IMG/VR virus record: IMGVR_UViG_2541047849_000007
DNA from: a virus
Taxonomy: Duplodnaviria; Heunggongvirae; Uroviricota; Caudoviricetes
Strand: one strand, 5' to 3'
Length of the DNA stretch: 32,016 nucleotides
In this document: piece after piece, positions 1-32,016 of the stretch
Layout: each line of letters starts with the position of its first letter
How positions within the stretch are numbered: position 1 is the first letter of the stretch
The notes under the pieces: model-generated
What the model was told of the DNA's origin: nothing
Seen by the model: the letters and a program-made list of their open reading frames with translations, nothing else
Database searches by the model: none
Made by a program: the position numbers and the translations under genes

Positions 1-633
1 TCATTCATCGTTCGTTGCACGAACGCGCCTGATCTCCACTCTGGCAATCTGATCTGCTGGAATATAGGTTGCCAGAGCTCCCCAGTACTTATCAACCACG
101 CCTTTATACTCTTCCCATTCGTTACTGCCTGAAGGGCTGCTGTGCGTGACGTAAAGAACCATATCGCCTTTATTCCCCAGGGTAAACGGACCGTTAGGCC
201 ACTCTTCAAAGTTCCCTGGCAGCCGTGACATCATACCGGAACCATCGCGAAGAATCACTCTGACCTCGGTAACGCTGAAGCCTGTTTGATCAAACATTGC
301 CTGCCATGCTGAGCTGGTATCGTCAGACCATGAAATATCATTATTCCACAGTAATCTGTACATCCATTTGCGACCGTACCTGCGCCACCACGCACCGCAT
401 GTAACGGCACACAGAAGTGCTGGTGGTGTTGCCAGCCAGGCATTCAGACCTGCCCACATAACAGCCTGGTAAGCCATCATTGCTGTCAGGCCAAAAATCA
501 GCGAAGAAAAAGTCACCTCAATGGGCTTGTGGTGATCCTTCAGTCCCACATTCGCAATAAAATACCCAATATAGCCACTGGTCAGGGTCACCAGTGTTGC
601 CCATGGCAGATTTAACAACGAAACGTCAAACAT
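1..633 (-). CDS. Membrane protein of unknown function (N-terminal TM helices plus soluble C-terminal domain)
   Basis: Track ORF 1..711(-). Preferred start is ATG at 631-633 with GGGAGA RBS about 5 nt upstream; stop at 1-3. Hydrophobic segments LPWATLVTLTSGYIGYFIANVGL, VTFSSLIFGLTAMMAYQAVMWAGL, AWLATPPALLCAVTCGAWW. No family recognised. Confidence 0.55.
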   Translation of the reverse strand: MFDVSLLNLPWATLVTLTSGYIGYFIANVGLKDHHKPIEVTFSSLIFGLTAMMAYQAVMWAGLNAWLATPPALLCAVTCGAWWRRYGRKWMYRLLWNNDISWSDDTSSAWQAMFDQTGFSVTEVRVILRDGSGMMSRLPGNFEEWPNGPFTLGNKGDMVLYVTHSSPSGSNEWEEYKGVVDKYWGALATYIPADQIARVEIRRVRATNDE

Positions 634-670
634 ATTTTCTCCCTGCATCCTGAATACTAAAGAGAGAGCA

Positions 671-707
671 TAAAAAAAGCACGGTAAGGGGTCTACCGTG
701 CTTTTAT
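671..707 (-). terminator. Rho-independent terminator downstream of mor-like gene (bidirectional hairpin)
   Basis: Perfect 9-bp inverted repeat AGCACGGTA / TACCGTGCT with 7-nt loop. Flanked by A7 on plus strand (U7 after the hairpin on the minus-strand transcript) and by TTTTA on the plus side. Confidence 0.55.
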
Positions 708-747
708 ACAATAAGGAGATTTTTGAAAGGACTTTAACAAGCAGGAA

Positions 748-1146
748 TTATCTGGATTTGTTAACGTCTTTCGTCTCCTCTGGCAGATCTTCATCAAACA
801 ACCTGCCCTGCATCCGATCCAGTTCTTCTTTTCTGACCCGCTTAACCACGCTGTAGACCCACTGAAGCGAAACACCAAACTTGCGGGCCAGTTCGTGGTG
901 GTTGCGTCCGTTAAACTCCCTGAAGATTTCCCGGTCGCGCTGACTGACCTTCCATACCATGCCCATCGGGAAATAAACGTTTTGCCCGCCCCAGACCTGC
1001 ATCATTCGGTTCGCGACGGCCTGACCAATCTGGTCGGCAATTGCGGGCTCAATATCAATAATCTCGCGAACGGTCTCAGAGGTATGCTGTGCCAGCTCCA
1101 CCAGGAGTTCCGGCCCTTTACTTCGAAACTGATTCAGGTCGCTCAT
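748..1146 (-). CDS. mor: Mor/C-family transcriptional activator (Mu middle/late activator family)
   Basis: 132 aa. C-terminal FREFNGRNHHELARKFGVSLQWVYSVVKR matches the Mor/C HTH region as I remember it. ATG at 1144-1146 with GGGAG RBS. Lies directly downstream of the GemA-like gene as in Mu. Confidence 0.7.
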   Translation of the reverse strand: MSDLNQFRSKGPELLVELAQHTSETVREIIDIEPAIADQIGQAVANRMMQVWGGQNVYFPMGMVWKVSQRDREIFREFNGRNHHELARKFGVSLQWVYSVVKRVRKEELDRMQGRLFDEDLPEETKDVNKSR

Positions 1147-1570
1147 GTTTTACTCCCGCAGCTCTGTGCTGCCACTTCTTCAGTTTCTCAATAACACTGC
1201 TTGCCTGTTCAGTATTGAGCCAGCGCAGGGCGCTGATGCCCGTTTCCCGCTTGATCCACCGCGCTAATGCATTTTCTGAACGGTCACGAACAATGCCGGC
1301 AGCAGCCATTTCAAGCCATAGCGCACGGATTTTCCTGGACTGCGGATGGTTATCCAGCGGTAAACCGGAGCTGGCTTTTCCGGCAGGCTTAACGCGAAAG
1401 CCTTTCCTTTTCATGGATTCCAGCACGCAGTTTAGTTGTGTGGTATCCATTCCTTTGGTTGAGGCTTTACCGGTCAGCCCCTGTAACATCTGGCGATAGG
1501 TGTCTTCATCCATACCCAGTTCATTACGGGCAATATGAATGAGCTGGATAAGACGTTGTTTAGTCATCAT
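1118..1570 (-). CDS. gemA: GemA-like protein (Mu gp16 family, DUF1018)
   Basis: About 150 aa from ATG 1568-1570 (AAGGAG RBS 5 nt upstream). N-terminal KQRLIQLIHIARNELGMDEDTYRQML resembles the GemA family. Overlaps the mor start by 29 nt. Confidence 0.65.
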   Translation of the reverse strand: MMTKQRLIQLIHIARNELGMDEDTYRQMLQGLTGKASTKGMDTTQLNCVLESMKRKGFRVKPAGKASSGLPLDNHPQSRKIRALWLEMAAAGIVRDRSENALARWIKRETGISALRWLNTEQASSVIEKLKKWQHRAAGVKHERPESVSK

Positions 1571-1775
1571 CGTTGCTCCTTTTACCTGCGCCACCGATAT
1601 AATCGACATATAAAGGAAGCGCCACAGGCCAGCACAGGAACATCACCGACCAGCTAATCCAGTAGCCGGCACCACTGTAACGTGAATAAAACCCTGAACG
1701 GCGGTGCAGTTCAGCAGTACACCAACCGACAAAACAATACCAGAACAGGGCACATACAACAGATTCAGCCGTCAT
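1560..1775 (-). CDS. Small hydrophobic protein (71 aa), unknown function
   Basis: Internal ATG 1773-1775 of track ORF 1560..1931, preceded by a G-rich RBS. Product is largely hydrophobic (VVCALFWYCFVGW ... WSVMFLCWPVALPLYV). Overlaps neighbouring genes on both sides. Confidence 0.35.
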   Translation of the reverse strand: MTAESVVCALFWYCFVGWCTAELHRRSGFYSRYSGAGYWISWSVMFLCWPVALPLYVDYIGGAGKRSNDDD

Positions 1776-1995
1776 TCTGAATATCCCCCCAACTGATATG
1801 AATATTACGGGCAGCAATGACAGGGTCGTTATTCCACCATGCACCTGACATGTATTTTTCAACCTGTTCGCGTCCGGCAATAACACCAATTGTGATCCCC
1901 GGCCTGACGTTCTTAAAAAAGGCGCGGGCAAAAAGGTATCTGGCAGATATTCGGCAGGCTTTTAATTTCCGGCTGTTACCTGATAGCGTAATCAT
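1765..1995 (-). CDS. Hypothetical protein (76 aa)
   Basis: ATG 1993-1995 overlaps the stop of the upstream gene (ATGA coupling); GGAGG RBS. Confidence 0.45.
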   Translation of the reverse strand: MITLSGNSRKLKACRISARYLFARAFFKNVRPGITIGVIAGREQVEKYMSGAWWNNDPVIAARNIHISWGDIQNDG

Positions 1996-2676
1996 CTGGC
2001 CTCCAGTTTCTGTTGTTCCTGCCCACTGACCGGGCGGTGCAGTCTGACGTTCTGCCCTTCACGAAACCCCGCATAGCGCGAGGCGTCGCCATTGCGGCTT
2101 CTTCCCGGTTTACGCGCCCTGGTGGTTTGCGTCTGCGGGTATTTATGTTCCAGCCACTGCTGCATCAGTTCACGCTCATCATCGGTCAGGGCAAAGGACT
2201 GTATTTCACTGATAACGGCCAGCACCCAGCCTTCGGCAAACTGGTCTCCACGGCTGGTGCGGGTGGCGGTTTTTATTCTTTTGTTCTGTGCACTGATATA
2301 CTGCTGACGCGCCTTTTTCAGCTGACGGGCCAGCACTTCCCAGGTGTATGCAGCCAGTGCCGCACGTTCCCGGTTGCCGTAGAACCCCACAGACGGATGC
2401 GTGCCGGGGTGAATGATGGAGTTAACACCAAATACCTCGCGGATGATGTTCATCAGGCCTGGCATGTAGCGCGGTGGACGGAGACTGCCTGTCGGCCAGT
2501 AGTGACTGATGGTTTCATCAATATCACTCATAGCAATGTCGGAATGTGTGATGCCGTGAACATCCATCAGTTTACGGGCTCGGCGCAGTGCCAGAGCGGC
2601 CTCGTGCGGGTTGCCGGATGCGGCCAGCGCCAGCAACTTTTTCAGTTTCTCAATGTGTTTATTCTGGTCTGTCATT
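1992..2676 (-). CDS. Hypothetical prophage protein, DUF2786-like N-terminus
   Basis: Start ATG 2674-2676 (GGAGAT RBS). N-terminal IEKLKKLLALAASGNPHEAALALRRARKLM resembles the DUF2786 signature from memory; needs HMM confirmation. Confidence 0.5.
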
Positions 2677-2887
2677 GTTCTGTATCTCCGGTATTTTTCT
2701 GCCGTTTCCATGCCCGGACAGCGTCGGACAGCTCTTTCAGGCTGTATGCTGCTTTAAGCTTTTCCCATAACCACTGTGTTGTTATGTGCATCAGCAGGGC
2801 AGCCAGGGCTGCCCCCGCACTGAGGCATGTCGCCAGGCCAGTAAGAATCAGTATCCATGCGGTGATTTCCCTGAGTATGTCAGCCAT
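2672..2887 (-). CDS. Small membrane protein (71 aa)
   Basis: ATG 2885-2887 with GGGAGG RBS. Central hydrophobic stretch AWILILTGLATCLSAGAALAALLM. Confidence 0.45.
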   Translation of the reverse strand: MADILREITAWILILTGLATCLSAGAALAALLMHITTQWLWEKLKAAYSLKELSDAVRAWKRQKNTGDTEQ

Positions 2888-2901
2888 TGAATGCCTCCCG
2901 G

Positions 2902-3198
2902 TTACTCGTTCGTGTAAATCACGCCCAGTCGTGCAGCCAGACGTTCCAGTTTTTTCTGTTTGTGGAAGTCAATCAGCCGGTCCATCCCCTGAAGGCGCAA
3001 TTGCTCTGTCATGATTTCCACGTCTGCCAGCTCTGCCGCGAGGTCGCTTTCGCTGCCCTGTCCGTTCAGATTGCGGGCAGCACTGGCCGCCAGTTCAGCG
3101 GCCTCTTCTGTCAGTTTCAGGGCCTGTGCGTCCGGCCCGAAACGCTGCAGGGCCAGACGGTAGAGGGCGGTGCGGGTGAGTATGGTGTTCCGTGTCAT
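2902..3198 (-). CDS. MazG-like all-alpha NTP pyrophosphohydrolase (putative)
   Basis: 98 aa. EExxE-type motif (LTEEAAELAAS) and a second acidic motif (AAELADVEIM) in the arrangement typical of MazG/HisE-type pyrophosphatases. ATG 3196-3198 with GAGGG RBS. Confidence 0.45.
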   Translation of the reverse strand: MTRNTILTRTALYRLALQRFGPDAQALKLTEEAAELAASAARNLNGQGSESDLAAELADVEIMTEQLRLQGMDRLIDFHKQKKLERLAARLGVIYTNE

Positions 3199-3207
3199 GC
3201 CGCGCCC

Positions 3208-3480
3208 TCAGTGCTTCCGGCTGACGGTGATGTGCAGGCCGCCTTCTGCAGTGGTTTCCATCCGGTACGGCACCTCATGCTCTGCCGTGTGGGTGAGTGT
3301 GTTCATCAGTACCTGCAGGGCAGCCGCCTTTCCGTTGGTTGCCACAATGGCCTGTGTGGTCATGCTGATTAGCGCCGTCAGGACGTGCTTCACATCGGTG
3401 AGGTCGCGGCATTCACACTCGTTGACATAGTGTTCAACAAGGGTTCGGGTGCGCTGTCGTGCTTCCTGTGGGGTAATCAT
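3208..3480 (-). CDS. Hypothetical protein (90 aa)
   Basis: ATG 3478-3480 with GGGAGG RBS; ATGA overlap with the downstream gene stop. No family recognised. Confidence 0.45.
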   Translation of the reverse strand: MITPQEARQRTRTLVEHYVNECECRDLTDVKHVLTALISMTTQAIVATNGKAAALQVLMNTLTHTAEHEVPYRMETTAEGGLHITVSRKH

Positions 3481-3671
3481 TGCGAGTCCTCCCTGTCAGG
3501 GCGGGAGAATTCCATGACGGGCACGTCTGCCGAAAAATGCTGGCTGCAGTACGGGCAGACCAGGGTGACGCGTACCGCAGGGATGTGGTATTTACCGGAC
3601 ATCACGGCGATGGCGCTGTGAAAACGCAGGGCTGTTATATCCCTCTCGCACTGAATACATTTAAATATCAT
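3477..3671 (-). CDS. Small Zn-ribbon-like protein (64 aa)
   Basis: Two CxxC pairs (CIQC ... CPYC). ATG 3669-3671 with GAGGAG RBS. Confidence 0.5.
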   Translation of the reverse strand: MIFKCIQCERDITALRFHSAIAVMSGKYHIPAVRVTLVCPYCSQHFSADVPVMEFSRPDREDSQ

Positions 3672-3768
3672 GATTTAATTCTCCTCTGTTTCCGGCGTGC
3701 AGAAGCCCGCGGCGCTGACGCCGGAATAAAAAAGAAAATGTTTTTATTAAATAATTAACGTGGTGTGT

Positions 3769-4299
3769 TTACTGCACATCCTGCTCAAAAGGAATTATTG
3801 AAAAATCCTCAATGTCGCTTTTAATGGAAATACCGGGAATATTTTTCACGGCCTCTTTTTCATTCAGGATAGCGTCTTTATTTATTTCCTCTTTTACACG
3901 AATAAAGCGCTCAAGCCCCAGACGTCTCAGTAATTCAATAACATTATCCGCCCCACGGATACTGACTGATGGCGGACGGTTTCGCCACTGCACCTCGCCG
4001 GTGGTAAGGTTAGCGAACTTCACCTTCCCGTTGCCGGTCAGTTCATCACGGTGCGCCTCACACCATGTCTGGATACCGGACTGCAGTTCGGCCATGCGTT
4101 TTTTCAGGCTCTCGGTGAGCGGGGCATAACGTGCGGTGATATCGCCAATGGCGTCATTCATTTCTGTTTCAGCCCTGACCAGTTCACGTTGTGCGTCACC
4201 GAGTAGTCTGATTCCCTCAATGACCTCTTCGCGTGTCCCTGGTACCCAGAGTGCCGCTGCGGCCTTGATACGTTTTGCCCCTTTTGTACTTTTTGCCAT
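3769..4299 (-). CDS. gam: Gam-like host-nuclease inhibitor (Mu Gam family)
   Basis: 176 aa with the size, charge pattern and coiled-coil character of Mu Gam. Sits downstream of transposition gene B as in Mu. Confidence 0.65.
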   Translation of the reverse strand: MAKSTKGAKRIKAAAALWVPGTREEVIEGIRLLGDAQRELVRAETEMNDAIGDITARYAPLTESLKKRMAELQSGIQTWCEAHRDELTGNGKVKFANLTTGEVQWRNRPPSVSIRGADNVIELLRRLGLERFIRVKEEINKDAILNEKEAVKNIPGISIKSDIEDFSIIPFEQDVQ

Positions 4300-4326
4300 A
4301 TTTTATGATTTCTCCGGTTGTGCTGA

Positions 4327-4596
4327 TTACCACAAAGATTCCGGCCACACGACGCGACAGCCGTGCAGTTCGAAAACGCCCTGACGGAAATATCCCCTGT
4401 GGTCATGTCCGGTATACAGATAACAGGCCTTTCCCTGCTCAAGCATGCGCATGCAATGCGCACTCCGGGAAACGCGGATGACAGGTTTGTTACCCCTGAT
4501 GGTGATGCTTTGTACATCCGTGTTCGTCGCCTTAAGCGCCATAATGGCTGACTGCACTTTGCTGATTTGCTGGTTGATACCTGTGGTGGATTTCAT
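4327..4596 (-). CDS. Hypothetical protein (89 aa)
   Basis: ATG 4594-4596 with AAGGAG RBS, immediately after the B stop (TAATAATG). Confidence 0.45.
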   Translation of the reverse strand: MKSTTGINQQISKVQSAIMALKATNTDVQSITIRGNKPVIRVSRSAHCMRMLEQGKACYLYTGHDHRGYFRQGVFELHGCRVVWPESLW

Positions 4597-4598
4597 TA

Positions 4599-5765
4599 TT
4601 AAACTCCTTTGACAACGTCAGCGTTGACCTGTGGAACCCCGATTTCAGCGGCCAGATTCATGGCGGCTATTACCAGGTTACTGACGGCCAGCGGATACAG
4701 CAGGCTGACCATATTTTTACGATGACTTCCCGGATTGCTCAGGCGGGCACGTATGGCATCCACTGCGCTGGCGTCCATAATGTCCGTCAGTTGTTTACCG
4801 GCCCGTTGCAGTTTGAACGTCAGAAATTCTTCAAGGTTATTGTCCAGAGGCAGAAGTTCGACCACCTCACAGCGCTGAACGACTTCACGGACTTCCATAT
4901 TGCGTTCAGACAGTTTTGTCGCCAGTTCCGGCTGGCCAATCAGCACGATGGACAGCAGTTTTTTGAAACCGGACTCCAGCTCAAAAAAGCGTTTGAGGTG
5001 TTTCAGTGTCGGAATGGGCAGACTGTGGGCCTCCTCAATCACCAGAACGTGGCTGAACCCCGCCTGGCTGCTGTCTTTCAGGACGCGATGCAACTGGCGA
5101 AAGCGGGCGTCCTGACTGCGTCTGATGCTTTCCAGTGGTGCGATGGTACTGATAATGGCTTCGGCAATAGCTGCTGCCTTCAGGGTTTTCCCTTTCACAT
5201 CGTTGTCTTCCATAGCGATGATGTATGGCTCGATAACAATTACCGGCGCATTCTCGCGGTTAATACGTTCAGTCAGGTCGCGGCGCAGCGTGGATTTACC
5301 CGCACCGGACTCACCGATGACGGCCATAAACCCACCATGACGGGCTGTCTGGTACAGCGCCTCACGCACGTAGCGAATGTCCGGGGTGGTGAACACATCA
5401 TCAGAACCCTGCATGGCTTCATCGGCGAACGGGTCACGGAAAAGACCAAACGCTTTTTTGGTTGCTGGAAATAACACCTGTTTTTTGAGTAACATATTCT
5501 CTTCCTCACTGAGGCTCGTTTTATCTGTGGTACCCGCTGTACGGGGCGTGGCCGCGCCCTGTACAGCATCAAAACTCTTCGTTGTATCAATCCCCTGACT
5601 TTCCAGCCAGGACGCAAGACGCCGGCGCACTTCTCCGGGGCTGGTGCGGGGCCACGCGTTATGATTCACAATCTGGGCCAGCGTGGCCTCAGAAACATCG
5701 ACAGCTCTCGCCGCCACCGCCTGTGGAATACGGGCCTCTTTCAGTTGCTGCTTCAGTACCAGCAT
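4599..5765 (-). CDS. AAA+ transposition ATPase / target-DNA activator (MuB/TniB-like)
   Basis: Walker A GESGAGKST and Walker B-like VLVIEEAH; N-terminal HTH-like region. Preferred start is ATG 5763-5765 (GAGGAGGG RBS 5 nt upstream) rather than the track start at 5792. Immediately downstream of the transposase. Confidence 0.8.
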   Translation of the reverse strand: MLVLKQQLKEARIPQAVAARAVDVSEATLAQIVNHNAWPRTSPGEVRRRLASWLESQGIDTTKSFDAVQGAATPRTAGTTDKTSLSEEENMLLKKQVLFPATKKAFGLFRDPFADEAMQGSDDVFTTPDIRYVREALYQTARHGGFMAVIGESGAGKSTLRRDLTERINRENAPVIVIEPYIIAMEDNDVKGKTLKAAAIAEAIISTIAPLESIRRSQDARFRQLHRVLKDSSQAGFSHVLVIEEAHSLPIPTLKHLKRFFELESGFKKLLSIVLIGQPELATKLSERNMEVREVVQRCEVVELLPLDNNLEEFLTFKLQRAGKQLTDIMDASAVDAIRARLSNPGSHRKNMVSLLYPLAVSNLVIAAMNLAAEIGVPQVNADVVKGV

Positions 5766-5775
5766 GTTTCCCTCC

Positions 5776-7545
5776 TCAGTTGCCGTTAACAATGCTGATA
5801 ACGCTGCTGCGGGCCGGCGTGGTCAGCGTGGCCATGACTTCATCCAGTGCGGCTTCCGGTACGCCGTCCGGGTACTGTGCTGTTAACTGGCGGTAATGTT
5901 CCGGCGTCCAGGTCAGGCCGTCGGCGCTGAACTTATCGCGCAGGGCTTTCGCGGCCTCCACATGAGTCATGGGACGCTGTTCAGTGCGCGGTCCGCGTAC
6001 GTCAGAGGCCTGACCACGCTTCGGTATACAGGCCGGAAGTGTGGCGTCATCAATATGTTTATACGGGTCAAGCCGCCCGCCGAACGGCAGCGCCTTCGCC
6101 TTGCGTGCGGCAGCTGCATCTGCGGCGTTGTCTGTACCGGTGACCAGCGCTTCGGTTTCTTTTGCCGCCATCTGCGCCGGGGTTTCCGGCAGGGCTTTGT
6201 AACTTTCGCCAAATACCGCCGCGCCTTCAGCAAAGCCAAACTCGTTCTTTCTGACCTCTTCGACCAGGAAGAACGTCTCGTGGCCGTCCTCACCGGTCAG
6301 AACCACCTGTGCCACATCGCTGCGCCACGGGTTACGGGTAATCATCAGTTTTTCACCGACCAGTACGCCCGGTACCGTTGATACGTCAAATTCAGTGCCC
6401 CGGAACGAGACACGAAGTTTTGGCGTGACTTTGCGGAGTTCTGGTGCCGCCACAGCCAGTTCACGACATACCTCAACGGAAGGCGCTTTTTTCAGCTGCT
6501 CAGCAGTAATCTTCAGCCAGATATCCGTGCGGGTTTTACCGTGGCGGCTGTGAACAGCCGTGGCGTTAAAGTGGCTGCGCCATTTCGCGGCCAGCGCGTT
6601 GAGTTCTTCCAGACTGTGAACCGGCCGGAACTTCAGACCCGGCTCCAGCTTGCGTTCGATAATGTCACGCGCCTTTTCCACCTGTCCGGTGGCGCGGGCG
6701 TTATGCGGCTTGTGCGCTATCAGGTCGATGCCCAGTGAGCGGCACATGTTTTTCGTCATACCCGCGGTGTTTGCCGAGCCGGGGTCGAGATAGAGTATTT
6801 TTGGCACGCCGTGCAGCACGTCTGCGCCGCCACGCTCCTGCATGGCGTTGATAAGCACAGAACACAGGTTCTCACCGGATTCCGCACCCGTCACATACTC
6901 AACGTAAATCCAGCCGCTGGCATGGTCGGTAATCTCGTAACTCCACACGCGGTCACTGGCGATACGGGCAAGGTTAGCGGGCTTGTTTTTGTAGAATTTC
7001 GCGCTGTCCATCACCTGCAGCCCTTTATGTCCATTGCTCAGGTAGTAAAGCGTGCAGAGTGAGGCGTCAATCTGCCAGACATGATTGGGGTGCAGACTGG
7101 CCACTTCGGTATGCGGTGCAGGGGCATCCAGTTGTTCCGGGTGCAGGCCATAGTTACGCAGGGCACGACTGATGGCATCTTCGGACAACGGGAAAAACTC
7201 ACCGGTGGTTTCATCTGTTCTGCCTGCGGAGATAAAGCCGTTAGCCCGCAGGGTTTCCACTGCATCCGCGATGGAATAGAGACGCTTACCGTTCTTGCGG
7301 GTGGCCTCACGTAGTGTGGCAGATATCAGCGCGGCTTCGTCGCGGGTCAGGGTGCTGCGTCCGGCATCGGCGCGTTTTTTGCGTTTATCAGTCACAGAGA
7401 CCTCCTTCAGCCTGCGCAGCAGAGTGGCGCGGGACATGCCAAGTTCAGCACAGGCAGCGTCGTATATTGCACCGCGTTTACCATGCCCCGCATTACGTGC
7501 CGCGCGGGCTGTTTCAACAAGTTTTTCAGTCAGTGCCGGGGTCAT
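5776..7545 (-). CDS. DDE transposase (Mu A-like, rve/integrase core)
   Basis: 589 aa. N-terminal HTH region, then a catalytic core with candidate DDE residues (HVWQIDAS ... LYLDPGSANT ... downstream E). ATG 7543-7545. Confidence 0.85.
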   Translation of the reverse strand: MTPALTEKLVETARAARNAGHGKRGAIYDAACAELGMSRATLLRRLKEVSVTDKRKKRADAGRSTLTRDEAALISATLREATRKNGKRLYSIADAVETLRANGFISAGRTDETTGEFFPLSEDAISRALRNYGLHPEQLDAPAPHTEVASLHPNHVWQIDASLCTLYYLSNGHKGLQVMDSAKFYKNKPANLARIASDRVWSYEITDHASGWIYVEYVTGAESGENLCSVLINAMQERGGADVLHGVPKILYLDPGSANTAGMTKNMCRSLGIDLIAHKPHNARATGQVEKARDIIERKLEPGLKFRPVHSLEELNALAAKWRSHFNATAVHSRHGKTRTDIWLKITAEQLKKAPSVEVCRELAVAAPELRKVTPKLRVSFRGTEFDVSTVPGVLVGEKLMITRNPWRSDVAQVVLTGEDGHETFFLVEEVRKNEFGFAEGAAVFGESYKALPETPAQMAAKETEALVTGTDNAADAAAARKAKALPFGGRLDPYKHIDDATLPACIPKRGQASDVRGPRTEQRPMTHVEAAKALRDKFSADGLTWTPEHYRQLTAQYPDGVPEAALDEVMATLTTPARSSVISIVNGN

Positions 7546-7560
7546 AGCTTGTCTTCCCTG

Positions 7561-7878
7561 TTATCCGATTCTGGCGGCAATTTTTCTGGCACGGTCGCGC
7601 AGGGTTTCGCCATCGCAGGTTTTCACCACGTTATTTACCGGTTGCGGCGCAACTGCCGGGCGCAATGCTGACTGATGCTGCAGACGTCTTATCTGCTGCA
7701 TCAGCATCACTTCCATCGTCAGTACAAACGGATGCGCCTCCTGTGCGGGTACGCAGATTTCACCGGAAGGTGTCACCACGCGGAAACCCTGCACCATCTC
7801 CGGCAGCAGATTACACAGTGCGTGCCCCAGTGCCTCCGGGCTGTCCATCAGGATATTTTGTGTGTTATCCGTGTTCAT
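7561..7878 (-). CDS. Hypothetical protein (105 aa)
   Basis: ATG 7876-7878 overlaps the upstream stop (TAATG). No family recognised. Confidence 0.4.
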   Translation of the reverse strand: MNTDNTQNILMDSPEALGHALCNLLPEMVQGFRVVTPSGEICVPAQEAHPFVLTMEVMLMQQIRRLQHQSALRPAVAPQPVNNVVKTCDGETLRDRARKIAARIG

Positions 7879-8795
7879 TACTGCATGCCCTCCGGTCGGT
7901 TGATTTCAGGCTCCGGTTCGGTCAGCCATGCGGGGACATCGTTACCCGATGGTGCGGCATCAAGGTCGAACGTCTCACGCAATGCATGAACACTGCGTTC
8001 AATCTGGCAGACCAGACCGGCCATGAAATCTCTGGGGGTATCAATCATGTTTTTACTGCAGTATTCACACAGGGTTTCAAAGGCACCGGAGAGCCGGACG
8101 GCGATGGCAGATTCCGCCTCAACCGCTAATGCGGTCACTTCCGCCCGCAGCTTCTTCACCTCTTCATCAGGCTCAGGCGGTTGAATACGGGATTTCTTCT
8201 CCAGTTTTGTGGCCAGTTCGTTGATTTTTTCGTCCTTTCCGGCAAGCACCTGTTGCTGAGCTGCGTTAGTTTCGCGCGCTTCACGCAGGGCCTGGCGAAG
8301 TTCACGTACTGACATGCGATCAACATCATCAAGCGTCAGGCCGGCAACTGTGCCGCCGTCGGCCAGTTCGGCAAGGTCTTCATCGTCTTCAGCAACAAGT
8401 TCAAATAATTTTGCCTTACCCAAAAGCGACAACGTTGTCGCTTTTGGCTCTAGTTTTGGTGAAAGGTATTTCAAAGATGCTTTCATCATTCGTTGTGCTG
8501 CGCGCACGTGCAAACCAAGTTGTTCTTCTACAATTCCAACAAAGTCCCCGTGTGGCTCATTTTCTTTTAAGATGATCAGCCGTTTACCCGCTTCCAGCAT
8601 AGATTCAGCACTCTGCGCCATATAAAAACGTGCTTCGTGAACGATGCGATCACGTTCATAAGGCAGTCCATCACCAAACTGCTGCATGATCTCCATGCGA
8701 TGCTGTGTCATGGCATTCAGGCTGACGTTGAGATCATCCGACAGCGGTACCTCGGCGTTCAGTTCAGTGTTAACCGGTGATTTGGTGCGTCCCAT
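7878..8795 (-). CDS. Hypothetical protein (305 aa), acidic coiled-coil C-terminal half; possibly DUF3102-like
   Basis: ATG 8793-8795 with AAGGAG RBS. Family assignment is tentative and from memory only. Confidence 0.45.
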   Translation of the reverse strand: MGRTKSPVNTELNAEVPLSDDLNVSLNAMTQHRMEIMQQFGDGLPYERDRIVHEARFYMAQSAESMLEAGKRLIILKENEPHGDFVGIVEEQLGLHVRAAQRMMKASLKYLSPKLEPKATTLSLLGKAKLFELVAEDDEDLAELADGGTVAGLTLDDVDRMSVRELRQALREARETNAAQQQVLAGKDEKINELATKLEKKSRIQPPEPDEEVKKLRAEVTALAVEAESAIAVRLSGAFETLCEYCSKNMIDTPRDFMAGLVCQIERSVHALRETFDLDAAPSGNDVPAWLTEPEPEINRPEGMQ

Positions 8796-8805
8796 TGATT
8801 ACTCC

Positions 8806-9120
8806 TTACAAACGACTACCTGAAATGACACGTTGGTTGATTTCGTTAATGCGATCCTGTGCACGTGCCATCTCGTTACTGTGGGCCATGGCGATCTGCA
8901 GCAACTGGATGCCCGGTGCGAAACGCCCGTTTTCCAGTTTCAGGGCCAGTCCTTCTTCAATGAGGGTGTTGAGTGCCCGGTTGATGTTTGCCGGTGACTC
9001 GTGCAGTGCTGCCGCCAGTTCACCATTGGAAATACCGTTCAGGGCATGACCGCGCAGCGCTTTGAGTACCCGGAGGATGCGACTGCCGGAGCTTGAAACA
9101 TTCGTCTTACTCATCTGCAT
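8806..9120 (-). CDS. Winged-helix DNA-binding regulator (putative)
   Basis: ILRVLKALRGH ... ISNGELAAALHESPANINRALNTLIEEGLA resembles MarR/IclR-type winged HTH. An alternative start at ATG 9112-9114 has better GAGG spacing. Confidence 0.5.
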   Translation of the reverse strand: MQMSKTNVSSSGSRILRVLKALRGHALNGISNGELAAALHESPANINRALNTLIEEGLALKLENGRFAPGIQLLQIAMAHSNEMARAQDRINEINQRVISGSRL

Positions 9121-9166
9121 ACCTCTTTTGCGATATGTGATAACCTTTTACAAAGAATCAAAATAT

Positions 9167-9355
9167 TCAGGCTGCCTGAGCTGTTGATTTCAGCCCCAGT
9201 TTCACGGCGATTTCATGGGATTTACCGTAACGTGCTTTGCTCTGCCCATTGAGAACGCGGTATACCTCATTGCGGTTGTAGCCGTTTTCTTCTGCCCAGC
9301 GGGTGAAAGTGATCCCGCGCTGGCGGAAGAGAGCTTTGACTTGTTCTGCAGTCAT
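9167..9355 (-). CDS. ner: Ner-like DNA-binding protein (first gene of early operon)
   Basis: 62 aa. RYGKSHEIAVKLGL resembles the Mu Ner/Nlp C-terminal helix region. AAGGAG RBS. Sits directly downstream of a strong sigma70-like promoter and diverges from the repressor gene. Confidence 0.55.
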   Translation of the reverse strand: MTAEQVKALFRQRGITFTRWAEENGYNRNEVYRVLNGQSKARYGKSHEIAVKLGLKSTAQAA

Positions 9356-9402
9356 CGTTGTCTCCTTTGTTGATGCAATGATGTTTGCCTTATGTGTGAT
9401 AG

Positions 9403-9431
9403 ATTATGGTGCAGATTATCTCACCAGTCAA
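9403..9431 (-). promoter_or_regulatory. Early promoter (Pe-like) with overlapping putative operator repeats
   Basis: On the minus strand: TTGACT (-35; plus 9426-9431), 17-nt spacer, CATAAT (-10; plus 9403-9408). Direct repeats AGATTAT at about 9401-9407 and 9413-9419 overlap the -10 and spacer. Confidence 0.5.
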
Positions 9432-9455
9432 CTTAAAGAGTGCAGAAAAACTCAC

Positions 9456-9794
9456 ATGATCGGGTTACGTATTAAAGAAGAAAGAGAGCGTCTATCTCTT
9501 ACACAGCAAGGGTTGGCTGATGCTATCGGTGTGGCAAAGAGAACTTTTATTGATTGGGAAAAAGATCGCACTTCTCCTACTGCAGTGCAGTTATCTGCAC
9601 TATCAGAAATCGGTGTAGATGTTTTGTATGTAGTTACTGGGGTGCGGAGTCAGCCTGTTGTTGCACCTTATATGTCACAAGAAAAGAAAGAGTTAATGGA
9701 TGCATTCGACGAGATGAGCCCCGAACAACGGAGGGCAATTCTTGAGGTCGGCAAAGTCTTCATTCAACCCAAACCAAGCAAACTCGCAGGCTGA
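9456..9794 (+). CDS. XRE-family HTH repressor (lysogeny repressor candidate)
   Basis: ATG 9456. Classic HTH_3 region LSLTQQGLADAIGVAKRTFIDWEKDRTSP. Divergent from the early operon. The track ORF begins at an upstream GTG inside ner and is not preferred. Confidence 0.7.
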   Translation: MIGLRIKEERERLSLTQQGLADAIGVAKRTFIDWEKDRTSPTAVQLSALSEIGVDVLYVVTGVRSQPVVAPYMSQEKKELMDAFDEMSPEQRRAILEVGKVFIQPKPSKLAG

Positions 9795-9880
9795 TTCTGA
9801 CCTGGACAGAAAGGACAGGTGGTTGATCTGGATGCTTTCAGAAAACGCCGTCAGTAGCATGGCAGAAATCGGCGGGCTTA

Positions 9881-9914
9881 CCGGAAAGCACTGTACTTTC
9901 CGGTTATGGCTTTT
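9881..9914 (+). terminator. Rho-independent terminator after repressor gene
   Basis: CCGGAAAG-cactgta-CTTTCCGG (8-bp perfect stem) followed by TTATGGCTTTT. Also sits at the 3' end of the convergent dam gene. Confidence 0.55.
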
Positions 9915-10677
9915 AGAAATTGCAGATCACCAGCTCACGGCGTGGAGTTGATTTGCCTGCCAGACTGTAGTTGATGTTCACTGTCTGTATGTTCAGTCCA
10001 GTGAACACCTCGCGCATCTGCGGGATGTCGTTCACCGAAATTATCATCTTTCCTCTGATGCACCGGGCCAGCTCTGCCAGCCGCGAGTAGTTCCCTTCAG
10101 GAAAATCCACACCATAGCCTTCTGTACCCAGATACGGCGGGTCACAGTAGAACAGCGTGTGCGGACGGTCATAGCGCTCAATGCACTGTTGCCAGTCCAT
10201 GTGTTCTATCACCGTTCTGGAAAGCCGCAGGTGTGCCGCTGACAGTTCTTCCTCGATACGCAGCAGGTTGAAGCGTGGCGGGGATGTGGTGGAGGTGCCG
10301 AAGCTGTGCTCTGCCACCTTGCCGCCAAACGCCTGCTTCTGGAGGTAGTAGAACCGTGCTGCACGCTGGATATCCGTCAGTGTTTCTGTCGGGGTGATCT
10401 GCAGCCATTTGTAGATCTGCCGGCTGACCAGCGCCCATTTGAACTGGCGGACAAATTCTTCCAGATGATGTTTTACCACCCGATACAGATTTACCAGTTC
10501 ACCATTGATATCGTTAATGACTTCGAGCTTACCAGGTGTCTTAAGAAAATAGAGCGCTGCTGCGCCGCAGAACGGCTCCACGTAACATTCATGCGCCGGA
10601 AACAGCGGCAGGATGTGTTTTGCCAGGCGACGTTTGCCACCAATCCATGGAACGATGGGTAATGTCTGCATTTTCAT
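9913..10677 (-). CDS. dam: DNA N6-adenine methyltransferase (Dam/D12 class)
   Basis: 254 aa. Motif I region VEPFCGAAALYF and catalytic motif IV DPPY (FYCDPPYLGTEGYG). Confidence 0.85.
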   Translation of the reverse strand: MKMQTLPIVPWIGGKRRLAKHILPLFPAHECYVEPFCGAAALYFLKTPGKLEVINDINGELVNLYRVVKHHLEEFVRQFKWALVSRQIYKWLQITPTETLTDIQRAARFYYLQKQAFGGKVAEHSFGTSTTSPPRFNLLRIEEELSAAHLRLSRTVIEHMDWQQCIERYDRPHTLFYCDPPYLGTEGYGVDFPEGNYSRLAELARCIRGKMIISVNDIPQMREVFTGLNIQTVNINYSLAGKSTPRRELVICNF

Positions 10678-10869
10678 AATCTGTAAGCCTTTTACAATTA
10701 TTAAAAATATGGCAGGCTAGTCTGGTCTCGCGAGACTGACTGAACCCCGGTCGGCTCACAGCGCATTCCTGTGGGACGATGGCCAGCCCGGTGGGTCCGA
10801 AGCACCGGGCTGGTCGTTCTTTCATGATGCGGCAGGGATGAAGTGATTTCTGTTAATGTGGTTTAGGGA

Positions 10870-11085
10870 TTATCCGGGGCGATTTTCTGACCTTATCTGG
10901 TCCAGGGCATAAGTGATCCCTTCTGCAAAAACAGAAGTATCAAACTGCTTTTGTATTTCCTGAAAATGAACAGTGGCACGACAGACACTCAGTTCTCCGC
11001 GATGTAACCGGATAATATCTTCCAGAACATTGTTCACTGCTTCGGCACGGCGCTGATGTTCTGTTAACGTTAATCGGGGATTCAT
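10870..11085 (-). CDS. Hypothetical protein (71 aa)
   Basis: ATG 11083-11085 with AAGGAG RBS 7 nt upstream. No family recognised. Confidence 0.5.
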   Translation of the reverse strand: MNPRLTLTEHQRRAEAVNNVLEDIIRLHRGELSVCRATVHFQEIQKQFDTSVFAEGITYALDQIRSENRPG

Positions 11086-11462
11086 GATGCACTCCTTAAA
11101 TGATGATTTTTATGTACTCACCGGCAAAATATTCTGCCGATTACTGAACACGCATCCGGCTCCTCAGGTTTTGATTTATTCTGGTTTTTTCGATATCCCG
11201 GACCAGGTTGATCACGACAGAAAAAGTGCCGGTATTTTATTGATACGCTGATATGGCTTCGGGATAACAGCTATATTCGTTACTCTCAGTTGCTGGCTGT
11301 GGGAGCGGCTGATGTCGTCCTCACGGAAAAAACGCTCTGTCTGCTCAATGCCATGCCGACCTTTCTGCAGCCCCGGCCCGTACCATTTAAAGAGTCACTT
11401 CTGGATGCAGTAAAAACCGGTGAAAATGCAGTCATCGCTGAATGCGTATCCCGGATTATGCG

Positions 11463-12011
11463 TTACGTGTTTAATGAACGTAAGTGAGGTTTATCCGCTG
11501 TCTGCATAATCCCGATAGCCAGTGCGAGGGGAAGCAATTCCGGGGAAACTCTTTCAAACAGCGATTCCCATTCTCCTCTCGCCATCACTCTGTCCAGCCC
11601 GCCCTCCAGCTGCATTTCAGCAATCTTCCTGATTTCCCGGAACAACGCCGCTTTGATCTCTTCATGCTCAGCTTTATTTTCCGGTGTCAGAATGTATTCG
11701 TCGAAGAACCGGGGAGGCTGGTTAACGGGGGGCATGTTCACCGGGATGTGTTCCTGTATCCCGTACTCCGGGGCTGAAAAACATTTTGTTGTCTGACCGG
11801 TGAGTTTGCGTAACACCTTCATGAGTTGCTCCTGAAGCAGCTCATTCGTCCGACAGATACGCTCGTCGTCCACAACTGCGGCATCGACAATGACGCTTTT
11901 TCCAAATTCCTTTTTCACCATCTCTTTTATACGCGTCAGAACGTAACTTTTACCGCTGCCTACAGGCCCGGACACTCTGACGGTGATGGTCGGCTTCGGT
12001 GTGACTGTCAT
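11463..12011 (-). CDS. P-loop NTPase, small kinase-like fold (unknown substrate)
   Basis: Preferred start ATG 12009-12011 (AAGGAG RBS 7 nt upstream), giving about 182 aa. Walker A GPVGSGKS sits about 15 aa from the N-terminus, followed about 25 aa later by VIVDAAVVDDE, as in small nucleotide kinases. Confidence 0.55.
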   Translation of the reverse strand: MTVTPKPTITVRVSGPVGSGKSYVLTRIKEMVKKEFGKSVIVDAAVVDDERICRTNELLQEQLMKVLRKLTGQTTKCFSAPEYGIQEHIPVNMPPVNQPPRFFDEYILTPENKAEHEEIKAALFREIRKIAEMQLEGGLDRVMARGEWESLFERVSPELLPLALAIGIMQTADKPHLRSLNT

Positions 12012-12039
12012 TCTGTATCTCCTTTGTGAGTGATCCAGC

Positions 12040-12354
12040 GTGTATTCTGCATACCCCGAACACGCCTCTCTCTTAACGCGCTTTAAAATCCTCCGCGCCA
12101 CGCTTTTGCCATGCTGTCTCCACACAACAAGGAGACATTTTCATGAAACCATTCACTTCCCTTACCCGGACACCACGCAACTGGAACTGCGCCGTGAGCT
12201 TGATTACCTGGCAGATCGCAAAATGGTGGAACTGGAGAGGAGACCGTCCGGTGACTGGTTTGCCGATCTGAGTCGCCTTGGTGTGGATATTGTGGAATAC
12301 ACCGTGGAATGCGGCCCCGGTATTGCCCGCCCGGAAAAATACTGGAGTGAGTGA
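12040..12354 (+). CDS. Hypothetical protein, start undetermined (possible frameshifted gene)
   Basis: Protein-like reading frame runs to a TGA 2 nt before the terS ATG, but has no in-frame ATG with an RBS. The only ATG with a strong RBS (AAGGAGA, ATG 12143) is in the adjacent frame and gives a 42-aa Trp-rich product. Confidence 0.3.
   Translation: MYSAYPEHASLLTRFKILRATLLPCCLHTTRRHFHETIHFPYPDTTQLELRRELDYLADRKMVELERRPSGDWFADLSRLGVDIVEYTVECGPGIARPEKYWSE
12066..12090 (+). promoter_or_regulatory. Candidate late promoter motif, copy 1 (head of late operon)
   Basis: CTCTCTTAA-cgcg-CTTTAAAATC. Shares the TCTTAA-N4-CTTTAA(A/T)ATC pattern with sites at 23227 and 29577. About 50 nt upstream of the first late-operon RBS. 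Confidence 0.4.
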
Positions 12355-12356
12355 TT

Positions 12357-12899
12357 ATGGGACGTCGCAGCAGCATTGATTCTCTGCCGAAGGAGGTCCG
12401 TCGCTGGCTTGAGCGGGCACTGACGGAGAATAATTTCACCGGCTATGCAGAGCTTGAAAGTCTGTTGAAGGAAAAGGGGTACAGCATCACCCGCTCTTCC
12501 CTGCAGCGGTTTGGCTACAAAATGGAGCAGCAACTGGCCCGTGTGCGGGCGGCAACCGAGGCAGCGCGTCTGCTTGCCCGGGAGGCCGGAGACGATCCTG
12601 ATGACCGTTCAGCCGGACTGATAACCCTCGTCCAGACCGAAATGACGGATATCCTGATGCGCCTGCAGGAGTCGCGGGAAAACGACGATCCCTTCGCCCG
12701 GGCAAAACTGCTGGCAACGGCTTCAAAAAATATCGCCACACTGACCCGCGCCTCGGTCAACCTCAAGCGCTATCAGGCAGAAGTCAGAGAGAGGGTTGAA
12801 CGTGCTGCCGCTGCCGCCGAGAAAATTGCCCGTAAGGGCGGGCTCTCTGCGGAAGCCGTACAGGCACTGCGCCGGGAAATTCTGGGGGTGGCGTCATGA
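12357..12899 (+). CDS. Terminase small subunit (Mu gp27-like)
   Basis: 181 aa from ATG 12357. Positioned immediately upstream of, and overlapping (ATGA), the large terminase gene. N-terminal region resembles Mu gp27. Confidence 0.65.
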   Translation: MGRRSSIDSLPKEVRRWLERALTENNFTGYAELESLLKEKGYSITRSSLQRFGYKMEQQLARVRAATEAARLLAREAGDDPDDRSAGLITLVQTEMTDILMRLQESRENDDPFARAKLLATASKNIATLTRASVNLKRYQAEVRERVERAAAAAEKIARKGGLSAEAVQALRREILGVAS

Positions 12900-14419
12900 C
12901 GGAGCTGCCGCCGCACATTCCTGACACCGCGAGTTATGAGACACCGCCGGTTCTGTTGCCTTACCAGCAGCGCTGGGTGGCAGATACCTCTCCGCTTAAG
13001 GTGATGGAAAAGAGCCGTCGTACCGGTATTACATGGGCTGAGGCATCCGATAACGTACTGACCGCAGCCTCTTCTGCGCCTGCAGGCGGGATGAATGTGT
13101 ATTACATCGCCTATAACCAGGATATGACCGTCGAATACATTCAGGCGTGTGCGATGTGGGCGCGGGCATTCAACTATGCGGCCAGTGAAATTGAAGAAGG
13201 ATTCTGGGAGGAGGACGACGACGATAAACACATCAGGACTTACACCATCAAATTTCCTGACTCCGGCTTTCGCATTGTCGCGCTCTCCAGCCGCCCGTCT
13301 AACCTGCGTGGCCGTCAGGGTATTATTGTTATCGACGAAGCGGCGTTCCATGAGCAACTGGACGAACTGCTGAAAGCGGCGCTGGCGATGCTTATCTGGG
13401 GGGGCAAGGTACGCGTTATCTCCACCCATGACGGTGACGACAATCCATTCAGTACGCTTATCGGAGATATCCGTGCCGGACGTCAGGGAGGCAGCGTACA
13501 TCGCATCACTTTCCGGGAAGCCGTATCTGAGGGGCTGTTCCAGCGCGTTTGTCTGCGCACCGGGAAGGAATGGTCGGAGGCATCCGAGCTGGCCTGGATG
13601 GCGTCGGTGTACAAATTCTACGGTGCCGGCGCATCCGAAGAGCTTGACTGTATTCCGGCCAACGGTGGCGGTGCCTGGCTGTCCCGTGCCCTGATAGAGT
13701 CCCGAATGTCCGCTGATACGCCAGTATTGCGTCTGACCTGCAAGGAAGGTTATGAACTGCTGTCTGATGAGGTTCGCTTCCACGAGACACAGGACTGGCT
13801 TGATGAGCATCTGAAACCCTTGCTGGAGGCACTCCCCACTGATGCCCGCTCTTTCCTGGGGCGCGACTTTGGTCGCAGCGGTGATTTGTCGGTGGACTAT
13901 CCCCTGCTGCAGGAGAAGAACCTGGTACGACGCGTGCCATTCGTACTGGAGCTGCGTAACGTGCCGTTCAGACAGCAGGAGCAAATCACCTGGTATCTGA
14001 TGGATGGCCTGCCCGGTCTGCTGGGTGCAGCATTTGATGCCCGTGGTAATGGTGCCTATCTGGCTGAATACGCCATGCAGCGCTACGGCTCCAGCCGGGT
14101 TCAGCAGGTGATGCCAACCGAAGGCTGGTACCGGGAGCATATGCCTCCGGTCAAAGCTGCACTGGAAGACGGTAACCTGCTGGACTTACCAAAAGATGAA
14201 GACACACTGGATGACCTGCGGGCCGTTCAGGTGGTGAACGGTGTCCCCCGCGTGCCGGAACAACGCTCAAAAGCAAAGGCTGATGGTGGTAAACGCCACG
14301 GGGATTCAGCCATCGCACTGGCGCTGGCGTATTTCGCCAGCCGTGAAATTAACAAAGGGCCGGTGAAGGCAAGCTCACGACGTCGTCGTCAGGCGGCCCG
14401 TATGCTGGAGGGATTCTGA
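12896..14419 (+). CDS. Terminase large subunit (Mu gp28-like)
   Basis: 507 aa. Size, position and acidic nuclease-like C-terminal half fit a Mu-type large terminase. Confidence 0.8.
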   Translation: MTELPPHIPDTASYETPPVLLPYQQRWVADTSPLKVMEKSRRTGITWAEASDNVLTAASSAPAGGMNVYYIAYNQDMTVEYIQACAMWARAFNYAASEIEEGFWEEDDDDKHIRTYTIKFPDSGFRIVALSSRPSNLRGRQGIIVIDEAAFHEQLDELLKAALAMLIWGGKVRVISTHDGDDNPFSTLIGDIRAGRQGGSVHRITFREAVSEGLFQRVCLRTGKEWSEASELAWMASVYKFYGAGASEELDCIPANGGGAWLSRALIESRMSADTPVLRLTCKEGYELLSDEVRFHETQDWLDEHLKPLLEALPTDARSFLGRDFGRSGDLSVDYPLLQEKNLVRRVPFVLELRNVPFRQQEQITWYLMDGLPGLLGAAFDARGNGAYLAEYAMQRYGSSRVQQVMPTEGWYREHMPPVKAALEDGNLLDLPKDEDTLDDLRAVQVVNGVPRVPEQRSKAKADGGKRHGDSAIALALAYFASREINKGPVKASSRRRRQAARMLEGF

Positions 14420-15915
14420 TGGCAAAAGGTATCTGGGTTTCACCCGATGAGTTCGTGGCGTTTGCCGAACCCAAAAAGTCACTGACCGCGCAGATTGCCT
14501 CCCGCAGCCGCGCCATCGACTTTTACGCTCTGGGAATGTACCTGCCCAACCCTGATCCCATTCTCAAGGCTCAGGGACGGGATATCCGTATCTACCGCGA
14601 ACTGCGCACCGACCCGCTGGTCGGGGGCTGTATCCGCAGACGTAAAGCAGCGGTCAAATCGCTGGAACGTGGACTGGAGCGCGGTCACGCTTCTGCCCGG
14701 GTCTTCCGTTTCATCCGCGACATGCTCGACGATCTGGATCTGTCCCGCATCATCGGTGAGATGAGCGATGCCGTGCTCTACGGGTATCAGCCCTGTGAAA
14801 TCATGTGGGGCCGTTCGGTCAGGGCGTGGGCGGTGACGGATATTGTCGGCAAACCGCCTGAGTGGTTTCAGTTTGATACGGACAACTGCCTGCGCTTCCG
14901 GGCTCGTGATGCGGGTGTGGAGGGTGAGCTGCTGTCACCGTCAAAATTCGTGGTGCCGGCACAGGATGCCTCGTATGACAATCCTTACGGTTTCCCGGAC
15001 CTGTCCATGTGCTTCTGGCCGGTCGCCTTCAAGAAAGGCGGGATGAAATTCTGGCTCCGCTTTGCCGAAAAGTTTGGCTCCCCCTGGGTCATCGGTAAGC
15101 ACCCGAGGGGTGCAAATGATGCAGAGATTGAAAAACTGCTGGACTCCATGGAGCAGATGGTGGAGGACGCGGTGGCCGCCATCCCTGATGACAGCAGCAT
15201 CGAACTCAAAGCAGCGGATGGCAAGGCGGACAGCAGCGAGGTATTCCGCGAGCTGATCACACTGTCACGCAGTGAGATCTCCATTGCATTACTCGGTCAG
15301 AATCAGACCACGGAAGCGAACAGTAACAAGGCCTCTGCACAGGCCGGGCTGGAGGTGACGGCTGATATCCGCGATGCGGATGCGGACATCATTCAGGCGG
15401 CAGTGAATCAGGTCATAAGAACGGTGGTCACCCTGAACTTCGGCGATGTGCCGTGTCCGGTCTGGGCCATGTGGGAACAGGAGGCCATTGATGACACCCG
15501 TGCCACCCGCGATGAAAAACTCACCCGGGCGGGTCTGCGTCTGACCCCGCAATACTTCAAGCGTGAGTACCAGCTGCAGGACGGCGATATTGACGAGACA
15601 CCACCGTCAGAATGCGAGAAGAACATGCTGCCGCTGTCATTTGCCGAGGCGATTGATGCCGATATTCAGGCTCAGCAGCAGCTTGACGACGCGCTGGACA
15701 TTCTGATGAACGGAGGTGTGTTAAATGGCACGCTGGAACCCGTCCTGGCACCTCTGTTCAGACGGGTCGAAAACGGGGTTAACCCGACTGAGCTGCTGGG
15801 CGAACTGGCGGAGCTCTACCCTCAGATGAACACGGACGATCTGCAGGAGCGGCTGGCCCGTATTCTCTTTGTGGCAAATATCTGGGGGCATCTGCATGAG
15901 CGTGACAACGGCTGA
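14419..15915 (+). CDS. Portal protein (Mu gp29-like, DUF935)
   Basis: 498 aa immediately after the large terminase (TGATG overlap), the standard position for a Mu-like portal. Confidence 0.8.
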   Translation: MAKGIWVSPDEFVAFAEPKKSLTAQIASRSRAIDFYALGMYLPNPDPILKAQGRDIRIYRELRTDPLVGGCIRRRKAAVKSLERGLERGHASARVFRFIRDMLDDLDLSRIIGEMSDAVLYGYQPCEIMWGRSVRAWAVTDIVGKPPEWFQFDTDNCLRFRARDAGVEGELLSPSKFVVPAQDASYDNPYGFPDLSMCFWPVAFKKGGMKFWLRFAEKFGSPWVIGKHPRGANDAEIEKLLDSMEQMVEDAVAAIPDDSSIELKAADGKADSSEVFRELITLSRSEISIALLGQNQTTEANSNKASAQAGLEVTADIRDADADIIQAAVNQVIRTVVTLNFGDVPCPVWAMWEQEAIDDTRATRDEKLTRAGLRLTPQYFKREYQLQDGDIDETPPSECEKNMLPLSFAEAIDADIQAQQQLDDALDILMNGGVLNGTLEPVLAPLFRRVENGVNPTELLGELAELYPQMNTDDLQERLARILFVANIWGHLHERDNG

Positions 15916-16717
15916 ACTGGCGTACTGCATGACGCTTCCCCCGAAGCGGGCAGTCAGCTACCTGAAGTCCAAAGGGTATCAGATTACCTGGGACCAGGAA
16001 GAAATGTGGCAGGACGCCCATGCCCGCGCCTTTACCGTCGCTAAAGTGACCCGCCTGGATATTCTGGAAGATATTCGCGGGACACTGCAGCAGGCTGTTG
16101 ATGAAGGAAAAACCGATCGCTGGTTCCGGCAGGAGCTGGAGCCGGCGCTGAAGCGCAGGGGATGGTGGGGACCGCGTGACACGACTGACCCGGTAACGGG
16201 TGAGCCGGTCACCATTCAGCAGGGCAGTCCGTGGCGGCTCGATACCATCTTTCGCACCAATATGTCCGTACTCTACAGCGCCGGTCGTTGGGCGGAGCAG
16301 ATGGAAAACGTCGACGACAGGCCGTACTGGATGTATACCGGCATCAACGACAGCCATACCCGCAGGAGCCATCTGGCGCTGCATGGTCTGGTGCTGCGCT
16401 GGGATGACCCGTTCTGGCAGGCATTTTACCCGCCGAACGGCTGGCGCTGCCGCTGTAGTGTGATTGCCCTGAGTGCGGCGGATGTACGTGCCCGTGGCCT
16501 GAAGGTTATCAGCTCCGGCTCTGCCATGGGCCAGGAACTGAAACTGGTCTCAGAGAAAACCGGCGAAATGTGGAACGTGGCCACCTTTAATACCGGCACC
16601 ACGAAGGTGACCACCGACGTCGGCTGGTCTTATGCACCGGGGGCAGCATACCGTCCCGACCTGGCCCGCTATCAGGGTACGCTTCAGCCACTGGCACAAC
16701 AGGAACTGAGAGGATAA
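15896..16717 (+). CDS. Head morphogenesis protein (Mu F / gp30-like)
   Basis: About 273 aa from ATG 15896, overlapping the portal end. Position and content fit the Mu F family. Confidence 0.7.
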   Translation: MSVTTAELAYCMTLPPKRAVSYLKSKGYQITWDQEEMWQDAHARAFTVAKVTRLDILEDIRGTLQQAVDEGKTDRWFRQELEPALKRRGWWGPRDTTDPVTGEPVTIQQGSPWRLDTIFRTNMSVLYSAGRWAEQMENVDDRPYWMYTGINDSHTRRSHLALHGLVLRWDDPFWQAFYPPNGWRCRCSVIALSAADVRARGLKVISSGSAMGQELKLVSEKTGEMWNVATFNTGTTKVTTDVGWSYAPGAAYRPDLARYQGTLQPLAQQELRG

Positions 16718-16719
16718 CA

Positions 16720-17178
16720 ATGGCTTCCGATAACCTGGTCAGTGTCACCATTAATGATAAATCCCTGCGCCGGAGCCTCCGTGCGCTGGATCTGGCTGCC
16801 ACAGACATGGAGCCTGCGATGCGCAAAATCGCCGGAACCCTGCTGGCGGAAACACAGTTTAACTTTCTTGATGAGGGGCGTCCGGGGTGGATGCCCTCGC
16901 TGGCAGCGGAAGAACGTAACGGACAGACACTGCAGGATACCGGGCGTCTGATGGGGTCAGTATCAACCGAGCATGACGACCGGCAGGCTGTTGTGGGGAC
17001 CAACGTTGTTTACGGTGCCATTCACCAGTTCGGGGGTAAAACGGGGCGTAATGAGTCTGTTGAACTTCCGGCCCGCCCGTTCCTGCCGGTGACGGAGGAT
17101 GGAGAGCTACAGCCTGAAGTGGTAGTCCCCATCCTCGATACCATTGTCCGCCATCTTGAAGCAGCGGCCCGTCGCTGA
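16720..17178 (+). CDS. Virion morphogenesis protein (Mu G-like)
   Basis: 152 aa; position and size match Mu G. GAGAGGA RBS. Confidence 0.65.
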   Translation: MASDNLVSVTINDKSLRRSLRALDLAATDMEPAMRKIAGTLLAETQFNFLDEGRPGWMPSLAAEERNGQTLQDTGRLMGSVSTEHDDRQAVVGTNVVYGAIHQFGGKTGRNESVELPARPFLPVTEDGELQPEVVVPILDTIVRHLEAAARR

Positions 17179-17318
17179 GTTTTCTCTCTTCAGGCGGGTG
17201 ATTTATCATTGCCAGCGAATGAGGGGCTGTATTACCTTTATAAAGGCTTTACAGCCTCTGTTTTATAACTGCCTCCGGTTCACCACATTGCTTTCCCTGT
17301 CCTTCTCCCCTGATGTTT

Positions 17319-17337
17319 TCTAAAGCAGATTAAAATC
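17319..17337 (+). promoter_or_regulatory. Candidate late promoter motif, copy 2 (upstream of I; weaker match)
   Basis: TCTAAA-gcag-ATTAAAATC about 55 nt upstream of ATG 17393. One base shorter than the other copies. Confidence 0.3.
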
Positions 17338-17392
17338 GCCGGGCCCGCATTTCTCACAAACTGTCTCCGACAACATAACGCGGGACAGCAAA

Positions 17393-18508
17393 ATGTCAGC
17401 CATTCACATTTTTAAAGCCGGTACTCATACCGATATGCACGGCAAAAAACTGCCGTTCACGCCAGACGATCTTGCCGCCTGCGTGAAAGCCTATGACCCG
17501 TCCGTCCATGAAGCACCACTCGTGATTGGTCATCCCAGAACGGAAGACCCGGCGTGGGGCTGGGTGAAAGCCCTGTCGCTCAGCGGCGTCGATCTGATGG
17601 CAGAGCCTGCCCAGCTGGACCCGCAGTTTGCTGAGATGGTCACCGACGGACGATTCAAAAAAGTGTCTGCCTCTTTCTACCTCCCGGATTCACCGTCCAA
17701 TCCGAAGCCCGGCGTGCTCTACCTGCGCCATGTGGGCTTTCTTGGGGCACAGCCACCTTCCGTCAAAGGACTGAAACAGGTGTCCTTCAGTGAGCAGGAA
17801 GAAGGTGTGGTGGAGTTCGCCGACTGGCAGGCCATCACGAATGCCTCACTGTGGGGAAAGCTGCGCGATTTTCTGATCGCCCGCTTCAGTCTGGACGAAG
17901 CAGAAAAAGTTCTGCCGGAATGGCAGCTCAACAGTCTGCGCGAAGAGGCGTACCGCGACACACCGTCGCAGGATGCAGCAGGTGCGCAATTCAGTGAGAC
18001 AGGCCAGGTGCCGTCTTCCGCAAGTAACGAGGAATCATCGATGACAAAAGAAGAGATTGAAGCCCTTCAGGCGGAGAACCGCCGCCTGAAGCAGCAGGCT
18101 GCTGATCGCGATGCGCGTGATGCACAGGTCAGACAGGAGCAACTGCATAAGGACAATGTGGCCTTTGCAGAAAAACTGGTCGCAGAGGGCCGTCTGGCTC
18201 CCCGCGCCTCCTCCGTGGTGGTTGCCCTGCTGGATGCCGTCGCCGGTGGCGACAAGCCGGTGGAGTTTGCTGAGGGGGAAAGCCGCACACCGCTGGCCAC
18301 CGCCTTCCGTTCGCTGCTCTCCGACGGGGAGCCGGTGATGAACTTCGCCGAACAGGCCACGAAGGAGCGTGTCGGCGACACGGTGAAAGTGGATGTGACG
18401 GAGTTTGCAGAAGCCGACCCTGACCGTCTGGCACTGCACCAGAAGGCTGTGGAACTGTCGAAAAAAGAAGGCATCAGCTATGAGGCTGCTGTCACACGCT
18501 GCCTGTAA
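17393..18508 (+). CDS. Head protease/scaffold protein (Mu I-like)
   Basis: 371 aa with a coiled-coil, acidic C-terminal half (scaffold-like). Located between the G-like and major capsid genes as in Mu. Confidence 0.75.
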   Translation: MSAIHIFKAGTHTDMHGKKLPFTPDDLAACVKAYDPSVHEAPLVIGHPRTEDPAWGWVKALSLSGVDLMAEPAQLDPQFAEMVTDGRFKKVSASFYLPDSPSNPKPGVLYLRHVGFLGAQPPSVKGLKQVSFSEQEEGVVEFADWQAITNASLWGKLRDFLIARFSLDEAEKVLPEWQLNSLREEAYRDTPSQDAAGAQFSETGQVPSSASNEESSMTKEEIEALQAENRRLKQQAADRDARDAQVRQEQLHKDNVAFAEKLVAEGRLAPRASSVVVALLDAVAGGDKPVEFAEGESRTPLATAFRSLLSDGEPVMNFAEQATKERVGDTVKVDVTEFAEADPDRLALHQKAVELSKKEGISYEAAVTRCL

Positions 18509-18517
18509 GGAGAAAGC

Positions 18518-19471
18518 ATGTCTGATTACTTAAAAAATAAACGCGTTGTTGATCCTGTTATGACCAGCATCGCGCGTGGCTACAGGAATGCAGCCTTCAT
18601 CGGAGAACATATATTTCCGGTTGTGTATACGGACAGAGAAGCGGTAACGGTCCCCGTTTTCGGGAGATCAGCGTTTGTGGAAGTTGATACCGTCCGTGCT
18701 GTGGGGGCAGACAGTAATGTTCTGATCAGGGAAAAGAGCAGTACGCTGGATCTGGTGTTGCATGAGCACGATCTTGCTGCACCTGTGGACTACCGTGAAC
18801 AGACGGAGTCAATGTTCAACGAAGAGGCCAAGGCAATCCGGCGGGTGACAAATGGCATTCATCTTCGCCGTGAGCTTATTGCTGCCCGTCTTGCGCAGGA
18901 CAAAAAAGTGTACCCGGCATCTTCGGTAAAGACGATGACGTCTGTTGAACGCTGGGAAGGAGGCCATGGTGATCCTGTTGAGGTCATTGAGGGAGGCATT
19001 GAAGCTGTGCGAAGTAAGATCGGGGTCAGACCCAATCTGATGGTCATGGGAGCCAGTGTGATGCCCCTGCTGAGATATCATCCAGCCATCACCACTGCTC
19101 TGGGACTTAATGAGAGAAAACGGATCACCCCGCAAATCCTCAGGGAGCTTTTTGGTCTGGACAAGGTCATTGTGGGTGAGCCTGTTTCCATGGCATCCAT
19201 GACTGATGCAGGCAACCGGAACAAATATCCGGTGGACATCTGGGGAGATAATCTCATGCTCTTCTATGTCACTCCACCGCGAGAAGGTGCCGAAAGTGCC
19301 GACGAAAATGAACCATCGTTCGGGTATACCCTGCGACGTAAGGGGATGCCGGTGGCAGATAAATACGATGGAGTGGGCGGAAAGGTGAAGTACTGCCGTT
19401 ATACCGACATCTATAAGGTGGCGGTCGTGGGCGGGGATGCCGGTTATCTCGTTACAAATATAGTGAAGTAA
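18518..19471 (+). CDS. Major capsid protein (Mu T-like)
   Basis: 317 aa with a strong RBS (AAGGAGA), following the protease/scaffold gene. Confidence 0.8.
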   Translation: MSDYLKNKRVVDPVMTSIARGYRNAAFIGEHIFPVVYTDREAVTVPVFGRSAFVEVDTVRAVGADSNVLIREKSSTLDLVLHEHDLAAPVDYREQTESMFNEEAKAIRRVTNGIHLRRELIAARLAQDKKVYPASSVKTMTSVERWEGGHGDPVEVIEGGIEAVRSKIGVRPNLMVMGASVMPLLRYHPAITTALGLNERKRITPQILRELFGLDKVIVGEPVSMASMTDAGNRNKYPVDIWGDNLMLFYVTPPREGAESADENEPSFGYTLRRKGMPVADKYDGVGGKVKYCRYTDIYKVAVVGGDAGYLVTNIVK

Positions 19472-19481
19472 GGAGAAGTCT

Positions 19482-19817
19482 ATGACTACACAGCAGGTCA
19501 CTCTGACCATGACAGTCACAGCCAGTACTGCACTTACTCAGCAGAGGTTTGTGGGAGCAGATAACGGCGCATGTAAGCAGGGTGCCGTTGCCGTCGGTGT
19601 CGCCCAGGTGGATGCCCGTGCAGGTGATCTGACCCCGGTGAGTGTGACCGGGATCCTTGCAGTTGAAACGGGAGCGGCAGTTTCCAGAGGGGCACTGGTA
19701 CAGTCTGATGCCAAATCAAGGGCTGTTCCTCAGGCTGACAGTGGTAAATCCTGTGGCATTGCACTGGATGAGGCAAAGGCCGAAGGCGACATCATCCGTA
19801 TCCTGCGCGGGGTGTGA
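19482..19817 (+). CDS. Hypothetical head-associated protein (111 aa)
   Basis: AAGGAG RBS. Ala/Gly/Val-rich. Position after the major capsid gene suggests a decoration or head-completion role. Confidence 0.5.
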   Translation: MTTQQVTLTMTVTASTALTQQRFVGADNGACKQGAVAVGVAQVDARAGDLTPVSVTGILAVETGAAVSRGALVQSDAKSRAVPQADSGKSCGIALDEAKAEGDIIRILRGV

Positions 19818-19818
19818 G

Positions 19819-20265
19819 ATGTACTGCACCCTGGAGGATTTGCTTGCGCAGGTGCCGGAACGAACGCTGATCGAGCTCACCAGTGAAGATATGGACTTCG
19901 ACTCGCCTGCAACAGTGAATACCCGTGTGGTGGACAGCTGTATCCGCTATGCCGACGAGCTGATTGATGCCCATCTGCGCGGACGCTATATCCTGCCGCT
20001 GGCGGAGATACCGACCGTTCTGCGGGACATTGCCATCACGCTGGTCCGTTACCGGCTCTACGCCCGCCGCCCGGAAGGTGACCTCCCGGATACGGTGAAG
20101 GATGACCACAAAGAAGCGCTGCGGCAACTCAGGGAGTTACGTGATAACAGGCTCACGCTGGGGCTGCCGTCCACTCAGAAAGATGTGCCTGAGCCAGGAG
20201 AGTTTCGTGTACGCAGTCGCCCGGCCACTTTCGGCGGTCGTGACGGTTTACTGGAGAAATACTGA
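19819..20265 (+). CDS. Head-tail connector/completion protein (Mu gp36-like, DUF1320)
   Basis: 148 aa from ATG 19819; size and position fit Mu gp36. Confidence 0.55.
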   Translation: MYCTLEDLLAQVPERTLIELTSEDMDFDSPATVNTRVVDSCIRYADELIDAHLRGRYILPLAEIPTVLRDIAITLVRYRLYARRPEGDLPDTVKDDHKEALRQLRELRDNRLTLGLPSTQKDVPEPGEFRVRSRPATFGGRDGLLEKY

Positions 20266-20729
20266 TGAACGTTCTGCCCGTCCTTGATGCGGTACTGGCC
20301 CGGTTACGCGAGAACCTGCCGCAACTGCAGGTGGAGTACTTCCCGGAGAAACCGGCTGAATATCGCCTGAACCATCCGGTTGGCGCGTTGCTGCTGAGCT
20401 ATGCCGGTTCGCGCTTTGACAGGCCGGATGATACCGGTGCGGTGATCCAGCCTCAGACTATCCAGCTCTGCGTCACGGTGGTCTTCCGCCAGCTCAACGG
20501 TAAAAAAGGGGCGATTAATGTCCTGGATGCTGTCCGCCGCATTCTCGGTGGCTACACCCCGCCCGGCTGCCGCCGTCGTATCTGGCTGACCCGCGAGGTG
20601 TTTATCGGTGAAGTCAGGGGGCTGTGGCAATACGCCCTCGACTTCGCGACTGAAAGCGTCTTTATCGAAGACAGCGATTTACCGTCCGGCCCGCTGTTAA
20701 CCGAAGTGAACTATGAGGAAAGCGAGTGA
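20265..20729 (+). CDS. Mu gp37-like protein (DUF1834)
   Basis: 154 aa; ATG overlaps the upstream stop. Position fits Mu gp37. Confidence 0.55.
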   Translation: MNVLPVLDAVLARLRENLPQLQVEYFPEKPAEYRLNHPVGALLLSYAGSRFDRPDDTGAVIQPQTIQLCVTVVFRQLNGKKGAINVLDAVRRILGGYTPPGCRRRIWLTREVFIGEVRGLWQYALDFATESVFIEDSDLPSGPLLTEVNYEESE

Positions 20730-20980
20730 TGAAAGCATACCGCTATTCCGGCCCGGCCAGCGGCGTCACGCTGTCGGACGGAACCGAAATCCTGCTCTGG
20801 CCGGGGAAGACGTTTTCCCTGCCGGAGGAGCATGACTACGTGAAGGTACTGGTGGCGCTGAAACATCTGACGCCGGTACCTGAAGAGACTAAACTCGCCG
20901 GCACACCGGCTGTGCAGTCACCAAAGCGCAGAAGCAGCAGTGACAGCGAAGTGAAAACGGAGGACACCCATGGCAGCTAA
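20729..20980 (+). CDS. Hypothetical protein (about 83 aa)
   Basis: ATG 20729 overlaps the upstream stop (TGATG); GAGGAA RBS. The track begins 3 nt earlier at a GTG. Confidence 0.5.
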   Translation: MKAYRYSGPASGVTLSDGTEILLWPGKTFSLPEEHDYVKVLVALKHLTPVPEETKLAGTPAVQSPKRRSSSDSEVKTEDTHGS

Positions 20981-22397
20981 CTATCTGCATGGTCCCGAAA
21001 CCATTGAGGTGGAAAACGGTGCCCGCCCGGTTAAAACGGTGAAATCTGCCGTTATTGGCCTGATTGGTACCGCCCCGATGGGGGACGTCAATACGCTGGT
21101 ACAGTGCCTGTCTGAGAAAGACGCAGCGGCATTTGGCAGCCAGTTCACCGGCTTTACCATTCCGCAGGCGCTGGATGCGATTTATGACCATGGTGCAGGC
21201 ACCGTTCTGGTCATTAACGTCCTCGACCCGGCGAAACATAAAACGGCGATCCAGGGTGAAGTGGTTACCTTTGACAAATCGACAGGGCAGGCCAGACTTG
21301 CGCATCCGGTTGTCGCTAATGTGGTGGTGAAAAACAGTGAAGGCAGCACCACCCACACGGCGAACACGGACTACCGTGTTGATGCGCAGGCGGGTGTGCT
21401 CACGAACCTGGGCAAGGCTATTGAGGCCGGTGGCAGCGTGAAGGTGAGCTATGAGTACGCGGACCCGTCGAAGGTGACTGCGGCGGACATCATCGGCGGG
21501 GTGAACAGCGCCGGAAACCGAACCGGCATGAAGCTGCTTAACGACAGCTTCAACCTGTACGGCTATTTTGCCAAAATTCTGATTGCGCCGGTGTTCTGCA
21601 CCCAGAAGAGTGTAGCAGTTGAGCTTATCGCCATGACAGAGAAGCTGGGCGCGGTAACCTACATTGATGCGCCTGTCGGTACCACCTTTGCACAGGCTCT
21701 GGCAGGTCGTGGCCCGGAAGGCACCATTAACTTCAATACCAGCTCCGACCGCGTCCGTCTGTGCTATCCGCATGTGAAGGTATATGACCCGGTGACAAAC
21801 ACGGAGCGTCTGGAGCCGCTCAGCCAGCGTGCAGCAGGTCTGCGTGCCAGAGTCGATCTGGACAAGGGCTACTGGTGGTCATCCTCCAATCAGGAGATTC
21901 TGGGGATCACCGGCGTGGAGCGCCAGCTGTCCGCGATGATTGATGACCCGCAGAGTGAGGTGAACCTGCTTAACGAACAGGGGATCACCACGGTATTCAG
22001 CAGTTACGGCAGCGGCCTTCGTCTGTGGGGTAACCGGACGGCAGCATGGCCAACGGTCACCCATATGCGTAACTTTGAGAACGTTCGCCGCACCGGTGAT
22101 GTGATCAACGAGTCCATTCGTTATTTCAGCCAGCAGTACATCGACATGCCGATTACTCAGGCGCTGATTGATGCACTGACGGAGTCGGTCAACGCCTACG
22201 GTCGCAAAATGACTGGTGATGGTGCGGTACTGGGCTTCCGTTGCTGGTTTGATCCGGCCCGCAATCCGGAGACGGAGCTGGCCGCCGGGCACCTGTTGCT
22301 GAGCTACAAATATACGCCACCACCGCCGCTGGAGCGACTGACGTTTGAGACTGAGATCACCTCGGAATACCTGTTAACCCTGAAAGGGGGCAACTGA
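20970..22397 (+). CDS. Tail sheath protein
   Basis: 475 aa with a GGAGGA RBS, immediately upstream of the tube gene. Size and position fit contractile-tail sheath (Mu L / P2 FI). Confidence 0.85.
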   Translation: MAANYLHGPETIEVENGARPVKTVKSAVIGLIGTAPMGDVNTLVQCLSEKDAAAFGSQFTGFTIPQALDAIYDHGAGTVLVINVLDPAKHKTAIQGEVVTFDKSTGQARLAHPVVANVVVKNSEGSTTHTANTDYRVDAQAGVLTNLGKAIEAGGSVKVSYEYADPSKVTAADIIGGVNSAGNRTGMKLLNDSFNLYGYFAKILIAPVFCTQKSVAVELIAMTEKLGAVTYIDAPVGTTFAQALAGRGPEGTINFNTSSDRVRLCYPHVKVYDPVTNTERLEPLSQRAAGLRARVDLDKGYWWSSSNQEILGITGVERQLSAMIDDPQSEVNLLNEQGITTVFSSYGSGLRLWGNRTAAWPTVTHMRNFENVRRTGDVINESIRYFSQQYIDMPITQALIDALTESVNAYGRKMTGDGAVLGFRCWFDPARNPETELAAGHLLLSYKYTPPPPLERLTFETEITSEYLLTLKGGN

Positions 22398-22918
22398 TGT
22401 CAAAGATTGAGATAAACCGCATCACGAATGCCAACATCTATCTGGATGGTACTAACCTGCTGGGACGGGCTGAGGAAGTTAAACTCCCCGATGTCTCCAT
22501 GATTATGCAGGAACACAAGGCGCTGGGGATGGTGGGTAAGGTGGAACTCCCGGCTGGTTTTGACAAACTGGAAGGCGAAATCAAATGGAACAGCTTTTAC
22601 CGCGATGCGATGCTGTCTGCCGCGAACCCGTACAGGTCGCTGGCACTGCAGTGTCGTTCCAGCGTCCAGCGCTACAGCTCGCAGGGGCTGATTGACGAAA
22701 TCCCGCTGGTCACCTTCCTGACGATTATGTTCAAGAAGAACCCGCTGGGGACGTTCAAACAGCACGAGAACGCCGAGTTCTCCAGTAGCTTCACATGCAC
22801 GTATATCAGACAGGTACTGGATGGTGAAGAGCTGCTGCAACTGGACTATCTGGCCAACATCTTCCGGGTCGGCGGTGTTGATCAACTGACTGACTACCGT
22901 ATCAATATCGGGGGCTGA
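22397..22918 (+). CDS. Tail tube protein
   Basis: 173 aa directly after the sheath gene; fits Mu M / P2 FII. Confidence 0.8.
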   Translation: MSKIEINRITNANIYLDGTNLLGRAEEVKLPDVSMIMQEHKALGMVGKVELPAGFDKLEGEIKWNSFYRDAMLSAANPYRSLALQCRSSVQRYSSQGLIDEIPLVTFLTIMFKKNPLGTFKQHENAEFSSSFTCTYIRQVLDGEELLQLDYLANIFRVGGVDQLTDYRINIGG

Positions 22919-22920
22919 CG

Positions 22921-23202
22921 GTGAGTGTTGAACTGACGGATAAAGGAGGACGATGTGCGGCACTGGGCATGTCAAATGGTACGTGGTTTACCCTCCTTGA
23001 TATTCCGGGGGTGGAAACCCTTTTTAATACCCGTAAAACCAATGACCCGATTGACTGCACACGTTCAAAGGCCCGCAGACTGGCGGATTTGATTGAAGCA
23101 TGGGAGCCTCCCGACCACTGGTTCTCCGGCACCGGCAAATCTGAGGGAAAGACGCTTCTCATCGCTTTCCTGCGTAACTGCAAGGGGTTTCGCACTTGCT
23201 GA
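22921..23202 (+). CDS. Hypothetical protein (non-ATG start; uncertain)
   Basis: Track ORF starts at GTG 22921, 2 nt after the tube stop. The first in-frame ATG (22969) has no well-spaced RBS. Confidence 0.3.
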   Translation: MSVELTDKGGRCAALGMSNGTWFTLLDIPGVETLFNTRKTNDPIDCTRSKARRLADLIEAWEPPDHWFSGTGKSEGKTLLIAFLRNCKGFRTC

Positions 23203-23209
23203 CATCACA

Positions 23210-23234
23210 GGGGCTCCGGCCCCTTCTTCTTAAT
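23210..23234 (+). terminator. Putative partial terminator after the sheath/tube unit
   Basis: AGGGGC-tccg-GCCCCT hairpin followed by TCTTCTTAATCT. Confidence 0.4.
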
Positions 23235-23248
23235 CTCCTTTAATATCC
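23227..23248 (+). promoter_or_regulatory. Candidate late promoter motif, copy 3 (upstream of tail chaperone/TMP)
   Basis: CTTCTTAA-tctc-CTTTAATATC, identical outside the 4-nt spacer to the copy at 29577. About 51 nt upstream of ATG 23300. No recognisable -35. Confidence 0.45.
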
Positions 23249-23299
23249 GTCACGCGCTTCTCCCGACATACTGCCCTGAACTTACACAGGAGCACAATC

Positions 23300-23635
23300 A
23301 TGTCACAGACCCCATCCGATACTTTTAAATTGTCTTATCCCTTCACCACTGCTGCAGGCACCAGAATTGAGCTGGTTGAACTGAAACGCCTGACGGTAAA
23401 AGACCTGAAGCAGGTGCGCAAAATCAGCAAAAACCCGGCAGACTGGGACGAACCGCTGATTGCCCGCAGTACTGGTCTTCTCCCGGAAGATCTCGACAAT
23501 ATGGATCTGGCTGATTACCTGCAGTTACAGAAACGATTTCAGCTCATCACGGGGATGGGTGAGAGCGACAAAGGCGCTGACGCAGGCGCAGGGGCTGCTG
23601 GCGAGATGGTTCCGGTTTCAGCCGGGGGAGATTGA
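23300..23635 (+). CDS. Tail assembly chaperone (P2 E-like)
   Basis: 111 aa between the tube and tape measure genes. Gly/Ala-rich C-terminus ending in a G-run next to its stop. Confidence 0.6.
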   Translation: MSQTPSDTFKLSYPFTTAAGTRIELVELKRLTVKDLKQVRKISKNPADWDEPLIARSTGLLPEDLDNMDLADYLQLQKRFQLITGMGESDKGADAGAGAAGEMVPVSAGGD

Positions 23636-23717
23636 TGCCCTCGATACTGACGATCTGGAGATGTGGCTGGAGCAGGCTGAAGAGCAAATAAAAAGCGAGT
23701 ACGGCGACAAATCATAG
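23300..23717 (+). CDS. Predicted frameshift-extended tail chaperone (requires a +1 shift near 23624-23630)
   Basis: A protein-like +1 frame (ARWFRFQPGEIDALDTDDLEMWLEQAEEQIKSEYGDKS) is open across the 3' end of the chaperone ORF and stops at 23717. The -1 frame is also open but reads as Arg/Trp-rich junk. Confidence 0.4.
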
Positions 23718-23792
23718 TACAGACAGCCGCCAGTAGCGGCTGTTCTGCGTTATCCCCTCACGTCTTTTCACCTTCCCCGGAGGTTAACCACT

Positions 23793-26744
23793 ATGTCGGG
23801 ACAGTTTTCAGTCGGCGTTGTTATCGGCGGGATGATTGGCAGCACATTCCGTTCTGCAATGAGCGGTACCCGCCGTGCGCTTGATTCCCTGAGCGATACC
23901 TCACGCCGCCTGCAGGAACGTCAGAACGCTTTAACCCGTGCAACAGAACGTTATGGTCAACTGGGCTCTTCCCGGATGCAGCATCTCAACAGCGAGCTGC
24001 TGCGGGTAAGCCGCACCATGGAGCAAATTGAGCGCCAGCAGCGCCGTCTGTCAGCGGCATCAGCCACCAGTGATGCGCTGAAAGCTAACCGCATGGCGCT
24101 GTATGGTCAGGGGATTGAAGCGTATGGCATGGCACAGACTGTTTATCATACGGTTTCCCCTGCCGTTCAGCAGTCCATGTCTTTTCAGGACAAAATGATT
24201 GATATGTCGATCACCGCAAAATATGACAATAAAACGCGGGATGCACTTGCCGGACAGATAAAAGGCTGGGCGCAAAAATACAATCAGTATCAGGATGAAC
24301 TGCAGGAGGCGGTGGGTTCGCTCATCAGCGACAATATTGATAACTTGTCAGATATCGGTTTTCTGATGCCGGATATTGCCCGCGCGGCAACGGCAACACG
24401 CACGTCATCTCAGGACTGGGCAAAAGTGGCCGCAGTCTGGCAAAACTCCCTGAAAGGTGCGGCCAGAGATTTTAGTGCCGTCCAGAATATTATGGCTTAT
24501 GCCGGTGACCAAGGGTCATTTGAAATCCCGGATCAGGTCAAGTGGATGCAGTCCCTGGCCCCAATGATGGCGGGTATTGCCAGTGGAAAAGAGGCTGTTG
24601 CTGAAATCGGGGCCAGTCTCCAGATAGCAAAAATCGGTGCGGGCTCCACCGACGAAGCAGCCAATAATTTTAAAAACTTTCTTACCAAAATTTTTGCCCG
24701 CGATACTCAGAAACAGTTTGCTGATCTGGGTATTGATTTGCAGGGTTCTGTTGCGAGTTATAAGGCTGCGGGGATCTCTCCGATTGAAGGGATGTTGAGT
24801 GTTATAGAACGTTACCTCAATGCCAAAAGCCCCGAAGCGCTGGCCGGCTTCAAATCCGCCATGAAAATAAAGAATGATACGGCAAGAGATGAGGCACTTC
24901 AGGCTCTGGCGAAAAACTTTGGTCTGGGCGATATGTTCGCGGATATGCAGGTCATGGCATTTATCCGCCCGATGCTGGCCAACATGGACAGATATCGCGA
25001 GATCCGTGCCGGTGCTCTCAGGGCTGCGGATAACGATTTGCTTGCCAGTGCTTACGATCAGCGGCTGAAATCTCCCCTTGAAGCCACTAAAGCGCTTATG
25101 GTCAGCAGTCGCGATCTGGCTATTACGCTGGGCGATCAGCTCGCCCCCTCTTTTATTTCTCTGACTCAGGAGCTGATCCCACTCATTCAGGGGGCAAAAC
25201 ACTGGGTGGCGACTCACCCGCAATTTGTCAGTGGGGCTTTTAAGCTCATCAGTGCGCTCCTTGCGATTAAGATAGCGACTGTTGGTCTCAAACTGGGGCT
25301 GAATCTCCTTATTTCCCCCTTTGTGAACGTCTGGAAAACTGCTGTTTTACTCCGGACCAACTGGCATCGACTGACTACCGCACTAGGAGAAGGTGGCAAA
25401 TTACGCTGGCTTGTCACTGGATTTAGCCGACTGACCAGCGGAGGACTGAAACTCAGCAAAGTTCTGGCGGGCAGCCTCGTTCGCGGTTTTATGAGCGCTG
25501 CACGTGCCGTTCTCTGGATTGGGCGAGCGCTGATGATGAATCCCATCGGTCTCGTTATCACCGCTGTCGCGGCAGCAGCTTACCTTATCTACCGCAACTG
25601 GGGGACAGTCAGTGGCTGGTTTAAACAGCGCTGGGCTGACATTCAGGAAGCCTTTAACGGCGGTATCGCGGGAACTGGTAAGCTGCTGATTAACTGGTCG
25701 CCGGCAGGGCTGCTCTATAAAGCCTTTGCGGCTGCGCTGAAATATTTCGGCGTTGCTCTGCCGGCAAAGTTCACCGACTTCGGTGGCCATCTTGTCGACG
25801 GTCTGATTAACGGTATCAAAAACAAATGGGGGTCGCTCAAATCCAGTGTAACCGGAATGGGTGACAGCATCAGTAGCTGGTTTAAACAGTGCTGGTCTGA
25901 CATTCAGGAGGCCTTTAACGGCGGTATCGCGGGAACTGGTAAGCTGCTGATTAACTGGTCGCCGGCAGGTCTGCTCTATAAAGCCTTTGCAGCTGCGCTG
26001 AAATATCTTGGTGTTGATCTGCCGGCAAAGTTCACCGACTTCGGTGGCCATCTTGTCGACGGTCTGATTAACGGTATCAAAAACAAATGGGAGTCGCTCA
26101 AATCCAGTGTAACCGGAATGGGTGACAGCATCAGTGGCTGGTTCAGTGAAAAGCTGGGTATTCATTCGCCGAGCCGCGTGTTTATGGGCTTTGGTGACAA
26201 TATCGCGCAGGGGGCCGCCATTGGCCTGCAGCGGAGCACTCCGATTGCAGCTCTGGCCGGGCAGCGAATGGCCAGTGAACTGCTCCCCAGAATGCCCGTG
26301 AGCATTCAGGGGCCAGAAATACGGGATAACACTTCAGGTGTTCGCTTCAGTATGCCGTTGCCCGATATCAACGGGTTTATGTCGTCTGCTAAAAATGCGA
26401 TCGGATCCGTAATCAATAGTTTGTCTTCCATGCCCGCTATTCCGATCTCCACCCGGGCATCGACTTTACCAGGTCAACGTCTGGCAAATGAGATGACACC
26501 GGATGTTCCCCGTATCCCCTCGCCTGAAATCCTGGCTGCCGGATATTCAGGCCGTGGTGCAGCTGCAACCGGCGGTGGAACGTCTGGTGGTATCCAGGTC
26601 AGCTTTAATCCTCAGTTTTTCCTCAATGGCAGGGAAACCACAGCGCCTGCAGGACTGACTGGTGCCCTGAATATGAGTCTGCATGAGCTGGAAAAAATGC
26701 TGGAGCGTCTGCTGGCTCAGAAACAACGTAAGGAGTACCGCTGA
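23793..26744 (+). CDS. Tail tape measure protein
   Basis: 983 aa, mostly helical with Gly-rich segments, downstream of the chaperone pair. Contains an internal 87-aa tandem duplication. Confidence 0.85.
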   Translation: MSGQFSVGVVIGGMIGSTFRSAMSGTRRALDSLSDTSRRLQERQNALTRATERYGQLGSSRMQHLNSELLRVSRTMEQIERQQRRLSAASATSDALKANRMALYGQGIEAYGMAQTVYHTVSPAVQQSMSFQDKMIDMSITAKYDNKTRDALAGQIKGWAQKYNQYQDELQEAVGSLISDNIDNLSDIGFLMPDIARAATATRTSSQDWAKVAAVWQNSLKGAARDFSAVQNIMAYAGDQGSFEIPDQVKWMQSLAPMMAGIASGKEAVAEIGASLQIAKIGAGSTDEAANNFKNFLTKIFARDTQKQFADLGIDLQGSVASYKAAGISPIEGMLSVIERYLNAKSPEALAGFKSAMKIKNDTARDEALQALAKNFGLGDMFADMQVMAFIRPMLANMDRYREIRAGALRAADNDLLASAYDQRLKSPLEATKALMVSSRDLAITLGDQLAPSFISLTQELIPLIQGAKHWVATHPQFVSGAFKLISALLAIKIATVGLKLGLNLLISPFVNVWKTAVLLRTNWHRLTTALGEGGKLRWLVTGFSRLTSGGLKLSKVLAGSLVRGFMSAARAVLWIGRALMMNPIGLVITAVAAAAYLIYRNWGTVSGWFKQRWADIQEAFNGGIAGTGKLLINWSPAGLLYKAFAAALKYFGVALPAKFTDFGGHLVDGLINGIKNKWGSLKSSVTGMGDSISSWFKQCWSDIQEAFNGGIAGTGKLLINWSPAGLLYKAFAAALKYLGVDLPAKFTDFGGHLVDGLINGIKNKWESLKSSVTGMGDSISGWFSEKLGIHSPSRVFMGFGDNIAQGAAIGLQRSTPIAALAGQRMASELLPRMPVSIQGPEIRDNTSGVRFSMPLPDINGFMSSAKNAIGSVINSLSSMPAIPISTRASTLPGQRLANEMTPDVPRIPSPEILAAGYSGRGAAATGGGTSGGIQVSFNPQFFLNGRETTAPAGLTGALNMSLHELEKMLERLLAQKQRKEYR
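25617..26140 (+). repeat. Tandem duplication (2 x 261 bp, about 96% identical) inside the tape measure gene
   Basis: Unit beginning TGGTTTAAACAG recurs 261 bp later. The protein repeat is WFKQ(R/C)W(A/S)DIQEAFNGGIAGTGKLLINWSPAGLLYKAFAAALKY ... FTDFGGHLVDGLINGIKNKW(G/E)SLKSSVTGMGDSIS. Confidence 0.85.
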
Positions 26745-27628
26745 TGTTTGCCGTACTGGGTGATATTGAGTTTGATCTGATTACCTACTGGGACGGCTTC
26801 GAGGCCACGTTCGGCGTCGATTATGCGGAGCATGCCCGCATCGGGGGTAAGCCTGGCCTGCAGTTCGTCGGCGACAGGCTGGACGAAATCCAGATAAGTC
26901 TGGTCTTCCATCAGCATTATTGTGCACCCGATGTGGAGCTGGCGAGACTGCGAACAACCATGAAAGCCCATCAGGCACTGGCGCTGGTCTTCGGCAACGG
27001 TGACTATCGTGGCTGGTTCGTGATTACCGATGTGACCGCAACCAGCGAGCAGACAGACAGCACCGGTAACGTGCTGGCTGTCAGTGCCACCGTGTCTCTC
27101 CGGGAATACACCGGTGATCCGAAAAATCCTCTGCAACCACCGGCAATACGCACGAAGCTCCCGGGTGTCGGGGCGGTCTCCGGTGCCATTCCTTCACCTT
27201 CAGGGGTGGCGCAGTTCATCCGCAACGGCGTCAACTATGCGAAACAGGCGCAGTCTGTACTCCAGACCACTATCAGCGCCGTTCGGGTGACACAGAAAAT
27301 GAAGGATAACCCCGTTGTCGCACTGACCCGTGTGCCGGGGCTGATGAGCGGACTGGGTAATATCTCCGGGGCTCTGGGGAAAAGTGTTCCGGCGTTTAAC
27401 GCACTCTCTGAATCCATGCCCGATGCCATCAGTCTGGCCAGAACAGCCAGCGAAGCAGCCACGTATGTACAGCAGGCACAGTCTGCGCTGAGTGGTGTGG
27501 ACAAAAGAAATATTGCAGGTGCTCTGGATACCGTTTCCGGGCAGCTTAACGCCGCCAGCACAGCATTCAACCGCATGTCTCCGGGATTAAGTGCAATGGC
27601 CGCCAGAATACTGACGAGGAGTGTGTGA
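26744..27628 (+). CDS. Tail protein (P2 gpU / Mu N DNA-circulation family)
   Basis: 294 aa directly after the tape measure gene (1-nt overlap TGATG). N-terminus MFAVLGDIEF ... is gpU-like. Confidence 0.55.
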   Translation: MFAVLGDIEFDLITYWDGFEATFGVDYAEHARIGGKPGLQFVGDRLDEIQISLVFHQHYCAPDVELARLRTTMKAHQALALVFGNGDYRGWFVITDVTATSEQTDSTGNVLAVSATVSLREYTGDPKNPLQPPAIRTKLPGVGAVSGAIPSPSGVAQFIRNGVNYAKQAQSVLQTTISAVRVTQKMKDNPVVALTRVPGLMSGLGNISGALGKSVPAFNALSESMPDAISLARTASEAATYVQQAQSALSGVDKRNIAGALDTVSGQLNAASTAFNRMSPGLSAMAARILTRSV

Positions 27629-27840
27629 TGTTTCTTGAACATGTTACCCGTGACGGAGAGCGCTGGGATTCGCTGGCATGGCAGTACTACGGTGACCCGC
27701 TGGGCTATCCCCGGATTATTGCCGCCAATCCGCACGTGGCCATCACGCCGGTGCTGCCCTCCGGGCTGTTGTTACTGATCCCGGTGATTGAGGCTGAAGA
27801 AGCCCGTACAGAAGAGGATATTGCCCCATGGCTGAGATAA
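27628..27840 (+). CDS. Tail protein X (P2 gpX-like)
   Basis: About 70 aa from ATG 27628. Size and position between the gpU-like and gpD-like genes fit P2 X. Confidence 0.55.
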   Translation: MFLEHVTRDGERWDSLAWQYYGDPLGYPRIIAANPHVAITPVLPSGLLLLIPVIEAEEARTEEDIAPWLR

Positions 27841-28982
27841 ACAGCACTGCGCAAGTCACATCAGCGTTAACCAGCGTCAGCGATGTGCTGACACCGGTGT
27901 TCACTCTGTGGTATCTGCAGAAAAACATCACCTCTGATATCGCGCCTTATGTCACCCGTGTGACCTGGAGCGATAACATCAAAAATGAGTCCGATACCAT
28001 TGAGGTGGAGCTGGACGACACCGATGGCCGCTGGCTGGATAAGTGGTATCCGGGCAAGGGTGACACGCTGACGCTGAAAATGGGCTATCAGGGCGAGAAG
28101 CTGCTGTCCTGCGGTACGTTCTCTATAGACGAGATCGAAGTGAGTTCGCCCGCTTCCGTTGTTTCTATCCGTGGGGTGGCCACCTCGGTTAACAGTGCTC
28201 TGCGGACTAAAACCAGTCGTGGTTTTGAGAACACCACGCTGGCAGCTGTTGCGGGGCGGATTGCCAGAAAGCACCGACTGAAACTGGTGGGCAGCATTGA
28301 GTCCATCAGAATCGACCGGGTGACCCAGTATGCTGAAACCGACGTGGGTTTTCTGCGCCGGCTGGCCAGCGAGTATGGTTATGCAGTGAAAGTGGTCAGT
28401 GACCAGCTGATTTTTTCTCATCTGGCCACACTGCGCAGTCAGGAGCCGGTCAGGCAGTTAAAACCGCAGGATGTGGCCCGCTTTTCCCTGCGTGACACCA
28501 TCAACCGGGTCTATAAATCTGCAAAGGTAAAACACCAGAAAAGCAGCAGTAAAAAACTGATCGTCTACGAAGCTGATGGTGGTACCCGTGAAAGCGACAA
28601 AAAGCTCAAAGGTGGTAAGGTTACCAGCGCTGACTCACTTAAAGTTAACAGCCGCGTCAGCGACCCGGACAGTGCCCGGATTAAAGCGGATTCAGCACTG
28701 GCCAGACATAACGAATACCAGCAGAACGGCTCCCTGACGCTGACGGGAACACCTCAACTGACAGCAGGCAACAAAATTGAACTGGTGGGTTTTGGGCAGT
28801 TATCCGGGCCATGGCTCATAACCACTGCCCGCCATGCGTTTGACCGTAACAGCGGCTACACCACAGAGCTGGAAGTGGCACGGGGGCCAGTCACAAGAGG
28901 GAAAAAACAAAAAACTCAGAAACTCACGGTTTATCACCCGGATGGCAGTACATCGACGGTGATTAAGGAGAAGAAAAAATGA
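27828..28982 (+). CDS. Late control D-like tail/baseplate hub protein (P2 gpD / Mu P)
   Basis: 384 aa; size and order match P2 gpD. Confidence 0.75.
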   Translation: MAEINSTAQVTSALTSVSDVLTPVFTLWYLQKNITSDIAPYVTRVTWSDNIKNESDTIEVELDDTDGRWLDKWYPGKGDTLTLKMGYQGEKLLSCGTFSIDEIEVSSPASVVSIRGVATSVNSALRTKTSRGFENTTLAAVAGRIARKHRLKLVGSIESIRIDRVTQYAETDVGFLRRLASEYGYAVKVVSDQLIFSHLATLRSQEPVRQLKPQDVARFSLRDTINRVYKSAKVKHQKSSSKKLIVYEADGGTRESDKKLKGGKVTSADSLKVNSRVSDPDSARIKADSALARHNEYQQNGSLTLTGTPQLTAGNKIELVGFGQLSGPWLITTARHAFDRNSGYTTELEVARGPVTRGKKQKTQKLTVYHPDGSTSTVIKEKKK

Positions 28983-29575
28983 CTGGTGTCACTCGTCAGG
29001 TCGGTACGGTCAGTGCCGTTGATGCCGACAGGGTTCAGGCCCGCGTTCGTCTGCCTGAATGCGATAACCTGCGCACAAACTGGCTTAACGTGCTGCAGCG
29101 CAATACCCAGGATAACAAAGATTACTGGCTCCCTGACGTGGGGGAGCAGGTTGAGGTGCTGCTCGATGCCAACGGCGAGGATGGTGTTATTCTGGGCGCG
29201 GTGTATTCAGACGTCGATAAACCACCGTTCAGTGACAAAAATATCCGGGGAACCCGGTTTGCTGATGGTGCAGAGTACAGCTACAACCGGAAGACGCACA
29301 CTCTGACCATCCGGGGCGGCATTGAGCATATTGTCATTGAGTGTGGTGCTGATGTGGTATTGAAAACACAGAAAGCCACGATTGACGCACCGGAAACCGA
29401 ACTTACCGGAGATCTGCGTGTCAGGGGAAAGCTGATTTACGAAGGAGGCATGGCGGGTTCTGGTGGTAAAGGTGTTACCGCGACCATCCATGGCAATATC
29501 GAGATTAAAGGGAATGCCCATGCCACGGGCAGTATGCTGTCTGATGGCGAAAACTCCAGCCACCACTCCCACTGA
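28979..29575 (+). CDS. Baseplate assembly protein V / spike (P2 gpV-like)
   Basis: 198 aa with a strong RBS (AAGGAG). Gly-rich C-terminus ending in a His-rich tip (SSHHSH), as seen in spike proteins. Confidence 0.7.
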   Translation: MTGVTRQVGTVSAVDADRVQARVRLPECDNLRTNWLNVLQRNTQDNKDYWLPDVGEQVEVLLDANGEDGVILGAVYSDVDKPPFSDKNIRGTRFADGAEYSYNRKTHTLTIRGGIEHIVIECGADVVLKTQKATIDAPETELTGDLRVRGKLIYEGGMAGSGGKGVTATIHGNIEIKGNAHATGSMLSDGENSSHHSH

Positions 29576-29576
29576 G

Positions 29577-29598
29577 CTTCTTAAACGCCTTTAATATC
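29577..29598 (+). promoter_or_regulatory. Candidate late promoter motif, copy 4 (upstream of baseplate W)
   Basis: CTTCTTAA-acgc-CTTTAATATC immediately after the V stop and about 31 nt upstream of ATG 29630. Confidence 0.45.
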
Positions 29599-29629
29599 AG
29601 CGTTCCCGCACGGGGGCAATACTGCCCCC

Positions 29630-29977
29630 ATGAAAACGACCTCAGTATTCTGGCAACCAGCCCTGCAGGCTCCCGGCGAAATTGTCCGGGGGCTGGATGA
29701 TATCCGGCAGGCGATTCAAATTATCCTGCGGACTCCCCGCGGCAGCGACCCGCATCGCCCGGAGTTCGGCAGCAATCTGCATCTTTATATCGACTGGCCT
29801 GTAGACCGGGCCATTCCGCATGTGGTGCGCGAATCCGTCGATGCCATCCGGCGCTGGGAGCCCCGCTGCCAGCTTATGTCAGTTAAACCCGCCGTCGACG
29901 GCGAACATCTTACGCTCCGGGTGAGCTGGAAAGGCTCAGACGGACAGACCCGGACTCAGGAGCTGCTATGGCGCTGA
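29630..29977 (+). CDS. Baseplate protein W (P2 gpW / GPW_gp25 family)
   Basis: 115 aa. The GLDDIRQAIQIILRTPRGSDPHRPEFGS region aligns to the conserved gpW core as I remember it. Confidence 0.8.
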   Translation: MKTTSVFWQPALQAPGEIVRGLDDIRQAIQIILRTPRGSDPHRPEFGSNLHLYIDWPVDRAIPHVVRESVDAIRRWEPRCQLMSVKPAVDGEHLTLRVSWKGSDGQTRTQELLWR

Positions 29978-31071
29978 CAGAACCCGATTTTATTGAACGC
30001 GATGCCGACAAAATCACGGCAGAAATGATTGCGAAGTATGAAGCGGATACCGGCAAAACGCTGTACCCGGCACAGGCAGAACGTCTGCTGATTGATCTGT
30101 GGGCCTATCGCGAAATGCTGGTCAGGGTTGCGGTACAGGAGGCAGCAAAGCAGAATCTGGTCGCCTTTGCCCGTGAGCCGATGATTGATTACCTCGGTGA
30201 ACTGGTCGGTGTATACCGTCTTGCCGCGCAGCCTGCCACCACCACGCTCCAGTTCTCCGTAGATGAGGCACTGGCCATTGATGTGCTGATCCCGGCAGGC
30301 ACCCGCGTCAGCGCTTCCGACAGCGTTATTTTTGCCACCGATACAGATGTGGTACTGAAGGCCGGATTGCTGCTGGTCAATGTCACGTCCACCTGTACCG
30401 AACCCGGTACCGCTGGTAACGGCTGGCAACCTGCGCAGGTCAGTCAGTTACTCGATGAGATTGATAACGTCGACCTGCTGGTGAGCAATCTGACGGCCAG
30501 TTCCGGCGGTTCAGAACAGGAAGACGATGACAGGCTCCGGGAGCGTATCAGGCTGGCCCCGGAGTCATTCACCAATGCCGGAAGCCGTGGCGCATACCGC
30601 TTTCATGCCATGCAGGCCCATCCCAACATTGTCGATGTTGCTGTGCTTTCCCCGGTTCCCGGGACCGTAGATCTGTATCCGCTGCTCAGTACCGGTCTGC
30701 CGGACGGCGGTGTTCTCACGCTGGTAGAGAGTTTCTGCTCTGATGAGAAAGTCAGGCCACTCACTGATACAGTGCGGGCTAAAACACCAGTGAAGGTGGA
30801 TTACACCATTGAAGCCAGGATTACGATCTATCGTGATCAGGATGCCAGGTCTGTAAAAGATGCCGCTAACAGCGCCATACAGAACTGGGTGGCATCACGT
30901 GCCGCCACGCTGGGGCGTGATATTGTCCCCAGCCAGATTATCAGTGCATTGTCCGTTTCCGGGGTGTACCAGGTTGAACTGGTGACACCGGCACTGCGGG
31001 TGGTGGCAGAAAACGAATGGGCAAACTGTACGGCAATCACTCTTAACATGAGTGGAGTGTCTGATGACTGA
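29968..31071 (+). CDS. Baseplate protein J (P2 gpJ-like)
   Basis: 367 aa following W with overlapping start (AGGAG RBS). Confidence 0.8.
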   Translation: MALTEPDFIERDADKITAEMIAKYEADTGKTLYPAQAERLLIDLWAYREMLVRVAVQEAAKQNLVAFAREPMIDYLGELVGVYRLAAQPATTTLQFSVDEALAIDVLIPAGTRVSASDSVIFATDTDVVLKAGLLLVNVTSTCTEPGTAGNGWQPAQVSQLLDEIDNVDLLVSNLTASSGGSEQEDDDRLRERIRLAPESFTNAGSRGAYRFHAMQAHPNIVDVAVLSPVPGTVDLYPLLSTGLPDGGVLTLVESFCSDEKVRPLTDTVRAKTPVKVDYTIEARITIYRDQDARSVKDAANSAIQNWVASRAATLGRDIVPSQIISALSVSGVYQVELVTPALRVVAENEWANCTAITLNMSGVSDD

Positions 31072-31642
31072 GCCATTACAACTCCCGCCACCGCTTGAGG
31101 GTGATATCAGTCTCAGGACGCTGGGAAGACTGGCAGGACGGCTGGATAACATCGACCTGAGCGTACTGATGGTCTTTCTCGTCGATATCGTCGACAGTTC
31201 CGCGCTGCCATGGCTGGGCGAGCAGTTCTCACTGTCTGGCGATGGCTGGGAGCTGGCGGAATCGGACGATGTTCGCCGCATGCTTATAAAAGCAGCCATC
31301 GAACTGCACCGGTATAAAGGGACGCCGTGGTCAATCCGGGAAGTTATCCGCCGTTTTGGCTTTGGTGAAGTGGATCTGATTGAAGGCACAGGTCGTCTCA
31401 GTTACGACGGCAATCGCAGCTATAACGGACTGTTTGTTCATGGAGATGCAGCCGCCTGGGCAGTTTATCGCGTTATTCTGAAACAGCCCATTACTAACGA
31501 TCAGGCCGCGATGCTGCGTCAGACGCTGGCTGCATTTGCACCGGCCCGCTGCCATCTGGCCAGCCTGGAGTATCAGTCTGTGGCCATTCGCTATAACAAT
31601 ACCGCCATCCATGATGGCAGTTATAACCACGGGAGCAGTTGA
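31064..31642 (+). CDS. Tail/baseplate protein (P2 gpI-like)
   Basis: ATG 31064 overlaps the J stop (ATGACTGA). About 192 aa. Position between J and the tail fibre gene. Confidence 0.6.
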   Translation: MTEPLQLPPPLEGDISLRTLGRLAGRLDNIDLSVLMVFLVDIVDSSALPWLGEQFSLSGDGWELAESDDVRRMLIKAAIELHRYKGTPWSIREVIRRFGFGEVDLIEGTGRLSYDGNRSYNGLFVHGDAAAWAVYRVILKQPITNDQAAMLRQTLAAFAPARCHLASLEYQSVAIRYNNTAIHDGSYNHGSS

Positions 31643-31645
31643 TTA

Positions 31646-32016
31646 TGGGAAACCTGAATGAAACAGAAAAGTGGGAAGAAAATATCTATCAACTGGAGAC
31701 ATCAGATCCGGTTCTGGGTGGTGCAGACGGGATATCAAATCGAGCCCCCCGGCAACTGGCAAACAGGACGAAATGGCTGAAGAAGAAAACGGAGGAAGCC
31801 GCACAGTCACTGGCTGAACACGTACGTTCCCGTAACCACCCGGACGCGACACTGACAGCTAAGGGGTTCACCCAACTGAGCAGTGCCACCAACAGCACCT
31901 CTGAAACGCTGGCCGCCACACCAAAAGCGGTCAAGGCTGCATACGACCTGGCAGCCGGCAAGGCGCCTGCCAGCCACACTCACCCGTGGAGTCAGATAAC
32001 GGGAGTGCCTGCGGCT
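31646..32016 (+). CDS. Tail fibre protein, N-terminal part (3' end beyond window)
   Basis: ATG 31646; the frame stays open to the window end. Contains the conserved tail-fibre N-terminal motif FTQLSSATNSTSETLAATPKAVKAAYDLA, as in lambda Stf and P2 H. Not in the ORF track because it has no stop in the window. Confidence 0.7.

Follow-up and report, generated by a model that had tools for sequence, protein, structure and literature searches.

A BcepMu-like transposable prophage of Escherichia coli KOEGE 7 (16a) with divergent early and late genes, a deletion of its lysis cassette and predicted Mor-type late promoters

The window analysed here (the whole 32,016-nucleotide stretch of DNA; Table 1) holds two long arms of genes that read away from each other. 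The early arm is a contiguous run of minus-strand genes from 9355 down to 748; the late arm begins with a remnant of a holin start codon and passes through the terminase genes (12357-14419) and the head genes to a P2-like tail, which continues to the end of the window. Everything that a prior sequence-only reading had said by way of description of these divergent arms, leftward over 1-9355 and rightward from about 12.1 kb, holds. A third, small cluster of leftward genes sits between the arms, so that there are two separate divergent gaps, 9356-9455 and 12012-12142.

Table 1. Genes and predicted signals of the window. Pe, operators, terminators and start sites are predictions from sequence.
Feature	Coordinates	Strand	Details
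Leftmost accessory gene, possibly membrane protein	1-633	-	210 aa; PHROG 12870, unknown function
Terminator-like hairpin	675-705	-	13-bp stem and T-run immediately 3' of mor; putative early-operon end
Mor	748-1146	-	PF08765, E=1e-43; sole Mor/C-family transcription activator gene of the prophage
GemA	1118-1567	-	distal early gene
Small ORFs	within 1118-4596	-	distal early genes
DUF2786/DUF7168	1992-2675	-	distal early gene
Gam, Mu-type	3769-4299	-	61.5% identity to Mu Gam
89-aa ORF	4327-4596	-	distal early gene
AAA ATPase, B-like	4599-5765	-	Pfam AAA_22; 59% identity to BcepMu gp08
rve DDE transposase	5776-7545	-	Pfam rve; 68% identity to BcepMu gp09
105-aa ORF	within 7561-9355	-	promoter-proximal early gene
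gp10-like DUF3102	7878-8795	-	promoter-proximal early gene
gp12-like HTH	8806-9114	-	promoter-proximal early gene
ner-like gp16 homolog	9167-9355	-	promoter-proximal early gene
Candidate early promoter Pe	9403-9431	-	TTGACT-17-CATAAT, 10/12
Candidate operators	9409-9424 and 9440-9455		16-nt direct repeats GTGCAGAnnnnnCTCAC
Immunity repressor	9456-9794	+	XRE HTH, 112 aa; PF01381
Predicted hairpin terminator	9880-9904		3' of repressor
Dam methylase	9913-10677	-	accessory cluster
71-aa ORF	10870-11085	-	accessory cluster
P-loop protein	11463-12011	-	accessory cluster
Predicted late promoter 1, Plys-equivalent	12072-12115	+	dyad TTAA-CGCGCT-TTAA; hexamer CATGCT (12110-12115)
Holin remnant	12143-12164	+	ATG and 7 codons (12143-12163), ending at junction 12163/12164
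gp26-like 3' remnant	12163-12354	+	63 codons; phrog_436, positions 48-108 of 125
TerS (Mu gp27 family), TerL, portal, F-like, G-like	12357-17178	+	packaging and head block 1
Terminator-like hairpins	17162-17177 and 17244-17257		upstream of late promoter 2
Predicted late promoter 2, PI-equivalent	17319-17362	+	CTAA-AGCAGA-TTAA; CAAACT
Head protease/scaffold, major head protein, connectors, tail sheath, tail tube, 93-aa ORF	17393-23202	+
Terminator-like hairpin	23209-23224		adjoins late promoter 3 upstream
Predicted late promoter 3	23229-23272	+	TTAA-TCTCCT-TTAA; CATACT
P2-like tail: gpE/E' chaperones, tape measure, gpU, gpX, gpD, gpV	23300-29575	+
Predicted late promoter 4	29580-29623	+	TTAA-ACGCCT-TTAA; AATACT
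Baseplate gpW, gpJ, gpI and tail-fibre gene 5' end	29630-32016	+	fibre gene cut by window end

Read from its promoter, the early operon has Mu's order (ner-like gene, transposase, B, gam, gemA, mor), and relative to the late genes it is inverted as a block in comparison with Mu. Neither the transposase nor the B protein has a BLASTP or tblastn match to MuA or MuB. The transposase is BcepMu's Tn552/rve-type enzyme and not MuA. Pseudomonas phage B3 and its relatives have a transposase of the same family (56%; the comparison is of the transposase alone); the B3-like saltoviruses are siphoviruses with unrelated tail genes. Mor is 56% identical to BcepMu gp01 and 31% identical to Mu Mor, and tblastn with Mu Mor and Mu C found no second locus in the window or in the full prophage. 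The hairpin that follows mor has the longest stem among the left-arm minus-strand matches, and its position is analogous to that of the terminator predicted immediately after mor in Mu.

The leftmost gene lies beyond this putative early-operon terminator. It has no Pfam match and no counterpart in BcepMu or Mu; its residues 4-31 and 40-83 form two uncharged stretches that are only moderately hydrophobic, with KD peaks of 1.2-1.5 against 1.8-2.5 in a holin control. The assembly index lists 10,838 blocks with exactly its sequence, and the gene is a PGAP CDS in one relative (L001). A mor-like gene and a membrane-protein gene had been proposed for the far left: the first is there, and membrane location of the second is plausible.

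Pe is the best σ70 match in 1-12400 and lies in the 100-bp gap between the start codons of the ner-like and repressor genes, where the sequence-only reading had placed the early promoter. Promoter-like matches in the region number 3, with 3.1 expected by chance, so that position, not statistics, speaks for Pe. The first copy of GTGCAGAnnnnnCTCAC falls in the Pe spacer; as there are two copies only, the repeat is weak on its own. The rightward XRE repressor faces the leftward early operon, as in the BcepMu architecture; it is 37% identical to BcepMu gp17 (E=4e-10), and its 112-aa form is also called in other assemblies. The accessory cluster beyond it, for which the synteny comparison gave no BcepMu or Mu homologs, is variable: other E. 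coli copies carry different gene content there.

The window covers the middle 32 kb of a BcepMu-like transposable prophage that sits in the E. coli KOEGE 7 (16a) chromosome; the prophage is of a well-known type with divergent early and late genes. Of the 45 window genes, 32 have a BcepMu counterpart at 30-76% amino-acid identity, with order and strand preserved: 31 from a gene-by-gene synteny test against BcepMu and Mu plus the repressor; the BcepMu-like layout suggested earlier is borne out and agrees with the published description (PMC2771037). BcepMu (NC_005882) and phiE255, the BcepMu-like transposable myophages, have the same two divergent clusters with a gp16/gp17-type immunity switch at the interface, the same far-left Mor and GemA, TG...CA ends, Mu-like head and P2-like tail. 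The nucleotide similarity of BcepMu and the window is about 21% (31% aligned, at 68% identity). Unlike BcepMu, the E. coli lineage has a Mu-type Gam (no BcepMu homolog in the synteny comparison) and a Dam methylase, and the accessory genes that it has added from repressor to late operon read leftward, where BcepMu has the rightward gp18-20; BcepMu gp03-07 and the gp53 acyltransferase are missing from it. Outside the window it also carries a fibre segment that can be inverted, together with a Gin-type invertase, and BcepMu has no fibre inversion system (PMC2771037).

The layout is thus already published, and a closer relative has been deposited as a Bcepmuvirus: Escherichia phage PhiKM (PQ738613), an inducible phage from a uropathogenic strain, has its genes in the same order and is 95% identical in nucleotide sequence across 96% of the window. 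PhiKM and the E. coli prophage copies belong to the same phage species group as the window. About 650 of the 5,426 complete E. coli genomes carry the prophage, and 2 SNPs in 32 kb, plus a deletion considered below, are the only differences between the window and intact copies among them. That the window might be an assembly chimera of two elements is ruled out: 585 complete E. coli genomes hold at least 80% of window 1-25000 at one place.

Could this nevertheless be a true Mu-family (Muvirus) prophage whose early region was recently inverted? The late arm does combine Mu-like packaging and head genes with its P2-like tail: the genes of 12357-17178, 45-62% identical to BcepMu gp27-31, have homologs in Mu as well (D, E, H, F and G). 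The replicative-transposition lifestyle is shared, and Mor, GemA, Gam, TerS, TerL, portal, F and G all have Mu homologs, as does the invertase to the right of the window (Gin, 77%). Synteny and tblastn comparisons, however, found no window homologs of Mu A, B, c, ner, C, lys, com or mom; Mu DNA aligns to only 2.4% of the window; all of Mu but its repressor is collinear, its A and B are unrelated to the window's, and its tail is of another type. An inverted Muvirus is extremely improbable, the more so in view of the target duplication.

Mu duplicates 5 bp of its target. The sequence-only reading had predicted the same length here, along with TG...CA termini outside the window. The termini are indeed outside, 361 bp to the left and 3,196 bp to the right as mapped, together with the insertion site, in relatives (L001 and L007) and not in KOEGE 7 itself; their sequences are TGAT...ATCA, with two GnGATAAAT repeats at each end. 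The duplication is 6 bp in two independent insertions (GAAAGT and GCAAGT), the reconstructed empty site matches prophage-free genomes at 400/400 positions, and at least 12 different flanking contexts indicate insertion at many host sites. In KOEGE 7 the whole prophage would measure about 35.6 kb, against 37.7 kb in intact copies.

The window has no lysis gene ahead of its terminase: tblastn with BcepMu gp21-25 and the Mu lysis proteins found nothing in it. This had been taken to set the element apart from Mu and to place the lysis genes elsewhere. The contrast with Mu was overstated, since BcepMu-type phages also have lysis genes before the terminase: in BcepMu and the intact relatives of the window, a holin-SLT-Rz cassette is followed by gp25, gp26 and TerS. 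Comparison with these copies attributes the loss to an in-situ deletion private to one strain: 2,153 bp with exact breakpoints and a 2-bp TA microhomology, comprising the holin, SLT endolysin, Rz spanin, a gp25-like gene and the 5' part (40 codons) of a gp26-like gene. In intact copies the lost genes are identifiable (holin PF13272, E=2e-41; SLT PF01464; Rz-like spanin PHROG 1403, E=2e-89). PhiKM and all complete-genome copies examined retain the cassette, and only the KOEGE 7 copy is without lysis genes at this place.

Two other accounts of the missing genes have to be weighed. 1) In this type of phage the lysis genes might lie in a rearranged layout outside the window, where about 3.6 kb of the prophage is found. 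In relatives that differ only by the deletion and 2 SNPs, the corresponding parts carry only a 53-aa ORF, the tail fibre, a chaperone, an inverted fibre gene and an invertase; BcepMu, phiE255, KP12, PhiKM and other E. coli copies all have the cassette directly upstream of gp25/gp26/TerS, between the immunity/accessory region and the terminase; and the holin start codon with 7 codons persists as a scar at 12143. This is very improbable, and the earlier view that the lysis genes lie outside the window is given up. 2) The junction might be an artefact of draft assembly, the real KOEGE 7 prophage being intact. It is known from KOEGE 7 (16a) only, in a single draft assembly, where the chimeric ORF 12040-12354 (ERB06718.1, G879_02243) lies on a 2.5-Mb NCBI scaffold assembled from short reads; it is found in 0 of 5,426 complete genomes and is absent from JGI metagenomes. 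Contig counts are 799 for the intact gp26-like protein, 703 for the holin and, in the same count, 1 for the chimera. Yet the junction is clean, without Ns, its flanks are otherwise base-perfect, the breakpoints share those 2 bp and no repeat able to collapse an assembly, and Logan, which is a separate assembly resource, lists the chimeric protein as well, as does a second contig (20-50 kb). An artefact is accordingly improbable, if somewhat less so than lysis genes elsewhere, and a genuine deletion is the reading retained below. The KOEGE 7 prophage should then still transpose and express its head and tail genes, yet fail to lyse the cell. (The lysis deficiency is something that we infer; lysis functions could come from a different prophage of that cell.)

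The deletion spares the first of four predicted late promoters, which stand one each before the lysis, head, tail and baseplate blocks. Each combines a (C/T)TAA-N6-TTAA dyad (about -50 to -35) with an xAxxxT hexamer as its putative -10 and lacks a -35 element; transcription is predicted to start near 12122, 17369, 23279 and 29630. The pattern, derived from the same four sites on which it was counted, has exactly 4 matches in the window (0.1 expected by chance), all on the + strand in late-arm intergenic gaps, with the hexamer at a fixed offset in 4/4 (background frequency 0.049). Independent support comes only from conservation in relatives and from the match to Mu Pm. Site 1 is conserved in KP12, PhiKM and BcepMu; KP12 has all four sites at syntenic gaps, BcepMu and phiE255 hold degenerate versions, and in BcepMu similar dyads precede the holin, protease and gpW genes. 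As published, the Mor site occupies -51 to -36 and is a 16-bp dyad whose 6-nt spacer is G/C-rich, in a promoter without a -35 (PMC4390567, PMC4287176). Mu Pm reads AGTAA-AGCCGG-TTAAT, with TATCCT 23 nt on, and the late dyad, spacer and hexamer spacing match, as sequences, this experimentally defined site (PMC4390567, PMC4287176). Mu has late promoters at equivalent positions: one ahead of its lysis genes, another between G and I. Consensus σ70 promoters in the late arm number 4, with 9.7 expected.

Might the motif instead be some other intergenic signal, such as an AT-rich -10, an IHF or H-NS site, or terminator tails? It does contain good -10-like hexamers (TAAAAT, TAATAT), and two sites lie immediately 3' of terminator hairpins. 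Such a signal hardly accounts for an xAxxxT hexamer at identical distance in 12/12 sites from three genomes, or for the fit of dyad, spacer and spacing to the Mor site of Pm; the internal TAAAAT has no listed -35 at the 17-bp distance upstream. We consider it rather unlikely, and more plausible than any of the rivals above. Two observations sit awkwardly with promoter function: the hexamer of site 4 ends 6 nt before the gpW ATG (as in BcepMu), which is awkward for a normal leader, and in BcepMu the site ahead of gp41, TTAA-TCTGCG-CTGA, is a weak one. At 31% identity between the two Mor proteins, shared DNA specificity is not guaranteed.

The explanation that we find highly probable overall joins these elements: a BcepMu-like prophage, an in-situ lysis deletion and Mor-driven late promoters. 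The sequence-only reading keeps its layout, its outlying ends and late activation in trans, which is plausible, the right arm having four predicted Pm-type promoters and the left arm the one Mor/C-family gene; the displaced lysis genes and the 5-bp duplication fall away. On induction, Pe (9431 to 9403) would drive a leftward operon of about 8.7 kb ending with mor and the terminator at 705 to 675, and the Mor-family protein would then act in trans on the four rightward promoters; that these appear to share the architecture of Mu's Mor-dependent Pm supports such activation by a single gene. Mu employs two activators, Mor and then C, with a distinct C-box, ATAACCCC, at its late promoters. Since the prophage has only one Mor/C-family gene, its cascade is probably two-tier, from early directly to late, in place of the three tiers of Mu (early, then Mor, then C, then late).

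Two arms reading away from each other emerge from the ORF map of the window and the PGAP annotation of L001 (an annotated E. coli genome copy of the same prophage that retains its lysis cassette): an early block on the minus strand and a late block on the plus strand, with the repressor gene and a small cluster of accessory genes between them (see the table). The divergence of early and late genes proposed by the sequence-only reading is borne out, and so is its placement of a mor-like gene toward the far left. The early arm also encodes Gam, GemA and two further DNA-binding or function-unassigned genes. An early promoter had been placed at the start of this arm, and Pe, the candidate that occupies that site, is the top sigma-70 match in the whole left half: it sits in the 100-bp gap (9356-9455) that has the start codon of the ner-like gene on one side and that of the repressor on the other. 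The support for Pe is this position, because the number of sigma-70 matches in its region is not above chance. Two 16-nt direct repeats, GTGCAGAnnnnnCTCAC, overlap Pe and are candidate operators. The hairpin directly after mor separates it from the leftmost gene (210 aa), whose exact protein sequence is found in 10,838 blocks of the assembly index; the far-left location given for that gene stands, and its description as a membrane protein is plausible. A technical note on the repressor: PGAP starts it at 9336, which creates a 20-bp overlap with the ner-like gene. Starting from the ATG at 9456 yields a 112-aa protein whose alignment to BcepMu gp17 begins at residue 2, and this form is also called in other assemblies; the PGAP start is probably too far upstream.

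Features of the window and of the segment deleted from it (gp numbers are BcepMu genes)
Feature	Position	Strand	Basis or remarks
Early block	9355 down to 748	minus	ORF map and PGAP
Leftward hairpin	705->675	minus	13-bp stem and T-run, directly after mor
Mor-family activator	748-1146	minus	PF08765, E=1e-43; 56% to BcepMu Mor homolog
Gam	3769-4299	minus	61.5% identity to Mu Gam
AAA ATPase	4599-5765	minus	Pfam AAA_22; 59% to gp08
rve transposase	5776-7545	minus	Pfam rve; 68% to gp09
ner-like gene (gp16 homolog)	9167-9355	minus	46% identity
Candidate Pe	9431->9403	minus	TTGACT-17-CATAAT
Repressor gene (gp17 homolog)	9456-9794	plus	37% identity to gp17
Accessory cluster	9913-12011	minus	small block
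P-loop protein	11463-12011	minus	182 aa in window and L001
Chimeric ORF	12040-12354		104 aa
Late-promoter motif matches	12073, 17320, 23230, 29581	plus	at most one mismatch
Late block	12143 to window end	plus	ORF map and PGAP
Holin scar	12143-12163		ATG and 7 codons
Holin	deleted 2,153-bp segment		PF13272; 59% to gp21
SLT endolysin	deleted 2,153-bp segment		PF01464; 62% to gp22
Rz-like spanin	deleted 2,153-bp segment		PHROG 1403, E=2e-89
gp25 homolog and initial 40 codons of gp26 homolog	deleted 2,153-bp segment		

What kind of transposable phage is this? Comparing all window genes against the BcepMu and Mu genomes gives an answer in favor of the BcepMu-like assignment made from the sequence alone: 32 of the 45 have BcepMu homologs (30-76% identity) with order and strand conserved, including GemA, gp10, gp12, gp16 and the whole series that begins with TerS (gp27) and closes with gpI (gp51), this series in order at 31-76% identity. 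[quoted passage not shown] The window agrees with this description point by point: opposite-strand clusters meet at gp16 and gp17 homologs; the transposase is of the Tn552/IS1604-type rve family, with a gp08-type ATPase, and is not MuA; P2-like tail genes come after the Mu-like packaging and head genes and keep the order of P2 (PGAP gives them the P2-type names gpE, U, X, D, V, W, J and I); and the termini, as mapped in relatives, are TG...CA, with insertion at many host sites. The exception is the lysis cassette that opens the top-strand cluster, which is absent from the window; here one copy has lost it secondarily, and the phage is no different in kind. None of the window genes resembles MuA, MuB, c, ner, C, lys, com or mom of Mu. 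Mu homologs are confined to Mor, GemA, Gam, TerS, TerL, portal, F, G, a gp36-like connector and the baseplate protein gpJ (a weak match to Mu gp47, E=7e-5). The window departs from the Muvirus type in the missing MuA, MuB and C homologs, in its inverted early operon and in its one Mor/C-family gene.

Genus membership is another matter. By ICTV practice the threshold is approximately 70% genome-wide nucleotide identity. The window aligns with BcepMu over 31% of its length at 67.6% identity, or ~21% overall, and megablast finds no BcepMu match to it; because of this low nucleotide similarity, the window is assigned to the wider BcepMu-like group and not to a strict genus Bcepmuvirus defined by high genome-wide similarity to BcepMu. 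Escherichia phage PhiKM (95% identity over 90% of a query consisting of window 1-25000) is filed in GenBank as Bcepmuvirus, a label that expresses relatedness rather than the ~70% identity criterion. Klebsiella phage KP12 shares 84% identity with the window; its record (OM835952.1, clone KP12_2) is filed under Vequintavirinae, yet the genome is that of a BcepMu-like transposable phage, probably a co-purified prophage contig under the wrong taxonomy label. The B3-like Pseudomonas phages have the transposase family in common with the window (56% identity), and their early operon is likewise described as inverted (PMC5977238). Publications from 2004-2009 onward describe the divergent BcepMu/B3-type layout, and the E. 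coli lineage is already deposited, so that the central layout claim adds nothing new. The lineage is also common: window 1-25000 is matched by megablast in 648 of 5,426 complete E. coli genomes (~12%), the best matches being 100% identical, and in 585 of the 648 at least 80% of it lies in a single place.

The E. coli lineage differs from BcepMu in several respects: 1) It has a Mu-type Gam with no BcepMu counterpart, a module of Mu origin within the early arm and evidence of mosaicism between two transposable-phage lineages in E. coli. 2) The stretch from the repressor to the late operon holds leftward accessory genes, among them one for a Dam methylase. 3) There is the extra leftmost gene, function unassigned. 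4) To the right of the window, a Gin-type invertase stands beside an inverted fibre gene: a serine recombinase with 77% identity to Mu Gin (L001 47182-48287, ~2-3 kb past the window end) adjoins an inverted tail-fibre gene fragment, an arrangement that points to an invertible segment for host range, like that of Mu, carried on a backbone of the BcepMu type. BcepMu is reported to be without a fibre inversion system (PMC2771037).

The accessory cluster offers some observations of its own. Its P-loop protein covers the corresponding PHROG profile (242 positions) in two separate stretches, and homologs are longer (242 aa in PhiKM, 247 aa in another E. coli copy); on these grounds it may have an internal deletion. 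Its PADLOC matches (SngB, HerA) are weak, under any useful threshold, and PADLOC assigns the accessory genes to no defence system apart from a generic methyltransferase. The cluster has two non-coding gaps, 10678-10869 (minus strand) and 11086-11462; the former contains an 11-bp G+C-rich hairpin (z=-2.6 relative to shuffles), and Rfam yields no family at the gathering threshold, these gaps included.

Where are the lysis genes? None is detectable in the window, as had been observed, and it had been supposed that they lie outside it. They do not. The 25,000-bp query spans 27,153 bp in the top genome matches. Base by base, window 1-12164 corresponds to L001 11001-23164 and window 12163-32016 to L001 25316-45169, so that the window is short of 2,153 bp; it differs from L001 otherwise by two SNPs, both away from the deletion. 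The junction has a 2-bp microhomology (TA) and no flanking repeat, and the start of holin is left as a scar that now runs out of frame into a gp26-like remnant. Because the cassette occupies the site of the deletion in the relatives examined (PhiKM, KP12, phiE255, BcepMu and another E. coli copy), the supposition is wrong: the cassette was removed in place.

The deletion is also rare. The junction is contiguous in none of the 5,426 complete genomes, and exact matches to it are found in no JGI metagenome contig. The chimeric ORF created by it is on record as a protein of E. coli KOEGE 7 (16a) (ERB06718.1, G879_02243; assembly GCA_000459575.1, scaffold KE701198.1), the strain that carries the window's prophage; no record is found of the 42-aa frame-shifted peptide that begins at the holin start. 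The chimeric protein forms a singleton cluster (one NCBI contig counted, a Logan listing, and a second contig of 20-50 kb), to be set beside 799 contigs for the exact intact gp26-like protein and 703 for the exact holin. Across 32 kb the window differs from strain PKF11 by just two substitutions, one at 140 (residue 165 of the leftmost protein, S in the window and I in PKF11) and a silent one at 24512 in the tape-measure gene; it follows that the deletion is evolutionarily very recent. Judged by these sequence comparisons, the lysis cassette is deleted in situ, recently and in one strain. This corrects an annotation trap: the phage type as such does not lack lysis genes, their absence here being a deletion private to one strain, and the KOEGE 7 prophage should be scored as lysis-defective rather than "intact".

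How might the late arm be switched on? No second Mor/C-family gene is found elsewhere in the prophage. The right arm has four intergenic gaps (before holin, the head protease/scaffold gene, the gpE chaperone gene and gpW), and these have in common the motif YTAA-N5-WTTAAWATC, which with at most one mismatch occurs exactly four times in the window. Although 0.1 matches are expected by chance, this count is not independent evidence because the pattern was derived from the same four sites. Independent support comes from conservation and geometry. KP12 retains all four motifs at syntenic gaps despite diverged flanks, and BcepMu and phiE255 (63% G+C) have AT-rich versions before their holin, protease and gpW genes. 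In 12 of 12 sites from three genomes, a hexamer xAxxxT (background frequency 0.049 for the window, 0.033 for BcepMu) lies exactly 23 nt past the second TTAA. The Mor-dependent Mu promoter Pm has the same spacing (AGTAA-AGCCGG-TTAAT, then TATCCT 23 nt later). This agrees with the Mor site as published: a 16-bp dyad whose 5-bp inverted repeats are separated by a G/C-rich hexanucleotide, and which occupies -51 to -36 (centre -43.5) in place of a -35 element (PMC4390567, PMC4287176). At the level of sequence, the four (C/T)TAA-N6-TTAA plus xAxxxT sites are of the Pm type; the C-dependent late promoters of Mu have a different common box, ATAACCCC. Also in keeping with this reading, consensus sigma-70 promoters number 4 in the late arm, fewer than the 9.7 expected, and terminator-like hairpins lie upstream of promoters 2 and 3. 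The motif itself contains TAAAAT or TAATAT, which could alternatively serve as the -10 element; in view of the fixed-offset xAxxxT and the geometry of Mu Pm this assignment was dropped, and it is retained as a rival to the Pm-type reading. With one Mor-family gene on the left arm and four Pm-type candidate promoters on the right, the proposal that late activation acts in trans on the opposite arm is upheld as a prediction. At promoter 4 (window 29618-29632), the -10-like AATACT stops 6 nt short of the gpW ATG, an arrangement identical in BcepMu; this would imply either a leaderless transcript or a promoter that serves genes beyond gpW.

The prophage ends, mapped in relatives, do lie outside the window as predicted, the left one 361 bp before its first base and the right one 3,196 bp beyond its last. 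In L001 the prophage interrupts a FadR/GntR regulator gene, and its termini (TGATCAG...GCATCA; left end TGATCAGACATGAGATAAATGA, right end GCGCATTTATCGCGCGGCGCATCA) are flanked on both sides by GAAAGT. The empty site reconstructed with a single GAAAGT is matched at 400/400 identity in many prophage-free genomes, which defines an element of 37,726 bp with a 6-bp target duplication. The expected TG...CA termini are there; the expected 5-bp duplication is not, a second insertion, in irp1, having identical ends and the 6-bp duplication GCAAGT. (PMC5977238 does not give a target duplication length.) Ten further assemblies add ten further flanking contexts with no obvious target consensus, making at least 12 different flanks overall. 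The exact ends, the duplication and evidence for random insertion are now available for this prophage. Each end has GnGATAAAT repeats at positions 12 and 35, counted from the terminus; these and TGAT are all that the ends have in common, and no long terminal inverted repeats (at least 19/25) are detected between them by ungapped comparison. The irp1 insertion, in the CSF isolate E. coli MS20675 (NZ_CP082056.1 2272500-2312200), splits the gene for the yersiniabactin synthase HMWP1 and is an insertional inactivation of a virulence locus by phage. A 145-bp piece of the left end (prophage bases 10-154, L001 10649-10793, outside the window), which includes the transposase-binding repeats, is present at ~90% identity on ~100 large E. 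coli plasmids, many of them from poultry, with no annotated feature; it may be a related element's end or remnant.

The cascade that these elements suggest has two tiers: Pe would drive the inverted early operon, Mor would be its last product, and Mor, as the single activator, would in turn directly fire the four Pm-type promoters on the opposite arm, one in front of each block (lysis/packaging, head, tail and baseplate). Because the deletion spares promoter 1, expression of the terminase and head genes should persist, and the KOEGE 7 prophage would be expected to replicate and assemble but not to lyse. We give an even chance to the combined proposition, that this is a BcepMu-type two-tier lytic cascade dispensing with Mu's C stage and that the KOEGE 7 prophage is its natural lysis-null mutant. 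The map of four candidate Mor-type promoters is testable, and allows Mu Pm and Mor to be compared with a simpler, one-activator relative. If the proposition is true, KOEGE 7 cells, with all the structural genes kept, could fill with particles that are impossible to release.

Follow-up and report, generated by a model that had tools for sequence, protein, structure and literature searches.

In phage Mu, the middle promoter Pm is without a -35 hexamer, needs a Mor dimer bound to the dyad AGTAA-N6-TTAAT, and drives the late activator gene C (PMC4287176, PMC4390567). Among the Mu middle genes, genes 19 and 20, which come after gene 18, code for small, non-essential membrane proteins (PMC9239132). 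The Pm numbering used in this work comes from PMC4390567, whose primer JM6 and stated positions were matched to the sequence of Mu. With this numbering, the Mu mor-Mup18 intergenic region (NC_000929, about 9170-9248) has the mor stop codon at -56 to -54, the Mor box AGTAA-AGCCGG-TTAAT at -51 to -36, a hairpin AAAGCCGG-TTAAT-CCGGCTTT followed by T7 at -48 to -24, the Pm -10 hexamer TATCCT at -13 to -8, and the ATG of gene 18 at +26. Thus, Pm and the hairpin share DNA in Mu, as the candidate promoter and the hairpin do in the locus that is described here. The Mu hairpin after mor is presumably the early terminator (t9.2). The present locus also resembles Mu in its layout, because in both a Mor-family gene is followed after a few tens of nucleotides by a GC-rich hairpin with T7, a -10 of the TAT..T type and the next gene, and in both there are membrane-protein genes 3' of this region (19 and 20 in Mu). 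It differs from Mu in that it has a candidate -35 with four of six consensus matches at the hairpin apex and does not have a conserved Mor box, and in that the phage has a single Mor/C gene and the downstream gene is a terminal accessory gene and not a regulator.

Two other kinds of system are comparable. In BcepMu and phiE255 (Bcepmuvirus), as here, gemA and mor end the early operon and a gene for a membrane-associated protein, gp31 in phiE255, follows near the genome end. In phiE255, unlike here, 427 bp separate mor from gp31, which is 141 aa long, and the DNA similarity to our sequence extends over only about 140 bp of mor at 72% identity. The 'moron'-type genes of prophages are also alike, in being accessory genes of unknown function that are located at a prophage end, are absent from some close relatives, and have a strong terminator upstream and a candidate promoter of their own. 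The difference is that the gene described here is the same gene at the same position in prophages from Escherichia to Arsenophonus, and is therefore not sporadic cargo.

The window, that is, the whole 32,016-nucleotide stretch of DNA that was analysed, is a BcepMu-type, Mu-like E. coli prophage by its sequence matches. Bases 1-12,164 and 12,163-30,011, the latter being the part of the window that the fetched locus L006 covers, are 99.99% identical to the prophage of strain Ec1117, and prophages of ABU 83972 and of many other strains match bases 1-900 with 100% identity. The DNA from mor to the membrane-protein gene was matched in 634 of 5,426 complete E. coli genomes. The early genes are on the minus strand and run leftward, while the late genes run rightward. 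The early operon is about 9 kb long with the order ner-like gene, transposase, B, gam, gemA, and mor, and mor is its final regulatory gene according to the RefSeq annotation of identical and near-identical prophages. The Mor protein of the window is 31% identical to Mu Mor and 35% identical to Mu C, and no second Mor/C-family gene was found in the prophage by tblastn, mor being the sole copy. In the source genomes, a small convergent gene and the prophage end lie within the roughly 470 bp on the 3' side of the membrane-protein gene, and the hairpin site is about 1.1 kb from this end. The features from the early promoter to the membrane-protein gene, other than the promoter-like elements listed further below, are as follows.

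9431, minus strand: early promoter TTGACT-17-CATAAT, consensus-like, the top site of the position weight matrix (PWM) in the whole window
1118-1609, minus strand: gemA
748-1146, minus strand: mor-family activator gene, 132 aa, stop codon TAA at 750-748, Pfam PF08765 with an E value of 1e-43
675-705, minus strand: terminator hairpin, with a GC-rich stem at 701-679 and an A-U extension to 705-675
705-702, minus strand: A-tract that pairs with the first four T of the tail
701-693, minus strand: left arm of the stem, GCACGGTA(G)
692-688, minus strand: loop ACCCC, 5 nt
687-679, minus strand: right arm of the stem, (T)TACCGTGC
672-678, minus strand: T7 tract (U7 in the RNA), directly 3' of the stem and followed by ATGCT
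1-633, minus strand: membrane-protein gene, 210 aa, ATG at 633-631 and stop codon at 3-1

Read on the minus strand from 705 to 675, the full hairpin is AAAA-GCACGGTAG-ACCCC-TTACCGTGC-TTTT. The first-pass annotation had described it as a perfect hairpin of 9 bp with U7; the U7 tract is there as described, while the stem was slightly overstated since it consists of eight Watson-Crick pairs, five of them G-C, and one G-U pair, to which four flanking A-U pairs are added. The consensus scan entered it with 13 pairs and a 5-nt loop. The folding energy is -16.7 kcal/mol for the hairpin with its tail and -12.3 kcal/mol for the GC core alone. The spacing given earlier, about 40 nt from the mor stop codon to the hairpin and about 35 nt from there to the ATG, agrees with the 42-46 nt and 38 nt (from T7 to the ATG at 633-631) that we measured. 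Under a strict filter, with minima of 8 perfect pairs, 5 G-C pairs, and 6 T among the 8 nt that follow, this hairpin was the sole match on either strand of the 32-kb window, and dinucleotide shuffles of the window gave any match in only 2 of 100 cases. With the looser built-in terminator scan, the total number of sites was not enriched over shuffles, and so the claim of a terminator depends on the quality of this single site and not on the number of sites. An Rfam search over the hairpin gave sub-threshold noise only.

The hairpin followed by a T-run is present between the early genes and the membrane-protein gene in all the enterobacterial loci examined except that of Arsenophonus; the hairpin of the IMG/VR variant L053 is weak (-6.3 kcal/mol), and a few IMG/VR loci, L051, L052, L054, and L056, have a different upstream gene and are without the hairpin. 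In seven lineages, the alignment across the hairpin is free of gaps and the stem shows compensatory changes, such as GCACGG/CCGTGC, GCGCAA/TTGCGC, and ACACAG/CTGTGT. Both-sided changes of this kind were found in 5 of the 13 stem pairs in these seven lineages, which are related to each other. Of the cells in this alignment, 92% are paired compared to 38-61% in controls in which the partner was slid by 1-3 columns, and the observed covariation score was reached by none of 500 shuffles, a figure that comes from only seven related sequences. In addition, unrelated stems occupy the same place after mor, namely, GGGCAGA/TCTGCCC in Klebsiella, GATGAGC/GCTCATC in Serratia marcescens, and GCCGG/CCGGC in Mu, and they too are followed by a T-run, which is T7 in L010, L027, and Mu and TTTCTT in L023. 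The 'T-run + AT(T/G)CT' is retained in most relatives despite their differing stems. In L007, an extra gene lies between mor and the hairpin, and the hairpin is still directly 5' of the membrane-protein gene. The covariation in the stem, together with unrelated stems that carry T-runs at the same place, points to selection of the RNA structure for termination.

The site thus has the features of an intrinsic terminator: a G/C-rich stem with a short loop, an uninterrupted U-tract, a position 3' of the stop codon at the end of co-oriented early genes, and covariation. The strong terminator that had been noted after mor is borne out by its being the only site to pass the strict filter and by the covariation, and the gene directly upstream of it is of the Mor family by its PF08765 match. 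We are highly confident that the hairpin and T7 are a real and conserved intrinsic terminator that closes the early operon, and we infer the efficiency of termination from the sequence. The hairpin would end the early operon without the need of any factor and would insulate the membrane-protein gene, and it gives the position at which the early operon ends in a Mu-like prophage family that is widespread.

The gene beyond the terminator had been called a membrane-protein gene, and the structure prediction agrees, because three long transmembrane helices followed by a small C-terminal beta-barrel are predicted (AlphaFold, pLDDT 77.5). In a Foldseek search against the PDB, there were weak Sm-like matches to the C-terminal barrel only, with E values of at least 0.2. 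The 210-aa protein matches PHROG 12870 over its full length with an E value of 6e-134, and this PHROG is without a known function. It had no match in Pfam at E values up to 0.01, none in PADLOC, and none that was significant in NCBIfam. Homologues with 46-57% identity carry PF19865/DUF6338, some of them weakly, and by way of these more distant homologues the protein may be described as DUF6338-like. Full-length homologues with 55-75% identity are found in prophages of Escherichia, Klebsiella, Salmonella, Citrobacter, Proteus, Serratia, and Arsenophonus, and 27 residues are invariant across 18 sequences of the family. In every enterobacterial case that was examined, the homologous gene follows gemA and mor at the prophage end. 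PhiKM does not have the membrane-protein gene and KP12 has a different gene there, and in both the stretch that resembles the window breaks off within the 3' end of mor, at about position 790. Since these close relatives are without the gene, the region is accessory, though widely conserved.

That the protein could be a conserved holin or other lysis component, which the first-pass annotation had raised against its own proposal, was also looked at. No holin, spanin, or endolysin family was matched in Pfam, PHROGs, NCBIfam, or PADLOC, and in the relatives a cassette of holin, transglycosylase, and spanin-like genes opens the late region, about 12 kb away. A holin was therefore rejected on the grounds that there is no family match, that the gene is outside the lysis cassette, and that a 210-aa protein with a C-terminal beta-barrel is unlike a holin; neither does it belong to any other known lysis component. 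Literature searches with the protein accession and with DUF6338 found nothing relevant.

It had been stated that there is no room for a promoter between the terminator and the membrane-protein gene. This does not hold, because a sigma-70-like site with a -35 hexamer, a 17-bp spacer, and a -10 hexamer fits inside the terminator, and in Mu the overlap of Pm with the equivalent hairpin shows that room for a promoter exists within terminator DNA. The elements between the hairpin apex and the ATG are as follows.

690-695, minus strand: candidate -35 TAGACC, four of six matches to TTGACA, at the hairpin apex
667-672, minus strand: candidate -10 TATGCT, matching TATAAT at positions 1, 2, 3, and 6 and overlapping the last T of the T-tract
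654-659, minus strand: TAGTAT, a possible alternative -10 without a working -35, 7 nt past TATGCT, 4.9 bits when GTGCTT (two of six matches) is taken as its -35
639-643, minus strand: Shine-Dalgarno sequence GGGAG, 5 nt upstream of the ATG

The site TAGACC-17-TATGCT is the best sigma-70-like site between mor and the ATG by the PWM, with 8.15 bits and 8 of 12 consensus matches, and its -10 sits 33 nt from the ATG. In five other lineages the homologous position ranks first or second by the PWM, with 8.15 bits in each of L025, L007, and L024 and with 5.2 bits in L013 and L015. In these five other lineages the aligned hexamers are TAGACC/TATTCT once, TGGATA/TATTCT twice, and TGGATT/TATTCT twice, and across the window and the five the distance from the end of the candidate -10 to the ATG is 29-36 nt. 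Besides the base-pairing, the only conserved blocks of the alignment are the apex T(G/A)GA and the 'T-run + AT(T/G)CT', while the 20-30 nt between the candidate -10 and the ribosome-binding site cannot be aligned among the lineages. Sites this good are expected by chance at a rate of 0.61 per kb per strand, which comes to about 2% in a 40-nt target, and the lineages that share the hexamers are related and hence not independent. The -35 is poor in L010 and L023 of Klebsiella. The first 8 nt after TATGCT are pyrimidines only, so that the first purine start is at the far end of the usual range. TAGTAT (TAATAT in a close variant from IMG/VR) may serve as an alternative -10 or may be the start-site region of the nested promoter, as a pyrimidine-A step follows TATGCT by 8-9 nt. 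The first-pass annotation had proposed that the arrangement sets low expression of a potentially toxic membrane protein; in its bases and in its 5-nt spacing the Shine-Dalgarno sequence is strong, and so translation is not throttled.

The explanation that we favour, with moderate confidence, is that the locus is an insulating terminator of the early operon with a weak sigma-70 promoter nested in it, and that the terminal gene is its own transcription unit. The membrane-protein gene would be transcribed from within the terminator DNA, with TAGACC at the hairpin apex as the -35, the right arm and the T-tract as the 17-bp spacer, and TATGCT, beginning with the last T, as the -10. Transcription from there would begin about 25-30 nt upstream of the ATG, past the hairpin, so that the transcripts would escape termination. 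During lytic growth, leak past the terminator would add further transcripts of the membrane-protein gene. The promoter itself is probably real and probably weak, both its existence and its strength being judged from a candidate site. If it is, the element would be a compact natural part that stops transcription from upstream and restarts it at a set low level. When expression of the terminal membrane-protein gene in lysogens is judged, the gene is best treated as a transcription unit of its own. Terminators at operon ends and the overlap of terminator and promoter in Mu are already known, and the finding is therefore real and fairly ordinary.

Read-through or a promoter overlapping the terminator had both been put forward as ways in which the membrane-protein gene could be expressed, and of the two we rank the overlapping promoter, which is the arrangement of Mu Pm, above read-through. 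That read-through alone operates is possible, though we consider it distinctly less probable than the nested promoter. The stretch from the hairpin to the ATG would then be without a promoter, and the membrane-protein gene would be an attenuated distal member of the early operon, with its product made from a leak of a few percent and only when the early promoter fires. This would fit with the membrane-protein gene being always on the same strand and directly after the early operon and with the absence of a consensus-grade promoter in the built-in promoter scan, TAGACC-17-TATGCT being below its cutoff. It would also fit with L027, in which the next start codon, an ATG, comes as early as 23 nt after the T-run and leaves essentially no room for a promoter, and with the Citrobacter/Salmonella type L014/L022, in which the candidate -10 is lost (TTTTCC). 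Moreover, terminators in general tend to be T-rich past the U-tract, which could account for 'ATTCT', and the conserved T-rich tail may be just a part of the terminator. What argues against read-through alone is that a non-coding spacer of 30-50 nt from the T-run to the Shine-Dalgarno sequence is kept in nearly all lineages, whereas read-through needs only a ribosome-binding site, and that the top-ranking promoter-like site (best or second best) is at the same aligned position in the window and the five lineages given above. Efficient termination is to be expected of a canonical hairpin with U7 and an A-tract, and this would be an odd route of expression for a gene that different genera have kept intact, with 55-75% identity of the protein.

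A wider proposal, which we regard as doubtful, is that the locus is part of a self-contained two-gene module at the early-operon end of BcepMu-type prophages, in which the DUF6338-like gene, with its promoter hidden in the terminator, is paired with the small convergent gene, and the terminator is one wall of the module. In the lysogen, the pair could act in exclusion or abortive infection or as toxin and antidote, under the control of convergent transcription. The convergent gene is conserved and codes for a hydrophilic protein of 48-53 aa, and its promoter, TTGAAA-18-TAGAAT, is strongly conserved and lies just beyond the edge of the window. In such a module, the convergent transcript would run antisense through the membrane-protein gene up to the same hairpin, which would be weakly bidirectional.

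It is a little less likely still that the membrane-protein gene has a promoter of the Mu Pm type, in which a Mor-family protein would bind to a dyad at about -43.5, in the hairpin DNA or just upstream of it, and TAGTAT or TATGCT would be the -10 without a working -35, making the membrane protein the product of a 'middle' gene. The order of mor stop codon, hairpin with T7, -10, and next gene is that of Mu. With TAGTAT as the -10, the dyad CGGTA-N7-TACCG, which has a G/C-rich spacer, is centred near -44 and resembles the 5-6-5 Mor box of Mu at -43.5 (PMC4390567; numbering set here), and the TAATAT of the close IMG/VR variant at the TAGTAT hexamer is a further point in its favour. Either candidate -10 yields a 'GTA at -50 to -48' in common with Mu, and this match is therefore uninformative. 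A Pm-type promoter is expected to have a -35 with at most two of six matches; with TATGCT as the -10 there are four (TAGACC), and with TAGTAT there are two (GTGCTT).

The comparison of Mor proteins with hairpins weighs most against this kind of promoter. The Mor of the window is 91% identical to that of L007, 87% to that of L024, and 78% to that of L025, and those of the window, L007, and L024 have an identical helix-turn-helix, and yet the stems and upstream flanks in these three differ at many positions and covary. Conversely, L013, L022, and L027 have a very different and longer Mor (28-33% identity) with the same general architecture of the locus. If the dyad were bound in a sequence-specific manner it would be conserved, but the stems covary instead, and therefore a conserved Mor box is not supported. 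Dyads like the Mu-type Mor box, A(G/T)TAA-N6-TTAAT, were sought, and the alignments of Mor against the hairpins exclude a conserved site. The motif TCTTAA-N7-TAAWAT, which is common to the three clearest late-operon promoters and occurs at 12071, 23228, and 29579 (three sites compared to 0.12 expected), is absent upstream of the membrane-protein gene. Judging from these alignments, dependence of the membrane-gene promoter on Mor in the manner of Pm is unlikely. With the nested sigma-70 promoter as the preferred reading, this locus is probably another case of the Mu design, in which a terminator and the promoter after it share DNA, in an altered form that is apparently independent of an activator.

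Finally, that the inverted repeat is mainly a DNA-level element, such as a protein-binding site or a transposition or packaging signal, or is a chance palindrome and not an RNA terminator, is very improbable, because even though any hairpin is also a DNA dyad and the site is about 1.1 kb from the prophage end, the changes are compensatory with sequences that differ by lineage, the T-run is always adjacent on the transcribed strand, the position is directly 3' of the last early gene, such sites are rare in shuffles, and the location about 1 kb inside the prophage is unlike that of Mu-type transposase end sites, which are within the terminal 100-200 bp.

Two other motifs that recur in the window were considered and set aside. 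[quoted passage not shown] The 9-mer CTCTCTCTT is present upstream of both the membrane-protein gene and the holin gene, in a differing register to the -10, and is probably there by chance. When sequences were compared by eye, a Serratia relative was without the plus-strand promoter-like site that the window carries at 723-751, antisense to mor.

The sequence TCTTAA-N7-TAAWAT occurs three times in the window, compared with 0.12 copies expected from shuffled sequence, and all three copies are intergenic and lie immediately 5' of a late operon. These copies, together with a variant in which the spacing is one base shorter, are as follows.

12071-12089, plus strand, upstream of the holin/lysis genes
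23228-23246, plus strand, upstream of the tail-assembly genes
29579-29597, plus strand, upstream of the gpW-like baseplate genes
17319-17336, plus strand, N6 variant, upstream of the head genes

The TCTTAA half sits at about -25 to -20, and the motif is likely to be a late-promoter signature of this phage group.

The Ec1117 prophage (locus L006) is 99.99% identical to the window except that 2,151 bp of it (L006 20866-23016) are missing from the window. The junction is at 12164/12165, within 12143-12271, and the missing segment comprises codon 8 onward of the holin gene, the gene for the SLT transglycosylase, two more genes of the lysis cassette, and the start of the following gene. A 42-aa out-of-frame remnant is left. 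A query across this junction was covered to 80% at no place in the collection's complete E. coli genomes, and none of them spans it. It therefore looks as if either the prophage in the window is lysis-defective or the sequence has been altered.

Just outside the window, to the left of position 1, a gene of 48-53 aa (L006 8464-8698) runs opposite to the membrane-protein gene, and its end is 3 nt from the membrane-protein stop. This convergent gene is also present in the related prophages L007, L013, L022 (Citrobacter/Salmonella type), L023 (Klebsiella), L024 (Proteus), L026 (Arsenophonus), and L027. The N-terminal part of its product carries a conserved motif, D(Y/F)SE.PK...VTFE, and the tail is of low complexity. 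The predicted promoter, TTGAAA-18-TAGAAT, is conserved in most lineages examined; a clear match was not found in Proteus and Arsenophonus. Within its spacer, CATCCTTC is the inverted complement of GAAGGATG, which is in the ribosome-binding region of the same gene. Transcription of the small gene would proceed across the membrane-protein gene in the antisense direction.

Two features on the plus strand lie between the membrane-protein gene and mor or reach into mor.

672-710, plus strand, the terminator hairpin in plus-strand reading
723-751, plus strand, promoter-like TTGAAA-17-AATTAT

Since the hairpin in this reading has A7 before it and TTTTATAC after it, it could be weakly bidirectional as a terminator, stopping also transcripts that arrive from the prophage end; on this side the relatives retain only 3-4 T. 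The promoter-like sequence scores 10.25 bits, which ranks third among such sites in the window. It sits in the gap that separates the terminator from the mor stop and is directed antisense into mor; as the Serratia relative shows no conservation of it, it is probably a chance match.

The conserved part of the Mor-family protein closes with QGRLF (residues 113-117; 796-810, minus strand). Q113 does not vary across 12 Mor/C proteins and F117 hardly does, and similarity to the close relatives PhiKM and KP12 breaks down in the acidic tail that follows. By sequence, QGRLF resembles QPDLF, a C-terminal sliding-clamp-binding motif that was described recently (PMC12867686) for Mu C and the Mor/C family.

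Two further motifs are repeated in the window.

9141-9175, plus strand, TAA(C/GC)CTTTTACAA...AAAATAT..AGGCTG, adjoining the early regulatory region
10684-10715, plus strand, a similar stretch, immediately 5' of the dam methylase gene
684-696, GTA-N7-TAC, in the terminator loop region
12042-12054, GTA-N7-TAC, upstream of the holin gene

The two TAA(C/GC)CTTTTACAA stretches may share a role as operator or host-factor sites. GTA-N7-TAC occurs 11 times in the whole window, compared with 2.3 expected from shuffles, and the majority of its copies fall within genes.

Follow-up and report, generated by a model that had tools for sequence, protein, structure and literature searches.

A 98-amino-acid protein encoded in the early region of a Mu-like Escherichia coli prophage is a predicted small member of the MazG/HisE superfamily

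A small gene in the early region of a transposable E. coli prophage encodes a protein of 98 amino acids, and the combined sequence evidence supports its assignment to the MazG/HisE superfamily as a small phage member. Here we describe the gene, its conserved motifs, its homology to the superfamily and its position within the operon. Its assignment to the NTP pyrophosphohydrolases is already known from public databases, as PHROG 2245 and RefSeq so label the gene; a literature search returned no paper containing the accession WP_001295929.1 or the number of PHROG 2245. The newer RefSeq name is correct for a gene called “hypothetical protein” elsewhere, and the present analysis supplies profile-profile and structural evidence for it.

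Results

Arrangement of the early region

The whole analyzed stretch of 32,016 nt (IMG/VR record IMGVR_UViG_2541047849_000007), called the window here, represents a transposable E. coli prophage of the BcepMu type (Mu-like), and over its first 8 kb it shares 98% identity with Escherichia phage PhiKM (Bcepmuvirus). The following features of the early region, all on the minus strand, are given in the direction of transcription:

9403-9431, minus strand: candidate early promoter TTGACT-17-CATAAT (10/12) upstream of the first early gene, from the promoter scan
8806-9120, minus strand: HTH regulator (IclR/HTH-like), 104 aa, first early gene
5776-7545, minus strand: transposase A
4599-5792, minus strand: transposition ATPase B
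3769-4299, minus strand: Gam
2902-3198, minus strand: coding sequence of the 98-aa predicted NTP pyrophosphohydrolase (MazG/HisE superfamily, single-domain, all-alpha, PHROG 2245), from the ORF and profile matches
1992-2711, minus strand: protein with DUF2786 and DUF7168, 239 aa, PHROG 421, two genes downstream of the 98-aa gene
1118-1609, minus strand: GemA
748-1146, minus strand: Mor
1-711, minus strand: ORF of 236 aa, with a TTG start as listed; PHROG 12870 (residues 27-236, E=9.6e-134)

Several small genes, also on the minus strand, lie between Gam and the 98-aa gene. The latter is directly followed by a gene for a 71-aa protein and then by the DUF2786/DUF7168 gene, GemA and Mor. Long plus-strand ORFs occupy the region from 9.3 to 32 kb and were taken as late genes. 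The location in the early operon, as claimed in an earlier note made from the letters of this DNA, thus stood up to inspection, the gene lying between Gam and GemA/Mor on the strand of the transposase.

Synteny with phage Mu, together with a single promoter-like site, leads us to infer early timing for the 98-aa gene. This site, 9403-9431, is the best sigma-70-like site of the early region, and no other promoter-like site was seen on the minus strand in 700-9800, in a promoter and terminator scan whose sites were no more frequent than in shuffled sequence. It may be the equivalent of the Mu Pe promoter and the source of a transcript including the 98-aa gene.

Two other genes of the region deserve mention. 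The DUF2786/DUF7168 gene keeps the same position in PhiKM and in the prophage of an ST131 strain. The 236-aa ORF at the left edge of the window, just downstream of Mor, has hydrophobic N-terminal segments and matched nothing in Pfam or PADLOC; it could be a cargo (“moron”) gene ending the early region.

Reading frame and selection

The ORF listing of the window gives an ORF with an ATG start at 2902-3198 on the minus strand, encoding the protein MTRNTILTRTALYRLALQRFGPDAQALKLTEEAAELAASAARNLNGQGSESDLAAELADVEIMTEQLRLQGMDRLIDFHKQKKLERLAARLGVIYTNE. A Shine-Dalgarno sequence was read 6 nt 5′ of the ATG, where it overlaps the TGA that ends the preceding gene. On the 3′ side, the following gene starts after 14 nt and is preceded by GGGAGG.

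In the minus-strand frame, dN/dS was 0.195 in the comparisons with phage PhiKM and with the ST131 prophage, and 0.149 in the comparison with Klebsiella phage KP12. The 98-aa gene is under purifying selection, and because of dN/dS values of 0.15-0.2 in this frame we consider it coding. An overlapping plus-strand ORF of 161 aa (2887-3372) was dismissed as spurious on the basis of the minus-strand dN/dS.

Acidic motifs and conserved residues

The ribosome-binding site and the three segments of the protein with candidate functional residues are located as follows:

3205-3209, minus strand: Shine-Dalgarno sequence GAGGG, read from the sequence
3094-3108, minus strand: first, predicted metal-binding acidic motif EExxE (E31-E32-A-A-E35), from the sequence and conservation among homologs
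3022-3033, minus strand: second acidic motif ExxD (E56-L-A-D59), from the sequence and conservation; it opens the conserved block AEEIADVEIM
2941-2952, minus strand: basic patch K83-L-E-R86 in the last helix, with candidate phosphate-binding residues; each of K83 and R86 is kept in at least 90% of 150 homologs

The EEAAE segment is encoded by GAA GAG GCC GCT GAA (the reverse complement of 3094-3108) and ELAD by GAG CTG GCA GAC (3022-3033, minus strand). The presence of an EExxE motif and a second acidic motif, noted earlier, was thereby verified directly in the ORF. Members of the all-alpha NTP pyrophosphohydrolase superfamily (MazG, HisE and dimeric dUTPase) carry EExxE followed by ExxD, about 12-28 residues apart and on two helices. 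In the 98-aa protein 20 residues separate the two motifs, which places it within this twin-motif pattern.

We assessed conservation in an alignment of 150 diverse homologs with 28-68% identity to the query. E31 is invariant (150/150), and at least 90% of the sequences retain each of E32, E35, E56 and D59. The same level is reached by Y13, A16, G21, Q25, L36, A58, V60, I62, M63, Q66, K83, R86 and L87. The consensus of the 150 members reads ...WG..AQ.....EE..EL.........G.......AEEIADVEIMLEQ.........K..KL.RL..RL. Judged by this conservation, the acidic motifs are more than a chance occurrence. The segment K83-L-E-R86 resembles the K-L/F-x-R-R segment of E. coli MazG by eye only, as it lies outside the region aligned by hhalign.

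Assignment to the MazG/HisE superfamily

Residues 1-97 of the protein match PHROG 2245, “nucleoside triphosphate pyrophosphohydrolase”, with E=2.8e-34, and three other NTP-PPase or MazG-like PHROGs were matched more weakly. The PHROG 2245 profile has 218 positions, of which the protein spans only 113-211, because some members possess an N-terminal extension or a second repeat. All of the 150 aligned homologs match PHROG 2245, and 56 of them also match the NTP-PPase family PHROG 4856. The RefSeq protein WP_001295929.1, which is 98% identical, is named “nucleoside triphosphate pyrophosphohydrolase family protein”. Between this protein or PHROG 2245 and the 98-aa protein we found no difference of substance; they represent the same family.

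Curated domain models gave sub-threshold results. In Pfam there was no match to MazG (PF03819), and PRA-PH (PF01503) was found with E=0.047 and 14.5 bits, below its cut-off of 21.3. NCBIfam yielded the HisE model TIGR03188 alone (E=0.035; 14.3 bits, cut-off 42.7). Among 63 homologs, 14 had sub-threshold Pfam matches (MazG in 11, PRA-PH in two and MazG-like in one).

Searching PDB sequences with the single sequence or a close-family profile returned nothing meaningful. A broader family profile, run against 177,635 PDB sequences, produced 10-12 matches that included the MazG-type entries 5ie9, 2gta, 2q5z and 2q73. The chain 3zta_A and designed helical bundles rank just above the MazG chains in this search. 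The former, which is the helical N-terminal domain of a STAS-domain protein from the Moorella stressosome, was the best PDB sequence match (E=6e-4) and stood consistently above the MazG chains; it matches through the stretch EIAD.V.IM..Q, without EExxE, which the printed alignment leaves unaligned. This match is probably due to chance, and we treated it as an artifact of helical composition. The designed bundles match as short repetitive segments and were likewise set aside as artifacts.

For profile-profile comparison, a reference set was built from a 50-residue stretch of PDB 5ie9, which led to 80 loci in Bacillota and to an alignment of 76 YpjD/BcMazG-type proteins. Aligned to this set with hhalign, the 63-member family profile reached a probability of 95.0% (P=3.6e-8) over 48 columns. 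EExxE was placed on EEvGEL and EEIADV on EELGDV of the YpjD-type MazG, so that both motifs are in register. The native profile scored 47, compared to 9 for the column-reversed profile and at most 16.5 for 40 column-shuffled profiles; since these controls score far lower, an artifact of composition is ruled out.

The family proposed in the earlier note, MazG/HisE, is borne out by the agreement of PHROG 2245, the RefSeq name, the COG-type names given to homologs by JGI, the fold search described below and hhalign. The profile-profile comparison against this superfamily, suggested there as a check, was positive for MazG of the YpjD/BcMazG type.

Predicted structure

An AlphaFold monomer model computed with the 150-sequence alignment is all-helical, with a pLDDT of 94.5 and a pTM of 0.80. 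It replaced an earlier run with 20 close sequences that was unstable (best model 84, others 54-65). When the PDB was searched with Foldseek, the top 12 matches were all DCTPP1, the PRA-PH domain of HisN2, iMazG, BcMazG or Sulfolobus solfataricus MazG, each of them individually weak (E 0.2-0.5, TM about 0.5, probability up to 0.94). Among viral predicted structures, the best matches were annotated as “nucleoside triphosphate pyrophosphohydrolase” (TM 0.73-0.81, E down to 3e-5).

Comparison with characterized MazG-type proteins

Of the reference families tested, the YpjD/BcMazG type (PDB 2gta, 5ie9) alone yielded a significant profile-profile match. Its members are all-helical single domains of about 100 aa, as is predicted for the 98-aa protein, with EExxE and ExxD on consecutive helices. 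The alignment, however, covers only query residues 20-67 and leaves the helices at both termini unaligned. Between the motifs, the loop of the 98-aa protein has about 5 residues fewer. Furthermore, genes of the YpjD type belong to the chromosomal housekeeping set of Bacillota, whereas the 98-aa gene is a phage gene.

E. coli MazG (PF03819), encoded in mazEFG, shares the superfamily motifs, and EExxE and ExxD are in register in the alignments. It consists of tandem domains and is linked to mazEF, in contrast to the 98-aa protein with its one domain and no toxin-antitoxin linkage. A close kinship of the two was rejected, as the similarity was not significant in three types of comparison. The probability in hhalign was at most 1% with the single sequence as well as with alignments of the N- and C-terminal domains, Smith-Waterman scores with 2000 shuffles corresponded to z-scores of 0.3 and 1.3, and a profile-HMM search (hmmsearch, database size set to 1) gave E=0.001, which we did not count as significant. 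All relatives retrieved from a database by starting with E. coli MazG were at least 80% identical, too uniform for a reference profile, and tblastn with E. coli MazG against phages provided few usable references. We conclude from these comparisons that the 98-aa protein belongs to the superfamily only distantly, the small single-domain enzymes being closer to it than E. coli MazG.

HisE/PRA-PH (PF01503), DCTPP1, integron iMazG and S. solfataricus MazG are the best neighbors in the fold search, although with TM-scores of no more than 0.42-0.51 and an rmsd of 4.5-8.5 Å. PRA-PH is also the best Pfam match, yet below the cut-off. We rejected a HisE function on account of the missing histidine-operon context and the sub-threshold score.

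Distribution of the gene and its family

The segment 2672-3480, comprising the 98-aa gene and its two neighbors, was matched in 621 out of 5426 complete E. coli genomes, and every match is chromosomal. In the ST131 chromosome, WP_001295929.1 is encoded in the same gene order within a Mu-like prophage. The records of PhiKM and KP12 and many older E. coli records label the gene “hypothetical protein”. In a close search, 46 relatives turned up, almost all of them from enterobacterial genomes and for the most part without a name; one is called “NTP pyrophosphatase (non-canonical NTP hydrolase)” by JGI. An exhaustive search identified 1573 cluster representatives at E≤0.001, and a profile search at least 6798 proteins, few of which carry the NCBI name “nucleoside triphosphate pyrophosphohydrolase family protein”. 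No homolog from the close search or among the at least 6798 from the profile search had a precomputed Pfam domain.

The PHROG 2245 family, of about 90 aa, is represented in Enterobacteria and Bacillota phages as well as in a haloarchaeal genome, there within a virus-like region. Its distant homologs, in Tepidimicrobium and Halolamina genomes and in metagenomic phage contigs, lie in tight co-directional arrays of small genes, next to RusA, DnaC-like, DUF1064, DUF551 and methylase genes. Such loci are typical of early or replication regions of phages.

Discussion

Proposed activity and role

We propose that the 98-aa protein would be a catalytically competent single-domain all-alpha NTP pyrophosphohydrolase. 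By homology, E31, E32, E35, E56 and D59, presented by two antiparallel helices, would bind Mg2+, and K83 and R86 on the last helix probably hold the phosphate chain. The NTP would be cut between its alpha and beta phosphates, releasing the monophosphate and pyrophosphate. A dimer or tetramer is probable, as in other MazG proteins of about 100 aa. The gene would be co-transcribed with the early genes encoding transposase A, B, Gam, GemA and Mor, and the enzyme would for this reason be made during replication by transposition. Its most likely job would be to clean or tune the (d)NTP pool for phage DNA synthesis.

We lean slightly toward this house-cleaning or pool-tuning role during replicative transposition, which we chose by default from the general activity of the superfamily. 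The sequence itself does not choose among aberrant or canonical dNTPs, (p)ppGpp and an immune nucleotide as candidate substrates. The role sketched in the earlier note, an alteration of nucleotide pools or the hydrolysis of an alarmone or a defense signal, is speculation.

Several alternatives have to be weighed against a role in pool maintenance. With the same fold and chemistry, the substrate might be (p)ppGpp, (p)ppApp, a viperin-made chain terminator or another defense-related nucleotide, and an enzyme produced early could then blunt the stringent response, the activation of toxin-antitoxin systems or abortive infection; we regard this as possible but doubtful. The precedent is the MazG-like pyrophosphatase Atd1 from Pectobacterium phage PcCB7V, which hydrolyzes ppGpp with a Km of about 50 µM and protects against TIR-STING toxicity (bioRxiv 10.1101/2022.06.09.495361). 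By its description Atd1 is also a short phage MazG catalytic domain with twin acidic motifs, but ppGpp hydrolysis and protection are experimental features of Atd1 and not of the 98-aa protein. Within the early operon, the 98-aa gene occupies the accessory part, surrounded by small genes annotated without function, which is the usual place of host-takeover genes, and on one contig a gene for a PemK/MazF-type toxin lies two genes downstream of a homolog (at the loci of the fusion protein P0128, described below). However, the protein belongs to PHROG 2245 and not to the “MazG-like pyrophosphatase” families PHROG 715, 1992 and 1247, which are touched by only one or two of the 150 homologs. PADLOC gave no match for the 98-aa gene or its neighbors, and none of the loci read, those of homologs included, showed a link to a known anti-defense gene. 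Moreover, a cyanophage MazG reportedly prefers dGTP/dCTP and does not hydrolyze (p)ppGpp (Rihtman et al. 2019, as cited in PMC12846349), which would mean, as far as that citation goes, that the activity is not general to phage MazG proteins. The stronger proposal that PHROG 2245 would be a dedicated counter-defense hydrolase, destroying early in infection an immune or stress nucleotide such as (p)ppGpp/(p)ppApp, ddhNTPs or the precursor of a defense signal, appears unlikely to us.

Several characterized phage enzymes of the MazG type are base-specific, and the 98-aa protein might accordingly be a dNTPase that biases the pool (dCTP/dGTP), like T4 gp56, S-2L MazZ or the cyanophage MazG, serving a modified-base pathway or the base composition of the phage instead of general house-cleaning. 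The preference of the cyanophage enzyme for dGTP/dCTP, as cited in PMC12846349, is in line with such a specificity. The structure of S-2L MazZ (7ody) is among the fold matches, but at rank 42 and weak (E=3.2), and the family scans of the early region (window 1-9120) revealed no modified-base partner such as PurZ or a hydroxymethylase; we consider this specificity quite improbable. Least probable, and hardly to be expected, is a non-catalytic helical protein (a regulator, binding partner or pseudo-enzyme) that keeps the MazG-like shape. The protein has only 98 aa and remains below every curated family cut-off in Pfam and NCBIfam, and the appearance of the unrelated 3zta and designed bundles among the top PDB profile matches indicates that helical composition alone can yield weak matches. 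Against this, the hhalign controls exclude a composition artifact, and the five carboxylates together with K83 and R86 are each retained by at least 90% of relatives that share only 28-68% identity with the query, unexpected for a pseudo-enzyme. In addition, tandem relatives lose the motifs in one repeat and keep the other intact, which argues that selection acts on the motif itself.

As it stands, the assignment matters little; it would matter more if the substrate were a defense or stress nucleotide. PHROG 2245 is a large phage subfamily outside Pfam, and the few characterized phage MazG enzymes disagree on their substrate. As the family is large and outside Pfam, the copy in the E. coli prophage is a convenient representative for the substrate question. 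If the counter-defense reading were true, the prophage copy, which roughly every ninth sequenced E. coli strain carries, could also alter the stress signaling of its host.

Relatives with additional domains and an unusual record

E. coli MazG shows an asymmetry between its two domains. A similar one was seen in three tandem two-domain relatives (P0050, P0059 and P0081), in which one repeat is degenerate (e.g., RHLSKL in place of EExxEL) and the other intact. Four homologs of 166-169 aa, 64-73% identical to the query (P0012, P0030, P0031 and P0036), combine the NTP-PPase domain with a C-terminal extension of about 70 aa, which in P0031 has a weak match to HTH_29.

P0128 (loci L091-L093, 4001-4648), a protein of 215 aa found on 24 phage-like contigs, has an N-terminal domain with a DxDGV motif fused to the NTP-PPase domain. 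The N-terminal domain matches HAD hydrolases in Pfam sub-threshold (E=6.5e-4, below the cut-off) and GmhB in the PDB with E=0.07. The P0128 genes stand beside DnaC-like and RusA genes. A fusion to such a HAD-like, phosphatase-type domain would fit, as a weak indication, a route of successive nucleotide dephosphorylation. One further search hit, P0088 with 1288 aa, was a false positive and represents a TPR/AAA protein.

The 35-kb record OM835952.1 (L008, Klebsiella phage KP12 clone KP12_2) bears Vequintavirinae in its taxonomy line. It has a Mu-like order of transposase, B protein and early genes and is 88% identical to the window at the nucleotide level; for this clone, the Vequintavirinae label looks wrong.

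Follow-up and report, generated by a model that had tools for sequence, protein, structure and literature searches.

To our knowledge, everything that is known about the control of phage transposition stems from Mu, the transposase of which is unrelated to the one discussed here. In Mu, the transposase gene A directly follows ner, as a preliminary description of the present locus had correctly pointed out. The Mu repressor c and MuA share an N-terminal operator-binding domain, and domain I-alpha of MuA acts at the Mu enhancer (IAS)/operator. In phage lambda, the O gene itself contains the ori repeats; the N-terminal domain of O binds them type-specifically, and its C-terminal domain contacts P. 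In the case of ParB/Spo0J, the parS site lies within the parB gene. The closest described relatives of our locus are the transposable phages BcepMu, phiE255 and B3, in which a winged-helix gene and a DUF3102 gene (gp12/gp10, gp42/gp41 and ORF14/ORF13, respectively) stand, in this order, directly upstream of an rve transposase and an AAA_22 ATPase of the same type as in our locus. No function is annotated for their winged-helix and DUF3102 genes. Similarly, most ORFs of the pE operon of the B3-like phage Fc02 had no assigned function in an RNA-seq study (PMC9936078). The literature that we searched, which did not include the B3 and BcepMu genome papers (these could mention them), gives no function to the winged-helix, DUF3102 or orf105 genes and makes no mention of the palindrome described below.

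Layout and relatives of the early operon

The minus strand of the window, a stretch of 32,016 nucleotides, encodes the early operon of a transposable prophage of the BcepMu/B3 type (Table 1). The closest phage is PhiKM, which is classed as Bcepmuvirus. Of 5426 complete E. coli genomes, 644 (~12%) carry the early region of the prophage, and relatives of the prophage occur in many Proteobacteria. A divergent HTH_3 repressor of the cI type and a TIGR04111 gene, which is the Cro-like gene of the gp16 family, stand at the head of the leftward operon, as they do in BcepMu, B3 and phiE255. The rve transposase is of the Tn552/IS481-like type; it is accompanied by the AAA_22 ATPase and then, in the window, by Gam, GemA and Mor. 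It is 66-67% identical to the transposases of BcepMu and phiE255, and a BLASTP comparison with MuA gave no similarity. The position of the candidate early promoter agrees with that of pE in Fc02, which was mapped by RNA-seq (PMC9936078).

Table 1. Features of the early region, with positions counted along the window.
Feature	Position	Strand	Remarks
AAA_22 'ExeA-like' transposition ATPase, MuB analogue, 388 aa	4599..5765	-	AAA_22 E = 4e-20; phrog_296 E = 5e-93; RefSeq CDS
rve (DDE) transposase, BcepMu/B3 type, 589 aa	5776..7545	-	rve E = 1e-8; phrog_310 E = 8e-147
orf105, 105 aa	7561-7878	-	phrog_5446 E = 7e-67
DUF3102 gene, 305 aa	7878-8795	-	pI 4.8; PF11300, phrog_1748
DUF3102 coiled coil and C-module, residues 163-305	7881..8309	-	possibly matched to the transposase
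DUF3102 N-module, residues 36-162	8310..8690	-	independently assorting cassette
Perfect 26-bp palindrome, CAAAAGCGACAAC/GTTGTCGCTTTTG	8421..8446		within the DUF3102 gene; candidate site of a DUF3102 dimer
Predicted recognition helix, residues 97-110	8466..8507	-	AlphaFold2 model and base covariation
Winged-helix gene, corrected start, 102 aa	8806..9114	-	core gene of the cassette
Winged-helix ORF as first called, 104 aa	8806-9120	-	
Cro/Ner-like HTH gene, 62 aa	9167..9355	-	first of the early operon; TIGR04111, phrog_925 E = 4e-33
Candidate early promoter pE	9403..9431	-	upstream of the Cro/Ner-like gene; TTGACT-17-CATAAT, 10/12 consensus matches
Divergent cI/XRE-type repressor, 112 aa	9456..9794	+	HTH_3 E = 1.6e-7; RefSeq CDS

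The three ORFs that had been placed between a ner-like gene and the transposase gene are all present, on the minus strand. They are not chance ORFs, since they match PHROG families over their full length (winged-helix E = 9e-45, DUF3102 E = 4e-141, orf105 E = 7e-67) and have low dN/dS ratios against phage PhiKM (0.03, 0.22 and 0.30, respectively). The winged-helix gene most likely starts at the ATG at 9114, because AGAGG lies 7 nt upstream of it, the alignment of homologues begins there and the RefSeq start is the same. The gene in front of the three had been taken for ner itself; it is a member of the gp16 family of BcepMu (TIGR04111; 98 bits, cut-off 34), and the Mu Ner model, PF13693 HTH_35, scores its product below the cut-off (17.8 bits against 25). 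From its position we infer that it is functionally analogous to Ner/Cro. The supposed translational coupling of all these genes holds, in the strict sense, for DUF3102 and orf105 alone, which overlap as TAATG; at the remaining junctions the genes are separated by short gaps (52, 10 and 15 nt).

The preliminary description regarded the three genes as extra. They are indeed absent from Mu, but in early operons of the BcepMu/B3 type the winged-helix and DUF3102 genes belong to the syntenic core, and only orf105 is lineage-specific; three additional genes compared with Mu are ordinary, such an order being the norm in these phages. What is new here is the palindrome and its covariation with a helix of DUF3102. 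A phmmer-based synteny comparison of 63 species-representative genome loci and of phage loci recovered the order winged-helix, DUF3102, tnpA, tnpB in nearly all intact loci, from about 60 species. The same gene order is seen in BcepMu, phiE255, B3, PM105, phiSHP3, JBD25, Bise, KP12 and Mae-JY22. In KS10 a BcepMu gp10-like gene lies directly upstream of the transposase gene, but the genes listed from there to the Cro-like gene do not include a winged-helix gene. The winged-helix protein, DUF3102, the transposase and the AAA+ ATPase thus form a four-gene cassette that is inherited as a unit, jointly across Gamma- and Betaproteobacteria. The window differs from BcepMu, phiE255 and B3 in that orf105 separates its DUF3102 and transposase genes and in that the variable ORFs found in those phages after the Cro-like gene and before the winged-helix gene (such as the 'CII-like' ORF15 of B3) are missing from it.

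None of the relatives attaches a known role in transposition to these genes, for which the annotations read hypothetical protein, DUF3102 or 'transcriptional regulator'. Searches of the three proteins against Pfam, NCBIfam, PHROGs and PADLOC returned no TniQ/TnsD, MuB-type or other transposition-accessory family and no defence family: the PHROG families that were matched are of 'unknown function' or 'transcriptional regulator', and PADLOC gave weak helix-turn-helix matches only. A sequence search of solved structures found nothing meaningful for any of the three.

A palindrome inside the DUF3102 gene and its predicted reader

The 305-aa protein had been characterised as an acidic coiled-coil protein, and this is an apt summary of its composition (pI 4.83, net charge -18, long helices 163-202 and 209-248). 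It consists of an N-module with a predicted helix-turn-helix, an acidic linker, the coiled coil and a variable C-module. The match of the window protein to PF11300 is marginal (24.8 bits against a gathering cut-off of 24.4, E = 2.7e-5, residues 65-172); six diverse homologues all match DUF3102, which is also the sole recurrent family in Pfam scans for weak hits. DUF3102 is a large family, with 1333 clusters at 50% identity matched by the N-module, and its gene is always immediately upstream of the transposase gene or of orf105. Longer family members, checked for informative fusions, had only Cys-rich N-terminal extensions or an ASCH domain.

An AlphaFold2 model of the protein based on a 126-sequence alignment reached a pLDDT of 90.8 and has helices 82-92 and 97-110 with a turn at G94; an earlier model, based on 22 sequences, had a pLDDT of 63 and gave Foldseek matches that were noise. 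Residues 46-135, which form the core, are basic (pI 9.0), and R98, A100, R102 and K109 are conserved there, whereas the acidity of the protein as a whole (pI 4.8) counts against a DNA-binding reading. When the 126-sequence model was compared with solved structures, Foldseek found no significant neighbour (best was the Raf1 alpha domain with E = 0.7; ParB/Spo0J-parS had E ~6 and a probability of 0.12-0.14), and the helix-turn-helix call therefore rests on secondary structure and sequence pattern. Foldseek against BFVD matched only other DUF3102 or uncharacterised phage proteins.

The coding sequence of this protein contains a perfect palindrome of 26 bp, or 28 bp when the flanking C/G are counted, located within the early operon and about 0.9 kb upstream of the transposase start. 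It is the sole 26-mer in the window with at least 12 of 13 symmetric pairs, where none is expected by chance, and the complete B3 genome likewise has just one such site. The palindrome is found at the homologous codons in BcepMu, phiE255 and B3; in PhiKM it reads CAAAACGCTCAGC/GCTGAGCGTTTTG. At least 11 of 13 pairs are symmetric at the homologous position in 51 of 69 loci, and no other position in the same genes has more than 10. The loci were retrieved with N-module peptides, and the sample is therefore biased to one N-module type. No recognisable palindrome was found at the homologous position in PM105, Bise and five further loci (L053, L061, L063, L067 and L069).

The symmetry of the palindrome is kept by compensatory changes. 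Among 46 distinct variants, 92.1% of the cells are paired, against 71.1 +/- 1.3% in shuffles (0 of 500 as high), 11 of the 13 pairs have changed on both sides, and slid controls are 32-49% paired. The symmetry runs right to the centre (GCGC, ACGT or TTAA) and includes a link at the synonymous level, GCG-CTN / ACG-TTR, of which the loop of a hairpin would have no need. Extra copies or half-sites, sought in the window and in the whole of B3, regulatory regions included, were not found beyond chance.

A half-site with two mismatches lies at the ribosome-binding site of ner (9357-9369), which is within expectation. A terminator after ner or at the palindrome was also considered and dismissed, as the scan gave weak consensus matches only, in a total number that exceeds expectation only modestly (6, against 2.9 +/- 1.5 in shuffles).

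How might the palindrome be read? The predicted recognition helix is encoded 45-75 nt away, with the palindrome downstream in the same coding sequence, and in a covariation scan over 83 variable residue columns the residues of this helix stood out. Residue 101 predicts palindrome columns 10-11 (Q with GC in 24 of 24, R with CG in 13 of 13): its normalised mutual information is 0.95, compared with 0.55 for the next best and a shuffle maximum of 0.38, and it accounts for 91-100% of the variation at these columns. Residue 102 accounts for 100% of column 14, R going with C (26/26) and any other residue with A (21/21), and column 13 is best predicted by residue 99. On a tree calculated from the remainder of the module, a minimum of 16-17 changes of state is inferred. 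Given that helix and palindrome are only 45-75 nt apart, co-inheritance could explain part of this association; against it, the residues encoded between the two associate much less. The almost one-to-one tracking by residues 99, 101 and 102, together with the kept symmetry, argues that DUF3102 very probably binds the palindrome. We therefore have strong grounds, in covariation and in the structural model, to predict a sequence-specific DNA-binding protein, for which the candidate site is the palindrome in its own gene. If so, the family would gain a molecular function and the phages a defined cis-element, and the link from de-repression to transposition would become testable by simple experiments. 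The residue-to-base matches (Q101/GC, R101/CG, R102/C) would then amount to a small recognition code of natural origin, open to re-engineering.

Exchange of the N-module and a possible link to the transposase

The history of the N-module differs from that of its surroundings. Compared with PhiKM, the N-module of the window has 74% amino acid identity and a dS of 0.84, while the flanking genes are 98-100% identical with a dS of 0.03-0.15; between BcepMu and phiE255 the N-module is 36% identical, and identity elsewhere is 84-99%. By these comparisons, N-module and palindrome are swapped together between phages that are otherwise nearly identical. Neither the repressor nor the winged-helix protein nor the transposase shows pairwise identities that correlate with those of the N-module (Spearman 0.16-0.24). 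A Mu-like operator/enhancer predicts that the N-module should follow the repressor (immunity) allele, which it does not (Spearman 0.16, with counter-examples): the window and locus L012, for instance, share a repressor that is 94% identical but an N-module of only 72%. A Mu-like arrangement in which the site is the repressor operator is likewise contradicted, given that N-module alleles assort independently of repressor alleles, and the idea that the N-module follows the Cro-like gene or the winged-helix protein was rejected as well.

The C-module behaves differently. It is the fastest-evolving part of the protein (mean identity 32%), yet its pairwise identities correlate best with those of the transposase, at a Spearman coefficient of 0.90-0.91, compared with 0.79-0.84 for transposase against ATPase. 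Plain physical linkage could produce the correlation between C-module and transposase. In insect-symbiont prophages (of Arsenophonus, Sodalis, Symbiopectobacterium, Hamiltonella and the Plautia symbiont) a DUF3102 N-module is joined to an XRE repressor. The part shared in these prophages is an inverted repeat of about 400 nt, 90-92% identical within each phage, whereas the symbiont N-module is only 60-70% identical, at the amino acid level, between phages. Locus L039 keeps the palindrome in both N-module copies, on both sides of pE.

Our preferred reading, to which we give a probability of about one half, is that DUF3102 may be a dimeric, site-specific adaptor that links an internal DNA site to the transposase. 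The second helix of the N-module (residues 97-110) would read the unique, dyad-symmetric 26-bp site about 50 nt further downstream in its own coding sequence, and the coiled coil would hold together a symmetric DUF3102 dimer to match the palindrome. With reader and site contained in one cassette of about 300 bp, the pair could shift its specificity and be exchanged without disturbing the rest, and such an exchange in one cassette matches the observed pattern of the N-module. Less certain are the remaining steps: the fast-evolving C-module might be matched to the neighbouring transposase, the adaptor might anchor the transposase, or the assembly of the transpososome, at a single internal site in the genome of the phage, and in insect-symbiont prophages a repressor with an acquired N-module might compete for the same site.

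An adaptor of this kind would resemble lambda O, in that DUF3102 has two modules, of which the N-module is predicted to read a site in its own gene and is exchanged together with it, while the C-module would be matched to the product of the next gene. There is, however, no sequence relation or detectable fold relation between the two; the site here is a single palindrome, whereas lambda has four repeats, and the downstream partner would be a DDE transposase and not a helicase loader. Origin activity is not expected. ParB/Spo0J offers a second parallel, as a predicted helix-turn-helix protein has a palindromic candidate site in its own gene and the model weakly resembles Spo0J-parS (not significantly so, as given above), but DUF3102 is without the N-terminal CTPase domain of ParB and without a ParA partner.

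The comparison with Mu touches on function rather than descent. Shared with domain I-alpha of MuA and with Mu c would be an internal, site-specific DNA contact tied to the transposase, as proposed here, and also the fact that in symbiont prophages the repressor and a protein of the early transposition module share one DNA-binding module. The differences are that the function would here be exerted in trans by a separate polypeptide and that the site lies outside the operator region. A comparison of the winged-helix protein and of the N-module of DUF3102 with residues 1-250 of MuA and with Mu c led us to reject homology (hhalign probabilities 0.4-0.5%). A bolder version of the adaptor reading, which we put forward tentatively, is that BcepMu/B3-type phages moved the job of the MuA N-terminal domain to a separate protein. 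DUF3102 would then be a dimeric enhancer-binding adaptor with a site in its own gene, its C-module would recruit or organise the DDE transposase, and the reader/site cassette would be portable and in some lineages captured by the repressor. If true, this would amount to a second immunity determinant, at the level of transposition.

Competing explanations and the neighbouring genes

The main rival, which we regard as somewhat unlikely, is that the palindrome serves as an intragenic autoregulatory operator or roadblock. A DUF3102 dimer would block or attenuate transcription (or translation-coupled elongation) into the transposase and ATPase genes, a negative feedback on transposase dose for which no contact with the transposase is needed. 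The covariation of reader and site fits this equally well as it fits an adaptor, the site sits within the early operon, some 0.9 kb ahead of the transposase start, and is the only one in the genome, and the pE transcripts of Fc02 dwindle distally (PMC9936078). Moreover, the repressor with its N-module and the palindromes that flank pE in L039 could reinforce repression, by looping or as a roadblock. What a roadblock leaves unexplained is that the C-module, fast as it evolves, follows the transposase more closely than the ATPase follows it, for which linkage could account; nor does it need a variable C-module of 140 residues.

In a reading that follows the preliminary description, the parts are distributed otherwise: the winged-helix protein would be the important extra regulator, exerting its effect on transcription at the operator or at the prophage ends, and the 305-aa protein would be a structural coiled coil without DNA specificity. 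We consider this decidedly unlikely, although the winged-helix call itself is borne out by HTH_IclR PF09339 (27.3 bits against a Pfam cut-off of 22, E = 3e-6) and the protein is basic, with a pI of 10.7. Its gene (phrog_1368, E = 9e-45) belongs to the core cassette, in which the DUF3102 gene follows it immediately at about 55 of 60 loci, and the protein co-diverges with the transposase within Enterobacterales (Spearman 0.90). Several phage records name it 'IclR family', in keeping with the match above the Pfam cut-off. IclR regulators, however, have about 250 aa and a C-terminal effector-binding domain, whereas here a stand-alone winged helix is followed by a C-terminal helix; a search of the 102-104 aa for the IclR effector-binding domain gave no match, and NCBIfam IclR-type equivalogs scored far below their cut-offs. 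From its sequence, then, the protein is predicted to be a separate small DNA binder. Against its role as the key regulator, it follows neither immunity nor palindrome specificity: it is 99-100% identical among E. coli prophages that have differing palindromes and repressors only 34-35% identical, and it is therefore not the reader of the palindrome. The covariation instead points to a helix of the 305-aa protein, which would read the one conserved cis-element that came to light, and to this protein as the binder. A regulatory role of the winged-helix protein can nonetheless coexist with an adaptor function of DUF3102, and the suggestion of an additional control layer on transposition is a reasonable idea.

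Alternatively, the genes, and above all orf105, might be cargo for host takeover, exclusion or anti-defence that acts outside transposition, an explanation that we find improbable. Early regions of transposable phages do carry accessory genes, and genes in that of Fc02 show superinfection exclusion (PMC9936078). The distribution of orf105 is patchy, the gene being present in 410 of the 644 E. coli genomes with the early region, and the N-module is a hot spot of allele replacement, as determinants of exclusion or defence often are. The winged-helix and DUF3102 genes, in turn, are not patchy but stand beside the transposase gene in nearly every locus, and none of the proteins matched the models of defence systems. 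For orf105, the cargo reading may still apply.

Finally, it is very improbable that the palindrome acts as a nucleic-acid structure (an early-mRNA hairpin, or a DNA cruciform or hairpin) in processing, stability, pausing or recombination, with the association of residues and bases as mere hitch-hiking by linkage: compensatory changes do preserve pairing, and the terminator scan scores a 12-bp stem with a 4-nt loop, but the symmetry spans the central four bases, which cannot pair in a hairpin, and includes the synonymous-codon covariation there, neither strand has a conserved U-run after the stem, and three residues of one helix predict different bases, far better than do residues closer to the site.

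As for orf105, it was inserted later, between the DUF3102 and transposase genes, and is restricted to certain lineages. Klebsiella phage KP12 and almost all other genera are without it; in these, the stop codon of DUF3102 adjoins the start of the transposase gene. Its dN/dS of about 0.3 indicates that orf105 is under purifying selection, and a homologue of 57 aa occupies the same position in Xenorhabdus.

Genes between the Cro-like gene and the transposase

The preliminary description had compared this region with phage Mu and counted three extra genes between ner and the transposase. In Mu itself, ner (1099-1326) is indeed directly followed by A (1328-3319), and here three real ORFs lie between the Cro-like gene and the transposase, in a tightly packed series of genes on the minus strand. 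Each has a full-length PHROG match (E = 9e-45 for the 104-aa, 4e-141 for the 305-aa and 7e-67 for the 105-aa ORF) and evolves under purifying selection when compared with phage PhiKM (omega 0.03 for the winged-helix gene, 0.22 for the DUF3102 gene, 0.30 for orf105). The 62-aa gene called ner, the first early gene, is not of the Mu Ner family but of the BcepMu gp16 family (TIGR04111, 98 bits), and BLASTP found no similarity of the transposase to MuA. Therefore, the comparison with Mu is architectural only. Of 5426 complete E. coli genomes, 644 carry the early region. Prophages in several E. coli chromosomes match it at 100% identity, and Escherichia phage PhiKM, classified as Bcepmuvirus, at 95%.

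Features of the early region and its flanks
Feature	Coordinates	Strand	Basis
Gam	3769-4299	-	
AAA_22 ATPase	4599-5765/5792	-	
rve transposase, 589 aa	5776-7545	-	ORF reading
orf105, 105 aa	7561-7878	-	ORF reading
DUF3102 ORF, 305 aa	7878-8795	-	ORF reading
Winged-helix ORF, 104 aa	8806-9120	-	ORF reading
Cro-like helix-turn-helix gene, 62 aa	9167-9355	-	ORF reading
Good sigma-70-like promoter TTGACT-17-CATAAT, facing the early genes	9431-9403	-	
cI/XRE-type repressor, divergent from the early genes	9456-9794	+	

The Cro-like stop is followed by 52 nt up to the next start; since AGAGG stands 7 nt ahead of ATG 9114, this start is likelier than 9120 for the winged-helix gene, and RefSeq also places it at 9114. 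The winged-helix stop and the DUF3102 start are 10 nt apart, with AGGAG in between, the DUF3102/orf105 junction is a TAATG overlap, and 15 nt separate the orf105 stop from the transposase start. A weak terminator-like hairpin (9167-9179, a 5-bp stem followed by ATATTTTGAT) overlaps the Cro-like stop codon and could attenuate transcription into the transposition genes. Terminator-like matches in the region are in modest excess (6 observed, 2.9 +/- 1.5 expected), and a terminator is annotated close to the winged-helix gene in the record of a related phage, vB_PaeS-D14F. Next to the repressor lies a gene for a Dam-type N6-adenine methyltransferase (9913-10677, minus strand); in L039, an insect-symbiont prophage, a frameshift splits its homologue.

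Homologues of the 104-aa and 305-aa proteins are adjacent and upstream of the transposase (tblastn) in BcepMu (gp12, gp10), phiE255 (gp42, gp41) and B3 (ORF14, ORF13), as well as in PM105, phiSHP3, Bise, JBD25, KP12 and a 'Microcystis' phage. In KS10 (PMC2628397), the gene immediately upstream of the transposase, which is of D3112 type, resembles BcepMu gp10, and a winged-helix gene is not listed. We surveyed 63 loci by phmmer (one genome per species; Enterobacterales, Burkholderiales, Pseudomonadales, Cellvibrionales and others), fetched with N-module peptides (DUF3102 residues 36-162) and hence biased to one N-module type: nearly all intact loci have the order winged-helix, DUF3102, transposase, ATPase, and orf105 is missing from almost all of the 63. 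In KP12 and the closest other genera, which lack orf105, the DUF3102 stop abuts the transposase start. Given this synteny and distribution, the winged-helix and DUF3102 genes are core to the BcepMu/B3-type phage family and orf105 is a lineage-restricted insertion, the only one of the three to which the word extra applies. As the genome records of BcepMu and B3 have long contained this gene order, and hundreds of genomes carry it in their annotation, the finding is ordinary in its original wording. As to orf105, which may be cargo, 410 of the 644 E. coli genomes with this prophage type have it, roughly two thirds; Xenorhabdus has a 57-aa homologue at the same position, with a common conserved core of ~45 residues. 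Pfam, NCBIfam, PADLOC and PDB gave no match to it.

A palindrome within the DUF3102 gene

The 305-aa protein is a marginal but consistent member of DUF3102, a large family (1333 clusters at 50% identity match the N-module) for which we found no recorded function; an RNA-seq study of the B3-like phage Fc02 left most pE-operon ORFs unassigned (PMC9936078). Its AlphaFold2 model is confident and all-helical (pLDDT 90.8, 126-sequence alignment), with a compact N-module (helices 48-79, 82-92, 97-110, 116-123 and 127-133) that leads through an acidic linker into the conserved segment GGTxAGLxLDDxxRMSxRELRxALR, a pair of 40-residue helices and one last helix. A Foldseek search brought up no significant neighbour among solved structures, and BFVD gave only uncharacterised phage proteins. 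The whole protein is acidic (pI 4.8) and its core, residues 46-135, basic (pI 9.0), with conserved R48, R50, K71, R72, K77, R98, R102, K109 and K129. Some members outside the window (P0198, P0233, P0254, P0281, P0290) are extended at the N-terminus by ~250 residues, which hold either repeated CxxC...C...H motifs or an ASCH domain.

A terminator scan first flagged a 12-bp stem inside this gene, which is a perfect 28-bp palindrome, CCAAAAGCGACAAC/GTTGTCGCTTTTGG (8420-8447). By chance 0 are expected, and it contains the sole 26-mer in the window with at least 12 of 13 symmetric pairs. Other alleles have a different perfect palindrome at the same codons; the PhiKM palindrome is CCAAAACGCTCAGC/GCTGAGCGTTTTGG, that of B3 CAAAACGGACAAC/GTTGTCCGTTTTG, that of phiE255 CAAAACGGACAGC/GCTGTCCGTTTTG and that of BcepMu TTCAAAAGCGGCGTT/AACGCCGCTTTTGAA. 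Of 69 loci, 27 show 13/13 symmetric pairs at the homologous position, 14 show 12/13 and 10 show 11/13, against at most 10/13 at all other positions of the same genes; a minority (PM105, Bise, L053, L061, L063, L067, L069) lacks a recognisable site there. Among 46 distinct variants, 92.1% of cells are paired, compared with 71.1 +/- 1.3% in shuffles (0/500 as high) and 32-49% in slid controls. Changes occur on both sides in 11 of 13 pairs, with 117 double-change cells where 39 are expected, and these compensatory changes alter the encoded amino acids in both arms; nothing at the level of the protein would call for symmetry that is out of frame. The centre is symmetric as well (GCGC, ACGT, TTAA or TCGA), where the Leu codon is CTN after GCG and TTR after ACG. 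Because a hairpin loop would need neither, a double-stranded dyad site is the favoured reading of the sequence. B3 has the site just once in its whole genome, and further half-sites are no more frequent than expected by chance. A half-site-like CAAAGGAGACAAC (9357-9369, 2 mismatches, within chance) overlaps the Cro-like ribosome-binding site, and a second, imperfect palindrome lies inside the ATPase gene (5539-5564, 11/13 pairs, GTACGGGGCGTGG/CCGCGCCCTGTAC), conserved in PhiKM.

Residue/base covariation and modular exchange

We compared 83 variable residue columns with each variable palindrome position in 47 distinct N-modules, excluding palindrome-encoded residues and handling phylogeny by rank comparison and a parsimony count. 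Residue 101 accounts for 91% of the variation at palindrome column 10 and 100% at column 11 (normalised MI 0.95; next best residue 0.55, shuffle maximum 0.38): Q goes with GC (24/24), R with CG (13/13), and V, A, H, S and Y with other dinucleotides. Residue 102 accounts for 100% of column 14 (R with C, 26/26; K, L, V, H or Q with A, 21/21), and column 13 is best predicted by residue 99 (T with C, 21/23; I or A with A, 14/14). Residues 99, 101 and 102 all belong to predicted helix 97-110, which comes second in a predicted helix-turn-helix pattern, HGxFxxIVxxxLG-x3-R-x-A-x-x-M. Simple linkage is insufficient as a cause, because the association is far weaker for residues situated between the palindrome and this helix. 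On a tree from the rest of the N-module, the minimum number of state changes is 17 for residue 101 and 16 for the dinucleotide. We infer from these patterns and the model that the N-module, as a symmetric dimer, would bind the palindrome located in its own gene. The winged-helix protein (102 aa, basic, pI 10.7) is a stand-alone IclR-type winged helix followed by a C-terminal helix and lacks the IclR effector domain; being 99-100% identical among E. coli prophages whose palindromes differ, it is ruled out as the specificity reader.

Between BcepMu (L003) and phiE255 (L005), identity is 77-99% for repressor, winged-helix protein, DUF3102 C-half, transposase and ATPase but drops to 36% in the N-module, the Cro-like gene (43%) being the only other swapped early protein. 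Likewise, neighbouring proteins of the window and PhiKM are 98-100% identical (dS 0.03-0.15), against 74% for DUF3102 residues 36-135 (dS 0.84, omega 0.27). The N-module (8310-8690) is an allele-replacement hot spot among otherwise near-identical E. coli prophages; many alleles are ~70-80% identical to one another, all under purifying selection. Over 51 loci and the window, pairwise identities of the C-module (residues 163-305, coiled coil included) track those of the transposase (Spearman 0.90-0.91) more tightly than transposase tracks ATPase (0.79-0.84), with 0.52-0.63 for the N-module and the winged-helix protein. Within Enterobacterales, winged-helix protein, C-module and transposase co-diverge (0.84-0.90), and alleles are replaced independently at repressor and N-module, each of them a hot spot. 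The idea that the N-module goes with immunity type is rejected, as repressor and N-module correlate at only 0.16, with clear counter-examples both ways.

Possible roles and the repressor fusion

The most economical model is that the DUF3102 protein, binding DNA through its N-module, dimerising through its coiled coil and matched to the transposase through its C-module, would be a site-specific adaptor, linking one internal site to the transposase or to transpososome assembly. The logic would resemble lambda O/ori-lambda/P and MuA domain I-alpha/enhancer/repressor c, neither of which is homologous. The main rival, an intragenic operator or roadblock limiting transposase expression, accounts for the site equally well but leaves the C-module pattern unexplained. 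That the palindrome acts purely as a structure is less likely, as is an anti-defence cargo role for the two core genes. A literature search, with the B3 and BcepMu genome papers outside its scope, found no published description of the palindrome, its covariation with the DUF3102 helix, the behaviour of reader and site as a cassette, or the fusion described below.

In prophages of Arsenophonus, Sodalis, Symbiopectobacterium, Hamiltonella and the Plautia symbiont, the gene at the repressor position is a fusion of a DUF3102 N-module (window residues ~27-190), a coiled coil and a C-terminal XRE repressor, the latter 38% identical to the window repressor over its whole length. The part common to fusion and DUF3102 gene forms a ~400-nt inverted repeat, 90-92% identical within each phage, whereas the N-module is only 60-70% identical (aa) between these phages; such a within-phage match is expected if both proteins must read the same site. 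L039 keeps the palindrome in both copies. Its fusion gene lies at 4199-5179 (minus strand), with repeat arms at 4715-5122 and 6097-6504; the fusion also occurs in L038, L043 and L047, with fragments in L040 and L065. The arms flank the operator, the Cro-like gene and the winged-helix gene, and recombination between them would invert the early control region. The architecture of N-module, coiled coil and XRE domain recurs in ~25-30 protein clusters.

What the first reader, a model, noticed from the sequence alone, without database searches (positions are those of the whole stretch)
9795..12356. Accessory locus between the repressor and the late operon: Dam methyltransferase, 71-aa ORF and a kinase-like P-loop protein, all antisense to the late genes
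Three genes with good RBSs sit in a 2.5 kb segment that separates the immunity region from the structural operon and is transcribed against it. They are flanked by structured non-coding DNA (terminator at 9881-9914, GC-rich dyads at about 10720-10815, a 377-bp gap at 11086-11462). None is needed for a Mu-type life cycle. The arrangement resembles cargo loci that carry anti-restriction, superinfection-exclusion or defence functions.
Basis: inference. Interest (0 to 1): 0.6.

Follow-up and report, generated by a model that had tools for sequence, protein, structure and literature searches.

The report
Accessory gene bay of a Mu-like prophage
The segment is the swappable cargo bay of a BcepMu-type transposable prophage of E. 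coli: it holds a well-conserved orphan DNA adenine methyltransferase coupled to a previously undescribed structured RNA, plus E. coli-only genes of unknown function that are partly decayed in this copy, so it is a real but largely ordinary accessory locus.

Summary
The three minus-strand ORFs exist, and RefSeq annotates them in an identical E. coli prophage. The window is a BcepMu-like transposable prophage.

Comparison with 46 species-level relatives and 73 viral contigs shows that the interval between repressor and holin is a gene-turnover hotspot. The 'accessory cargo' reading is therefore supported. Several details of the finding are wrong.

- **The 'Dam'.** It is 98% identical to M.EcoMIV of ST131 prophage Phi2, an orphan D12 methyltransferase with no assigned motif. 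It lacks the EcoDam residues that read GATC. It is under strong purifying selection.
- **The 'GC-rich dyads'.** They are a covariation-supported, + strand structured RNA (10719-10819) ending in a terminator. It always sits 17 nt from the methyltransferase start and matches nothing in Rfam.
- **The '377-bp gap'.** It is a frameshifted + strand gene of family phrog_2266.
- **The 'kinase-like P-loop protein'.** It is a short allele of a mosaic, phage-restricted family. The family conserves only a 75-aa N-terminal domain with a Walker-A-like motif. No kinase or NTPase fold is supported.
- **The boundary with the late operon.** It is a 2,151-bp deletion scar that removed the lysis cassette.

No known defence family matches except the methyltransferase. 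The most likely function is late self-methylation of phage DNA, gated by the RNA. The other genes remain unassigned.

The parts
9880..9914 (+). Intrinsic terminator (9-bp stem plus T run) downstream of the immunity repressor gene; it overlaps the methyltransferase stop codon
   Evidence: Terminator scan. MFE -16.1 kcal/mol. The T run follows the hairpin on the + strand only.
9913..10677 (-). Orphan D12-class N6-adenine DNA methyltransferase (254 aa), orthologue of M.EcoMIV of ST131 prophage Phi2; target sequence unknown
   Evidence: - PF02086, E 1e-28.
- TIGR00571 116.8 bits against a cutoff of 114.85; EcoDam equivalog 67 bits against 441.
- PADLOC MTase_II, E 1e-112.
- 98% identical to the EC958 Phi2 methyltransferase.
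- dN/dS 0.03-0.09.
10694..10832 (+). Conserved structured RNA. Hairpin A is at 10719-10741. A closing stem pairs 10742-10745 with 10816-10819. Hairpin B is at 10750-10780. Hairpin C (10781-10815) is a terminator followed by UCGUUCUUUC. A possible promoter, TTTTCA-16-TACAAT, lies at 10671-10698.
   Evidence: - RNAalifold on 17 sequences gave 13 compensatory pairs.
- Pair counts: 97.6% of cells paired, with 0/500 shuffles reaching the observed values.
- With 63 distinct sequences, 96.4% of cells are paired and 20 of 39 pairs show compensatory change.
- The + strand pairs 645/661 cells (105 G-U); the - strand pairs 542/661.
- Single-sequence fold z-score is -3.05 on + and -1.5 on -.
- The covariance model finds it only next to the methyltransferase.
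- No Rfam match.
10870..11085 (-). 71-aa ORF of unknown function (phrog_4490), restricted to E. coli BcepMu-like prophages
   Evidence: phrog_4490, E 5e-51 over the full length. Only 13 protein clusters, all at 70% identity or more. Strong RBS. Few substitutions, mostly synonymous.
11084..11487 (+). Pseudogene of a phrog_2266-family protein (134 aa when intact). One C is lost at about 11218, splitting it into ORFs 11084-11251 and 11290-11487.
   Evidence: Alignment with intact relatives. The intact form hits phrog_2266 at E 6e-44. The window fragments hit at E 8e-11 and 1e-19. The same frameshift is present in LH10-b-1.
11463..12011 (-). 182-aa short allele of a mosaic phage protein family (phrog_3787). 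The N-terminal domain carries GPVGSGKS. This allele lacks about 65 aa of the common 247-aa form, including the conserved third strand.
   Evidence: Alignments. Profile search of 1.84 billion representatives. Family sequences. dN/dS 0.49. AF2 mean pLDDT 43 and 70. No fold match.
12012..12142 (.). Divergent control region between the P-loop-N gene and the holin remnant. It contains the conserved motif TTAACGCGCTTTAAAATCC (12073-12091), which precedes the holin in relatives and is a presumed late promoter.
   Evidence: Homologous spacer upstream of the holin in simple-architecture relatives. The motif is unique in the window.
12143..12354 (+). Deletion scar. The first 7 codons of the holin (ATG at 12143) are fused out of frame at 12163/12164 to the 3' part of the phrog_436 gene that precedes the Mu gp27-like gene.
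   Evidence: BLAST against L001: window 1-12164 equals L001 4304-16465, and 12163 onward equals L001 18617 onward. 2-bp microhomology at the junction. The junction is absent from 5,426 complete E. coli genomes. phrog_436 hit.

Best explanation
Window 9795-12356 is the exchangeable accessory bay that BcepMu-type transposable phages carry between the immunity repressor and the late (lysis) promoter. In this E. coli lineage it holds two nested modules.

**Module 1** is common to Enterobacterales relatives. It is an orphan D12 N6-adenine methyltransferase transcribed away from the late genes, joined at a fixed 17-nt distance to a divergently oriented, roughly 120-nt structured RNA that ends in an intrinsic terminator just upstream of the late promoter.
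- Inferred function: the enzyme is kept almost silent in the lysogen and is made during lytic growth. It then methylates replicating phage DNA at a still unknown, probably non-GATC site. Packaged genomes would thereby resist restriction in the next host.
- Inferred role of the RNA: it is complementary to the methyltransferase leader. It acts as a cis-antisense brake on the enzyme, and its terminator also shields the lysis genes from rightward read-through.

**Module 2** is a later insertion, seen almost only in E. coli, between the RNA terminator and the late promoter. It comprises a 71-aa gene, a phrog_2266 gene on the opposite strand, and a mosaic protein with a Walker-A-like N-terminal domain. 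Its function is unknown. The most likely role is a host-interaction or counter-defence function that evolves by module shuffling.

In this copy Module 2 is partly inactivated by a frameshift and an internally deleted allele. The adjacent lysis cassette is deleted, so the prophage is probably unable to lyse.

**Shown:** the anatomy, the homologies, the turnover, the selection on the methyltransferase, and the RNA structure and its strand.

**Inferred:** the timing of expression, the antisense control, the anti-restriction role, and any role of Module 2.
For: - **Identity of the element.** It is 99.98% identical to the prophage inserted in tnaB of E. coli LH10-b-1 and related to Bcepmuvirus phage PhiKM.
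- **Hotspot.** The interval ranges from 984 to 5,252 bp, with 107 ORF clusters in 46 relatives. E. coli WS3294A carries different cargo.
- **Methyltransferase.** It hits PF02086 and has the DPPY motif. dN/dS is 0.03-0.09. It is 98% identical to EC958 Phi2 M.EcoMIV, which is transcribed far below dam in lysogens and has no assigned motif.
- **RNA.** Covariation and strand asymmetry support it. It is adjacent to the methyltransferase in all 73 IMG/VR contigs and in 19 model hits across 18 loci. The spacing is 17 nt in 64 of 67 cases. It persists where the methyltransferase gene was lost (L005) and is duplicated in L003.
- **Insertion.** The simple architecture 'Dam- RNA+ holin+', with about 96 nt to the holin ATG, is the commonest. 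Its spacer is homologous to window 12066-12142.
- **Decay.**
Against: - There are no expression data for this prophage. The promoter of the RNA is only a 9/12 consensus match, and no sigma-70 promoter is evident for the methyltransferase.
- The target site of the enzyme is unknown, and no cognate restriction enzyme or sensitive host is known.
- A three-hairpin structure is more than a simple antisense RNA or terminator needs. The element is also retained where the methyltransferase is deleted (L005), so it may have a function independent of the enzyme.
- GATC is under-represented in the prophage (observed/expected 0.57). This neither supports nor excludes a Dam-like specificity.
- Nothing links Module 2 to any function. 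Its dN/dS of about 0.5 and frequent frameshifted homologues fit weak constraint.
Confidence: 0.55

Rival explanations
1. The locus is a lysogen-expressed defence or superinfection-exclusion island. The methyltransferase and its neighbours would protect the host cell against other phages.
For: - The position is a cargo hotspot.
- Relatives carry, at this site, a weak match to a 2TM effector (PADLOC PDLC00712, E 7.5e-5), an NA37 nucleoid-protein pair, lipoproteins and small membrane proteins co-oriented with the repressor.
- The mosaic evolution of the P-loop-N family is typical of arms-race genes.
Against: - The 71-aa, phrog_2266 and P-loop-N proteins have no significant PADLOC match: no hits for the first two and only weak Walker-A-type hits (E 4e-4 or worse) for P-loop-N.
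- No restriction partner lies next to the methyltransferase.
- The orthologous methyltransferase is nearly silent in ST131 lysogens, with no detectable motif.
- The genes point away from the repressor operon.
- Two of the four cargo genes are damaged in this copy, and this copy persists in at least 15 complete genomes.
Confidence: 0.15
2. Apart from the methyltransferase-RNA module, the segment is decaying, selectively neutral cargo in a prophage that is becoming cryptic. The 71-aa and P-loop ORFs have no current function.
For: - The phrog_2266 gene is frameshifted.
- A 65-aa internal deletion removes a family-wide conserved strand of the P-loop-N domain.
- Many frameshifted or truncated family members exist.
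- dN/dS is about 0.5 for P-loop-N, and the phrog_2266 gene shows no excess of synonymous change.
- The lysis cassette is deleted.
Against: - The short 182-aa allele exists as a second lineage only 84% identical, with its ORF preserved next to intact neighbours and intact lysis genes.
- Its in-frame dN/dS (0.49) is lower than in the shifted frames tested (about 1.0-1.3), apart from one antisense frame (0.31).
- The 71-aa gene keeps a strong RBS and shows mostly synonymous changes.
- About 10% of complete E. coli genomes carry at least part of the locus, mostly its methyltransferase, 71-aa and phrog_2266 portion.
Confidence: 0.2
3. The methyltransferase is a developmental regulator rather than an anti-restriction device. 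Methylation of phage sites would time transposition or late transcription, as host Dam does for Mu mom, IS10 and Tn5. The RNA would then be an independent trans-acting sRNA or an insulator.
For: - The enzyme lies between the immunity and late control regions.
- Precedent for methylation control of transposases and of Mu mom comes from established knowledge and from the discussion in PMC4659465.
- The RNA survives loss of the methyltransferase in L005 and has highly conserved stem sequences in hairpin B.
Against: The methyltransferase-RNA module is absent from most BcepMu-like phages, including all Burkholderiales and Pseudomonadales relatives sampled. It therefore cannot be a core regulatory step. 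The target motif is unknown.
Confidence: 0.1

Closest known systems
M.EcoMIV (EC958_1101), orphan methyltransferase of E. coli ST131 prophage Phi2 (Forde et al. 2015, PMC4659465)
   Same: It is 98% identical in protein (250/254). It sits at the same place in the same kind of prophage, with the same neighbours (242-aa P-loop-N, 134-aa and 72-aa genes). It is D12 class, PF02086.
   Different: In the ST131 copy the neighbours are intact: a full-length P-loop-N allele, an intact phrog_2266 gene and an intact lysis cassette. The paper does not describe the RNA or the neighbouring genes.
GATC-specific Dam enzymes (EcoDam 2G1P, T4 Dam, DpnM 2DPM)
   Same: Same family and catalytic motifs (DPPY). It aligns over the whole length with EcoDam (E 3.5e-14) and over residues 3-185 with DpnM (E 6.5e-17).
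   Different: Bit scores against these enzymes are low (55-65 bits). The NCBIfam EcoDam equivalog scores 67 bits against a cutoff of 441. In the DNA-reading hairpin, EcoDam Y119/N120/L122/R124 align with F/G/K/A. The roles of those residues come from my knowledge of the EcoDam-DNA structure. GATC specificity is therefore not established.
Phage self-modification as anti-restriction (P1 Dam, T4 Dam, Mu Mom/Com)
   Same: A phage-borne DNA-modifying enzyme that is dispensable for growth, tightly controlled and expected to act before packaging. This is a functional analogy from established knowledge.
   Different: The chemistry differs from Mom. There is no Com-like zinc-finger activator; the 71-aa protein has a single Cys. 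Control here appears to involve an antisense-oriented structured RNA instead.
Moron or accessory hotspots of temperate and transposable phages (BcepMu 'pathogenesis factor' genes; anti-CRISPR loci of Pseudomonas Mu-like phages)
   Same: A fixed position between conserved modules, high gene turnover, small ORFan genes, and their own orientation and terminators.
   Different: The content is unrelated to described morons, and no phenotype is known.
Cis-antisense RNAs and leader terminators of mobile elements (IS10 RNA-OUT, P22 sar, lambda oop; lambda 6S RNA/tR')
   Same: A short structured transcript with an intrinsic terminator, placed head-to-head with a gene whose leader it would complement. 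It lies immediately upstream of the lysis operon.
   Different: There is no sequence or Rfam relationship. The fold is a three-hairpin junction. The late promoter motif lies downstream of the terminator, so it is not a lambda-type Q-antiterminated leader. Transcription has not been shown.
P-loop NTPases and nucleotide kinases
   Same: A strand-GxxGxGK[ST]-helix start (GPVGSGKS). It gives weak hits to AAA, ABC, T2SSE, UreG and guanylate kinase models, confined to the Walker-A region.
   Different: - All hits are below the curated cutoffs.
- The conserved domain is only about 75 aa, with no recognisable Walker B, lid or further core strands.
- Some relatives have N in place of S/T.
- The models have low confidence and match no solved fold.
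- The window allele lacks the third conserved strand.

Membership tests
D12-class N6-adenine DNA methyltransferases (PF02086 / TIGR00571) | Profile match above the curated cutoff over the full domain | tested here: met
   PF02086 scores 101.3 bits against a cutoff of 22, covering residues 11-234. TIGR00571 scores 116.8 against 114.85, which is borderline.
D12-class N6-adenine DNA methyltransferases (PF02086 / TIGR00571) | Catalytic motif IV (D/N)PPY and an N-terminal AdoMet-binding motif | tested here: met
   The sequence reads ...LFYCDPPYLGT... and ...EPFCGAAALYF....
GATC-specific Dam (EcoDam equivalog NF008152) | Equivalog-level profile score | tested here: not met
   67.2 bits against a cutoff of 441.
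GATC-specific Dam (EcoDam equivalog NF008152) | Conserved DNA-recognition hairpin residues (EcoDam Y119, N120, L122, R124, P134) | tested here: not met
   The aligned residues are F117, G118, K120, A122 and S132. The residue roles come from my knowledge of the EcoDam-DNA structure.
GATC-specific Dam (EcoDam equivalog NF008152) | Methylation of GATC shown experimentally | not testable with these tools
   For the 98%-identical M.EcoMIV, no motif could be assigned in SMRT data from a lysogen (PMC4659465).
P-loop NTPase / nucleotide kinase | Walker A motif GxxxxGK[ST] | tested here: met
   GPVGSGKS at residues 15-22. G and K are invariant in 52 relatives.
P-loop NTPase / nucleotide kinase | Profile match above the curated cutoff to any NTPase or kinase family | tested here: not met
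   The best hits (AAA_35, AAA_30, T2SSE, UreG, guanylate kinase) are all below their cutoffs and confined to the Walker-A region.
P-loop NTPase / nucleotide kinase | Three-layer alpha/beta fold with a Walker B strand | tested here: inconclusive
Known anti-phage defence systems (PADLOC-DB v2) | Significant profile match of the component proteins | tested here: not met
   Only generic MTase_II models match the methyltransferase. There is nothing for the 71-aa or phrog_2266 proteins and only weak Walker-A hits for P-loop-N.
Phage accessory (moron) hotspot | A fixed position between conserved modules, with different, dispensable genes in related phages | tested here: met
   46 loci, 107 ORF clusters, interval 984-5,252 bp. 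73 IMG/VR contigs show at least 6 cargo architectures.
Structured non-coding RNA | Base pairs kept through compensatory changes, with strand-specific G-U pairs | tested here: met
   In the 17-sequence alignment, 13 of 39 pairs are compensatory; in the alignment of 63 distinct sequences, 20 of 39 are. 0/500 shuffles reach the observed values. There are 105 G-U cells on the + strand and 2 on the - strand. Caveat: alignment A9 was fitted to the model, and hairpin B was used as the search pattern.
Structured non-coding RNA | Membership of a described Rfam family | tested here: not met
   No match at E<=1 in 9000-13000.
Structured non-coding RNA | Evidence that the RNA is transcribed | not testable with these tools
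   There is only a 9/12 promoter-like match at 10671-10698 and a terminator-like 3' end.
phrog_2266 protein family | Full-length open reading frame matching the profile | tested here: not met
   The two fragments match profile positions 1-45 and 83-142 in different frames. Intact relatives match positions 1-142.

The most novel reading that the evidence does not exclude
The methyltransferase and the + strand three-hairpin RNA form a previously undescribed phage module. In it, a new class of cis-antisense RNA (or a dual-function sRNA and insulator) gates a late-acting orphan methyltransferase of novel specificity. The adjacent P-loop-N proteins, with a conserved 75-aa N-terminal domain and shuffled C-terminal modules, would be polymorphic counter-defence effectors, possibly delivered with the virion. 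Together these would make the bay a counter-defence island of enterobacterial transposable phages.
Probability: 0.2. Interest if true: 0.6.

Novelty: new member of a known kind. Interest (0 to 1): 0.38.

Why it matters
At least part of the locus is present in about 10% of complete E. coli genomes, including the pandemic ST131 clone. There its methyltransferase (M.EcoMIV) has been an unexplained, apparently silent enzyme since 2015.

Two results make that enzyme tractable. It belongs to an exchangeable bay, and it is physically coupled to a conserved, covariation-supported RNA. Together these give a concrete, testable reason for its silence in lysogens. They also add an uncatalogued RNA motif (92 hits in loci from 18 genomes and 73 viral contigs) to phage regulatory biology.

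The mosaic P-loop-N family is a candidate arms-race protein. The findings also correct annotation: the 'gap' is a pseudogene, the 'kinase' label is unfounded, and this prophage copy has lost its lysis genes.

Tried and rejected
- **Known RNA family for the dyads.** Rfam found nothing at E<=1.
- **Protein-coding reading of the dyad region (minus-strand ORF 10589-10825).** The ORF is open (60 aa or more) in only 6 of the 46 intervals compared, although the RNA element is present in many more of those loci. Its start points vary and it is not annotated. The substitutions are compensatory in stems. Rejected.
- **Lambda-type late leader (6S/tR') reading of the RNA.** The conserved late-promoter motif lies downstream of the terminator, and the RNA tracks the methyltransferase rather than the holin. 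Unlikely.
- **Com/Mom-type control by the 71-aa protein.** It has no zinc-finger cysteines, and most methyltransferase-RNA modules lack the 71-aa gene. Rejected.
- **Defence-system search.** PADLOC on all cargo proteins, including those of relatives, gave only a weak 2TM hit in another species' cargo.
- **dN/dS for the phrog_2266 and 71-aa genes.** Too few substitutions to be decisive.
- **Contig L096 (70%-identical 71-aa homologue).** The assembly is fragmented by frameshifts and was not used.
- **First guess at EC958 coordinates.** It missed the prophage. The position was found from the tail-fibre inversion coordinates in PMC4134206.
- **Literature search for BcepMu or PhiKM descriptions of this locus.** Nothing relevant.


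Full report
**What the window is.**
The window is a BcepMu-type (Bcepmuvirus) transposable prophage of E. coli.
- Its first 12,164 bases and bases 12,163-24,011 are 99.98-99.99% identical to a prophage inserted in tnaB of E. coli LH10-b-1.
- Over window 9764-11835 the locus itself is 93% identical in DNA to the deposited Escherichia phage PhiKM.
- The early operon runs leftward on the minus strand: a Ner-like gene, an IclR-type HTH gene, DUF3102, a DDE transposase, an ExeA/MuB-like gene, Gam and others, ending with Mor.
- The HTH repressor and the late genes (Mu gp27-like, terminase, portal and onward) run rightward.
- The finding concerns the segment between the repressor and the late genes.

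**Check of the observation.**
- The three minus-strand ORFs are real. RefSeq annotates them in the identical prophage as a DNA adenine methylase (254 aa), a 71-aa hypothetical and a 182-aa hypothetical.
- The P-loop ORF starts at ATG 12011 behind AAAGGAG, not at the GTG at 12125.
- The hairpin at 9880-9904 with its T run is a + strand terminator for the repressor gene.
- Window 9795-12164 is an exact match to LH10-b-1, so nothing described below is a private sequencing error of the window.

**The 'gap' is a broken gene.**
- In relatives, the 377 bp between the 71-aa and P-loop genes encode a 134-aa + strand protein (for example WP_000972292.1) of phrog_2266, E 6e-44.
- A diverged paralogue of the same family is inserted next to it in some strains. 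This shows that the family is a real protein family.
- In the window one C is missing near 11218, which splits the gene into two frames. The two fragments still match the N- and C-terminal parts of the profile.

**The right-hand boundary is a deletion scar.**
- Relative to LH10-b-1, 2,151 bp are missing at window 12163/12164.
- The lost segment held the holin after its seventh codon, the SLT transglycosylase, two further lysis-region genes (one PGAP-annotated as a membrane protein in a relative), and the 5' part of the phrog_436 gene.
- The junction has 2-bp microhomology.
- The junction is found in none of 5,426 complete E. coli genomes. It is therefore a rare event, or an artefact of the source assembly.
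- ORF 12040-12354 is the resulting fusion remnant.

**The bay is a turnover hotspot.**
- Using the transposase as anchor, I fetched 80 prophages from different species.
- In the 46 that include both flanks, the Ner-to-holin interval is 984-5,252 bp. It contains 107 ORF clusters, of which only the repressor is common (44 of 46).
- The methyltransferase is present only in Enterobacterales.
- The 71-aa and phrog_2266 genes were found only in the E. coli loci of that set. The P-loop gene gave just one other hit, a partial 58%-identity match in Citrobacter braakii (L065). Their close homologues in a database of 5.8 billion proteins are, where a source is named, almost all from E. coli.
- E. coli WS3294A has three unrelated genes here, plus a 225-bp relic of the methyltransferase end.
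- Cargo elsewhere includes DUF2441 proteins, a weak 2TM-effector match, an NA37 nucleoid-protein pair, lipoproteins and small membrane proteins.
That criterion is not met, so the 'accessory cargo' reading stands.

**The methyltransferase.**
- It is a D12-class enzyme: PF02086, a DPPY motif, and TIGR00571 just above its cutoff.
- It is under strong purifying selection, with dN/dS of 0.03-0.09.
- It is 98% identical to the only methyltransferase of EC958 prophage Phi2. I located Phi2 through the tail-fibre inversion coordinates in PMC4134206. That enzyme is M.EcoMIV (EC958_1101).
- Forde et al. reported three things about M.EcoMIV (PMC4659465). No homologue above 65% identity has a known site. 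Its transcript level in the lysogen is far below that of dam. No motif could be assigned to it.
- It fails the EcoDam equivalog model (67 bits against 441). In the DNA-reading hairpin, EcoDam Y119/N120/L122/R124 align with F/G/K/A.
- Calling it 'Dam' in the sense of GATC methylation is therefore not justified.

**The dyads are a structured RNA on the + strand.**
- The 147 nt upstream of the methyltransferase start are conserved across genera at about the level of the adjoining methyltransferase coding DNA.
- RNAalifold on 17 sequences predicts the following elements, followed by UCGUUCUUUC:

| Element | Window coordinates |
|---|---|
| Hairpin A | 10719-10741 |
| Closing stem | 10742-10745 with 10816-10819 |
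| Hairpin B | 10750-10780 |
| Hairpin C (GC-rich terminator) | 10781-10815 |

- In the 17-sequence alignment, 97.6% of cells are paired and 13 pairs show compensatory change. None of 500 shuffles reaches the observed values, and slid controls fall to 27-51% paired.
- The strand is clear. 645 of 661 cells pair on the + strand, 105 of them G-U, against 542 on the minus strand. Single-sequence folding gives -56.2 kcal/mol (z -3.05) on the + strand and -43.9 (z -1.5) on the minus strand.
- A covariance model finds the element only beside the methyltransferase. This includes the relic in WS3294A and two copies in one E. coli strain.
- A pattern scan of IMG/VR gave 73 more contigs, all with the order 'methyltransferase(-) RNA(+)'. 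The spacing is 17 nt in 64 of 67 cases.
- With 63 distinct sequences, 20 of 39 pairs show compensatory change. One caveat applies: that alignment is model-fitted, and hairpin B was the search pattern.
- Rfam has no match.
- The commonest architecture is methyltransferase(-) RNA(+) holin(+), with about 96 nt between the RNA and the holin ATG. That spacer carries TTAACGC..TTTAAAATCC and is homologous to window 12066-12142.
- It follows that the 71-aa, phrog_2266 and P-loop-N genes are an insertion between the RNA terminator and the late promoter.

**The 'P-loop' protein.**
- The common form has 247 aa. The window's 182-aa allele lacks about 65 aa in two blocks.
- A profile search of 1.84 billion representatives found 70 relatives. 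They share only the first 75 or so residues: strand, GxxGxGK[S/N], helix, strand, a W..P loop, then a strand. Behind that they carry shuffled C-terminal modules.
- The window allele has lost the W..P loop and the third strand, which are conserved across the family.
- Relatives sit at the same place, divergent from the holin. In one lineage the gene lies directly upstream of the methyltransferase.
- The short allele exists in a second lineage at 84% identity with intact neighbours, and has dN/dS 0.49. It is weakly constrained rather than dead.
- All matches to NTPase models are below threshold and confined to the Walker A region.
- 'Kinase-like' is therefore not supported.

**The 71-aa gene.**
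- It matches phrog_4490 over its full length and has a strong RBS.
- It is confined to 13 near-identical clusters (where a source is named, from E. coli) and shows mostly synonymous differences.
- It has no detectable relatives of known function.

**Most likely mechanism.**
- Shown: a conserved methyltransferase-RNA module, an inserted lineage-restricted cassette seen almost only in E. coli, and decay of that cassette and of the lysis genes in this copy.
- Inferred: the methyltransferase is silent in the lysogen and acts during lytic growth, so that packaged DNA is protected against restriction.
- Inferred: the + strand RNA is complementary to whatever leader the methyltransferase mRNA has. 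It restrains the enzyme, and its terminator shields the late promoter and lysis genes from rightward transcription.
- The inserted cassette has no assignable function. Its mosaic evolution suggests host interaction.
- Confidence in the overall picture is about 0.55. Confidence is much lower for each inferred step.

**Verdict.**
This is a real accessory locus of a known kind, containing an already catalogued but uncharacterised methyltransferase. The new element is the RNA tied to that enzyme.

Noticed in passing
window 12143-12354 (junction at 12163/12164): A 2,151-bp deletion relative to the otherwise identical LH10-b-1 prophage removes the holin (after codon 7), the SLT transglycosylase and two further lysis-region genes, and truncates the 5' end of the phrog_436 gene. 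The junction has 2-bp microhomology and is absent from 5,426 complete E. coli genomes. This prophage copy is probably lysis-defective, or the assembly is faulty.
   Followed up: yes
window 11084-11487 (+), frameshift near 11218: The phrog_2266-family gene is inactivated by loss of one C. The same lesion is present in LH10-b-1. Its start codon overlaps that of the 71-aa gene by 2 nt on the opposite strand, and its 3' end overlaps the P-loop gene's 3' end by 25 nt. One 53%-identical Serratia homologue is named DUF2513 by its source.
   Followed up: partly
window 12073-12091 (+): The motif TTAACGCGCTTTAAAATCC, about 50 nt upstream of the holin start, is conserved in relatives with and without the inserted cassette. 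It is unique in the window and is a candidate binding region for the Mor-type late activator.
   Followed up: partly
L003 3993-4128 and 4628-4765 (E. coli IGC_RcoliRes_1.1); also L169: Two diverged copies of the structured RNA flank an extra phrog_2266 paralogue. This suggests that cargo genes move together with a copy of the element, or that the element serves as a recombination anchor.
   Followed up: partly
window 10686-10690 and 10711-10715: AGGCU on the + strand (AGCCU on the methyltransferase mRNA strand), just 5' of hairpin A, is invariant in all 17 sequences. It could pair with the methyltransferase Shine-Dalgarno region (AAGGCU). This may be an anti-SD element, but there is no covariation to test it.
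   Followed up: no
L077 (Apirhabdus apintestini) 4770-6990: The methyltransferase gene is split by an insertion of about 1.95 kb near its 5' end, while the RNA element stays intact.
   Followed up: no
L008, L017, L052 (Mixta, Pectobacterium, Terasakiispira prophages), same bay: A conserved gene pair recurs as cargo in distant hosts. It consists of an NA37 nucleoid-associated protein (PF04245, E 9e-86) and a roughly 400-aa partner (phrog_5023) that looks membrane-associated from its sequence.
   Followed up: partly
window 27-28: There are two extra bases (GC) relative to LH10-b-1, inside the first left-end ORF of the prophage.
   Followed up: no
whole window: GATC (observed/expected 0.57) and CTAG (0.39) are under-represented. 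This matches the GATC depletion of mobile elements reported for EC958.
   Followed up: partly

Follow-up and report, generated by a model that had tools for sequence, protein, structure and literature searches.

The 182-aa open reading frame that, with its stop codon, occupies 11463..12011 on the minus strand of the window (the whole stretch of DNA analysed, 32,016 nucleotides) is a real gene of a Mu-like (BcepMu-like) Escherichia coli prophage, and in identity and anatomy it is very probably an uncommon allele, shortened by internal deletions, of PHROG 3787, a mosaic accessory protein of phages. The original prediction of a small, kinase-like P-loop protein was right about the small size of this phage protein and about its P-loop, which is genuine and conserved. 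The prediction fails on the kinase itself: no kinase model comes near threshold, the conserved unit is about 70 residues long, and Asp43, the Asp after the second strand, is not conserved. That the window protein is not a kinase is a conclusion we hold with high confidence. The complete account that we prefer, a deleted mosaic accessory-protein allele together with the mechanism proposed below, falls a little short of an even chance.

The reading frame starts with an ATG at 12011 and stops at 11463-11465, and the ribosome-binding site AAGGAG lies at 12019..12024 on the same strand, 7 nt upstream of the start, which bears out the predicted length of about 182 aa. The start Met is the one common to all homologues; a longer, GTG-initiated reading of 220 aa is possible, but nothing supports it. 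The identical ORF stands in RefSeq as WP_021537374.1 under the name 'P-loop NTPase family protein'. The sole solid match of the protein is to PHROG 3787, whose function is not assigned (E=5.9e-89, 298.6 bits), and this match is split in two separate stretches because the window protein lacks 36 and 29 residues, the alignment skipping approximately profile positions 60-124, where the two deletions lie. The idea of a C-terminal membrane anchor was dropped, since the maximum 19-residue Kyte-Doolittle hydropathy is 1.29, and searches of the literature, which covered E. coli prophages of the BcepMu type, the accessions of the protein and the Ea22 papers, turned up neither functional data nor any mention of a P-loop.

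The Walker A motif GPVGSGKS lies near the N-terminus, as originally described, at residues 15-22 (11946..11969, minus strand), and the segment VIVDAAVVDDE, which had also been pointed out, occupies residues 40-50, 25 residues past the start of the motif. By itself such a motif is weak evidence, because the loose pattern [AG]xxxxGK[ST] also arises in non-coding frames: when the window is translated in all six frames (64,028 codons), it turns up four times, and two of these lie outside the coding frames. The two instances of the strict pattern GxxGxGK[ST] are both in real genes, namely the ORF discussed here and a MuB-like ATPase. Conservation was assessed among 32 homologues that are 30-50% identical, in which GxxxxGK[ST] is present and conserved and G-K-[ST] is the most conserved feature; by module position, G10 is kept in 31 of 32, G15 and K16 in all 32 and S/T17 in 31 of 32, leaving the G-K-S core invariant or nearly so. 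Since G-K-[ST] stands out at this level of identity, the motif must be under selection. Further conserved positions are E45 (28/32), W56 (28/31) and E69 (25/31), and Glu50-Arg51 of the window protein are matched in 28 and 25 of the 32 homologues, respectively. Asp43 of VIVD, by comparison, is kept in only 12 of 27 family sequences.

When 1.84 billion representatives were searched exhaustively with HMMER, 66 hits came back at E<=1e-3, nearly all of which match profile positions 1-75 only. The conserved unit comprises about 70 residues (the first ~75) and runs from a strand through Walker A, a helix, a short strand, a helix bearing an E-R motif and, after it, a W..P motif to a third strand ending in LEE. 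As judged from these alignments, PHROG 3787 is a family defined by this N-terminal mini P-loop module, for which Pfam has no model, and the LEE-ending strand looks like a Walker B. Against a module profile of 73 positions, built from an alignment made in the present analysis, full-length members score 70-105 bits across positions 1-72; the window protein covers positions 1-49 with 61 bits and lacks the full-length match with E-R, W..P and the terminal LEE strand. What survives of the module is residues 6-51 (11859..11996, minus strand), that is, strand 1, Walker A, helix 1, strand 2 (VIVD) and Glu50-Arg51. A pattern search finds no hhhh[DE] Walker B motif in the window protein, which keeps VIVD alone, with its three hydrophobic residues and the nonconserved Asp43, and the alpha/beta core of P-loop NTPases, in which five or more strands form a parallel sheet, is not seen.

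The anatomy of the allele becomes clear by comparison with the common E. coli form, a 247-aa protein (WP_000194949.1; Escherichia phage PhiKM XRL29432.1) that sits in the same slot and is 86-87% identical to the window protein over the aligned residues. Among complete E. coli genomes about 9% carry the long form, ST131 strains being among the carriers, and the window allele is found in 15 of 499 carrier genomes. The two proteins have in common the start, Walker A, the E-R motif, the Pro-rich linker and the C-terminal helical domain, and they differ by two in-frame deletions on the minus strand. The first, with its junction at 11858..11859, takes away 108 nt (36 aa), and with them the conserved W..P and strand 3 (VIRLEE, Walker-B-like); in the long form, the lost block has a GAGCG direct repeat on both sides. 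The second, at 11834..11835, takes away 87 nt (29 aa), which correspond to the first two thirds of a mobile helical module, PWILPDALHATIAALMTVYD. In all, a third of the conserved module is deleted. The C-terminal helical domain (residues ~100-182, 11466..11714, minus strand), which is preceded by the Pro-rich linker, is the slowest-evolving part of the gene, with a dN/dS of 0.19. The window allele is most likely a weakened form of an oligomeric phosphate- or nucleotide-binding accessory protein, and what activity the allele retains would probably sit in its C-terminal helical domain, which is conserved.

In the BcepMu-like transposable prophages of enterobacteria, a variable accessory slot separates the immunity repressor from the lysis cassette, and it is here that the gene lies. 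The slot is conserved in such prophages of E. coli, Citrobacter and one metagenome; BcepMu itself has other genes there. The 3′ end of the gene overlaps by 25 nt its convergent neighbour, phrog_2266 (11084..11487, plus strand), which encodes 134 aa in relatives and is frameshifted here by a 1-nt deletion between 11217 and 11218. Downstream on the same strand as the P-loop gene are a 71-aa ORF, phrog_4490, with no assigned function (10870..11085, minus strand), and, at the end of this leftward string of genes, a D12-class DNA adenine methyltransferase (9913..10677, minus strand). Methyltransferases are found within about 3 kb of the module gene in several contexts, an observation that is not counted as evidence because the contexts are not independent enough. 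Promoter, terminator and Rfam scans of the region from 9 to 13 kb gave nothing above background.

A defective prophage of this kind invites the suggestion that the ORF is a decaying remnant, already non-functional and simply too young to have been disrupted. In its favour, both deletions cut through conserved modules rather than between them, 5 of about 17 conserved module positions are gone, the allele is rare, and the same prophage carries both the frameshifted neighbour and a 2.15-kb deletion that took the lysis cassette. In addition, the dN/dS of the N-terminal half is 0.5, which is not significantly different from 1. Against this stand the in-frame nature of both deletions, an intact ribosome-binding site and intergenic promoter region, and the pattern of selection: the short-form ORF is intact with identical deletions in two lineages whose proteins have diverged by 16%, and the whole-gene dN/dS is 0.49 (Fisher p=0.02), in addition to the value for the C-terminal domain given above. 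We regard a dead remnant as possible but doubtful, and prefer a weakened allele of the accessory protein.

It is important to stress that the mosaic nature of this accessory protein extends well beyond E. coli prophages. There are stand-alone module proteins of 71-90 aa as well as fused proteins of 200-364 aa with unrelated C-termini, and the stand-alone genes are sharply bounded in six independent contexts. The phages that carry the module include BcepMu-like, HK97-like, Ea22-carrying, virulent and jumbo phages, and its genes are also found inside head, lysis and early modules. The prediction had noted no obvious partner, which stands in so far as no neighbour of the module gene is constant across unrelated phages, but needs amending in that relatives of the window prophage do keep the convergent phrog_2266. 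Fission or fusion can be followed in one case, where the ORF downstream of a stand-alone module (locus L006) and residues 90-128 of a fused Citrobacter protein both match phrog_18255. A fusion of one homologue with a peptidoglycan-binding domain (PG_binding_1) is seen on one contig of 2.9 kb. A search for loci with a narrower alignment recovered 2 loci only, and a 2,018-aa match (P0046) that had been taken for a repeated helical module turned out to be a eukaryotic Ig-repeat protein, and the match to be spurious.

The module also appears in Ead/Ea22-like proteins of the phiV10 type, where a subfamily of it forms the C-terminal domain; both families are mosaics of swappable small modules. In phiV10 p48, Pfam places Ead_Ea22 at residues 3-145 and the module sits after the coiled coil; an ORF of a metagenome-assembled genome shares 46% identity (E=2e-16) with the C-terminal domain and in turn matches the module profile with 97.7% hhalign probability. 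The DUF550 nucleotide hydrolase domain mentioned in the GenBank note for this protein was rejected, as Pfam gives Ead_Ea22 only. The window protein has no match to the Ead_Ea22 region (PF13935), and the module alone is common to it and p48. Lambda Ea22 is a tetramer held by a coiled coil, and its C-terminal domain is different, structurally unique and without a P-loop (PMC10834534). Its pro-lysogenic phenotype is not transferable to the window protein.

What such a module might do can be put forward only tentatively. Because it is too small to form a complete P-loop NTPase or kinase alone, it is probably an oligomer, and the mechanism we propose, with limited confidence, is an oligomer that binds a phosphate-bearing ligand through Walker A. 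The Walker A loop would hold an NTP or dNTP, or nucleic acid, and the variable C-terminal modules would serve in assembly or targeting, with shuffled helical modules, an Ead/Ea22 coiled coil, a peptidoglycan-binding domain or nothing at all as the partner. The window allele would, at best, bind ligand without turnover. A precedent of sorts exists in the P-loop prototypes designed in the Tawfik laboratory, which likewise place Walker A in a very small strand-Walker A-helix context: designed 40-residue strand-(P-loop)-helix peptides bind, as oligomers, NTPs, polyphosphate and ssDNA (bioRxiv 10.1101/2020.07.30.228619). The module profile matches designed proteins weakly (6c2u, a 'phosphate-loop protein', at E=5e-4 and the designed ATPase 9jix at E=3e-4). 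Unlike the laboratory designs, this is a natural phage family with an added conserved E-R, W..P and LEE strand.

Since the module is found in virulent and jumbo phages besides prophages, a prophage defence toxin is less likely than a role that helps the phage during infection, be it in nucleotide or DNA metabolism, in taking over the host or in counter-defence. The toxin reading, in which the gene would be a defence or abortive-infection toxin or a superinfection-exclusion factor, draws on the variable slot beside the immunity region, a classical place for such genes, on the shuffled C-termini and on weak matches to components in PADLOC-DB v2. The best of those matches, to SngB (E=3.8e-4, 17.6 bits) and HerA (E=2e-3), are local to the P-loop, and none is significant; host-defence genes do not usually occur, as the module does, in virulent and jumbo phages and within head, lysis and early modules, and no partner effector is conserved. 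Hence we consider a role in defence improbable.

A lysis-associated regulator acting with the holin/endolysin/spanin cassette has several observations behind it: in all BcepMu-like prophages the gene and the holin gene point away from each other, a Yersinia prophage has a module gene immediately after spanin genes of the LysB/LysC type, and there is the homologue fused to PG_binding_1. Other contexts have no lysis genes, though, BcepMu has a lysis cassette but not the P-loop gene, the fusion is known from that one short contig only, and a cytoplasmic P-loop has no obvious periplasmic role, all of which leaves a connection with lysis very improbable.

As for the kinase, there are likenesses, at sub-threshold level, to the NMP and nucleoside kinases and to polynucleotide kinase (the kinase-GTPase class): an N-terminal Walker A of similar flavour follows a hydrophobic strand, and after it come a helix and a short strand ending in Asp. 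An Asp after strand 2 is also found in shikimate kinase, T4 polynucleotide kinase and zeta-type kinases. Moreover, homologues adjoin thyA/folA and a YfbR-like 5'-deoxynucleotidase, and a depositor's pipeline named one 82-aa homologue a thymidylate/uridylate kinase. When the suggested Pfam search was extended to Pfam, NCBIfam and PADLOC scans of both the window protein and the 247-aa form, only sub-threshold, P-loop-local matches came back. AAA_18 reached 14.1 bits against a cutoff of 29.4 and the guanylate kinase model NF011325 12.6 against 263, and AAA_33, CoaE and Zeta_toxin went unreported even at E<=10. The matches to kinase models span only ~25-40 residues around Walker A, and a family-wide conserved unit of ~70 residues leaves no space in which a lid or substrate-binding subdomain could fit. 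The smallest known kinases of this kind have at least ~170 aa.

The structure comparison that had also been suggested points the same way, as far as the model goes. The AF2 model of the 247-aa form has a pLDDT of 44 and is usable for secondary structure only; it shows no lid or substrate pocket, and past residue ~82 the low-confidence chain is predicted to be helical or disordered. No structural neighbour was found among kinases. A PDB profile search gave weak, Walker-A-local matches to cytidylate, dephospho-CoA, deoxyguanosine and uridine-cytidine kinases, and it matched ABC transporters, UreG, midasin and PilT equally; because the matches are confined to Walker A and spread over many unrelated classes, the module is not placed in any NTPase class. 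With no lid, no NMP or acceptor subdomain, no strands 4 and 5 (which stand-alone proteins of 71-90 aa could not hold), no conserved acceptor-activating Asp after strand 2, and in the window allele no strand 3 either, a small nucleotide, nucleoside or polynucleotide kinase acting on nucleotides or nucleic acid has next to no likelihood.

The statement in the original prediction that the protein is not an AAA+ motor has held up, with the AAA+ models below their cutoffs (AAA_35 19.5 vs 27, AAA_22 15.9 vs 27), and the same is true of the KAP, STAND and ABC models (KAP_NTPase 15.5 vs 20, ABC_tran at most 18.2 vs 25). The best sub-threshold sequence matches are to the nucleotide-binding domains of ABC-type ATPases (ABCB1/ABCB19, 26 bits); they begin at Walker A, span the helix and end at an 'IDG.d'-like strand. 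Some database entries carry the name 'ABC transporter ATPase'. In contrast to those domains, the window protein is one third of their size and has no LSGGQ signature, Q-loop or Walker B hhhhDE.

The window gene itself matters little: the allele is rare and damaged, the accessory gene to which it belongs is uncharacterised, and the prophage that carries it is lysis-defective. The interest lies in the family, a swappable Walker A unit with neither a Pfam model nor a structural neighbour. On a bolder reading, which we think unlikely but worth stating, the ~70-residue module would be a natural, autonomous minimal P-loop domain that forms oligomers binding, and perhaps hydrolysing or sequestering, nucleotides or nucleic acids, and that many types of phage use, either by itself or joined to targeting modules, for nucleotide metabolism or as a nucleotide 'sponge' or decoy against the host. 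If so, it would be, to our knowledge, the smallest natural family of P-loop proteins, and the window gene, with its half module, would be a natural variant marking the dispensable parts. Given the share of complete E. coli genomes that carry the long form, material for testing is easily had. Should oligomers of the module bind nucleotides, the family would be a natural counterpart of the minimal P-loop prototypes with which the origin of NTPases is modelled, as well as a candidate for a new class of small effectors in phages.

The P-loop gene of the window runs on the minus strand from an ATG at 12011 to a stop at 11463-11465 and encodes 182 amino acids. The sequence AAGGAG lies 7 nt upstream of this ATG on the same strand, the start Met aligns with that of the homologues, and the RefSeq entry for the identical ORF (WP_021537374.1) is named "P-loop NTPase family protein". 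The two motifs cited in the original prediction, GPVGSGKS and VIVDAAVVDDE, are indeed there, at residues 15-22 and 40-50. Taken alone, a Walker A motif is weak evidence, and a six-frame translation of the whole window holds four occurrences of the loose pattern, two of them in non-coding frames. The motif of this ORF is meaningful because G-K-[ST] varies little or not at all among 32 homologues of only 30-50% identity.

This conserved Walker A belongs to an autonomous N-terminal module of ~70 residues, found in proteins of mosaic architecture. When 1.84 billion representative proteins were searched exhaustively with the family profile in HMMER, 66 were returned at E<=1e-3, nearly all aligned to profile positions 1-75 only, and the matches include both stand-alone proteins of 71-90 aa and proteins of 200-364 aa whose C-termini are mutually unrelated and contain no Pfam domain. 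The module opens with strand 1, G-P-x-G-x-G-K-S, a helix I-E-x-x-L-x-x-E-[FY]-G and a short strand 2, and continues with an E-R helix, a W and a P, and a strand 3 that ends in L-E-E; the E of E-R is kept in 28 of 32 sequences, the W in 28 of 31 and the second E of L-E-E in 25 of 31. To judge from how P-loop NTPases are generally built, the LEE strand resembles a Walker B. The module has neither a Pfam model nor a structural neighbour, so the family constitutes a new form of the P-loop kind.

A small nucleotide kinase, as the layout had been read at first, is not what emerges. Searches of the 182-aa protein against Pfam, NCBIfam and PADLOC gave sub-threshold matches only, confined to the P-loop (AAA_35, KAP, PhoH, UreG, guanylate kinase, SngB and HerA); the protein shows no features of a kinase and belongs to no kinase, AAA+, KAP, ABC or known defence family. 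Its likeness to kinase-GTPase-class NTPases is to their N-terminal third, and it also resembles designed P-loop prototypes. With a shallow family alignment, the AF2 model of the 247-aa form of the protein (e.g., WP_000194949.1; pLDDT 44) has strands at 8-14, 41-44, 69-75 and 80-82, helices only thereafter, and a disordered Pro-rich linker. For the isolated module, modelled with 32 diverse sequences, the best model reached pLDDT 88 and pTM 0.73 (the other four, 61-76), and in this best model DSSP assigned no strands, only helices 16-34 and 40-49. Given this outcome, a monomeric kinase-like or NTPase-like fold is not supported by the modelling; the strands of the module may pair between subunits, or the AF2 model may be wrong.

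The sole solid family match of the window protein is to PHROG 3787, which has no assigned function (E=6e-89), and it is split in two, with the middle of the 242-position profile left uncovered. Among 23 close relatives in a 90%-clustered protein database, nearly all from E. coli, 247 aa is the common form; in alignment, the 182-aa protein lacks 36 aa after Arg51 and another 29 aa after Leu59. The gene is present in 499 of 5,426 complete E. coli genomes and takes the short form in only 15 of the 499. As aligned, then, the window gene is a deletion allele of PHROG 3787. Its product matches positions 1-49 only of the 73-position module profile, at 61 bits vs 70-105 bits for complete members, so that W..P and the LEE strand are gone from it. 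The second deletion takes two thirds of a helical module of ~35 residues (W.LPDA.HA.IAAL..LYDQ.L..ELRK), leaving its last 13 residues alone (residues 60-72). This helical module is mobile: further family members end with it, as do phage proteins without a P-loop, and P0059, P0061, P0025 and P0029 carry it at their C-termini.

A transposable E. coli prophage of BcepMu-like type (Bcepmuvirus) makes up the window, with a DDE transposase and a MuB-like AAA_22 ATPase on the minus strand, an HTH repressor at 9456-9794 and, on the plus strand, a Mu gp27-like homologue of the terminase small subunit, a 507-aa ORF that occupies the place of the large terminase subunit, a Mu-type portal gene and the tail genes. 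The P-loop gene, a 71-aa phrog_4490 ORF and a D12-class Dam methylase form, in that order, a leftward string which in relatives stands back-to-back with the holin gene at their starts. The slot of the P-loop gene is a variable accessory one, since a Citrobacter braakii prophage has a 291-aa homologue in the equivalent place, a metagenomic BcepMu-like phage an 88-aa stand-alone homologue, and BcepMu the unrelated genes gp18-20. The convergent phrog_2266 gene (11084-11487, plus strand), whose 3′ end overlaps that of the P-loop gene by 25 nt, is frameshifted by a 1-nt deletion between 11217 and 11218; it is intact, at 134 aa, in ST131 strain CU568-3 (WP_000972292.1), in L012, a locus of the other short-form lineage, and in other relatives. 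The start codons of phrog_2266 (plus) and the 71-aa phrog_4490 ORF (minus) share 2 nt (CATG, 11084-11085), which leaves no intergenic promoter space between the two genes. The arrangement suggests that transcription of the leftward string and of phrog_2266 may be mutually interfering or antisense. L012 has two paralogous phrog_2266 genes (3525-3929 and 4393-4770) and ~630 bp between the 71-aa ORF and dam that are absent from the window.

Relative to otherwise 100%-identical E. coli prophages, the window is missing 2,153 bp at a junction near 12162-12166 (~12144-12170), which was found in none of the 5,426 complete E. coli genomes. Within the block are the holin gene minus its first ~7 codons, the genes for an SLT endolysin and an Rz-like protein (the latter annotated "MreC-domain"), one more ORF and the 5′ portion of the ORF that follows it. 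Because holin, endolysin and Rz-like gene are lost, this prophage copy should be lysis-defective.

Several observations count for the window allele being alive: both deletions are in frame (108 nt and 87 nt), a second lineage that is 84% identical (P0002) shares both deletions and keeps its ORF intact, and dN/dS between the two short-form lineages is 0.49 over the whole gene (Fisher p=0.02), 0.19 in the C-terminal domain and ~0.5, not significant, in the N-terminal half. Against it count the deletions themselves, which break through modules and not at the boundaries between them, the rarity of the short form, the frameshifted phrog_2266 and the 2,153-bp loss. These patterns suggest that the protein is probably still made, with selection mainly on the C-terminal helical domain, and that the P-loop module of this allele, judged by its sequence, is crippled. 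Between window 11463-12011 and L012 3001-3549, dS is 0.27 over codons 1-100 and 0.055 over codons 100-182, a five-fold gap that indicates recombination within the P-loop gene. In itself, the window gene is nothing out of the ordinary: a hypothetical gene, and a damaged one.

The original prediction saw no obvious partner, and this holds for the module at large, which has no constant neighbour among the loci compared and occurs in phages of both virulent and temperate lifestyle, whether in early, head or lysis regions. In a Yersinia mollaretii HK97-like prophage (L003), a 71-aa protein lies directly 3′ of LysB/LysC-type spanin genes and ahead of an HNH-terminase; in virulent Vibrio phage 1.101.O (L010, 2070-3763), an 82-aa protein (59.7 bits) is flanked by thymidylate synthase and DHFR; and on an early-region contig (L017, 3052-3857), the stop of a 74-aa gene overlaps the start of a YfbR-like 5′-deoxynucleotidase. 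Further members are an 89-aa protein upstream of an NAD-dependent ligase (L013, a 79-kb contig), an 87-aa protein flanked by a MuF-like gene and scaffold/capsid genes (L015, a short contig with phage head genes), and, on one 2.9-kb contig only (L020, 1919-2398), a 159-aa fusion with the peptidoglycan-binding domain PG_binding_1 (P0083) that lies upstream of a gene for a VWA-domain protein. The early region of the metagenomic siphovirus MW202423.1 (L021, 2980-3228) encodes an 82-aa homologue with 48% identity to the Yersinia protein; the depositor's automatic pipeline named it "bifunctional thymidylate/uridylate kinase kinase", for which 82 aa is far too short. Module and C-terminal partner can be separate polypeptides, as a fission/fusion pair illustrates: they are overlapping ORFs of 88 and 161 aa in a BcepMu-like phage (L006, 8001-8749) and are joined in one 291-aa protein in Citrobacter braakii (L007, 5986-6861), phrog_18255 being matched by the downstream ORF of the former and by residues 90-128 of the latter.

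In Ead/Ea22-like proteins (phiV10 p48, L009 2024-2722; D6; others), the C-terminal domain belongs to a second subfamily of the module, which also includes APC_JM3.2 and BcepC6B gp37 and is embedded in larger proteins, such as RSL2 ORF127 (L022, 1994-3136), of Ralstonia and Burkholderia jumbo phages of ~225 kb. This subfamily is tied to the main family by an ORF of a metagenome-assembled genome, which matches both the phiV10 domain (46% identity, E=2e-16) and the module profile (97.7% hhalign probability). The publications on Ea22 that were consulted make no mention of a P-loop.

As to function, we infer that the module, as an oligomer, would bind a phosphate-bearing ligand, and that the variable C-terminal modules would supply assembly or targeting. 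Oligomeric binding is plausible because designed strand-(P-loop)-helix peptides of 40 residues, in oligomeric form, bind NTPs, polyphosphate and ssDNA (bioRxiv 10.1101/2020.07.30.228619), because in Ea22-like proteins the module sits, as a fusion, behind a coiled-coil region, lambda Ea22 being tetrameric (PMC10834534), and because a monomer is too small for a complete fold. Two independent contexts, thyA/folA and the YfbR-like gene, hint at nucleotide metabolism, and they are too few to rely on. One speculative reading, which we consider rather unlikely, sees in the module a minimal P-loop domain of natural origin that serves as an oligomeric nucleotide binder or sponge. That virulent and jumbo phages carry the module favours a role during infection over one in prophage defence.

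Follow-up and report, generated by a model that had tools for sequence, protein, structure and literature searches.

A conserved dyad before the late genes of a BcepMu-type prophage of Escherichia coli as the likely operator of a single Mor/C-family activator

The late genes of a BcepMu-type transposable prophage of E. coli are preceded at four places by the same DNA element, and we consider it likely, by analogy with phage Mu, that this element is the operator of the single Mor/C-family activator that the prophage encodes. The motif keeps a fixed geometry with a downstream hexamer, a fixed position relative to the genes and its sequence across the lineage; binding by the Mor homologue, the transcription start sites and the dependence on the activator we infer. 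A sequence-only reading of the window (the whole stretch of DNA analysed, 32,016 nucleotides) had proposed that a motif was repeated before the late operon, the chaperone and tape measure genes and baseplate gene W. This is confirmed here by exact matches to TCTTAA-N4-CTTTAAWATC, all on the + strand, at 12071-12090, 23228-23247 and 29579-29598. With up to three mismatches allowed there were still three matches in the window (0.18 expected from shuffles), and the tetranucleotide pair TTAA-N6-TTAA occurred in the 32 kb only three times, at these same sites. Moreover, CTTCTTAA-N3-CCTTTAATATC was common to 23226-23247 and 29577-29598, with 19 of the 22 positions identical and 0 matches expected. 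The copy near 17319, which had been described as weaker, was found at 17318-17337 with four mismatches from the pattern first proposed, but it proved to be a full member of the set. In fact, a model built from distant relatives only gave it the top score in the window, 37.1 bits, and the four sites together scored 33.6-37.1 bits with that model, while the maximum in shuffled sequence averaged 5.1 and reached 17.9 at the most; a chance origin of the motif was ruled out by these shuffles. This window scan with the distant-clade model is the cross-clade test, the other scans of the lineage having been carried out with a model trained on the same lineage. All four sites were within short non-coding gaps immediately upstream of genes. 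The original count of four was nevertheless too low, as the window has five dyads, the fifth being on the opposite strand. The activator gene, the sites and their predicted -10 hexamers are the following:

748-1146, - strand: sole Mor/C-family activator gene, last gene of the leftward early operon; its product is the presumed dyad binder
12071-12090, + strand: predicted P-lys activator site, TCTTAACGCGCTTTAAAATC, with the dyad core TTAA-N6-TTAA at 12073-12086
12110-12115, + strand: predicted P-lys -10, CATGCT, preceded by TGC (extended -10); predicted start at about 12122 (A)
17318-17337, + strand: predicted P-I activator site, TTCTAAAGCAGATTAAAATC, before protease/scaffold gene I (17393-18508)
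17357-17362, + strand: predicted P-I -10, CAAACT; predicted start at about 17369 (G)
23228-23247, + strand: predicted P-tail activator site, TCTTAATCTCCTTTAATATC, before the tail assembly chaperone gene (23300-23635)
23267-23272, + strand: predicted P-tail -10, CATACT; predicted start at about 23279 (A)
29579-29598, + strand: predicted P-W activator site, TCTTAAACGCCTTTAATATC, before baseplate wedge gene W (29630-29977)
29618-29623, + strand: predicted P-W -10, AATACT, followed by 6 nt and the ATG of W at 29630; predicted start at the A of that ATG
10849-10868, - strand: fifth dyad, CCCTAAACCACATTAACAGA, followed by 19 nt and CATCAT (10824-10829), upstream of the dam methylase gene; predicted start at about 10817

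The chaperone and W assignments agree with Pfam matches to Phage_TAC_7 and GPW_gp25, respectively. When relatives were scanned, about 40 phages and prophages, with Enterobacterales, Burkholderia, Ralstonia and Iodobacter as hosts, proved to carry this element in front of the same four genes, those for the holin, protease/scaffold I, the tail chaperone and baseplate W. Among complete relatives, the four top sites were at these positions in PhiKM, KP12, Phi06_2974B, BcepMu, phiE255 and Ralstonia phage YO107_2, and the scan of a genome collection added about 35 prophage loci with the same arrangement. The site homologous to P-lys precedes the holin gene in intact relatives and is followed, at the same distance, by CATGCT, GATGCT, AAAACT or CAAGAT, and the P-tail dyad of BcepMu is degenerate (TTAA-N6-CTGA). 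As to recurrence in coding regions or unrelated genomes, the sites were intergenic only, and matches on the late-gene strand numbered 134 in 962 kb of BcepMu-like loci, while other Mu-like elements had 2 in 430 kb. Chromohalobacter phage YPCBV-1, the fecal contig MT835710 and alphaproteobacterial Mu-like loci shared the head genes but the motif was absent from them. Within E. coli, the region around P-lys (window 10700-12900) was matched in 564 of 5426 complete genomes.

The core of the element is a 16-bp imperfect dyad, T-Y-T-A-A-N6-T-T-A-A-W, with YTAA-N6-TTAA as its conserved centre. At all sites an xAxxxT hexamer was located exactly 19 nt after the 20-mer motif, that is, 22 bp downstream of the dyad. 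The A at its second position and the T at its sixth were each kept in 97 of the 100 unique sites, its first base was essentially never T, and its columns were not part of the model used to find the sites. The 19-nt spacer was freely variable (less than 0.4 bit per column) while motif and hexamer were conserved, and at P-tail the spacer diverged even among relatives that were 83% identical. On this evidence, the downstream hexamer is likely a weak sigma-70 -10. A start 7 nt after it fits the spacing of kept hexamer, 6-7 nt and ATG described below and would place the dyad centre at -42.5 to -43.5, overlapping the -35 position. At 16-18 bp spacing, matches to TTGACA did not exceed 3 of 6, in agreement with the earlier remark that a -35 is lacking, and a sigma-70 consensus scan of the window picked up none of the four sites, so that canonical sigma-70 promoters were rejected for them.

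A hexamer inside the motif, TAAAAT or TAATAT, had instead been taken as the -10, in which case transcription would start about 7 nt after the motif with the activator on or near that element. We consider this placement very unlikely and rejected it because the last T is not conserved. Both hexamers match a -10 well in the window, and the conserved hairpins found downstream would then fall in 5' leaders, where 5' stem-loops are common. However, the last base was G (TAAAAG) in 41 of the 100 unique sites, and the P-tail sites of Ralstonia and Iodobacter read TAACTG. A G at -7 is incompatible with sigma-70 -10 recognition. Such a placement would also leave unexplained the invariant A and T 19 nt downstream, the fixed distance from the hexamer to the ATG of W and the identity in spacing with Mu Pm, a promoter with a mapped start.

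The protein encoded at 748-1146 had been assigned to the Mor/C family, and this was borne out by a match to Pfam PF08765 (Mor) that covered the full model (E = 1.1e-43). Identity reached 31% with Mor and 35% with C of Mu. Each BcepMu-like genome carried one Mor/C homologue, versus two in Mu, and no second activator gene was found in BcepMu-like genomes. In a by-eye alignment, the helix-turn-helix positions that contact DNA in MuC (contacts from a preprint) had W in the window protein where Mu Mor has T and S where it has K, a difference that counts against the operator reading. Permanganate data for Mu Pm set +1 at Mu coordinate 9224 (PMC4287176), which puts the -10, TATCCT, at -13 to -8 and makes the published Mor dyad (-51 to -36) AGTAAAGCCGGTTAAT. 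The Pm operator is thus a 16-bp imperfect dyad, AGTAA-AGCCGG-TTAAT, centred near -43.5 and with half-sites of the same xTAA-N6-TTAx type as here. Half-sites, 6-bp gap and 22-bp dyad-to-hexamer distance are the same at Mu Pm and in the window, both have a weak -10 without a -35, and the activator genes belong to the same Pfam family and are last in their early operons. Of the 16 positions of its P-I dyad, BcepMu shares 13 with the Mu Pm dyad and 11 with the P-I dyad of the window. When Mu was scanned with the lineage model there was no match of at least 17 bits; since Pm is below this threshold, the link to it was made through geometry and published coordinates, and the likeness concerns geometry and half-sites and does not extend over the full length. 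These features uphold the proposal that the motif is the recognition element of the Mor/C-family protein, and the absence of a -35, the four late units, the conserved gene positions and the geometry of Mu Pm make activator-dependent late promoters the best reading of the sites.

That the dyad is bound by some other protein, the Mor homologue acting elsewhere, is in our view highly improbable. The candidates would be the Ner-like or IclR-like helix-turn-helix proteins (8806-9355), a phage HU-like protein, or host IHF or Fis; the motif is AT-rich, as are many nucleoid-protein sites, and further helix-turn-helix proteins are indeed encoded in the window. Compared by eye with the IHF consensus, WATCAANNNNTTR, the motif shows no fit. 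Against any such binder stand the fixed distance from the motif to a -10-like hexamer at the heads of late operons, the match in half-site, gap and position to the Mor operator of Mu, and a conservation across E. coli, Burkholderia and Iodobacter hosts that points to a phage-encoded factor. A role at the RNA level or in termination (as processing site, translational operator or terminator tail) is the least probable of all and can be practically discounted. In its favour, the P-tail motif directly follows a terminator hairpin, with its T-rich 5' part doubling as terminator tail, and there are conserved RNA hairpins a short way downstream. A hairpin is however absent immediately before the motif at three of the four sites, the dyad is one of DNA and serves on the opposite strand too, the sequence of the motif is itself unstructured and matches no Rfam family, and the -10-like hexamer would be left unaccounted for.

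The likeness to Mu had been drawn with its C-activated late promoters, and it holds for Mor/C-type promoters in general, the closest analogue being however Mor at Pm and not C at the late promoters. Mu C acts at four late promoters that are activator-dependent, have a -10 without a -35 and have the centre of their dyad at -43.5 (PMC2582627). Relative to the genes, the lys and I promoters of Mu are placed as P-lys and P-I are, the Mu PI hexamer, CAAACT, is also that of P-I in the window, and a DNA-modification gene is under late control in Mu (mom) and probably here (dam). In contrast, the C half-sites at Pmom are TTAT-N6-ATAA, whereas those of the window are TTAA/TTAA, and the -10 follows the right half-site by 24 nt in Mu C promoters and by 23 nt here; the window sites are accordingly not C-type operators (TTAT/ATAA, 24 nt). 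The tail promoters precede genes different from those in Mu because the tail module of the window phage is P2-like. P2 and P4 likewise have four late promoters without a -35, which Ogr/Delta activates, and the tail genes of that myovirus are of the P2 type found here; the activator Ogr, a zinc-finger protein, has as its recognition sequence TGT-N12-ACA, with the centre near -55. By inspection, no such sequence was visible upstream of the four sites, and the regulator of the window is of the Mor family.

With the motif taken as operator of the Mor homologue, and with Mor at Mu Pm as the model, the last gene of the leftward early operon would supply the activator, which would bind two TTAA-type half-sites in adjacent major grooves, overlapping the -35 position. 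It would then recruit the host RNA polymerase through the alpha C-terminal domain and sigma-70 region 4 and switch on four rightward late units: lysis, packaging and head genes from P-lys, protease, capsid, sheath and tube genes from P-I, tail chaperone, tape measure and V from P-tail, and baseplate and fibre genes from P-W. Leftward transcripts for the dam methylase and for an inserted P-loop gene would probably be activator-driven too. Mor in Mu serves a single promoter, from which the second activator C is expressed, whereas here the Pm-type operator would be found at between four and six late promoters, with a cascade of two tiers (early, then late) versus three in Mu. Published dRNA-seq tables for B. 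cenocepacia J2315, an uninduced BcepMu lysogen, list few start sites in the prophage (for instance, one that precedes gp20 by 21 nt and another inside gp48) and none at the late-promoter positions. Such silence is what one would expect of promoters that need their activator to fire, and it neither fixes nor contradicts the predicted starts. In the searchable literature, the BcepMu genome paper being outside this scope, we found no start-site, footprint or reporter data for late promoters of the BcepMu group and no description of late regulation in these prophages.

The fifth dyad scored 24.4 bits with the distant-clade model, compared with 17.9 for the largest shuffle value. The dam methylase gene is downstream of it at 9913-10677 (- strand), and equivalents of the dyad were present in PhiKM, KP12, Phi06_2974B and other loci. 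A further hexamer was found on the leftward side of P-lys:

12044-12049, - strand: P-lys divergent hexamer, CAGAAT, separated by 19 nt from the P-lys dyad in its - strand reading; predicted start at about 12036-12038

This hexamer may belong to a divergent promoter that serves the P-loop NTPase gene at 11463-12011 (- strand). Read on the - strand, the P-lys dyad scored 19.1 bits, and CAGAAT was also found in KP12, with unrelated flanks. A reverse-strand xAxxxT was present in 17 of 23 P-lys contexts versus 6 of 80 at the other three dyads, which suggests that the P-lys (holin-promoter) dyad is used in both directions.

The geometry of P-W predicts a leaderless W mRNA. In every clade the hexamer was followed by 6-7 nt and the ATG of W, despite a W N-terminal peptide that varies in length among clades, and the same arrangement was found at gene I in Burkholderia, Ralstonia and Iodobacter phages, the annotated I start of phiE255 being precisely the ATG 6-7 nt after the hexamer. 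The P-W hexamer is in the loop of an inverted repeat, GGGGGC/GCCCCC (29612-29629). In per-sequence folds, conserved hairpins spanned the predicted starts, with bases just upstream of the start pairing with the ribosome-binding site; such hairpins could mean instead that transcripts start further upstream than predicted. The alignment fold of the P-I leader gave a weak consensus (-3.1 kcal/mol, two compensatory pairs) since loop lengths vary among clades, and the per-sequence folds were much clearer. Rfam, searched with the whole window at gathering thresholds, gave no match, the only hit being a meaningless miRNA one (E = 0.47) near the dam leader. At two of the four sites a terminator-like hairpin stands ahead of the motif, and two elements upstream of sites are the following:

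23209-23224, + strand: terminator-like hairpin, AGGGGCTCCGGCCCCT, with a T-rich tail extending into the P-tail motif
17225-17266, + strand: palindrome plus T-run after the G-like gene, containing CTTTATAAAGGCTTTACAG at 17236-17254

The first probably ends the P-I transcription unit, and BcepMu has GGCCCGCTTCGGCGGGCCTTTTTT at the equivalent place. The sequence contained in the second is deeply conserved about 81 bp upstream of the P-I dyad, its distance to P-I being 61, 71, 81 or 102 bp.

More tentatively, the late promoters of the lineage may be insulated modules in which fold-back hairpins, a two-way operator and a phased upstream element are linked. Should this be so, 6-8 bases upstream of the start would pair with the ribosome-binding site, or close a hairpin abutting a leaderless AUG, in such a way that only transcripts from the activator-dependent start would give translatable RNA, and read-through from the repressor side or from an upstream operon would be silenced. 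The P-lys dyad would fire to the right into the lysis genes and to the left into dam and inserted cargo genes, and the conserved sequence that precedes P-I, in the centre of the genome, would either work together with the P-I operator or be the counterpart of the Mu strong gyrase site. Fold-back inhibition against outside transcription was reportedly described for IS10/Tn10 by Davis, Simons and Kleckner in 1985. In IS10, bases immediately before the native start pair with the ribosome-binding site and read-through RNA is poorly translated, a pairing pattern similar to that found here; unlike in IS10, the candidate fold-back of the window phage would act at internal late promoters, including a leaderless one.

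Activator-driven late control is the expected kind of phage control element, and one that a Mu specialist would expect, but the exact layout of the element departs from what was first proposed. For the BcepMu-type group, the analysis provides a map of five operators and six predicted start sites, a consensus sequence and a two-tier cascade with one activator. With the consensus, late operons can be annotated, start codons corrected (as for W and I, predicted to be leaderless) and induction reporters designed, in a group of transposable prophages that is common in E. coli and found also in Klebsiella, in plant and insect pathogens and in Burkholderia. In this lineage, the Pm-type operator of Mu appears as an ancestral-looking design for late control.

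The window is a transposable prophage of the BcepMu type (genus Bcepmuvirus). Its identity is 95% to Escherichia phage PhiKM, falling to about 83% for Klebsiella phage KP12 and phage Phi06_2974B. The early genes, among them those for the transposase (5776-7545) and a Mor-family protein (748-1146), are read leftward from ~11 kb; the late genes are read rightward from ~12 kb. A sequence-only reading had proposed that the 20-mer TCTTAA-N4-CTTTAAWATC heads the late units, and exact copies are indeed present at 12071, 23228 and 29579, all on the + strand, the copies taken from 23226 and 29577 agreeing at 19 of 22 positions. Up to three mismatches added no further match in the window (0.18 expected), and TTAA-N6-TTAA occurs three times in the 32 kb, always at these sites. 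A copy at 17318 had been called weaker; it does carry four mismatches to the pattern, but not a lower rank, since it is among the four best matches to a distant-clade model trained only on relatives with an I protein <70% identical to that of the window. Scanned on both strands with this model, the window gave the four sites as its best matches, at 33.6-37.1 bits; in shuffled windows the best match averaged 5.1 bits and never exceeded 17.9. All four lie in short gaps immediately 5' of a gene.

Proposed late promoter sites of the window (all + strand): motif position, proposed -10 hexamer, hairpin at the predicted start and following gene
12071, P-lys: CATGCT; hairpin 12113-12136; ATG at 12143 of a truncated holin ORF
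17318, P-I: CAAACT; hairpin 17360-17386; protease/scaffold gene I from 17393
23228, P-tail: CATACT; hairpin 23270-23292; tail assembly chaperone gene (Pfam Phage_TAC_7) from 23300
29579, P-W: AATACT; hairpin 29612-29629; baseplate wedge gene W (Pfam GPW_gp25) from 29630

For comparison we used six relatives, complete or nearly so (PhiKM, KP12, Phi06_2974B, BcepMu, phiE255 and Ralstonia phage YO107_2) and a further 55 prophage loci found by their major head protein in a one-genome-per-species collection. In every BcepMu-like element the top late-strand matches were the same four, 5' of holin, I, tail chaperone and W, in hosts that include E. coli, Klebsiella, Photorhabdus, Xenorhabdus, Pectobacterium, Dickeya, Brenneria, Serratia, Burkholderia, Ralstonia and Iodobacter. 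The motif was absent from Mu, Chromohalobacter phage YPCBV-1 and the alphaproteobacterial Mu-like elements scanned. Nor is it equally common outside this group, as 134 late-strand matches were counted in 962 kb of BcepMu-like DNA versus two in the remaining 430 kb.

Across 100 unique sites, TAA at positions 4-6 of the 20-mer, TTAA at 13-16 and A at 18 were invariant, and the core is therefore a dyad, YTAA-N6-TTAA (as a 16-mer, T-Y-TAA-N6-TTAA-W). The 19 bases that follow are essentially free: relatives 83% identical to the window already differ from it there, with the flanking elements kept. Exactly 19 nt past the 20-mer stands an xAxxxT hexamer, represented outside the window by GATGCT, AAAACT, CAAGAT, GATGAT, CAACAT, GACAAT, GATACT, GAAAAT and others. 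Its columns lay outside the search model used to find the sites; A2 and T6 were each present in 97 of the 100 and G came next in 88. Conservation of A2 and T6, with a base other than T at position 1, marks a weak sigma-70 -10 element. As had been noted, there is no usable -35 (best match 3/6), and a generic sigma-70 scan picked up none of the four sites. P-lys alone among them has a TGn extended -10 directly 5' of the hexamer (12107-12109, +), also seen in P-lys of close enteric relatives (TGT GATGCT), which could lend the lysis promoter some activator-independent activity. The spacers of P-I (17343-17356) and P-W (29603-29617) contain a CCCGCA(C) string that also occurs in those of Mu Plys and PI (Mu 10420-10440 and 17985-18005); a 10-bp match between the Mu lys and I promoters has reportedly been noted, and the recurrence could be a common spacer element or chance.

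The earlier placement of the -10 inside the motif, at TAAAAT or TAATAT, is unlikely on the aligned sites, because that hexamer ends in G at 41 of the 100 (TAAAAG, in Burkholderia and Ralstonia phages and many enteric P-I sites) and some P-tail sites read TAACTG, neither of which is tolerable in a -10. Taking the downstream hexamer as the -10 explains a fixed geometry: in every clade W shows the hexamer, 6-7 nt and an ATG, in spite of a variable length of the N-terminal peptide that precedes the conserved WQPAL, and gene I of Burkholderia, Ralstonia and Iodobacter phages shows the same (examples are 29618-29632, +, in the window, 18849-18864 in BcepMu and 19340-19355 in the reoriented locus L005). 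This ATG is the annotated I start of phiE255. A start site 7 nt past the hexamer would therefore give leaderless messages, as is predicted for W in all clades and for I in the phages of those three genera. The seventh base after the hexamer is a purine at all four sites (12122 A, 17369 G, 23279 A, 29630 A). For BcepMu gp32 the annotated start (18850) probably lies 14 nt upstream of the true one, which is likely the ATG at 18864. As expected for an uninduced BcepMu lysogen, dRNA-seq of J2315 lists no start sites at the late-promoter positions.

When RNA is taken from 9 nt 5' of the hexamer, a hairpin of -9 to -21 kcal/mol forms in every clade and in each of the four promoter classes; taken from the predicted start, the RNA is unstructured (0 to -5 kcal/mol). 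Bases -8 to -1 (e.g. CTGTCTCC) pair with the Shine-Dalgarno region (GGAGACAG) or, in an alternative form, the hairpin is closed around the hexamer, with the leaderless AUG directly after it (GGGGGC AATACT GCCCCC ATG). The arms vary in sequence between clades with complementarity kept, and their G-U pairs are workable only in + strand RNA. These may be ordinary 5' leader hairpins, the predicted start sites being wrong and the true start lying upstream. With starts just past the hexamer, the hairpins may instead keep read-through transcripts untranslatable, which fits the -10 evidence; IS10 uses such untranslatable read-through against outside transcription.

Terminator-like hairpins at 17225-17266 and 23209-23224 probably close the first two units just 5' of the next promoter. 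The former holds, as part of its palindrome, an element CTTTATAAAGGCTTTACAG (core 17236-17254, +) that is kept between diverging flanks in phages from those of E. coli to those of Burkholderia and Iodobacter. Its distance upstream from the P-I motif is 61, 71, 81 or 102 bp, spacings suggestive of helical phasing, and its reverse complement is similar to a degenerate Mor-type site (GTAA-N6-TATA). It occupies the G-I gap at the genome centre, the place of the strong gyrase site in Mu.

The gene at 748-1146, previously assigned to the Mor/C family, encodes a full-length Mor-family member, whose identity is 31% to Mor and, over a shorter span, 35% to C. It is the last gene of the early operon, as is mor in Mu; BcepMu-like genomes each have one member of the family versus two in Mu. 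The operators of Mu Mor and C are imperfect dyads of 16 bp, with their centre at -43.5, at promoters with a -10 and without a -35 (PMC2582627, PMC4287176). Permanganate-reactive bottom-strand T residues of the Mor-activated middle promoter Pm are at -12, -4, -1, +1, +3 and +4 (PMC4287176), and the sole register of the Mu sequence that fits them has +1 at Mu 9224, so that the -10 TATCCT falls at -13 to -8 and the published dyad (-51 to -36) is AGTAAAGCCGGTTAAT. This dyad equals the motif described here in half-sites (xTAA / TTAx), 6-bp gap and 22-bp distance to the hexamer, and 13 of its 16 positions are shared by the BcepMu P-I dyad, CGTAAAGCCGATTAAA. In contrast, C-dependent promoters of Mu have TTAT-N6-ATAA, one base pair further from the -10. 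According to a recent preprint Mor and C touch two adjacent major grooves, consistent with half-sites 10 bp apart. Dyad binding by the Mor homologue, activator dependence and the start sites are what we infer. Residues 113-117 of the homologue (796-810, -) form a C-terminal QGRLF (QRDLF in BcepMu gp01) resembling the beta-clamp-binding motif QPDLF / QL[SD]LF, recently shown to be needed for MuC-dependent transcription (PMC12867686); late transcription may likewise be coupled to replication here.

Two further arrangements read leftward.

Leftward dyad readings in the window
10868-10849 (-): fifth dyad, then 19 nt and CATCAT (whole 10824-10868), 5' of the dam methylase gene
12044-12088 (-): P-lys dyad read in reverse, hexamer CAGAAT at 12049-12044, 5' of an inserted P-loop NTPase gene

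The fifth dyad scored 24.4 bits with the distant-clade model. Where there is no insertion between dam and holin (e.g. Phi06_2974B), the reversed P-lys dyad is followed by 19-20 nt, its own xAxxxT hexamer and the conserved dam leader. KP12 has the CAGAAT hexamer of the window, with unrelated flanks. Reverse-strand hexamers were found in 17 of 23 unique P-lys contexts versus 6 of 80 at the other three dyads. The symmetric operator therefore appears to drive promoters in both directions, and in relatives without the insertion one dyad seems to suffice for both holin and dam. Two leftward genes lie between dam and P-lys (10870-12011, -), one for a P-loop NTPase of 182 aa with a weak AAA_35 match, the other a 71-aa ORF. 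Phi06_2974B lacks them at that position, and they seem to be inserted cargo that brought along or acquired its own dyad copy. Between the dam-side hexamer and dam there is a strong conserved hairpin (10776-10815, both strands; GACCAGCCCGGTG...CACCGGGCTGG) with no match to an Rfam family. Since a T-rich run follows it on the + strand, it could terminate transcription that reads through rightward from the repressor side; alternatively, it may be a structure in the 5' leader of the dam message.

Around the first motif copy the window is 100% identical to the E. coli Ec1117 prophage (L065) apart from a clean 2151-bp deletion (junction 12164/12165; missing stretch L065 5466-7616), which was found in no complete E. 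coli genome of the collection. Lost with it are codon 8 onward of the holin gene, the genes for the SLT endolysin, a spanin-like protein and a membrane protein, and ~40 codons at the start of a gp26-like gene. Because the lysis genes are deleted and P-lys now heads a 42-codon out-of-frame ORF (12143-12271), this prophage is expected to have lost the ability to lyse its host.

No description of the late promoters or Mor operator of BcepMu-type phages was found in the literature searched. Mor/C-activated promoters are a well-known kind, to which the BcepMu-type set is an added case; plausible variant features of this set are a lone activator, late genes with a Pm-type operator, bidirectional operator use, a W message without a leader, and fold-back hairpins. 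Most likely, a single Mor-type activator, produced late in the early operon, would bind the dyad at about -43 and bring RNA polymerase to the weak -10 elements heading the four late units, and the outcome would be a two-tier cascade.

Follow-up and report, generated by a model that had tools for sequence, protein, structure and literature searches.

Defective prophages that arose by internal deletion include Rac, DLP12 and e14 of E. coli K-12, as well as the Mu 'X' mutants that survive induction. In phages of the BcepMu/KS10 type, the lysis cassette comprises the gp21 holin and gp22, an endolysin with an SLT domain (PMC2628397). Intact relatives of the prophage described here resemble that cassette, with a Holin_2-3 holin, an SLT lysin and spanin-type genes placed before a terminase of the gp27/gp28 type. 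The prophage itself differs from it: the window (the whole 32,016-nt stretch of DNA analysed, IMG/VR record IMGVR_UViG_2541047849_000007) has just seven holin codons and apparently no functional cassette.

The 99.99%-identical prophage of E. coli Ec1117, at 1617100-1654860 of NZ_CP126602.1, encodes a DDE transposase, a MuB-like ATPase, Gam, a Mor-family activator and head genes of the Mu gp27/terL/portal/F kind, together with a P2-like tail and a Gin-like invertase. With Pfam matches to Phage_Mu_Gp27, Portal_Mu and Phage_Mu_F in the E. coli KOEGE 7 locus, the gene set is that of a BcepMu/Mu-like phage. The insertion sites differ by strain (between the glpQ side and inaA in Ec1117, inside ssuB in E. 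coli SK1144), and such varied chromosomal sites fit transposition and not site-specific integration. The window departs from the classical Mu layout in showing the BcepMu-type inversion of early versus late genes: the early genes (transposase, Gam, Mor and others; 1-12011) run leftward and the late genes (12143-32016) rightward from a central control region.

Two reading frames overlap where the rightward genes begin. The ATG at 12143, 7 nt downstream of a Shine-Dalgarno sequence AAGGAGA, opens a frame of 42 codons (product MKPFTSLTRTPRNWNCAVSLITWQIAKWWNWRGDRPVTGLPI; TGA at 12269-12271) in which five of the 42 residues are tryptophan. The longer frame is at -1 relative to this ATG (12040 mod 3 = 1; 12143 mod 3 = 2). 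This frame has no stop from 12040 as far as a TGA at 12352-12354, leaves 2 nt before the terS ATG at 12357, and is protein-like from about 12163 on (...YPDTTQLELRRELDYLADRKMVELERRPSGDWFADLSRLGVDIVEYTVECGPGIARPEKYWSE). The public annotation begins this 104-aa ORF at GTG 12040; neither that codon nor the other two in-frame starts, TTG 12106 and ATG 12223, is preceded by a Shine-Dalgarno sequence. No slippery heptamer of the form X XXY YYZ, nor any XXXYYY run, was found in 12143-12271. The initial annotation had described the same elements (AAGGAGA and an ATG opening a Trp-rich 42-aa frame, a protein-like -1 frame reaching terS with no credible start, and no -1 slippery heptamer in the overlap), and all of them are present as described. 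Its readings of the two frames also held: the short frame is non-coding, a holin start read on into out-of-frame codons of another gene, and the long frame is real coding sequence deprived of its own start, namely codons 41-103 of a 103-aa winged-helix gene. That the region is the head of the late operon is borne out by the gene order of intact relatives.

The anomaly itself is, on comparison with those relatives, the junction of two different genes at 12163-12164 and not a local frame problem inside one gene. Window positions 11316-12164 are 100% identical to positions 1-849 of the Ec1117 locus (L001), and 12163-12600 are 100% identical to L001 3001-3438. Along the whole 32 kb, the window and the Ec1117 prophage are 99.99% identical in two colinear blocks, split only by a gap of 2,153 bp that begins in codon 8 of the holin and reaches codon 40 of the 103-aa winged-helix gene (phrog_436). 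The deletion may be placed in L001 in any of three registers (848-3000, 849-3001 or 850-3002). A colinear intact locus with exact flanks on both sides of the gap thus exists, and conserved essential parts of both genes are gone, with 7 of 116 holin codons left and residues 1-40 missing from the winged-helix protein. We consider it almost certain that one deletion of 2,153 bp, in a BcepMu-like prophage carried by E. coli KOEGE 7 (16a), produced the frame anomaly. The deletion call draws on the deposited assembly and on the same ORF in a Logan-derived contig that may stem from the same reads. What is established is the deletion with both its endpoints, which genes were lost, and that the arrangement is a singleton. 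The features concerned are collected in Table 1.

Table 1. Features at and around the deletion junction, in window coordinates; L001 is the locus of the intact Ec1117 prophage.
Feature	Position	Strand	Description
Divergent gene, 182 aa	11463..12011	-	phrog_3787 (E=5.9e-89); P-loop GPVGSGKS; intact
Intergenic region and lysis/late-operon leader	12012..12142	+	100% identical to L001 697-827
Annotated 104-aa GTG ORF	12040..12354	+	ERB06718.1 / WP_021547580.1, 'hypothetical protein G879_02243'
Hairpin TGTCTCC / GGAGACA	12115..12137	+	7 bp, 9-nt loop; fold -13.5 kcal/mol, z=-2.7
Holin Shine-Dalgarno AAGGAGA	12129..12135	+	same place before the annotated holin CDS in L001, L002 and L003
Holin remnant	12143..12164	+	start codon, codons 2-7 (MKPFTSL) and 1 nt; corresponds to L001 828 on
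Chimeric 42-aa ORF	12143..12271	+	7 holin codons, then 35 out-of-frame codons of the winged-helix gene
Deletion junction	12163..12164		TA microhomology common to both parental sites
3' remnant of the 103-aa winged-helix gene	12163..12354	+	codons 41-103 and stop; identical to L001 3001-3192; no start codon
Small terminase-like gene terS (Mu gp27 / DUF3486)	12357..12899	+	intact; own GGAG upstream
Large terminase gene	12896..14419	+	intact; phrog_2 (E=1.3e-37); colinear with Ec1117

The proposed course of the event is simple. Illegitimate recombination at the 2-nt TA microhomology would have brought codon 7/8 of the holin up against the winged-helix codon for Tyr41, and this one step would have taken out the remaining holin sequence together with the endolysin gene, the two spanin-type genes and winged-helix codons 1-40. 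The holin ATG is out of frame with the retained 3' part because the length of the deletion, 2,153 = 3n+2, adds to an original offset of one frame. A ribosome that loaded at the holin RBS would then terminate at 12271 after a nonsense peptide of 42 aa, and the protein-like frame downstream would have no start of its own. The event was probably recent, since the remaining 32 kb differ from the intact relative by three SNPs (two synonymous and one S263A in the tape-measure gene), none of them disruptive. The result is an ordinary prophage-decay pseudogene, neither ribosomal recoding nor sequencing error, and a new instance of a well-known kind of event.

On the left, the deletion spared the boundary of the late-operon control region, formed by the 182-aa divergent gene, whose product is identical to WP_021537374.1 of Ec1117 (L001 148-696). 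A search of the leader for sigma-70 consensus promoters returned zero promoter-like sites in 12012-12142, and because the leader is without such a promoter, late and lysis transcription presumably depends on an activator, Mor; the same prophage encodes a Mor-family protein. The hairpin in the leader may serve in translational control of the holin. Its 3' arm holds the holin Shine-Dalgarno sequence, and the stem is invariant and the loop variable in the diverged loci L001, L002 and L003. To the right of the junction, terS matches Pfam Phage_Mu_Gp27 (E=6.4e-51) and phrog_426, terminase small subunit; it would keep its own RBS and lose any translational coupling to the gene upstream.

Position 12143 of the window corresponds to L001 828, the start of a 'putative holin' (WP_021537375.1) in Ec1117. 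That intact protein matches Pfam Holin_2-3 (E=1.7e-41, profile over residues 16-116) and phrog_1528, holin. Holin_2-3 (PF13272) comprises proteins of the full length of about 116 aa with transmembrane domains, of which MKPFTSL alone survives in the window. ATG 12143 and its RBS are thus the orphaned native start of the holin. The intact late/lysis operon runs in the order holin, SLT endolysin, Rz-like spanin, lipoprotein, 103-aa winged-helix protein, terS and terL; in E. coli Ec1117, E. coli SK1144 and Klebsiella phage KP12 alike, a holin, an SLT lysin, two more genes and the 103-aa gene stand before terS. The holin and the 103-aa gene lie about 2.15 kb apart in intact relatives, with three further lysis genes between them: the endolysin (phrog_669), the Rz-like spanin (phrog_1403) and the lipoprotein (phrog_462), which is probably the outer spanin. 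As judged from its gene content, the KOEGE 7 prophage should no longer be able to lyse its host, and without help it would not be expected to release virions. With the whole lysis cassette gone from a transposable prophage that is otherwise pristine, the strain offers a snapshot of the first step of inactivation.

The second truncated gene encodes a conserved protein. Intact, it matches phrog_436 (E=5.7e-40) and has no Pfam match, and in an alignment of 28 diverse family members the mean column identity is 73%. Homology in the window begins 120 nt into the 103-aa gene of the best-matching genomes. Seven invariant residues (R8, E10, R13, W14, L20, P25 and E30) fall inside the missing residues 1-40, so that the window, with residues 41-103 only, falls short of the phrog_436 type, which is characterised by a length of about 103 aa and by two helices at the N terminus that bear these invariant positions. 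An AlphaFold2 model of the intact protein (pLDDT 86.9, pTM 0.76) contains helices at 4-23, 30-40 and 46-58, strands at 62-66 and 72-76, and a helix at 78-87. Foldseek aligned it with winged-helix domains of the MarR, PadR, HosA and MukE/F types at a TM of about 0.6. By its predicted fold the protein is a winged helix: it shares with MarR/PadR- and MukE/F-type domains the predicted order H-H-H-beta-beta (TM about 0.6 to 8xzu, 9gm7_D, 6pco and 2obp) and differs from them in sequence, with identities of only 12-19%. According to the model, the deletion would take helices 1-2 and leave helix 3, the wing and the C-terminal helix. The remnant is probably not made, or would be non-functional if made.

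Variants of the 103-aa protein were also encountered. Two of them, P0020 (63 contigs) and P0038, are frameshifted near the 3' end of the gene; the shift of the P0020 type falls at the A5 run at 12335-12339, and the shifted frames read on over the start of terS. These may be real alleles or errors. Elsewhere in the window, the tail-assembly-chaperone gene (23300-23635) is followed by an unannotated gap of 157 nt, and an overlapping +1 (= -2) ORF extends to 23717 (...LLARWFRFQPGEIDALDTDDLEMWLEQAEEQIKSEYGDKS*). It is probably the conserved frameshift extension of the chaperone; no canonical heptamer was found, and a G5 run lies at 23624-23628.

The junction is confined to one strain. The 104-aa ORF forms a singleton protein cluster, found only in E. 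coli KOEGE 7 (16a), assembly GCA_000459575.1, on scaffold KE701198.1, where the locus is identical to window positions 8040-16354; it is recorded under NCBI and Logan sources on two contigs, the second of 20-50 kb. No gene for the 42-aa product is recorded in public assemblies. By comparison, 799 contigs carry an exact copy of the intact 103-aa protein, whose 90% cluster has 304 members across the Enterobacteriaceae. When window positions 11900-12500 were used as a megablast query against 5,426 complete E. coli genomes, none (0/5,426) shared the junction; all matches started at 12163 and none covered the whole query. The exact junction 42-mer had no matches among species-representative genome contigs, a collection low in E. 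coli strain diversity. Two further patterns gave no matches in collections with little E. coli strain diversity: 'not-C + TACCCGG...' in viral, genome and metagenome contigs, and the left-retaining pattern in viral contigs; negatives from such collections weigh little. The arrangement is a private, recent mutation of one strain and not a conserved feature. The deletion may have arisen during laboratory culture, an origin in keeping with a junction known from a single strain.

A rival reading is a misjoin in the draft assembly, in which the 2,153 bp are present in the strain and were merely dropped by the assembler. The source is a 2013 short-read draft scaffold, and the junction is in no complete genome, as a misjoin would have it. 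However, the overlap of only 2 nt gives a de Bruijn assembler no repeat to collapse, no run of N marks the junction, and the same 104-aa ORF also came from the Logan assembly and from the second contig. Similar clean junctions occur, moreover, in other strains, one of them a complete genome. We therefore regard a misjoin as very unlikely and retain the deletion as real.

Still less credible is the reading of the annotated 104-aa GTG ORF as a genuine new fusion gene. It has an open frame of 104 codons and a place in GenBank and RefSeq, yet GTG 12040 is without a Shine-Dalgarno sequence, and the first 41 codons extend, out of frame, over the region of the divergent promoter, the hairpin of the leader and the start of the holin. 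The ORF is also a singleton, and its N-terminal 41 aa stand in for helices 1-2 and the seven invariant residues. The 104-aa 'hypothetical protein' WP_021547580.1 is an artefactual gene call. An unusual start codon, which the initial annotation had offered as one of the simplest explanations, fails likewise: there is no such start, and the two frames come from two genes.

The other simple explanation put forward there was an indel, as a pseudogene or as a sequencing error. The pseudogene part stands; the single-base or homopolymer indel does not, because both flanks are 100% identical to an intact prophage. An error inside one gene could be sought in the A3 run at 12146-12148, just after the ATG, where one extra A puts the ATG into the long frame. 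Yet this run belongs to the identical flank and to the native holin start ATGAAACCA, the 'gene' so restored would be a holin/winged-helix chimera found nowhere else, and the true winged-helix start lies 120 nt before the junction, within the segment that is missing here; we give such an error practically no weight. The alignment with orthologous prophages was decisive: the orthologues include no gene in a single frame that a one-base change would bring back, and the same two-frame arrangement with a short first ORF was not seen in the orthologous loci, which hold five separate genes. Programmed -1 ribosomal frameshifting from the 42-aa ORF into the long frame, rightly rated less likely from the outset, has a strong RBS and an ATG in a frame overlapped by a protein-like -1 frame to recommend it, and can be dismissed as wholly improbable, given that there is no slippery heptamer, that the arrangement occurs in one strain only and is not conserved, that the frames come from different genes brought together by deletion, and that the fused product would be without half of the predicted winged-helix fold.

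A single deletion between the holin and the winged-helix gene thus remains the preferred reading. It carries a lesson for annotation: where an ATG with a strong RBS does not match the frame of a protein-like ORF, the cause can be a large deletion that has brought two genes together and not a local frameshift.

The site of the break deserves separate comment. One TA(C), in the codon for Tyr41 of the 103-aa gene, is the breakpoint of three kb-scale rearrangements that arose independently in different E. coli lineages (window 12163-12165, equivalent to L001/L002 3001-3003; L006 5349-5350; L011 6061-6063). Each has an overlap of 2-3 nt, TA(C), and all three partner sites contain TTA. Besides the KOEGE 7 deletion, one of them gives rise to a 179-aa protein, P0126, which came up in a homology search with the 103-aa protein and in which a complete holin of the SK1144 allele continues in frame into winged-helix residues 41-103 (YPDTTQ...); its DNA is represented by 14 contigs from several samples (L006 5001-5540; also L007-L010). 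This is a 1,825-bp deletion that shares its right-hand nucleotide with the deletion in the window, again with a TA overlap, and that starts on the left at the TA within the stop codon of the holin. Some of the P0126 contigs bear extra deletions of 6.5 kb and 14.5 kb, the picture of a defective prophage lineage decaying stepwise. The remaining case came from a 120-nt probe centred on the breakpoint and run on complete E. coli genomes, of which 157 have the site. It is unbroken in 156 of these; in the other, 20AR0300, the left side is kept (...GCCATCTAC, followed directly by GCGAG...) and a TAC overlap connects it with a gene of the Gp37 family, across a deletion of roughly 8.1 kb in the downstream direction.

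Several causes of a shared breakpoint were considered. Common ancestry of the junctions was rejected: the haplotype flanking the P0126 junction departs from the window's own within 21 nt of that junction, and 20AR0300 keeps the opposite side. A pseudo-site for a Gin-like invertase was rejected as well. Serine invertases of the Gin/Cin type act at 26-bp sites with half-sites of the AAACC-NN-GGTTT type and the same central dinucleotide in both partners; the prophage's own gix-type sites have an AA/TT core (TTCTCCTAAACC-AA-GGTAATTGAGGA at L004 3452, partner near 1851), whereas the hotspot and its three partners have a TA core and no half-site similarity. A pseudo-end for the Mu-type transposase found no support, the prophage ends (TGCAAATGAAGGG...) being unlike the breakpoint site. 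A restriction-type cut at CCSGG (exactly TA/CCCGG) was rejected as the cause of site specificity, there being 150 such sites in the prophage; those nearest to the left breakpoints of events 1 and 2 are 180 and 104 nt away. The hairpin GTGTCC-N14-GGACAC at the site is a weak candidate, with the breakpoints in its loop and not at its base. Insertion and later excision of an IS element found no IS-occupied allele among the 157 complete genomes.

A further parallel is the central strong gyrase site (SGS) of Mu and gyrase-mediated illegitimate recombination, which the present case resembles in that one internal endpoint of a Mu-like prophage is reused with 2-3 nt of homology. It differs from the Mu SGS in position, at 39% of the prophage length and not at its centre. 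Scored against a crude consensus of the 130-bp gyrase motif, for which a PFM is published (Table DS10 of PMC6379681), the hotspot reached a z of about 2, which does not stand out from background; the Mu SGS used as a control reached only 1.5-1.9, and many other positions scored higher. In the 103-aa gene at large, homologues derived from metagenomes (P0053, P0048, P0049, P0036, P0019, P0046, P0056, P0138, P0148 and P0026) show many small in-frame deletions and a few chimeras with scattered breakpoints; either the gene is unusually prone to rearrangement or these variants are misassembled. That the TA(C) at Tyr41 is a site-specific fragile or strand-exchange site, for example a place of protein-linked breakage such as a strong gyrase cleavage site, or a recombinase target, is conceivable, and we think it rather unlikely. 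A breakpoint hotspot at TA is suggestive but unproven, and at present a statistical oddity, because other breakpoints and microhomologies occur (other deletions in the same defective lineage have different, longer microhomologies) and because the site was picked post hoc. If it were true, BcepMu-like prophages would have, in the loss of their lysis module, a recurrent way into domestication that is favoured by mechanism.

Deletion as such is a familiar fate in this group. The related defective loci L007 and L008 have undergone further stepwise deletions mediated by microhomology, which is a common mode of decay in this prophage family. The SK1144 prophage, otherwise intact, carries a truncated tape-measure pseudogene (L012 28503-31268), and decay by deletion is therefore common among these prophages.

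Two comparisons with known systems place the locus. With the chaperone frameshifts of lambda (G/GT) and P2 (E/E+E') it shares overlapping frames at the start of a block of late genes and an RBS on the upstream frame; it differs from them in having no slippery site and no conservation, and in that its frames come from unrelated genes. With the cryptic prophages Rac, DLP12 and e14 the likeness goes further: a block of lytic-cycle genes has been lost by a clean deletion at a short microhomology, leaving truncated ORFs and an orphaned start. The difference is one of stage, the KOEGE 7 prophage standing at the very first step of decay, with one deletion that specifically removes the complete lysis cassette.
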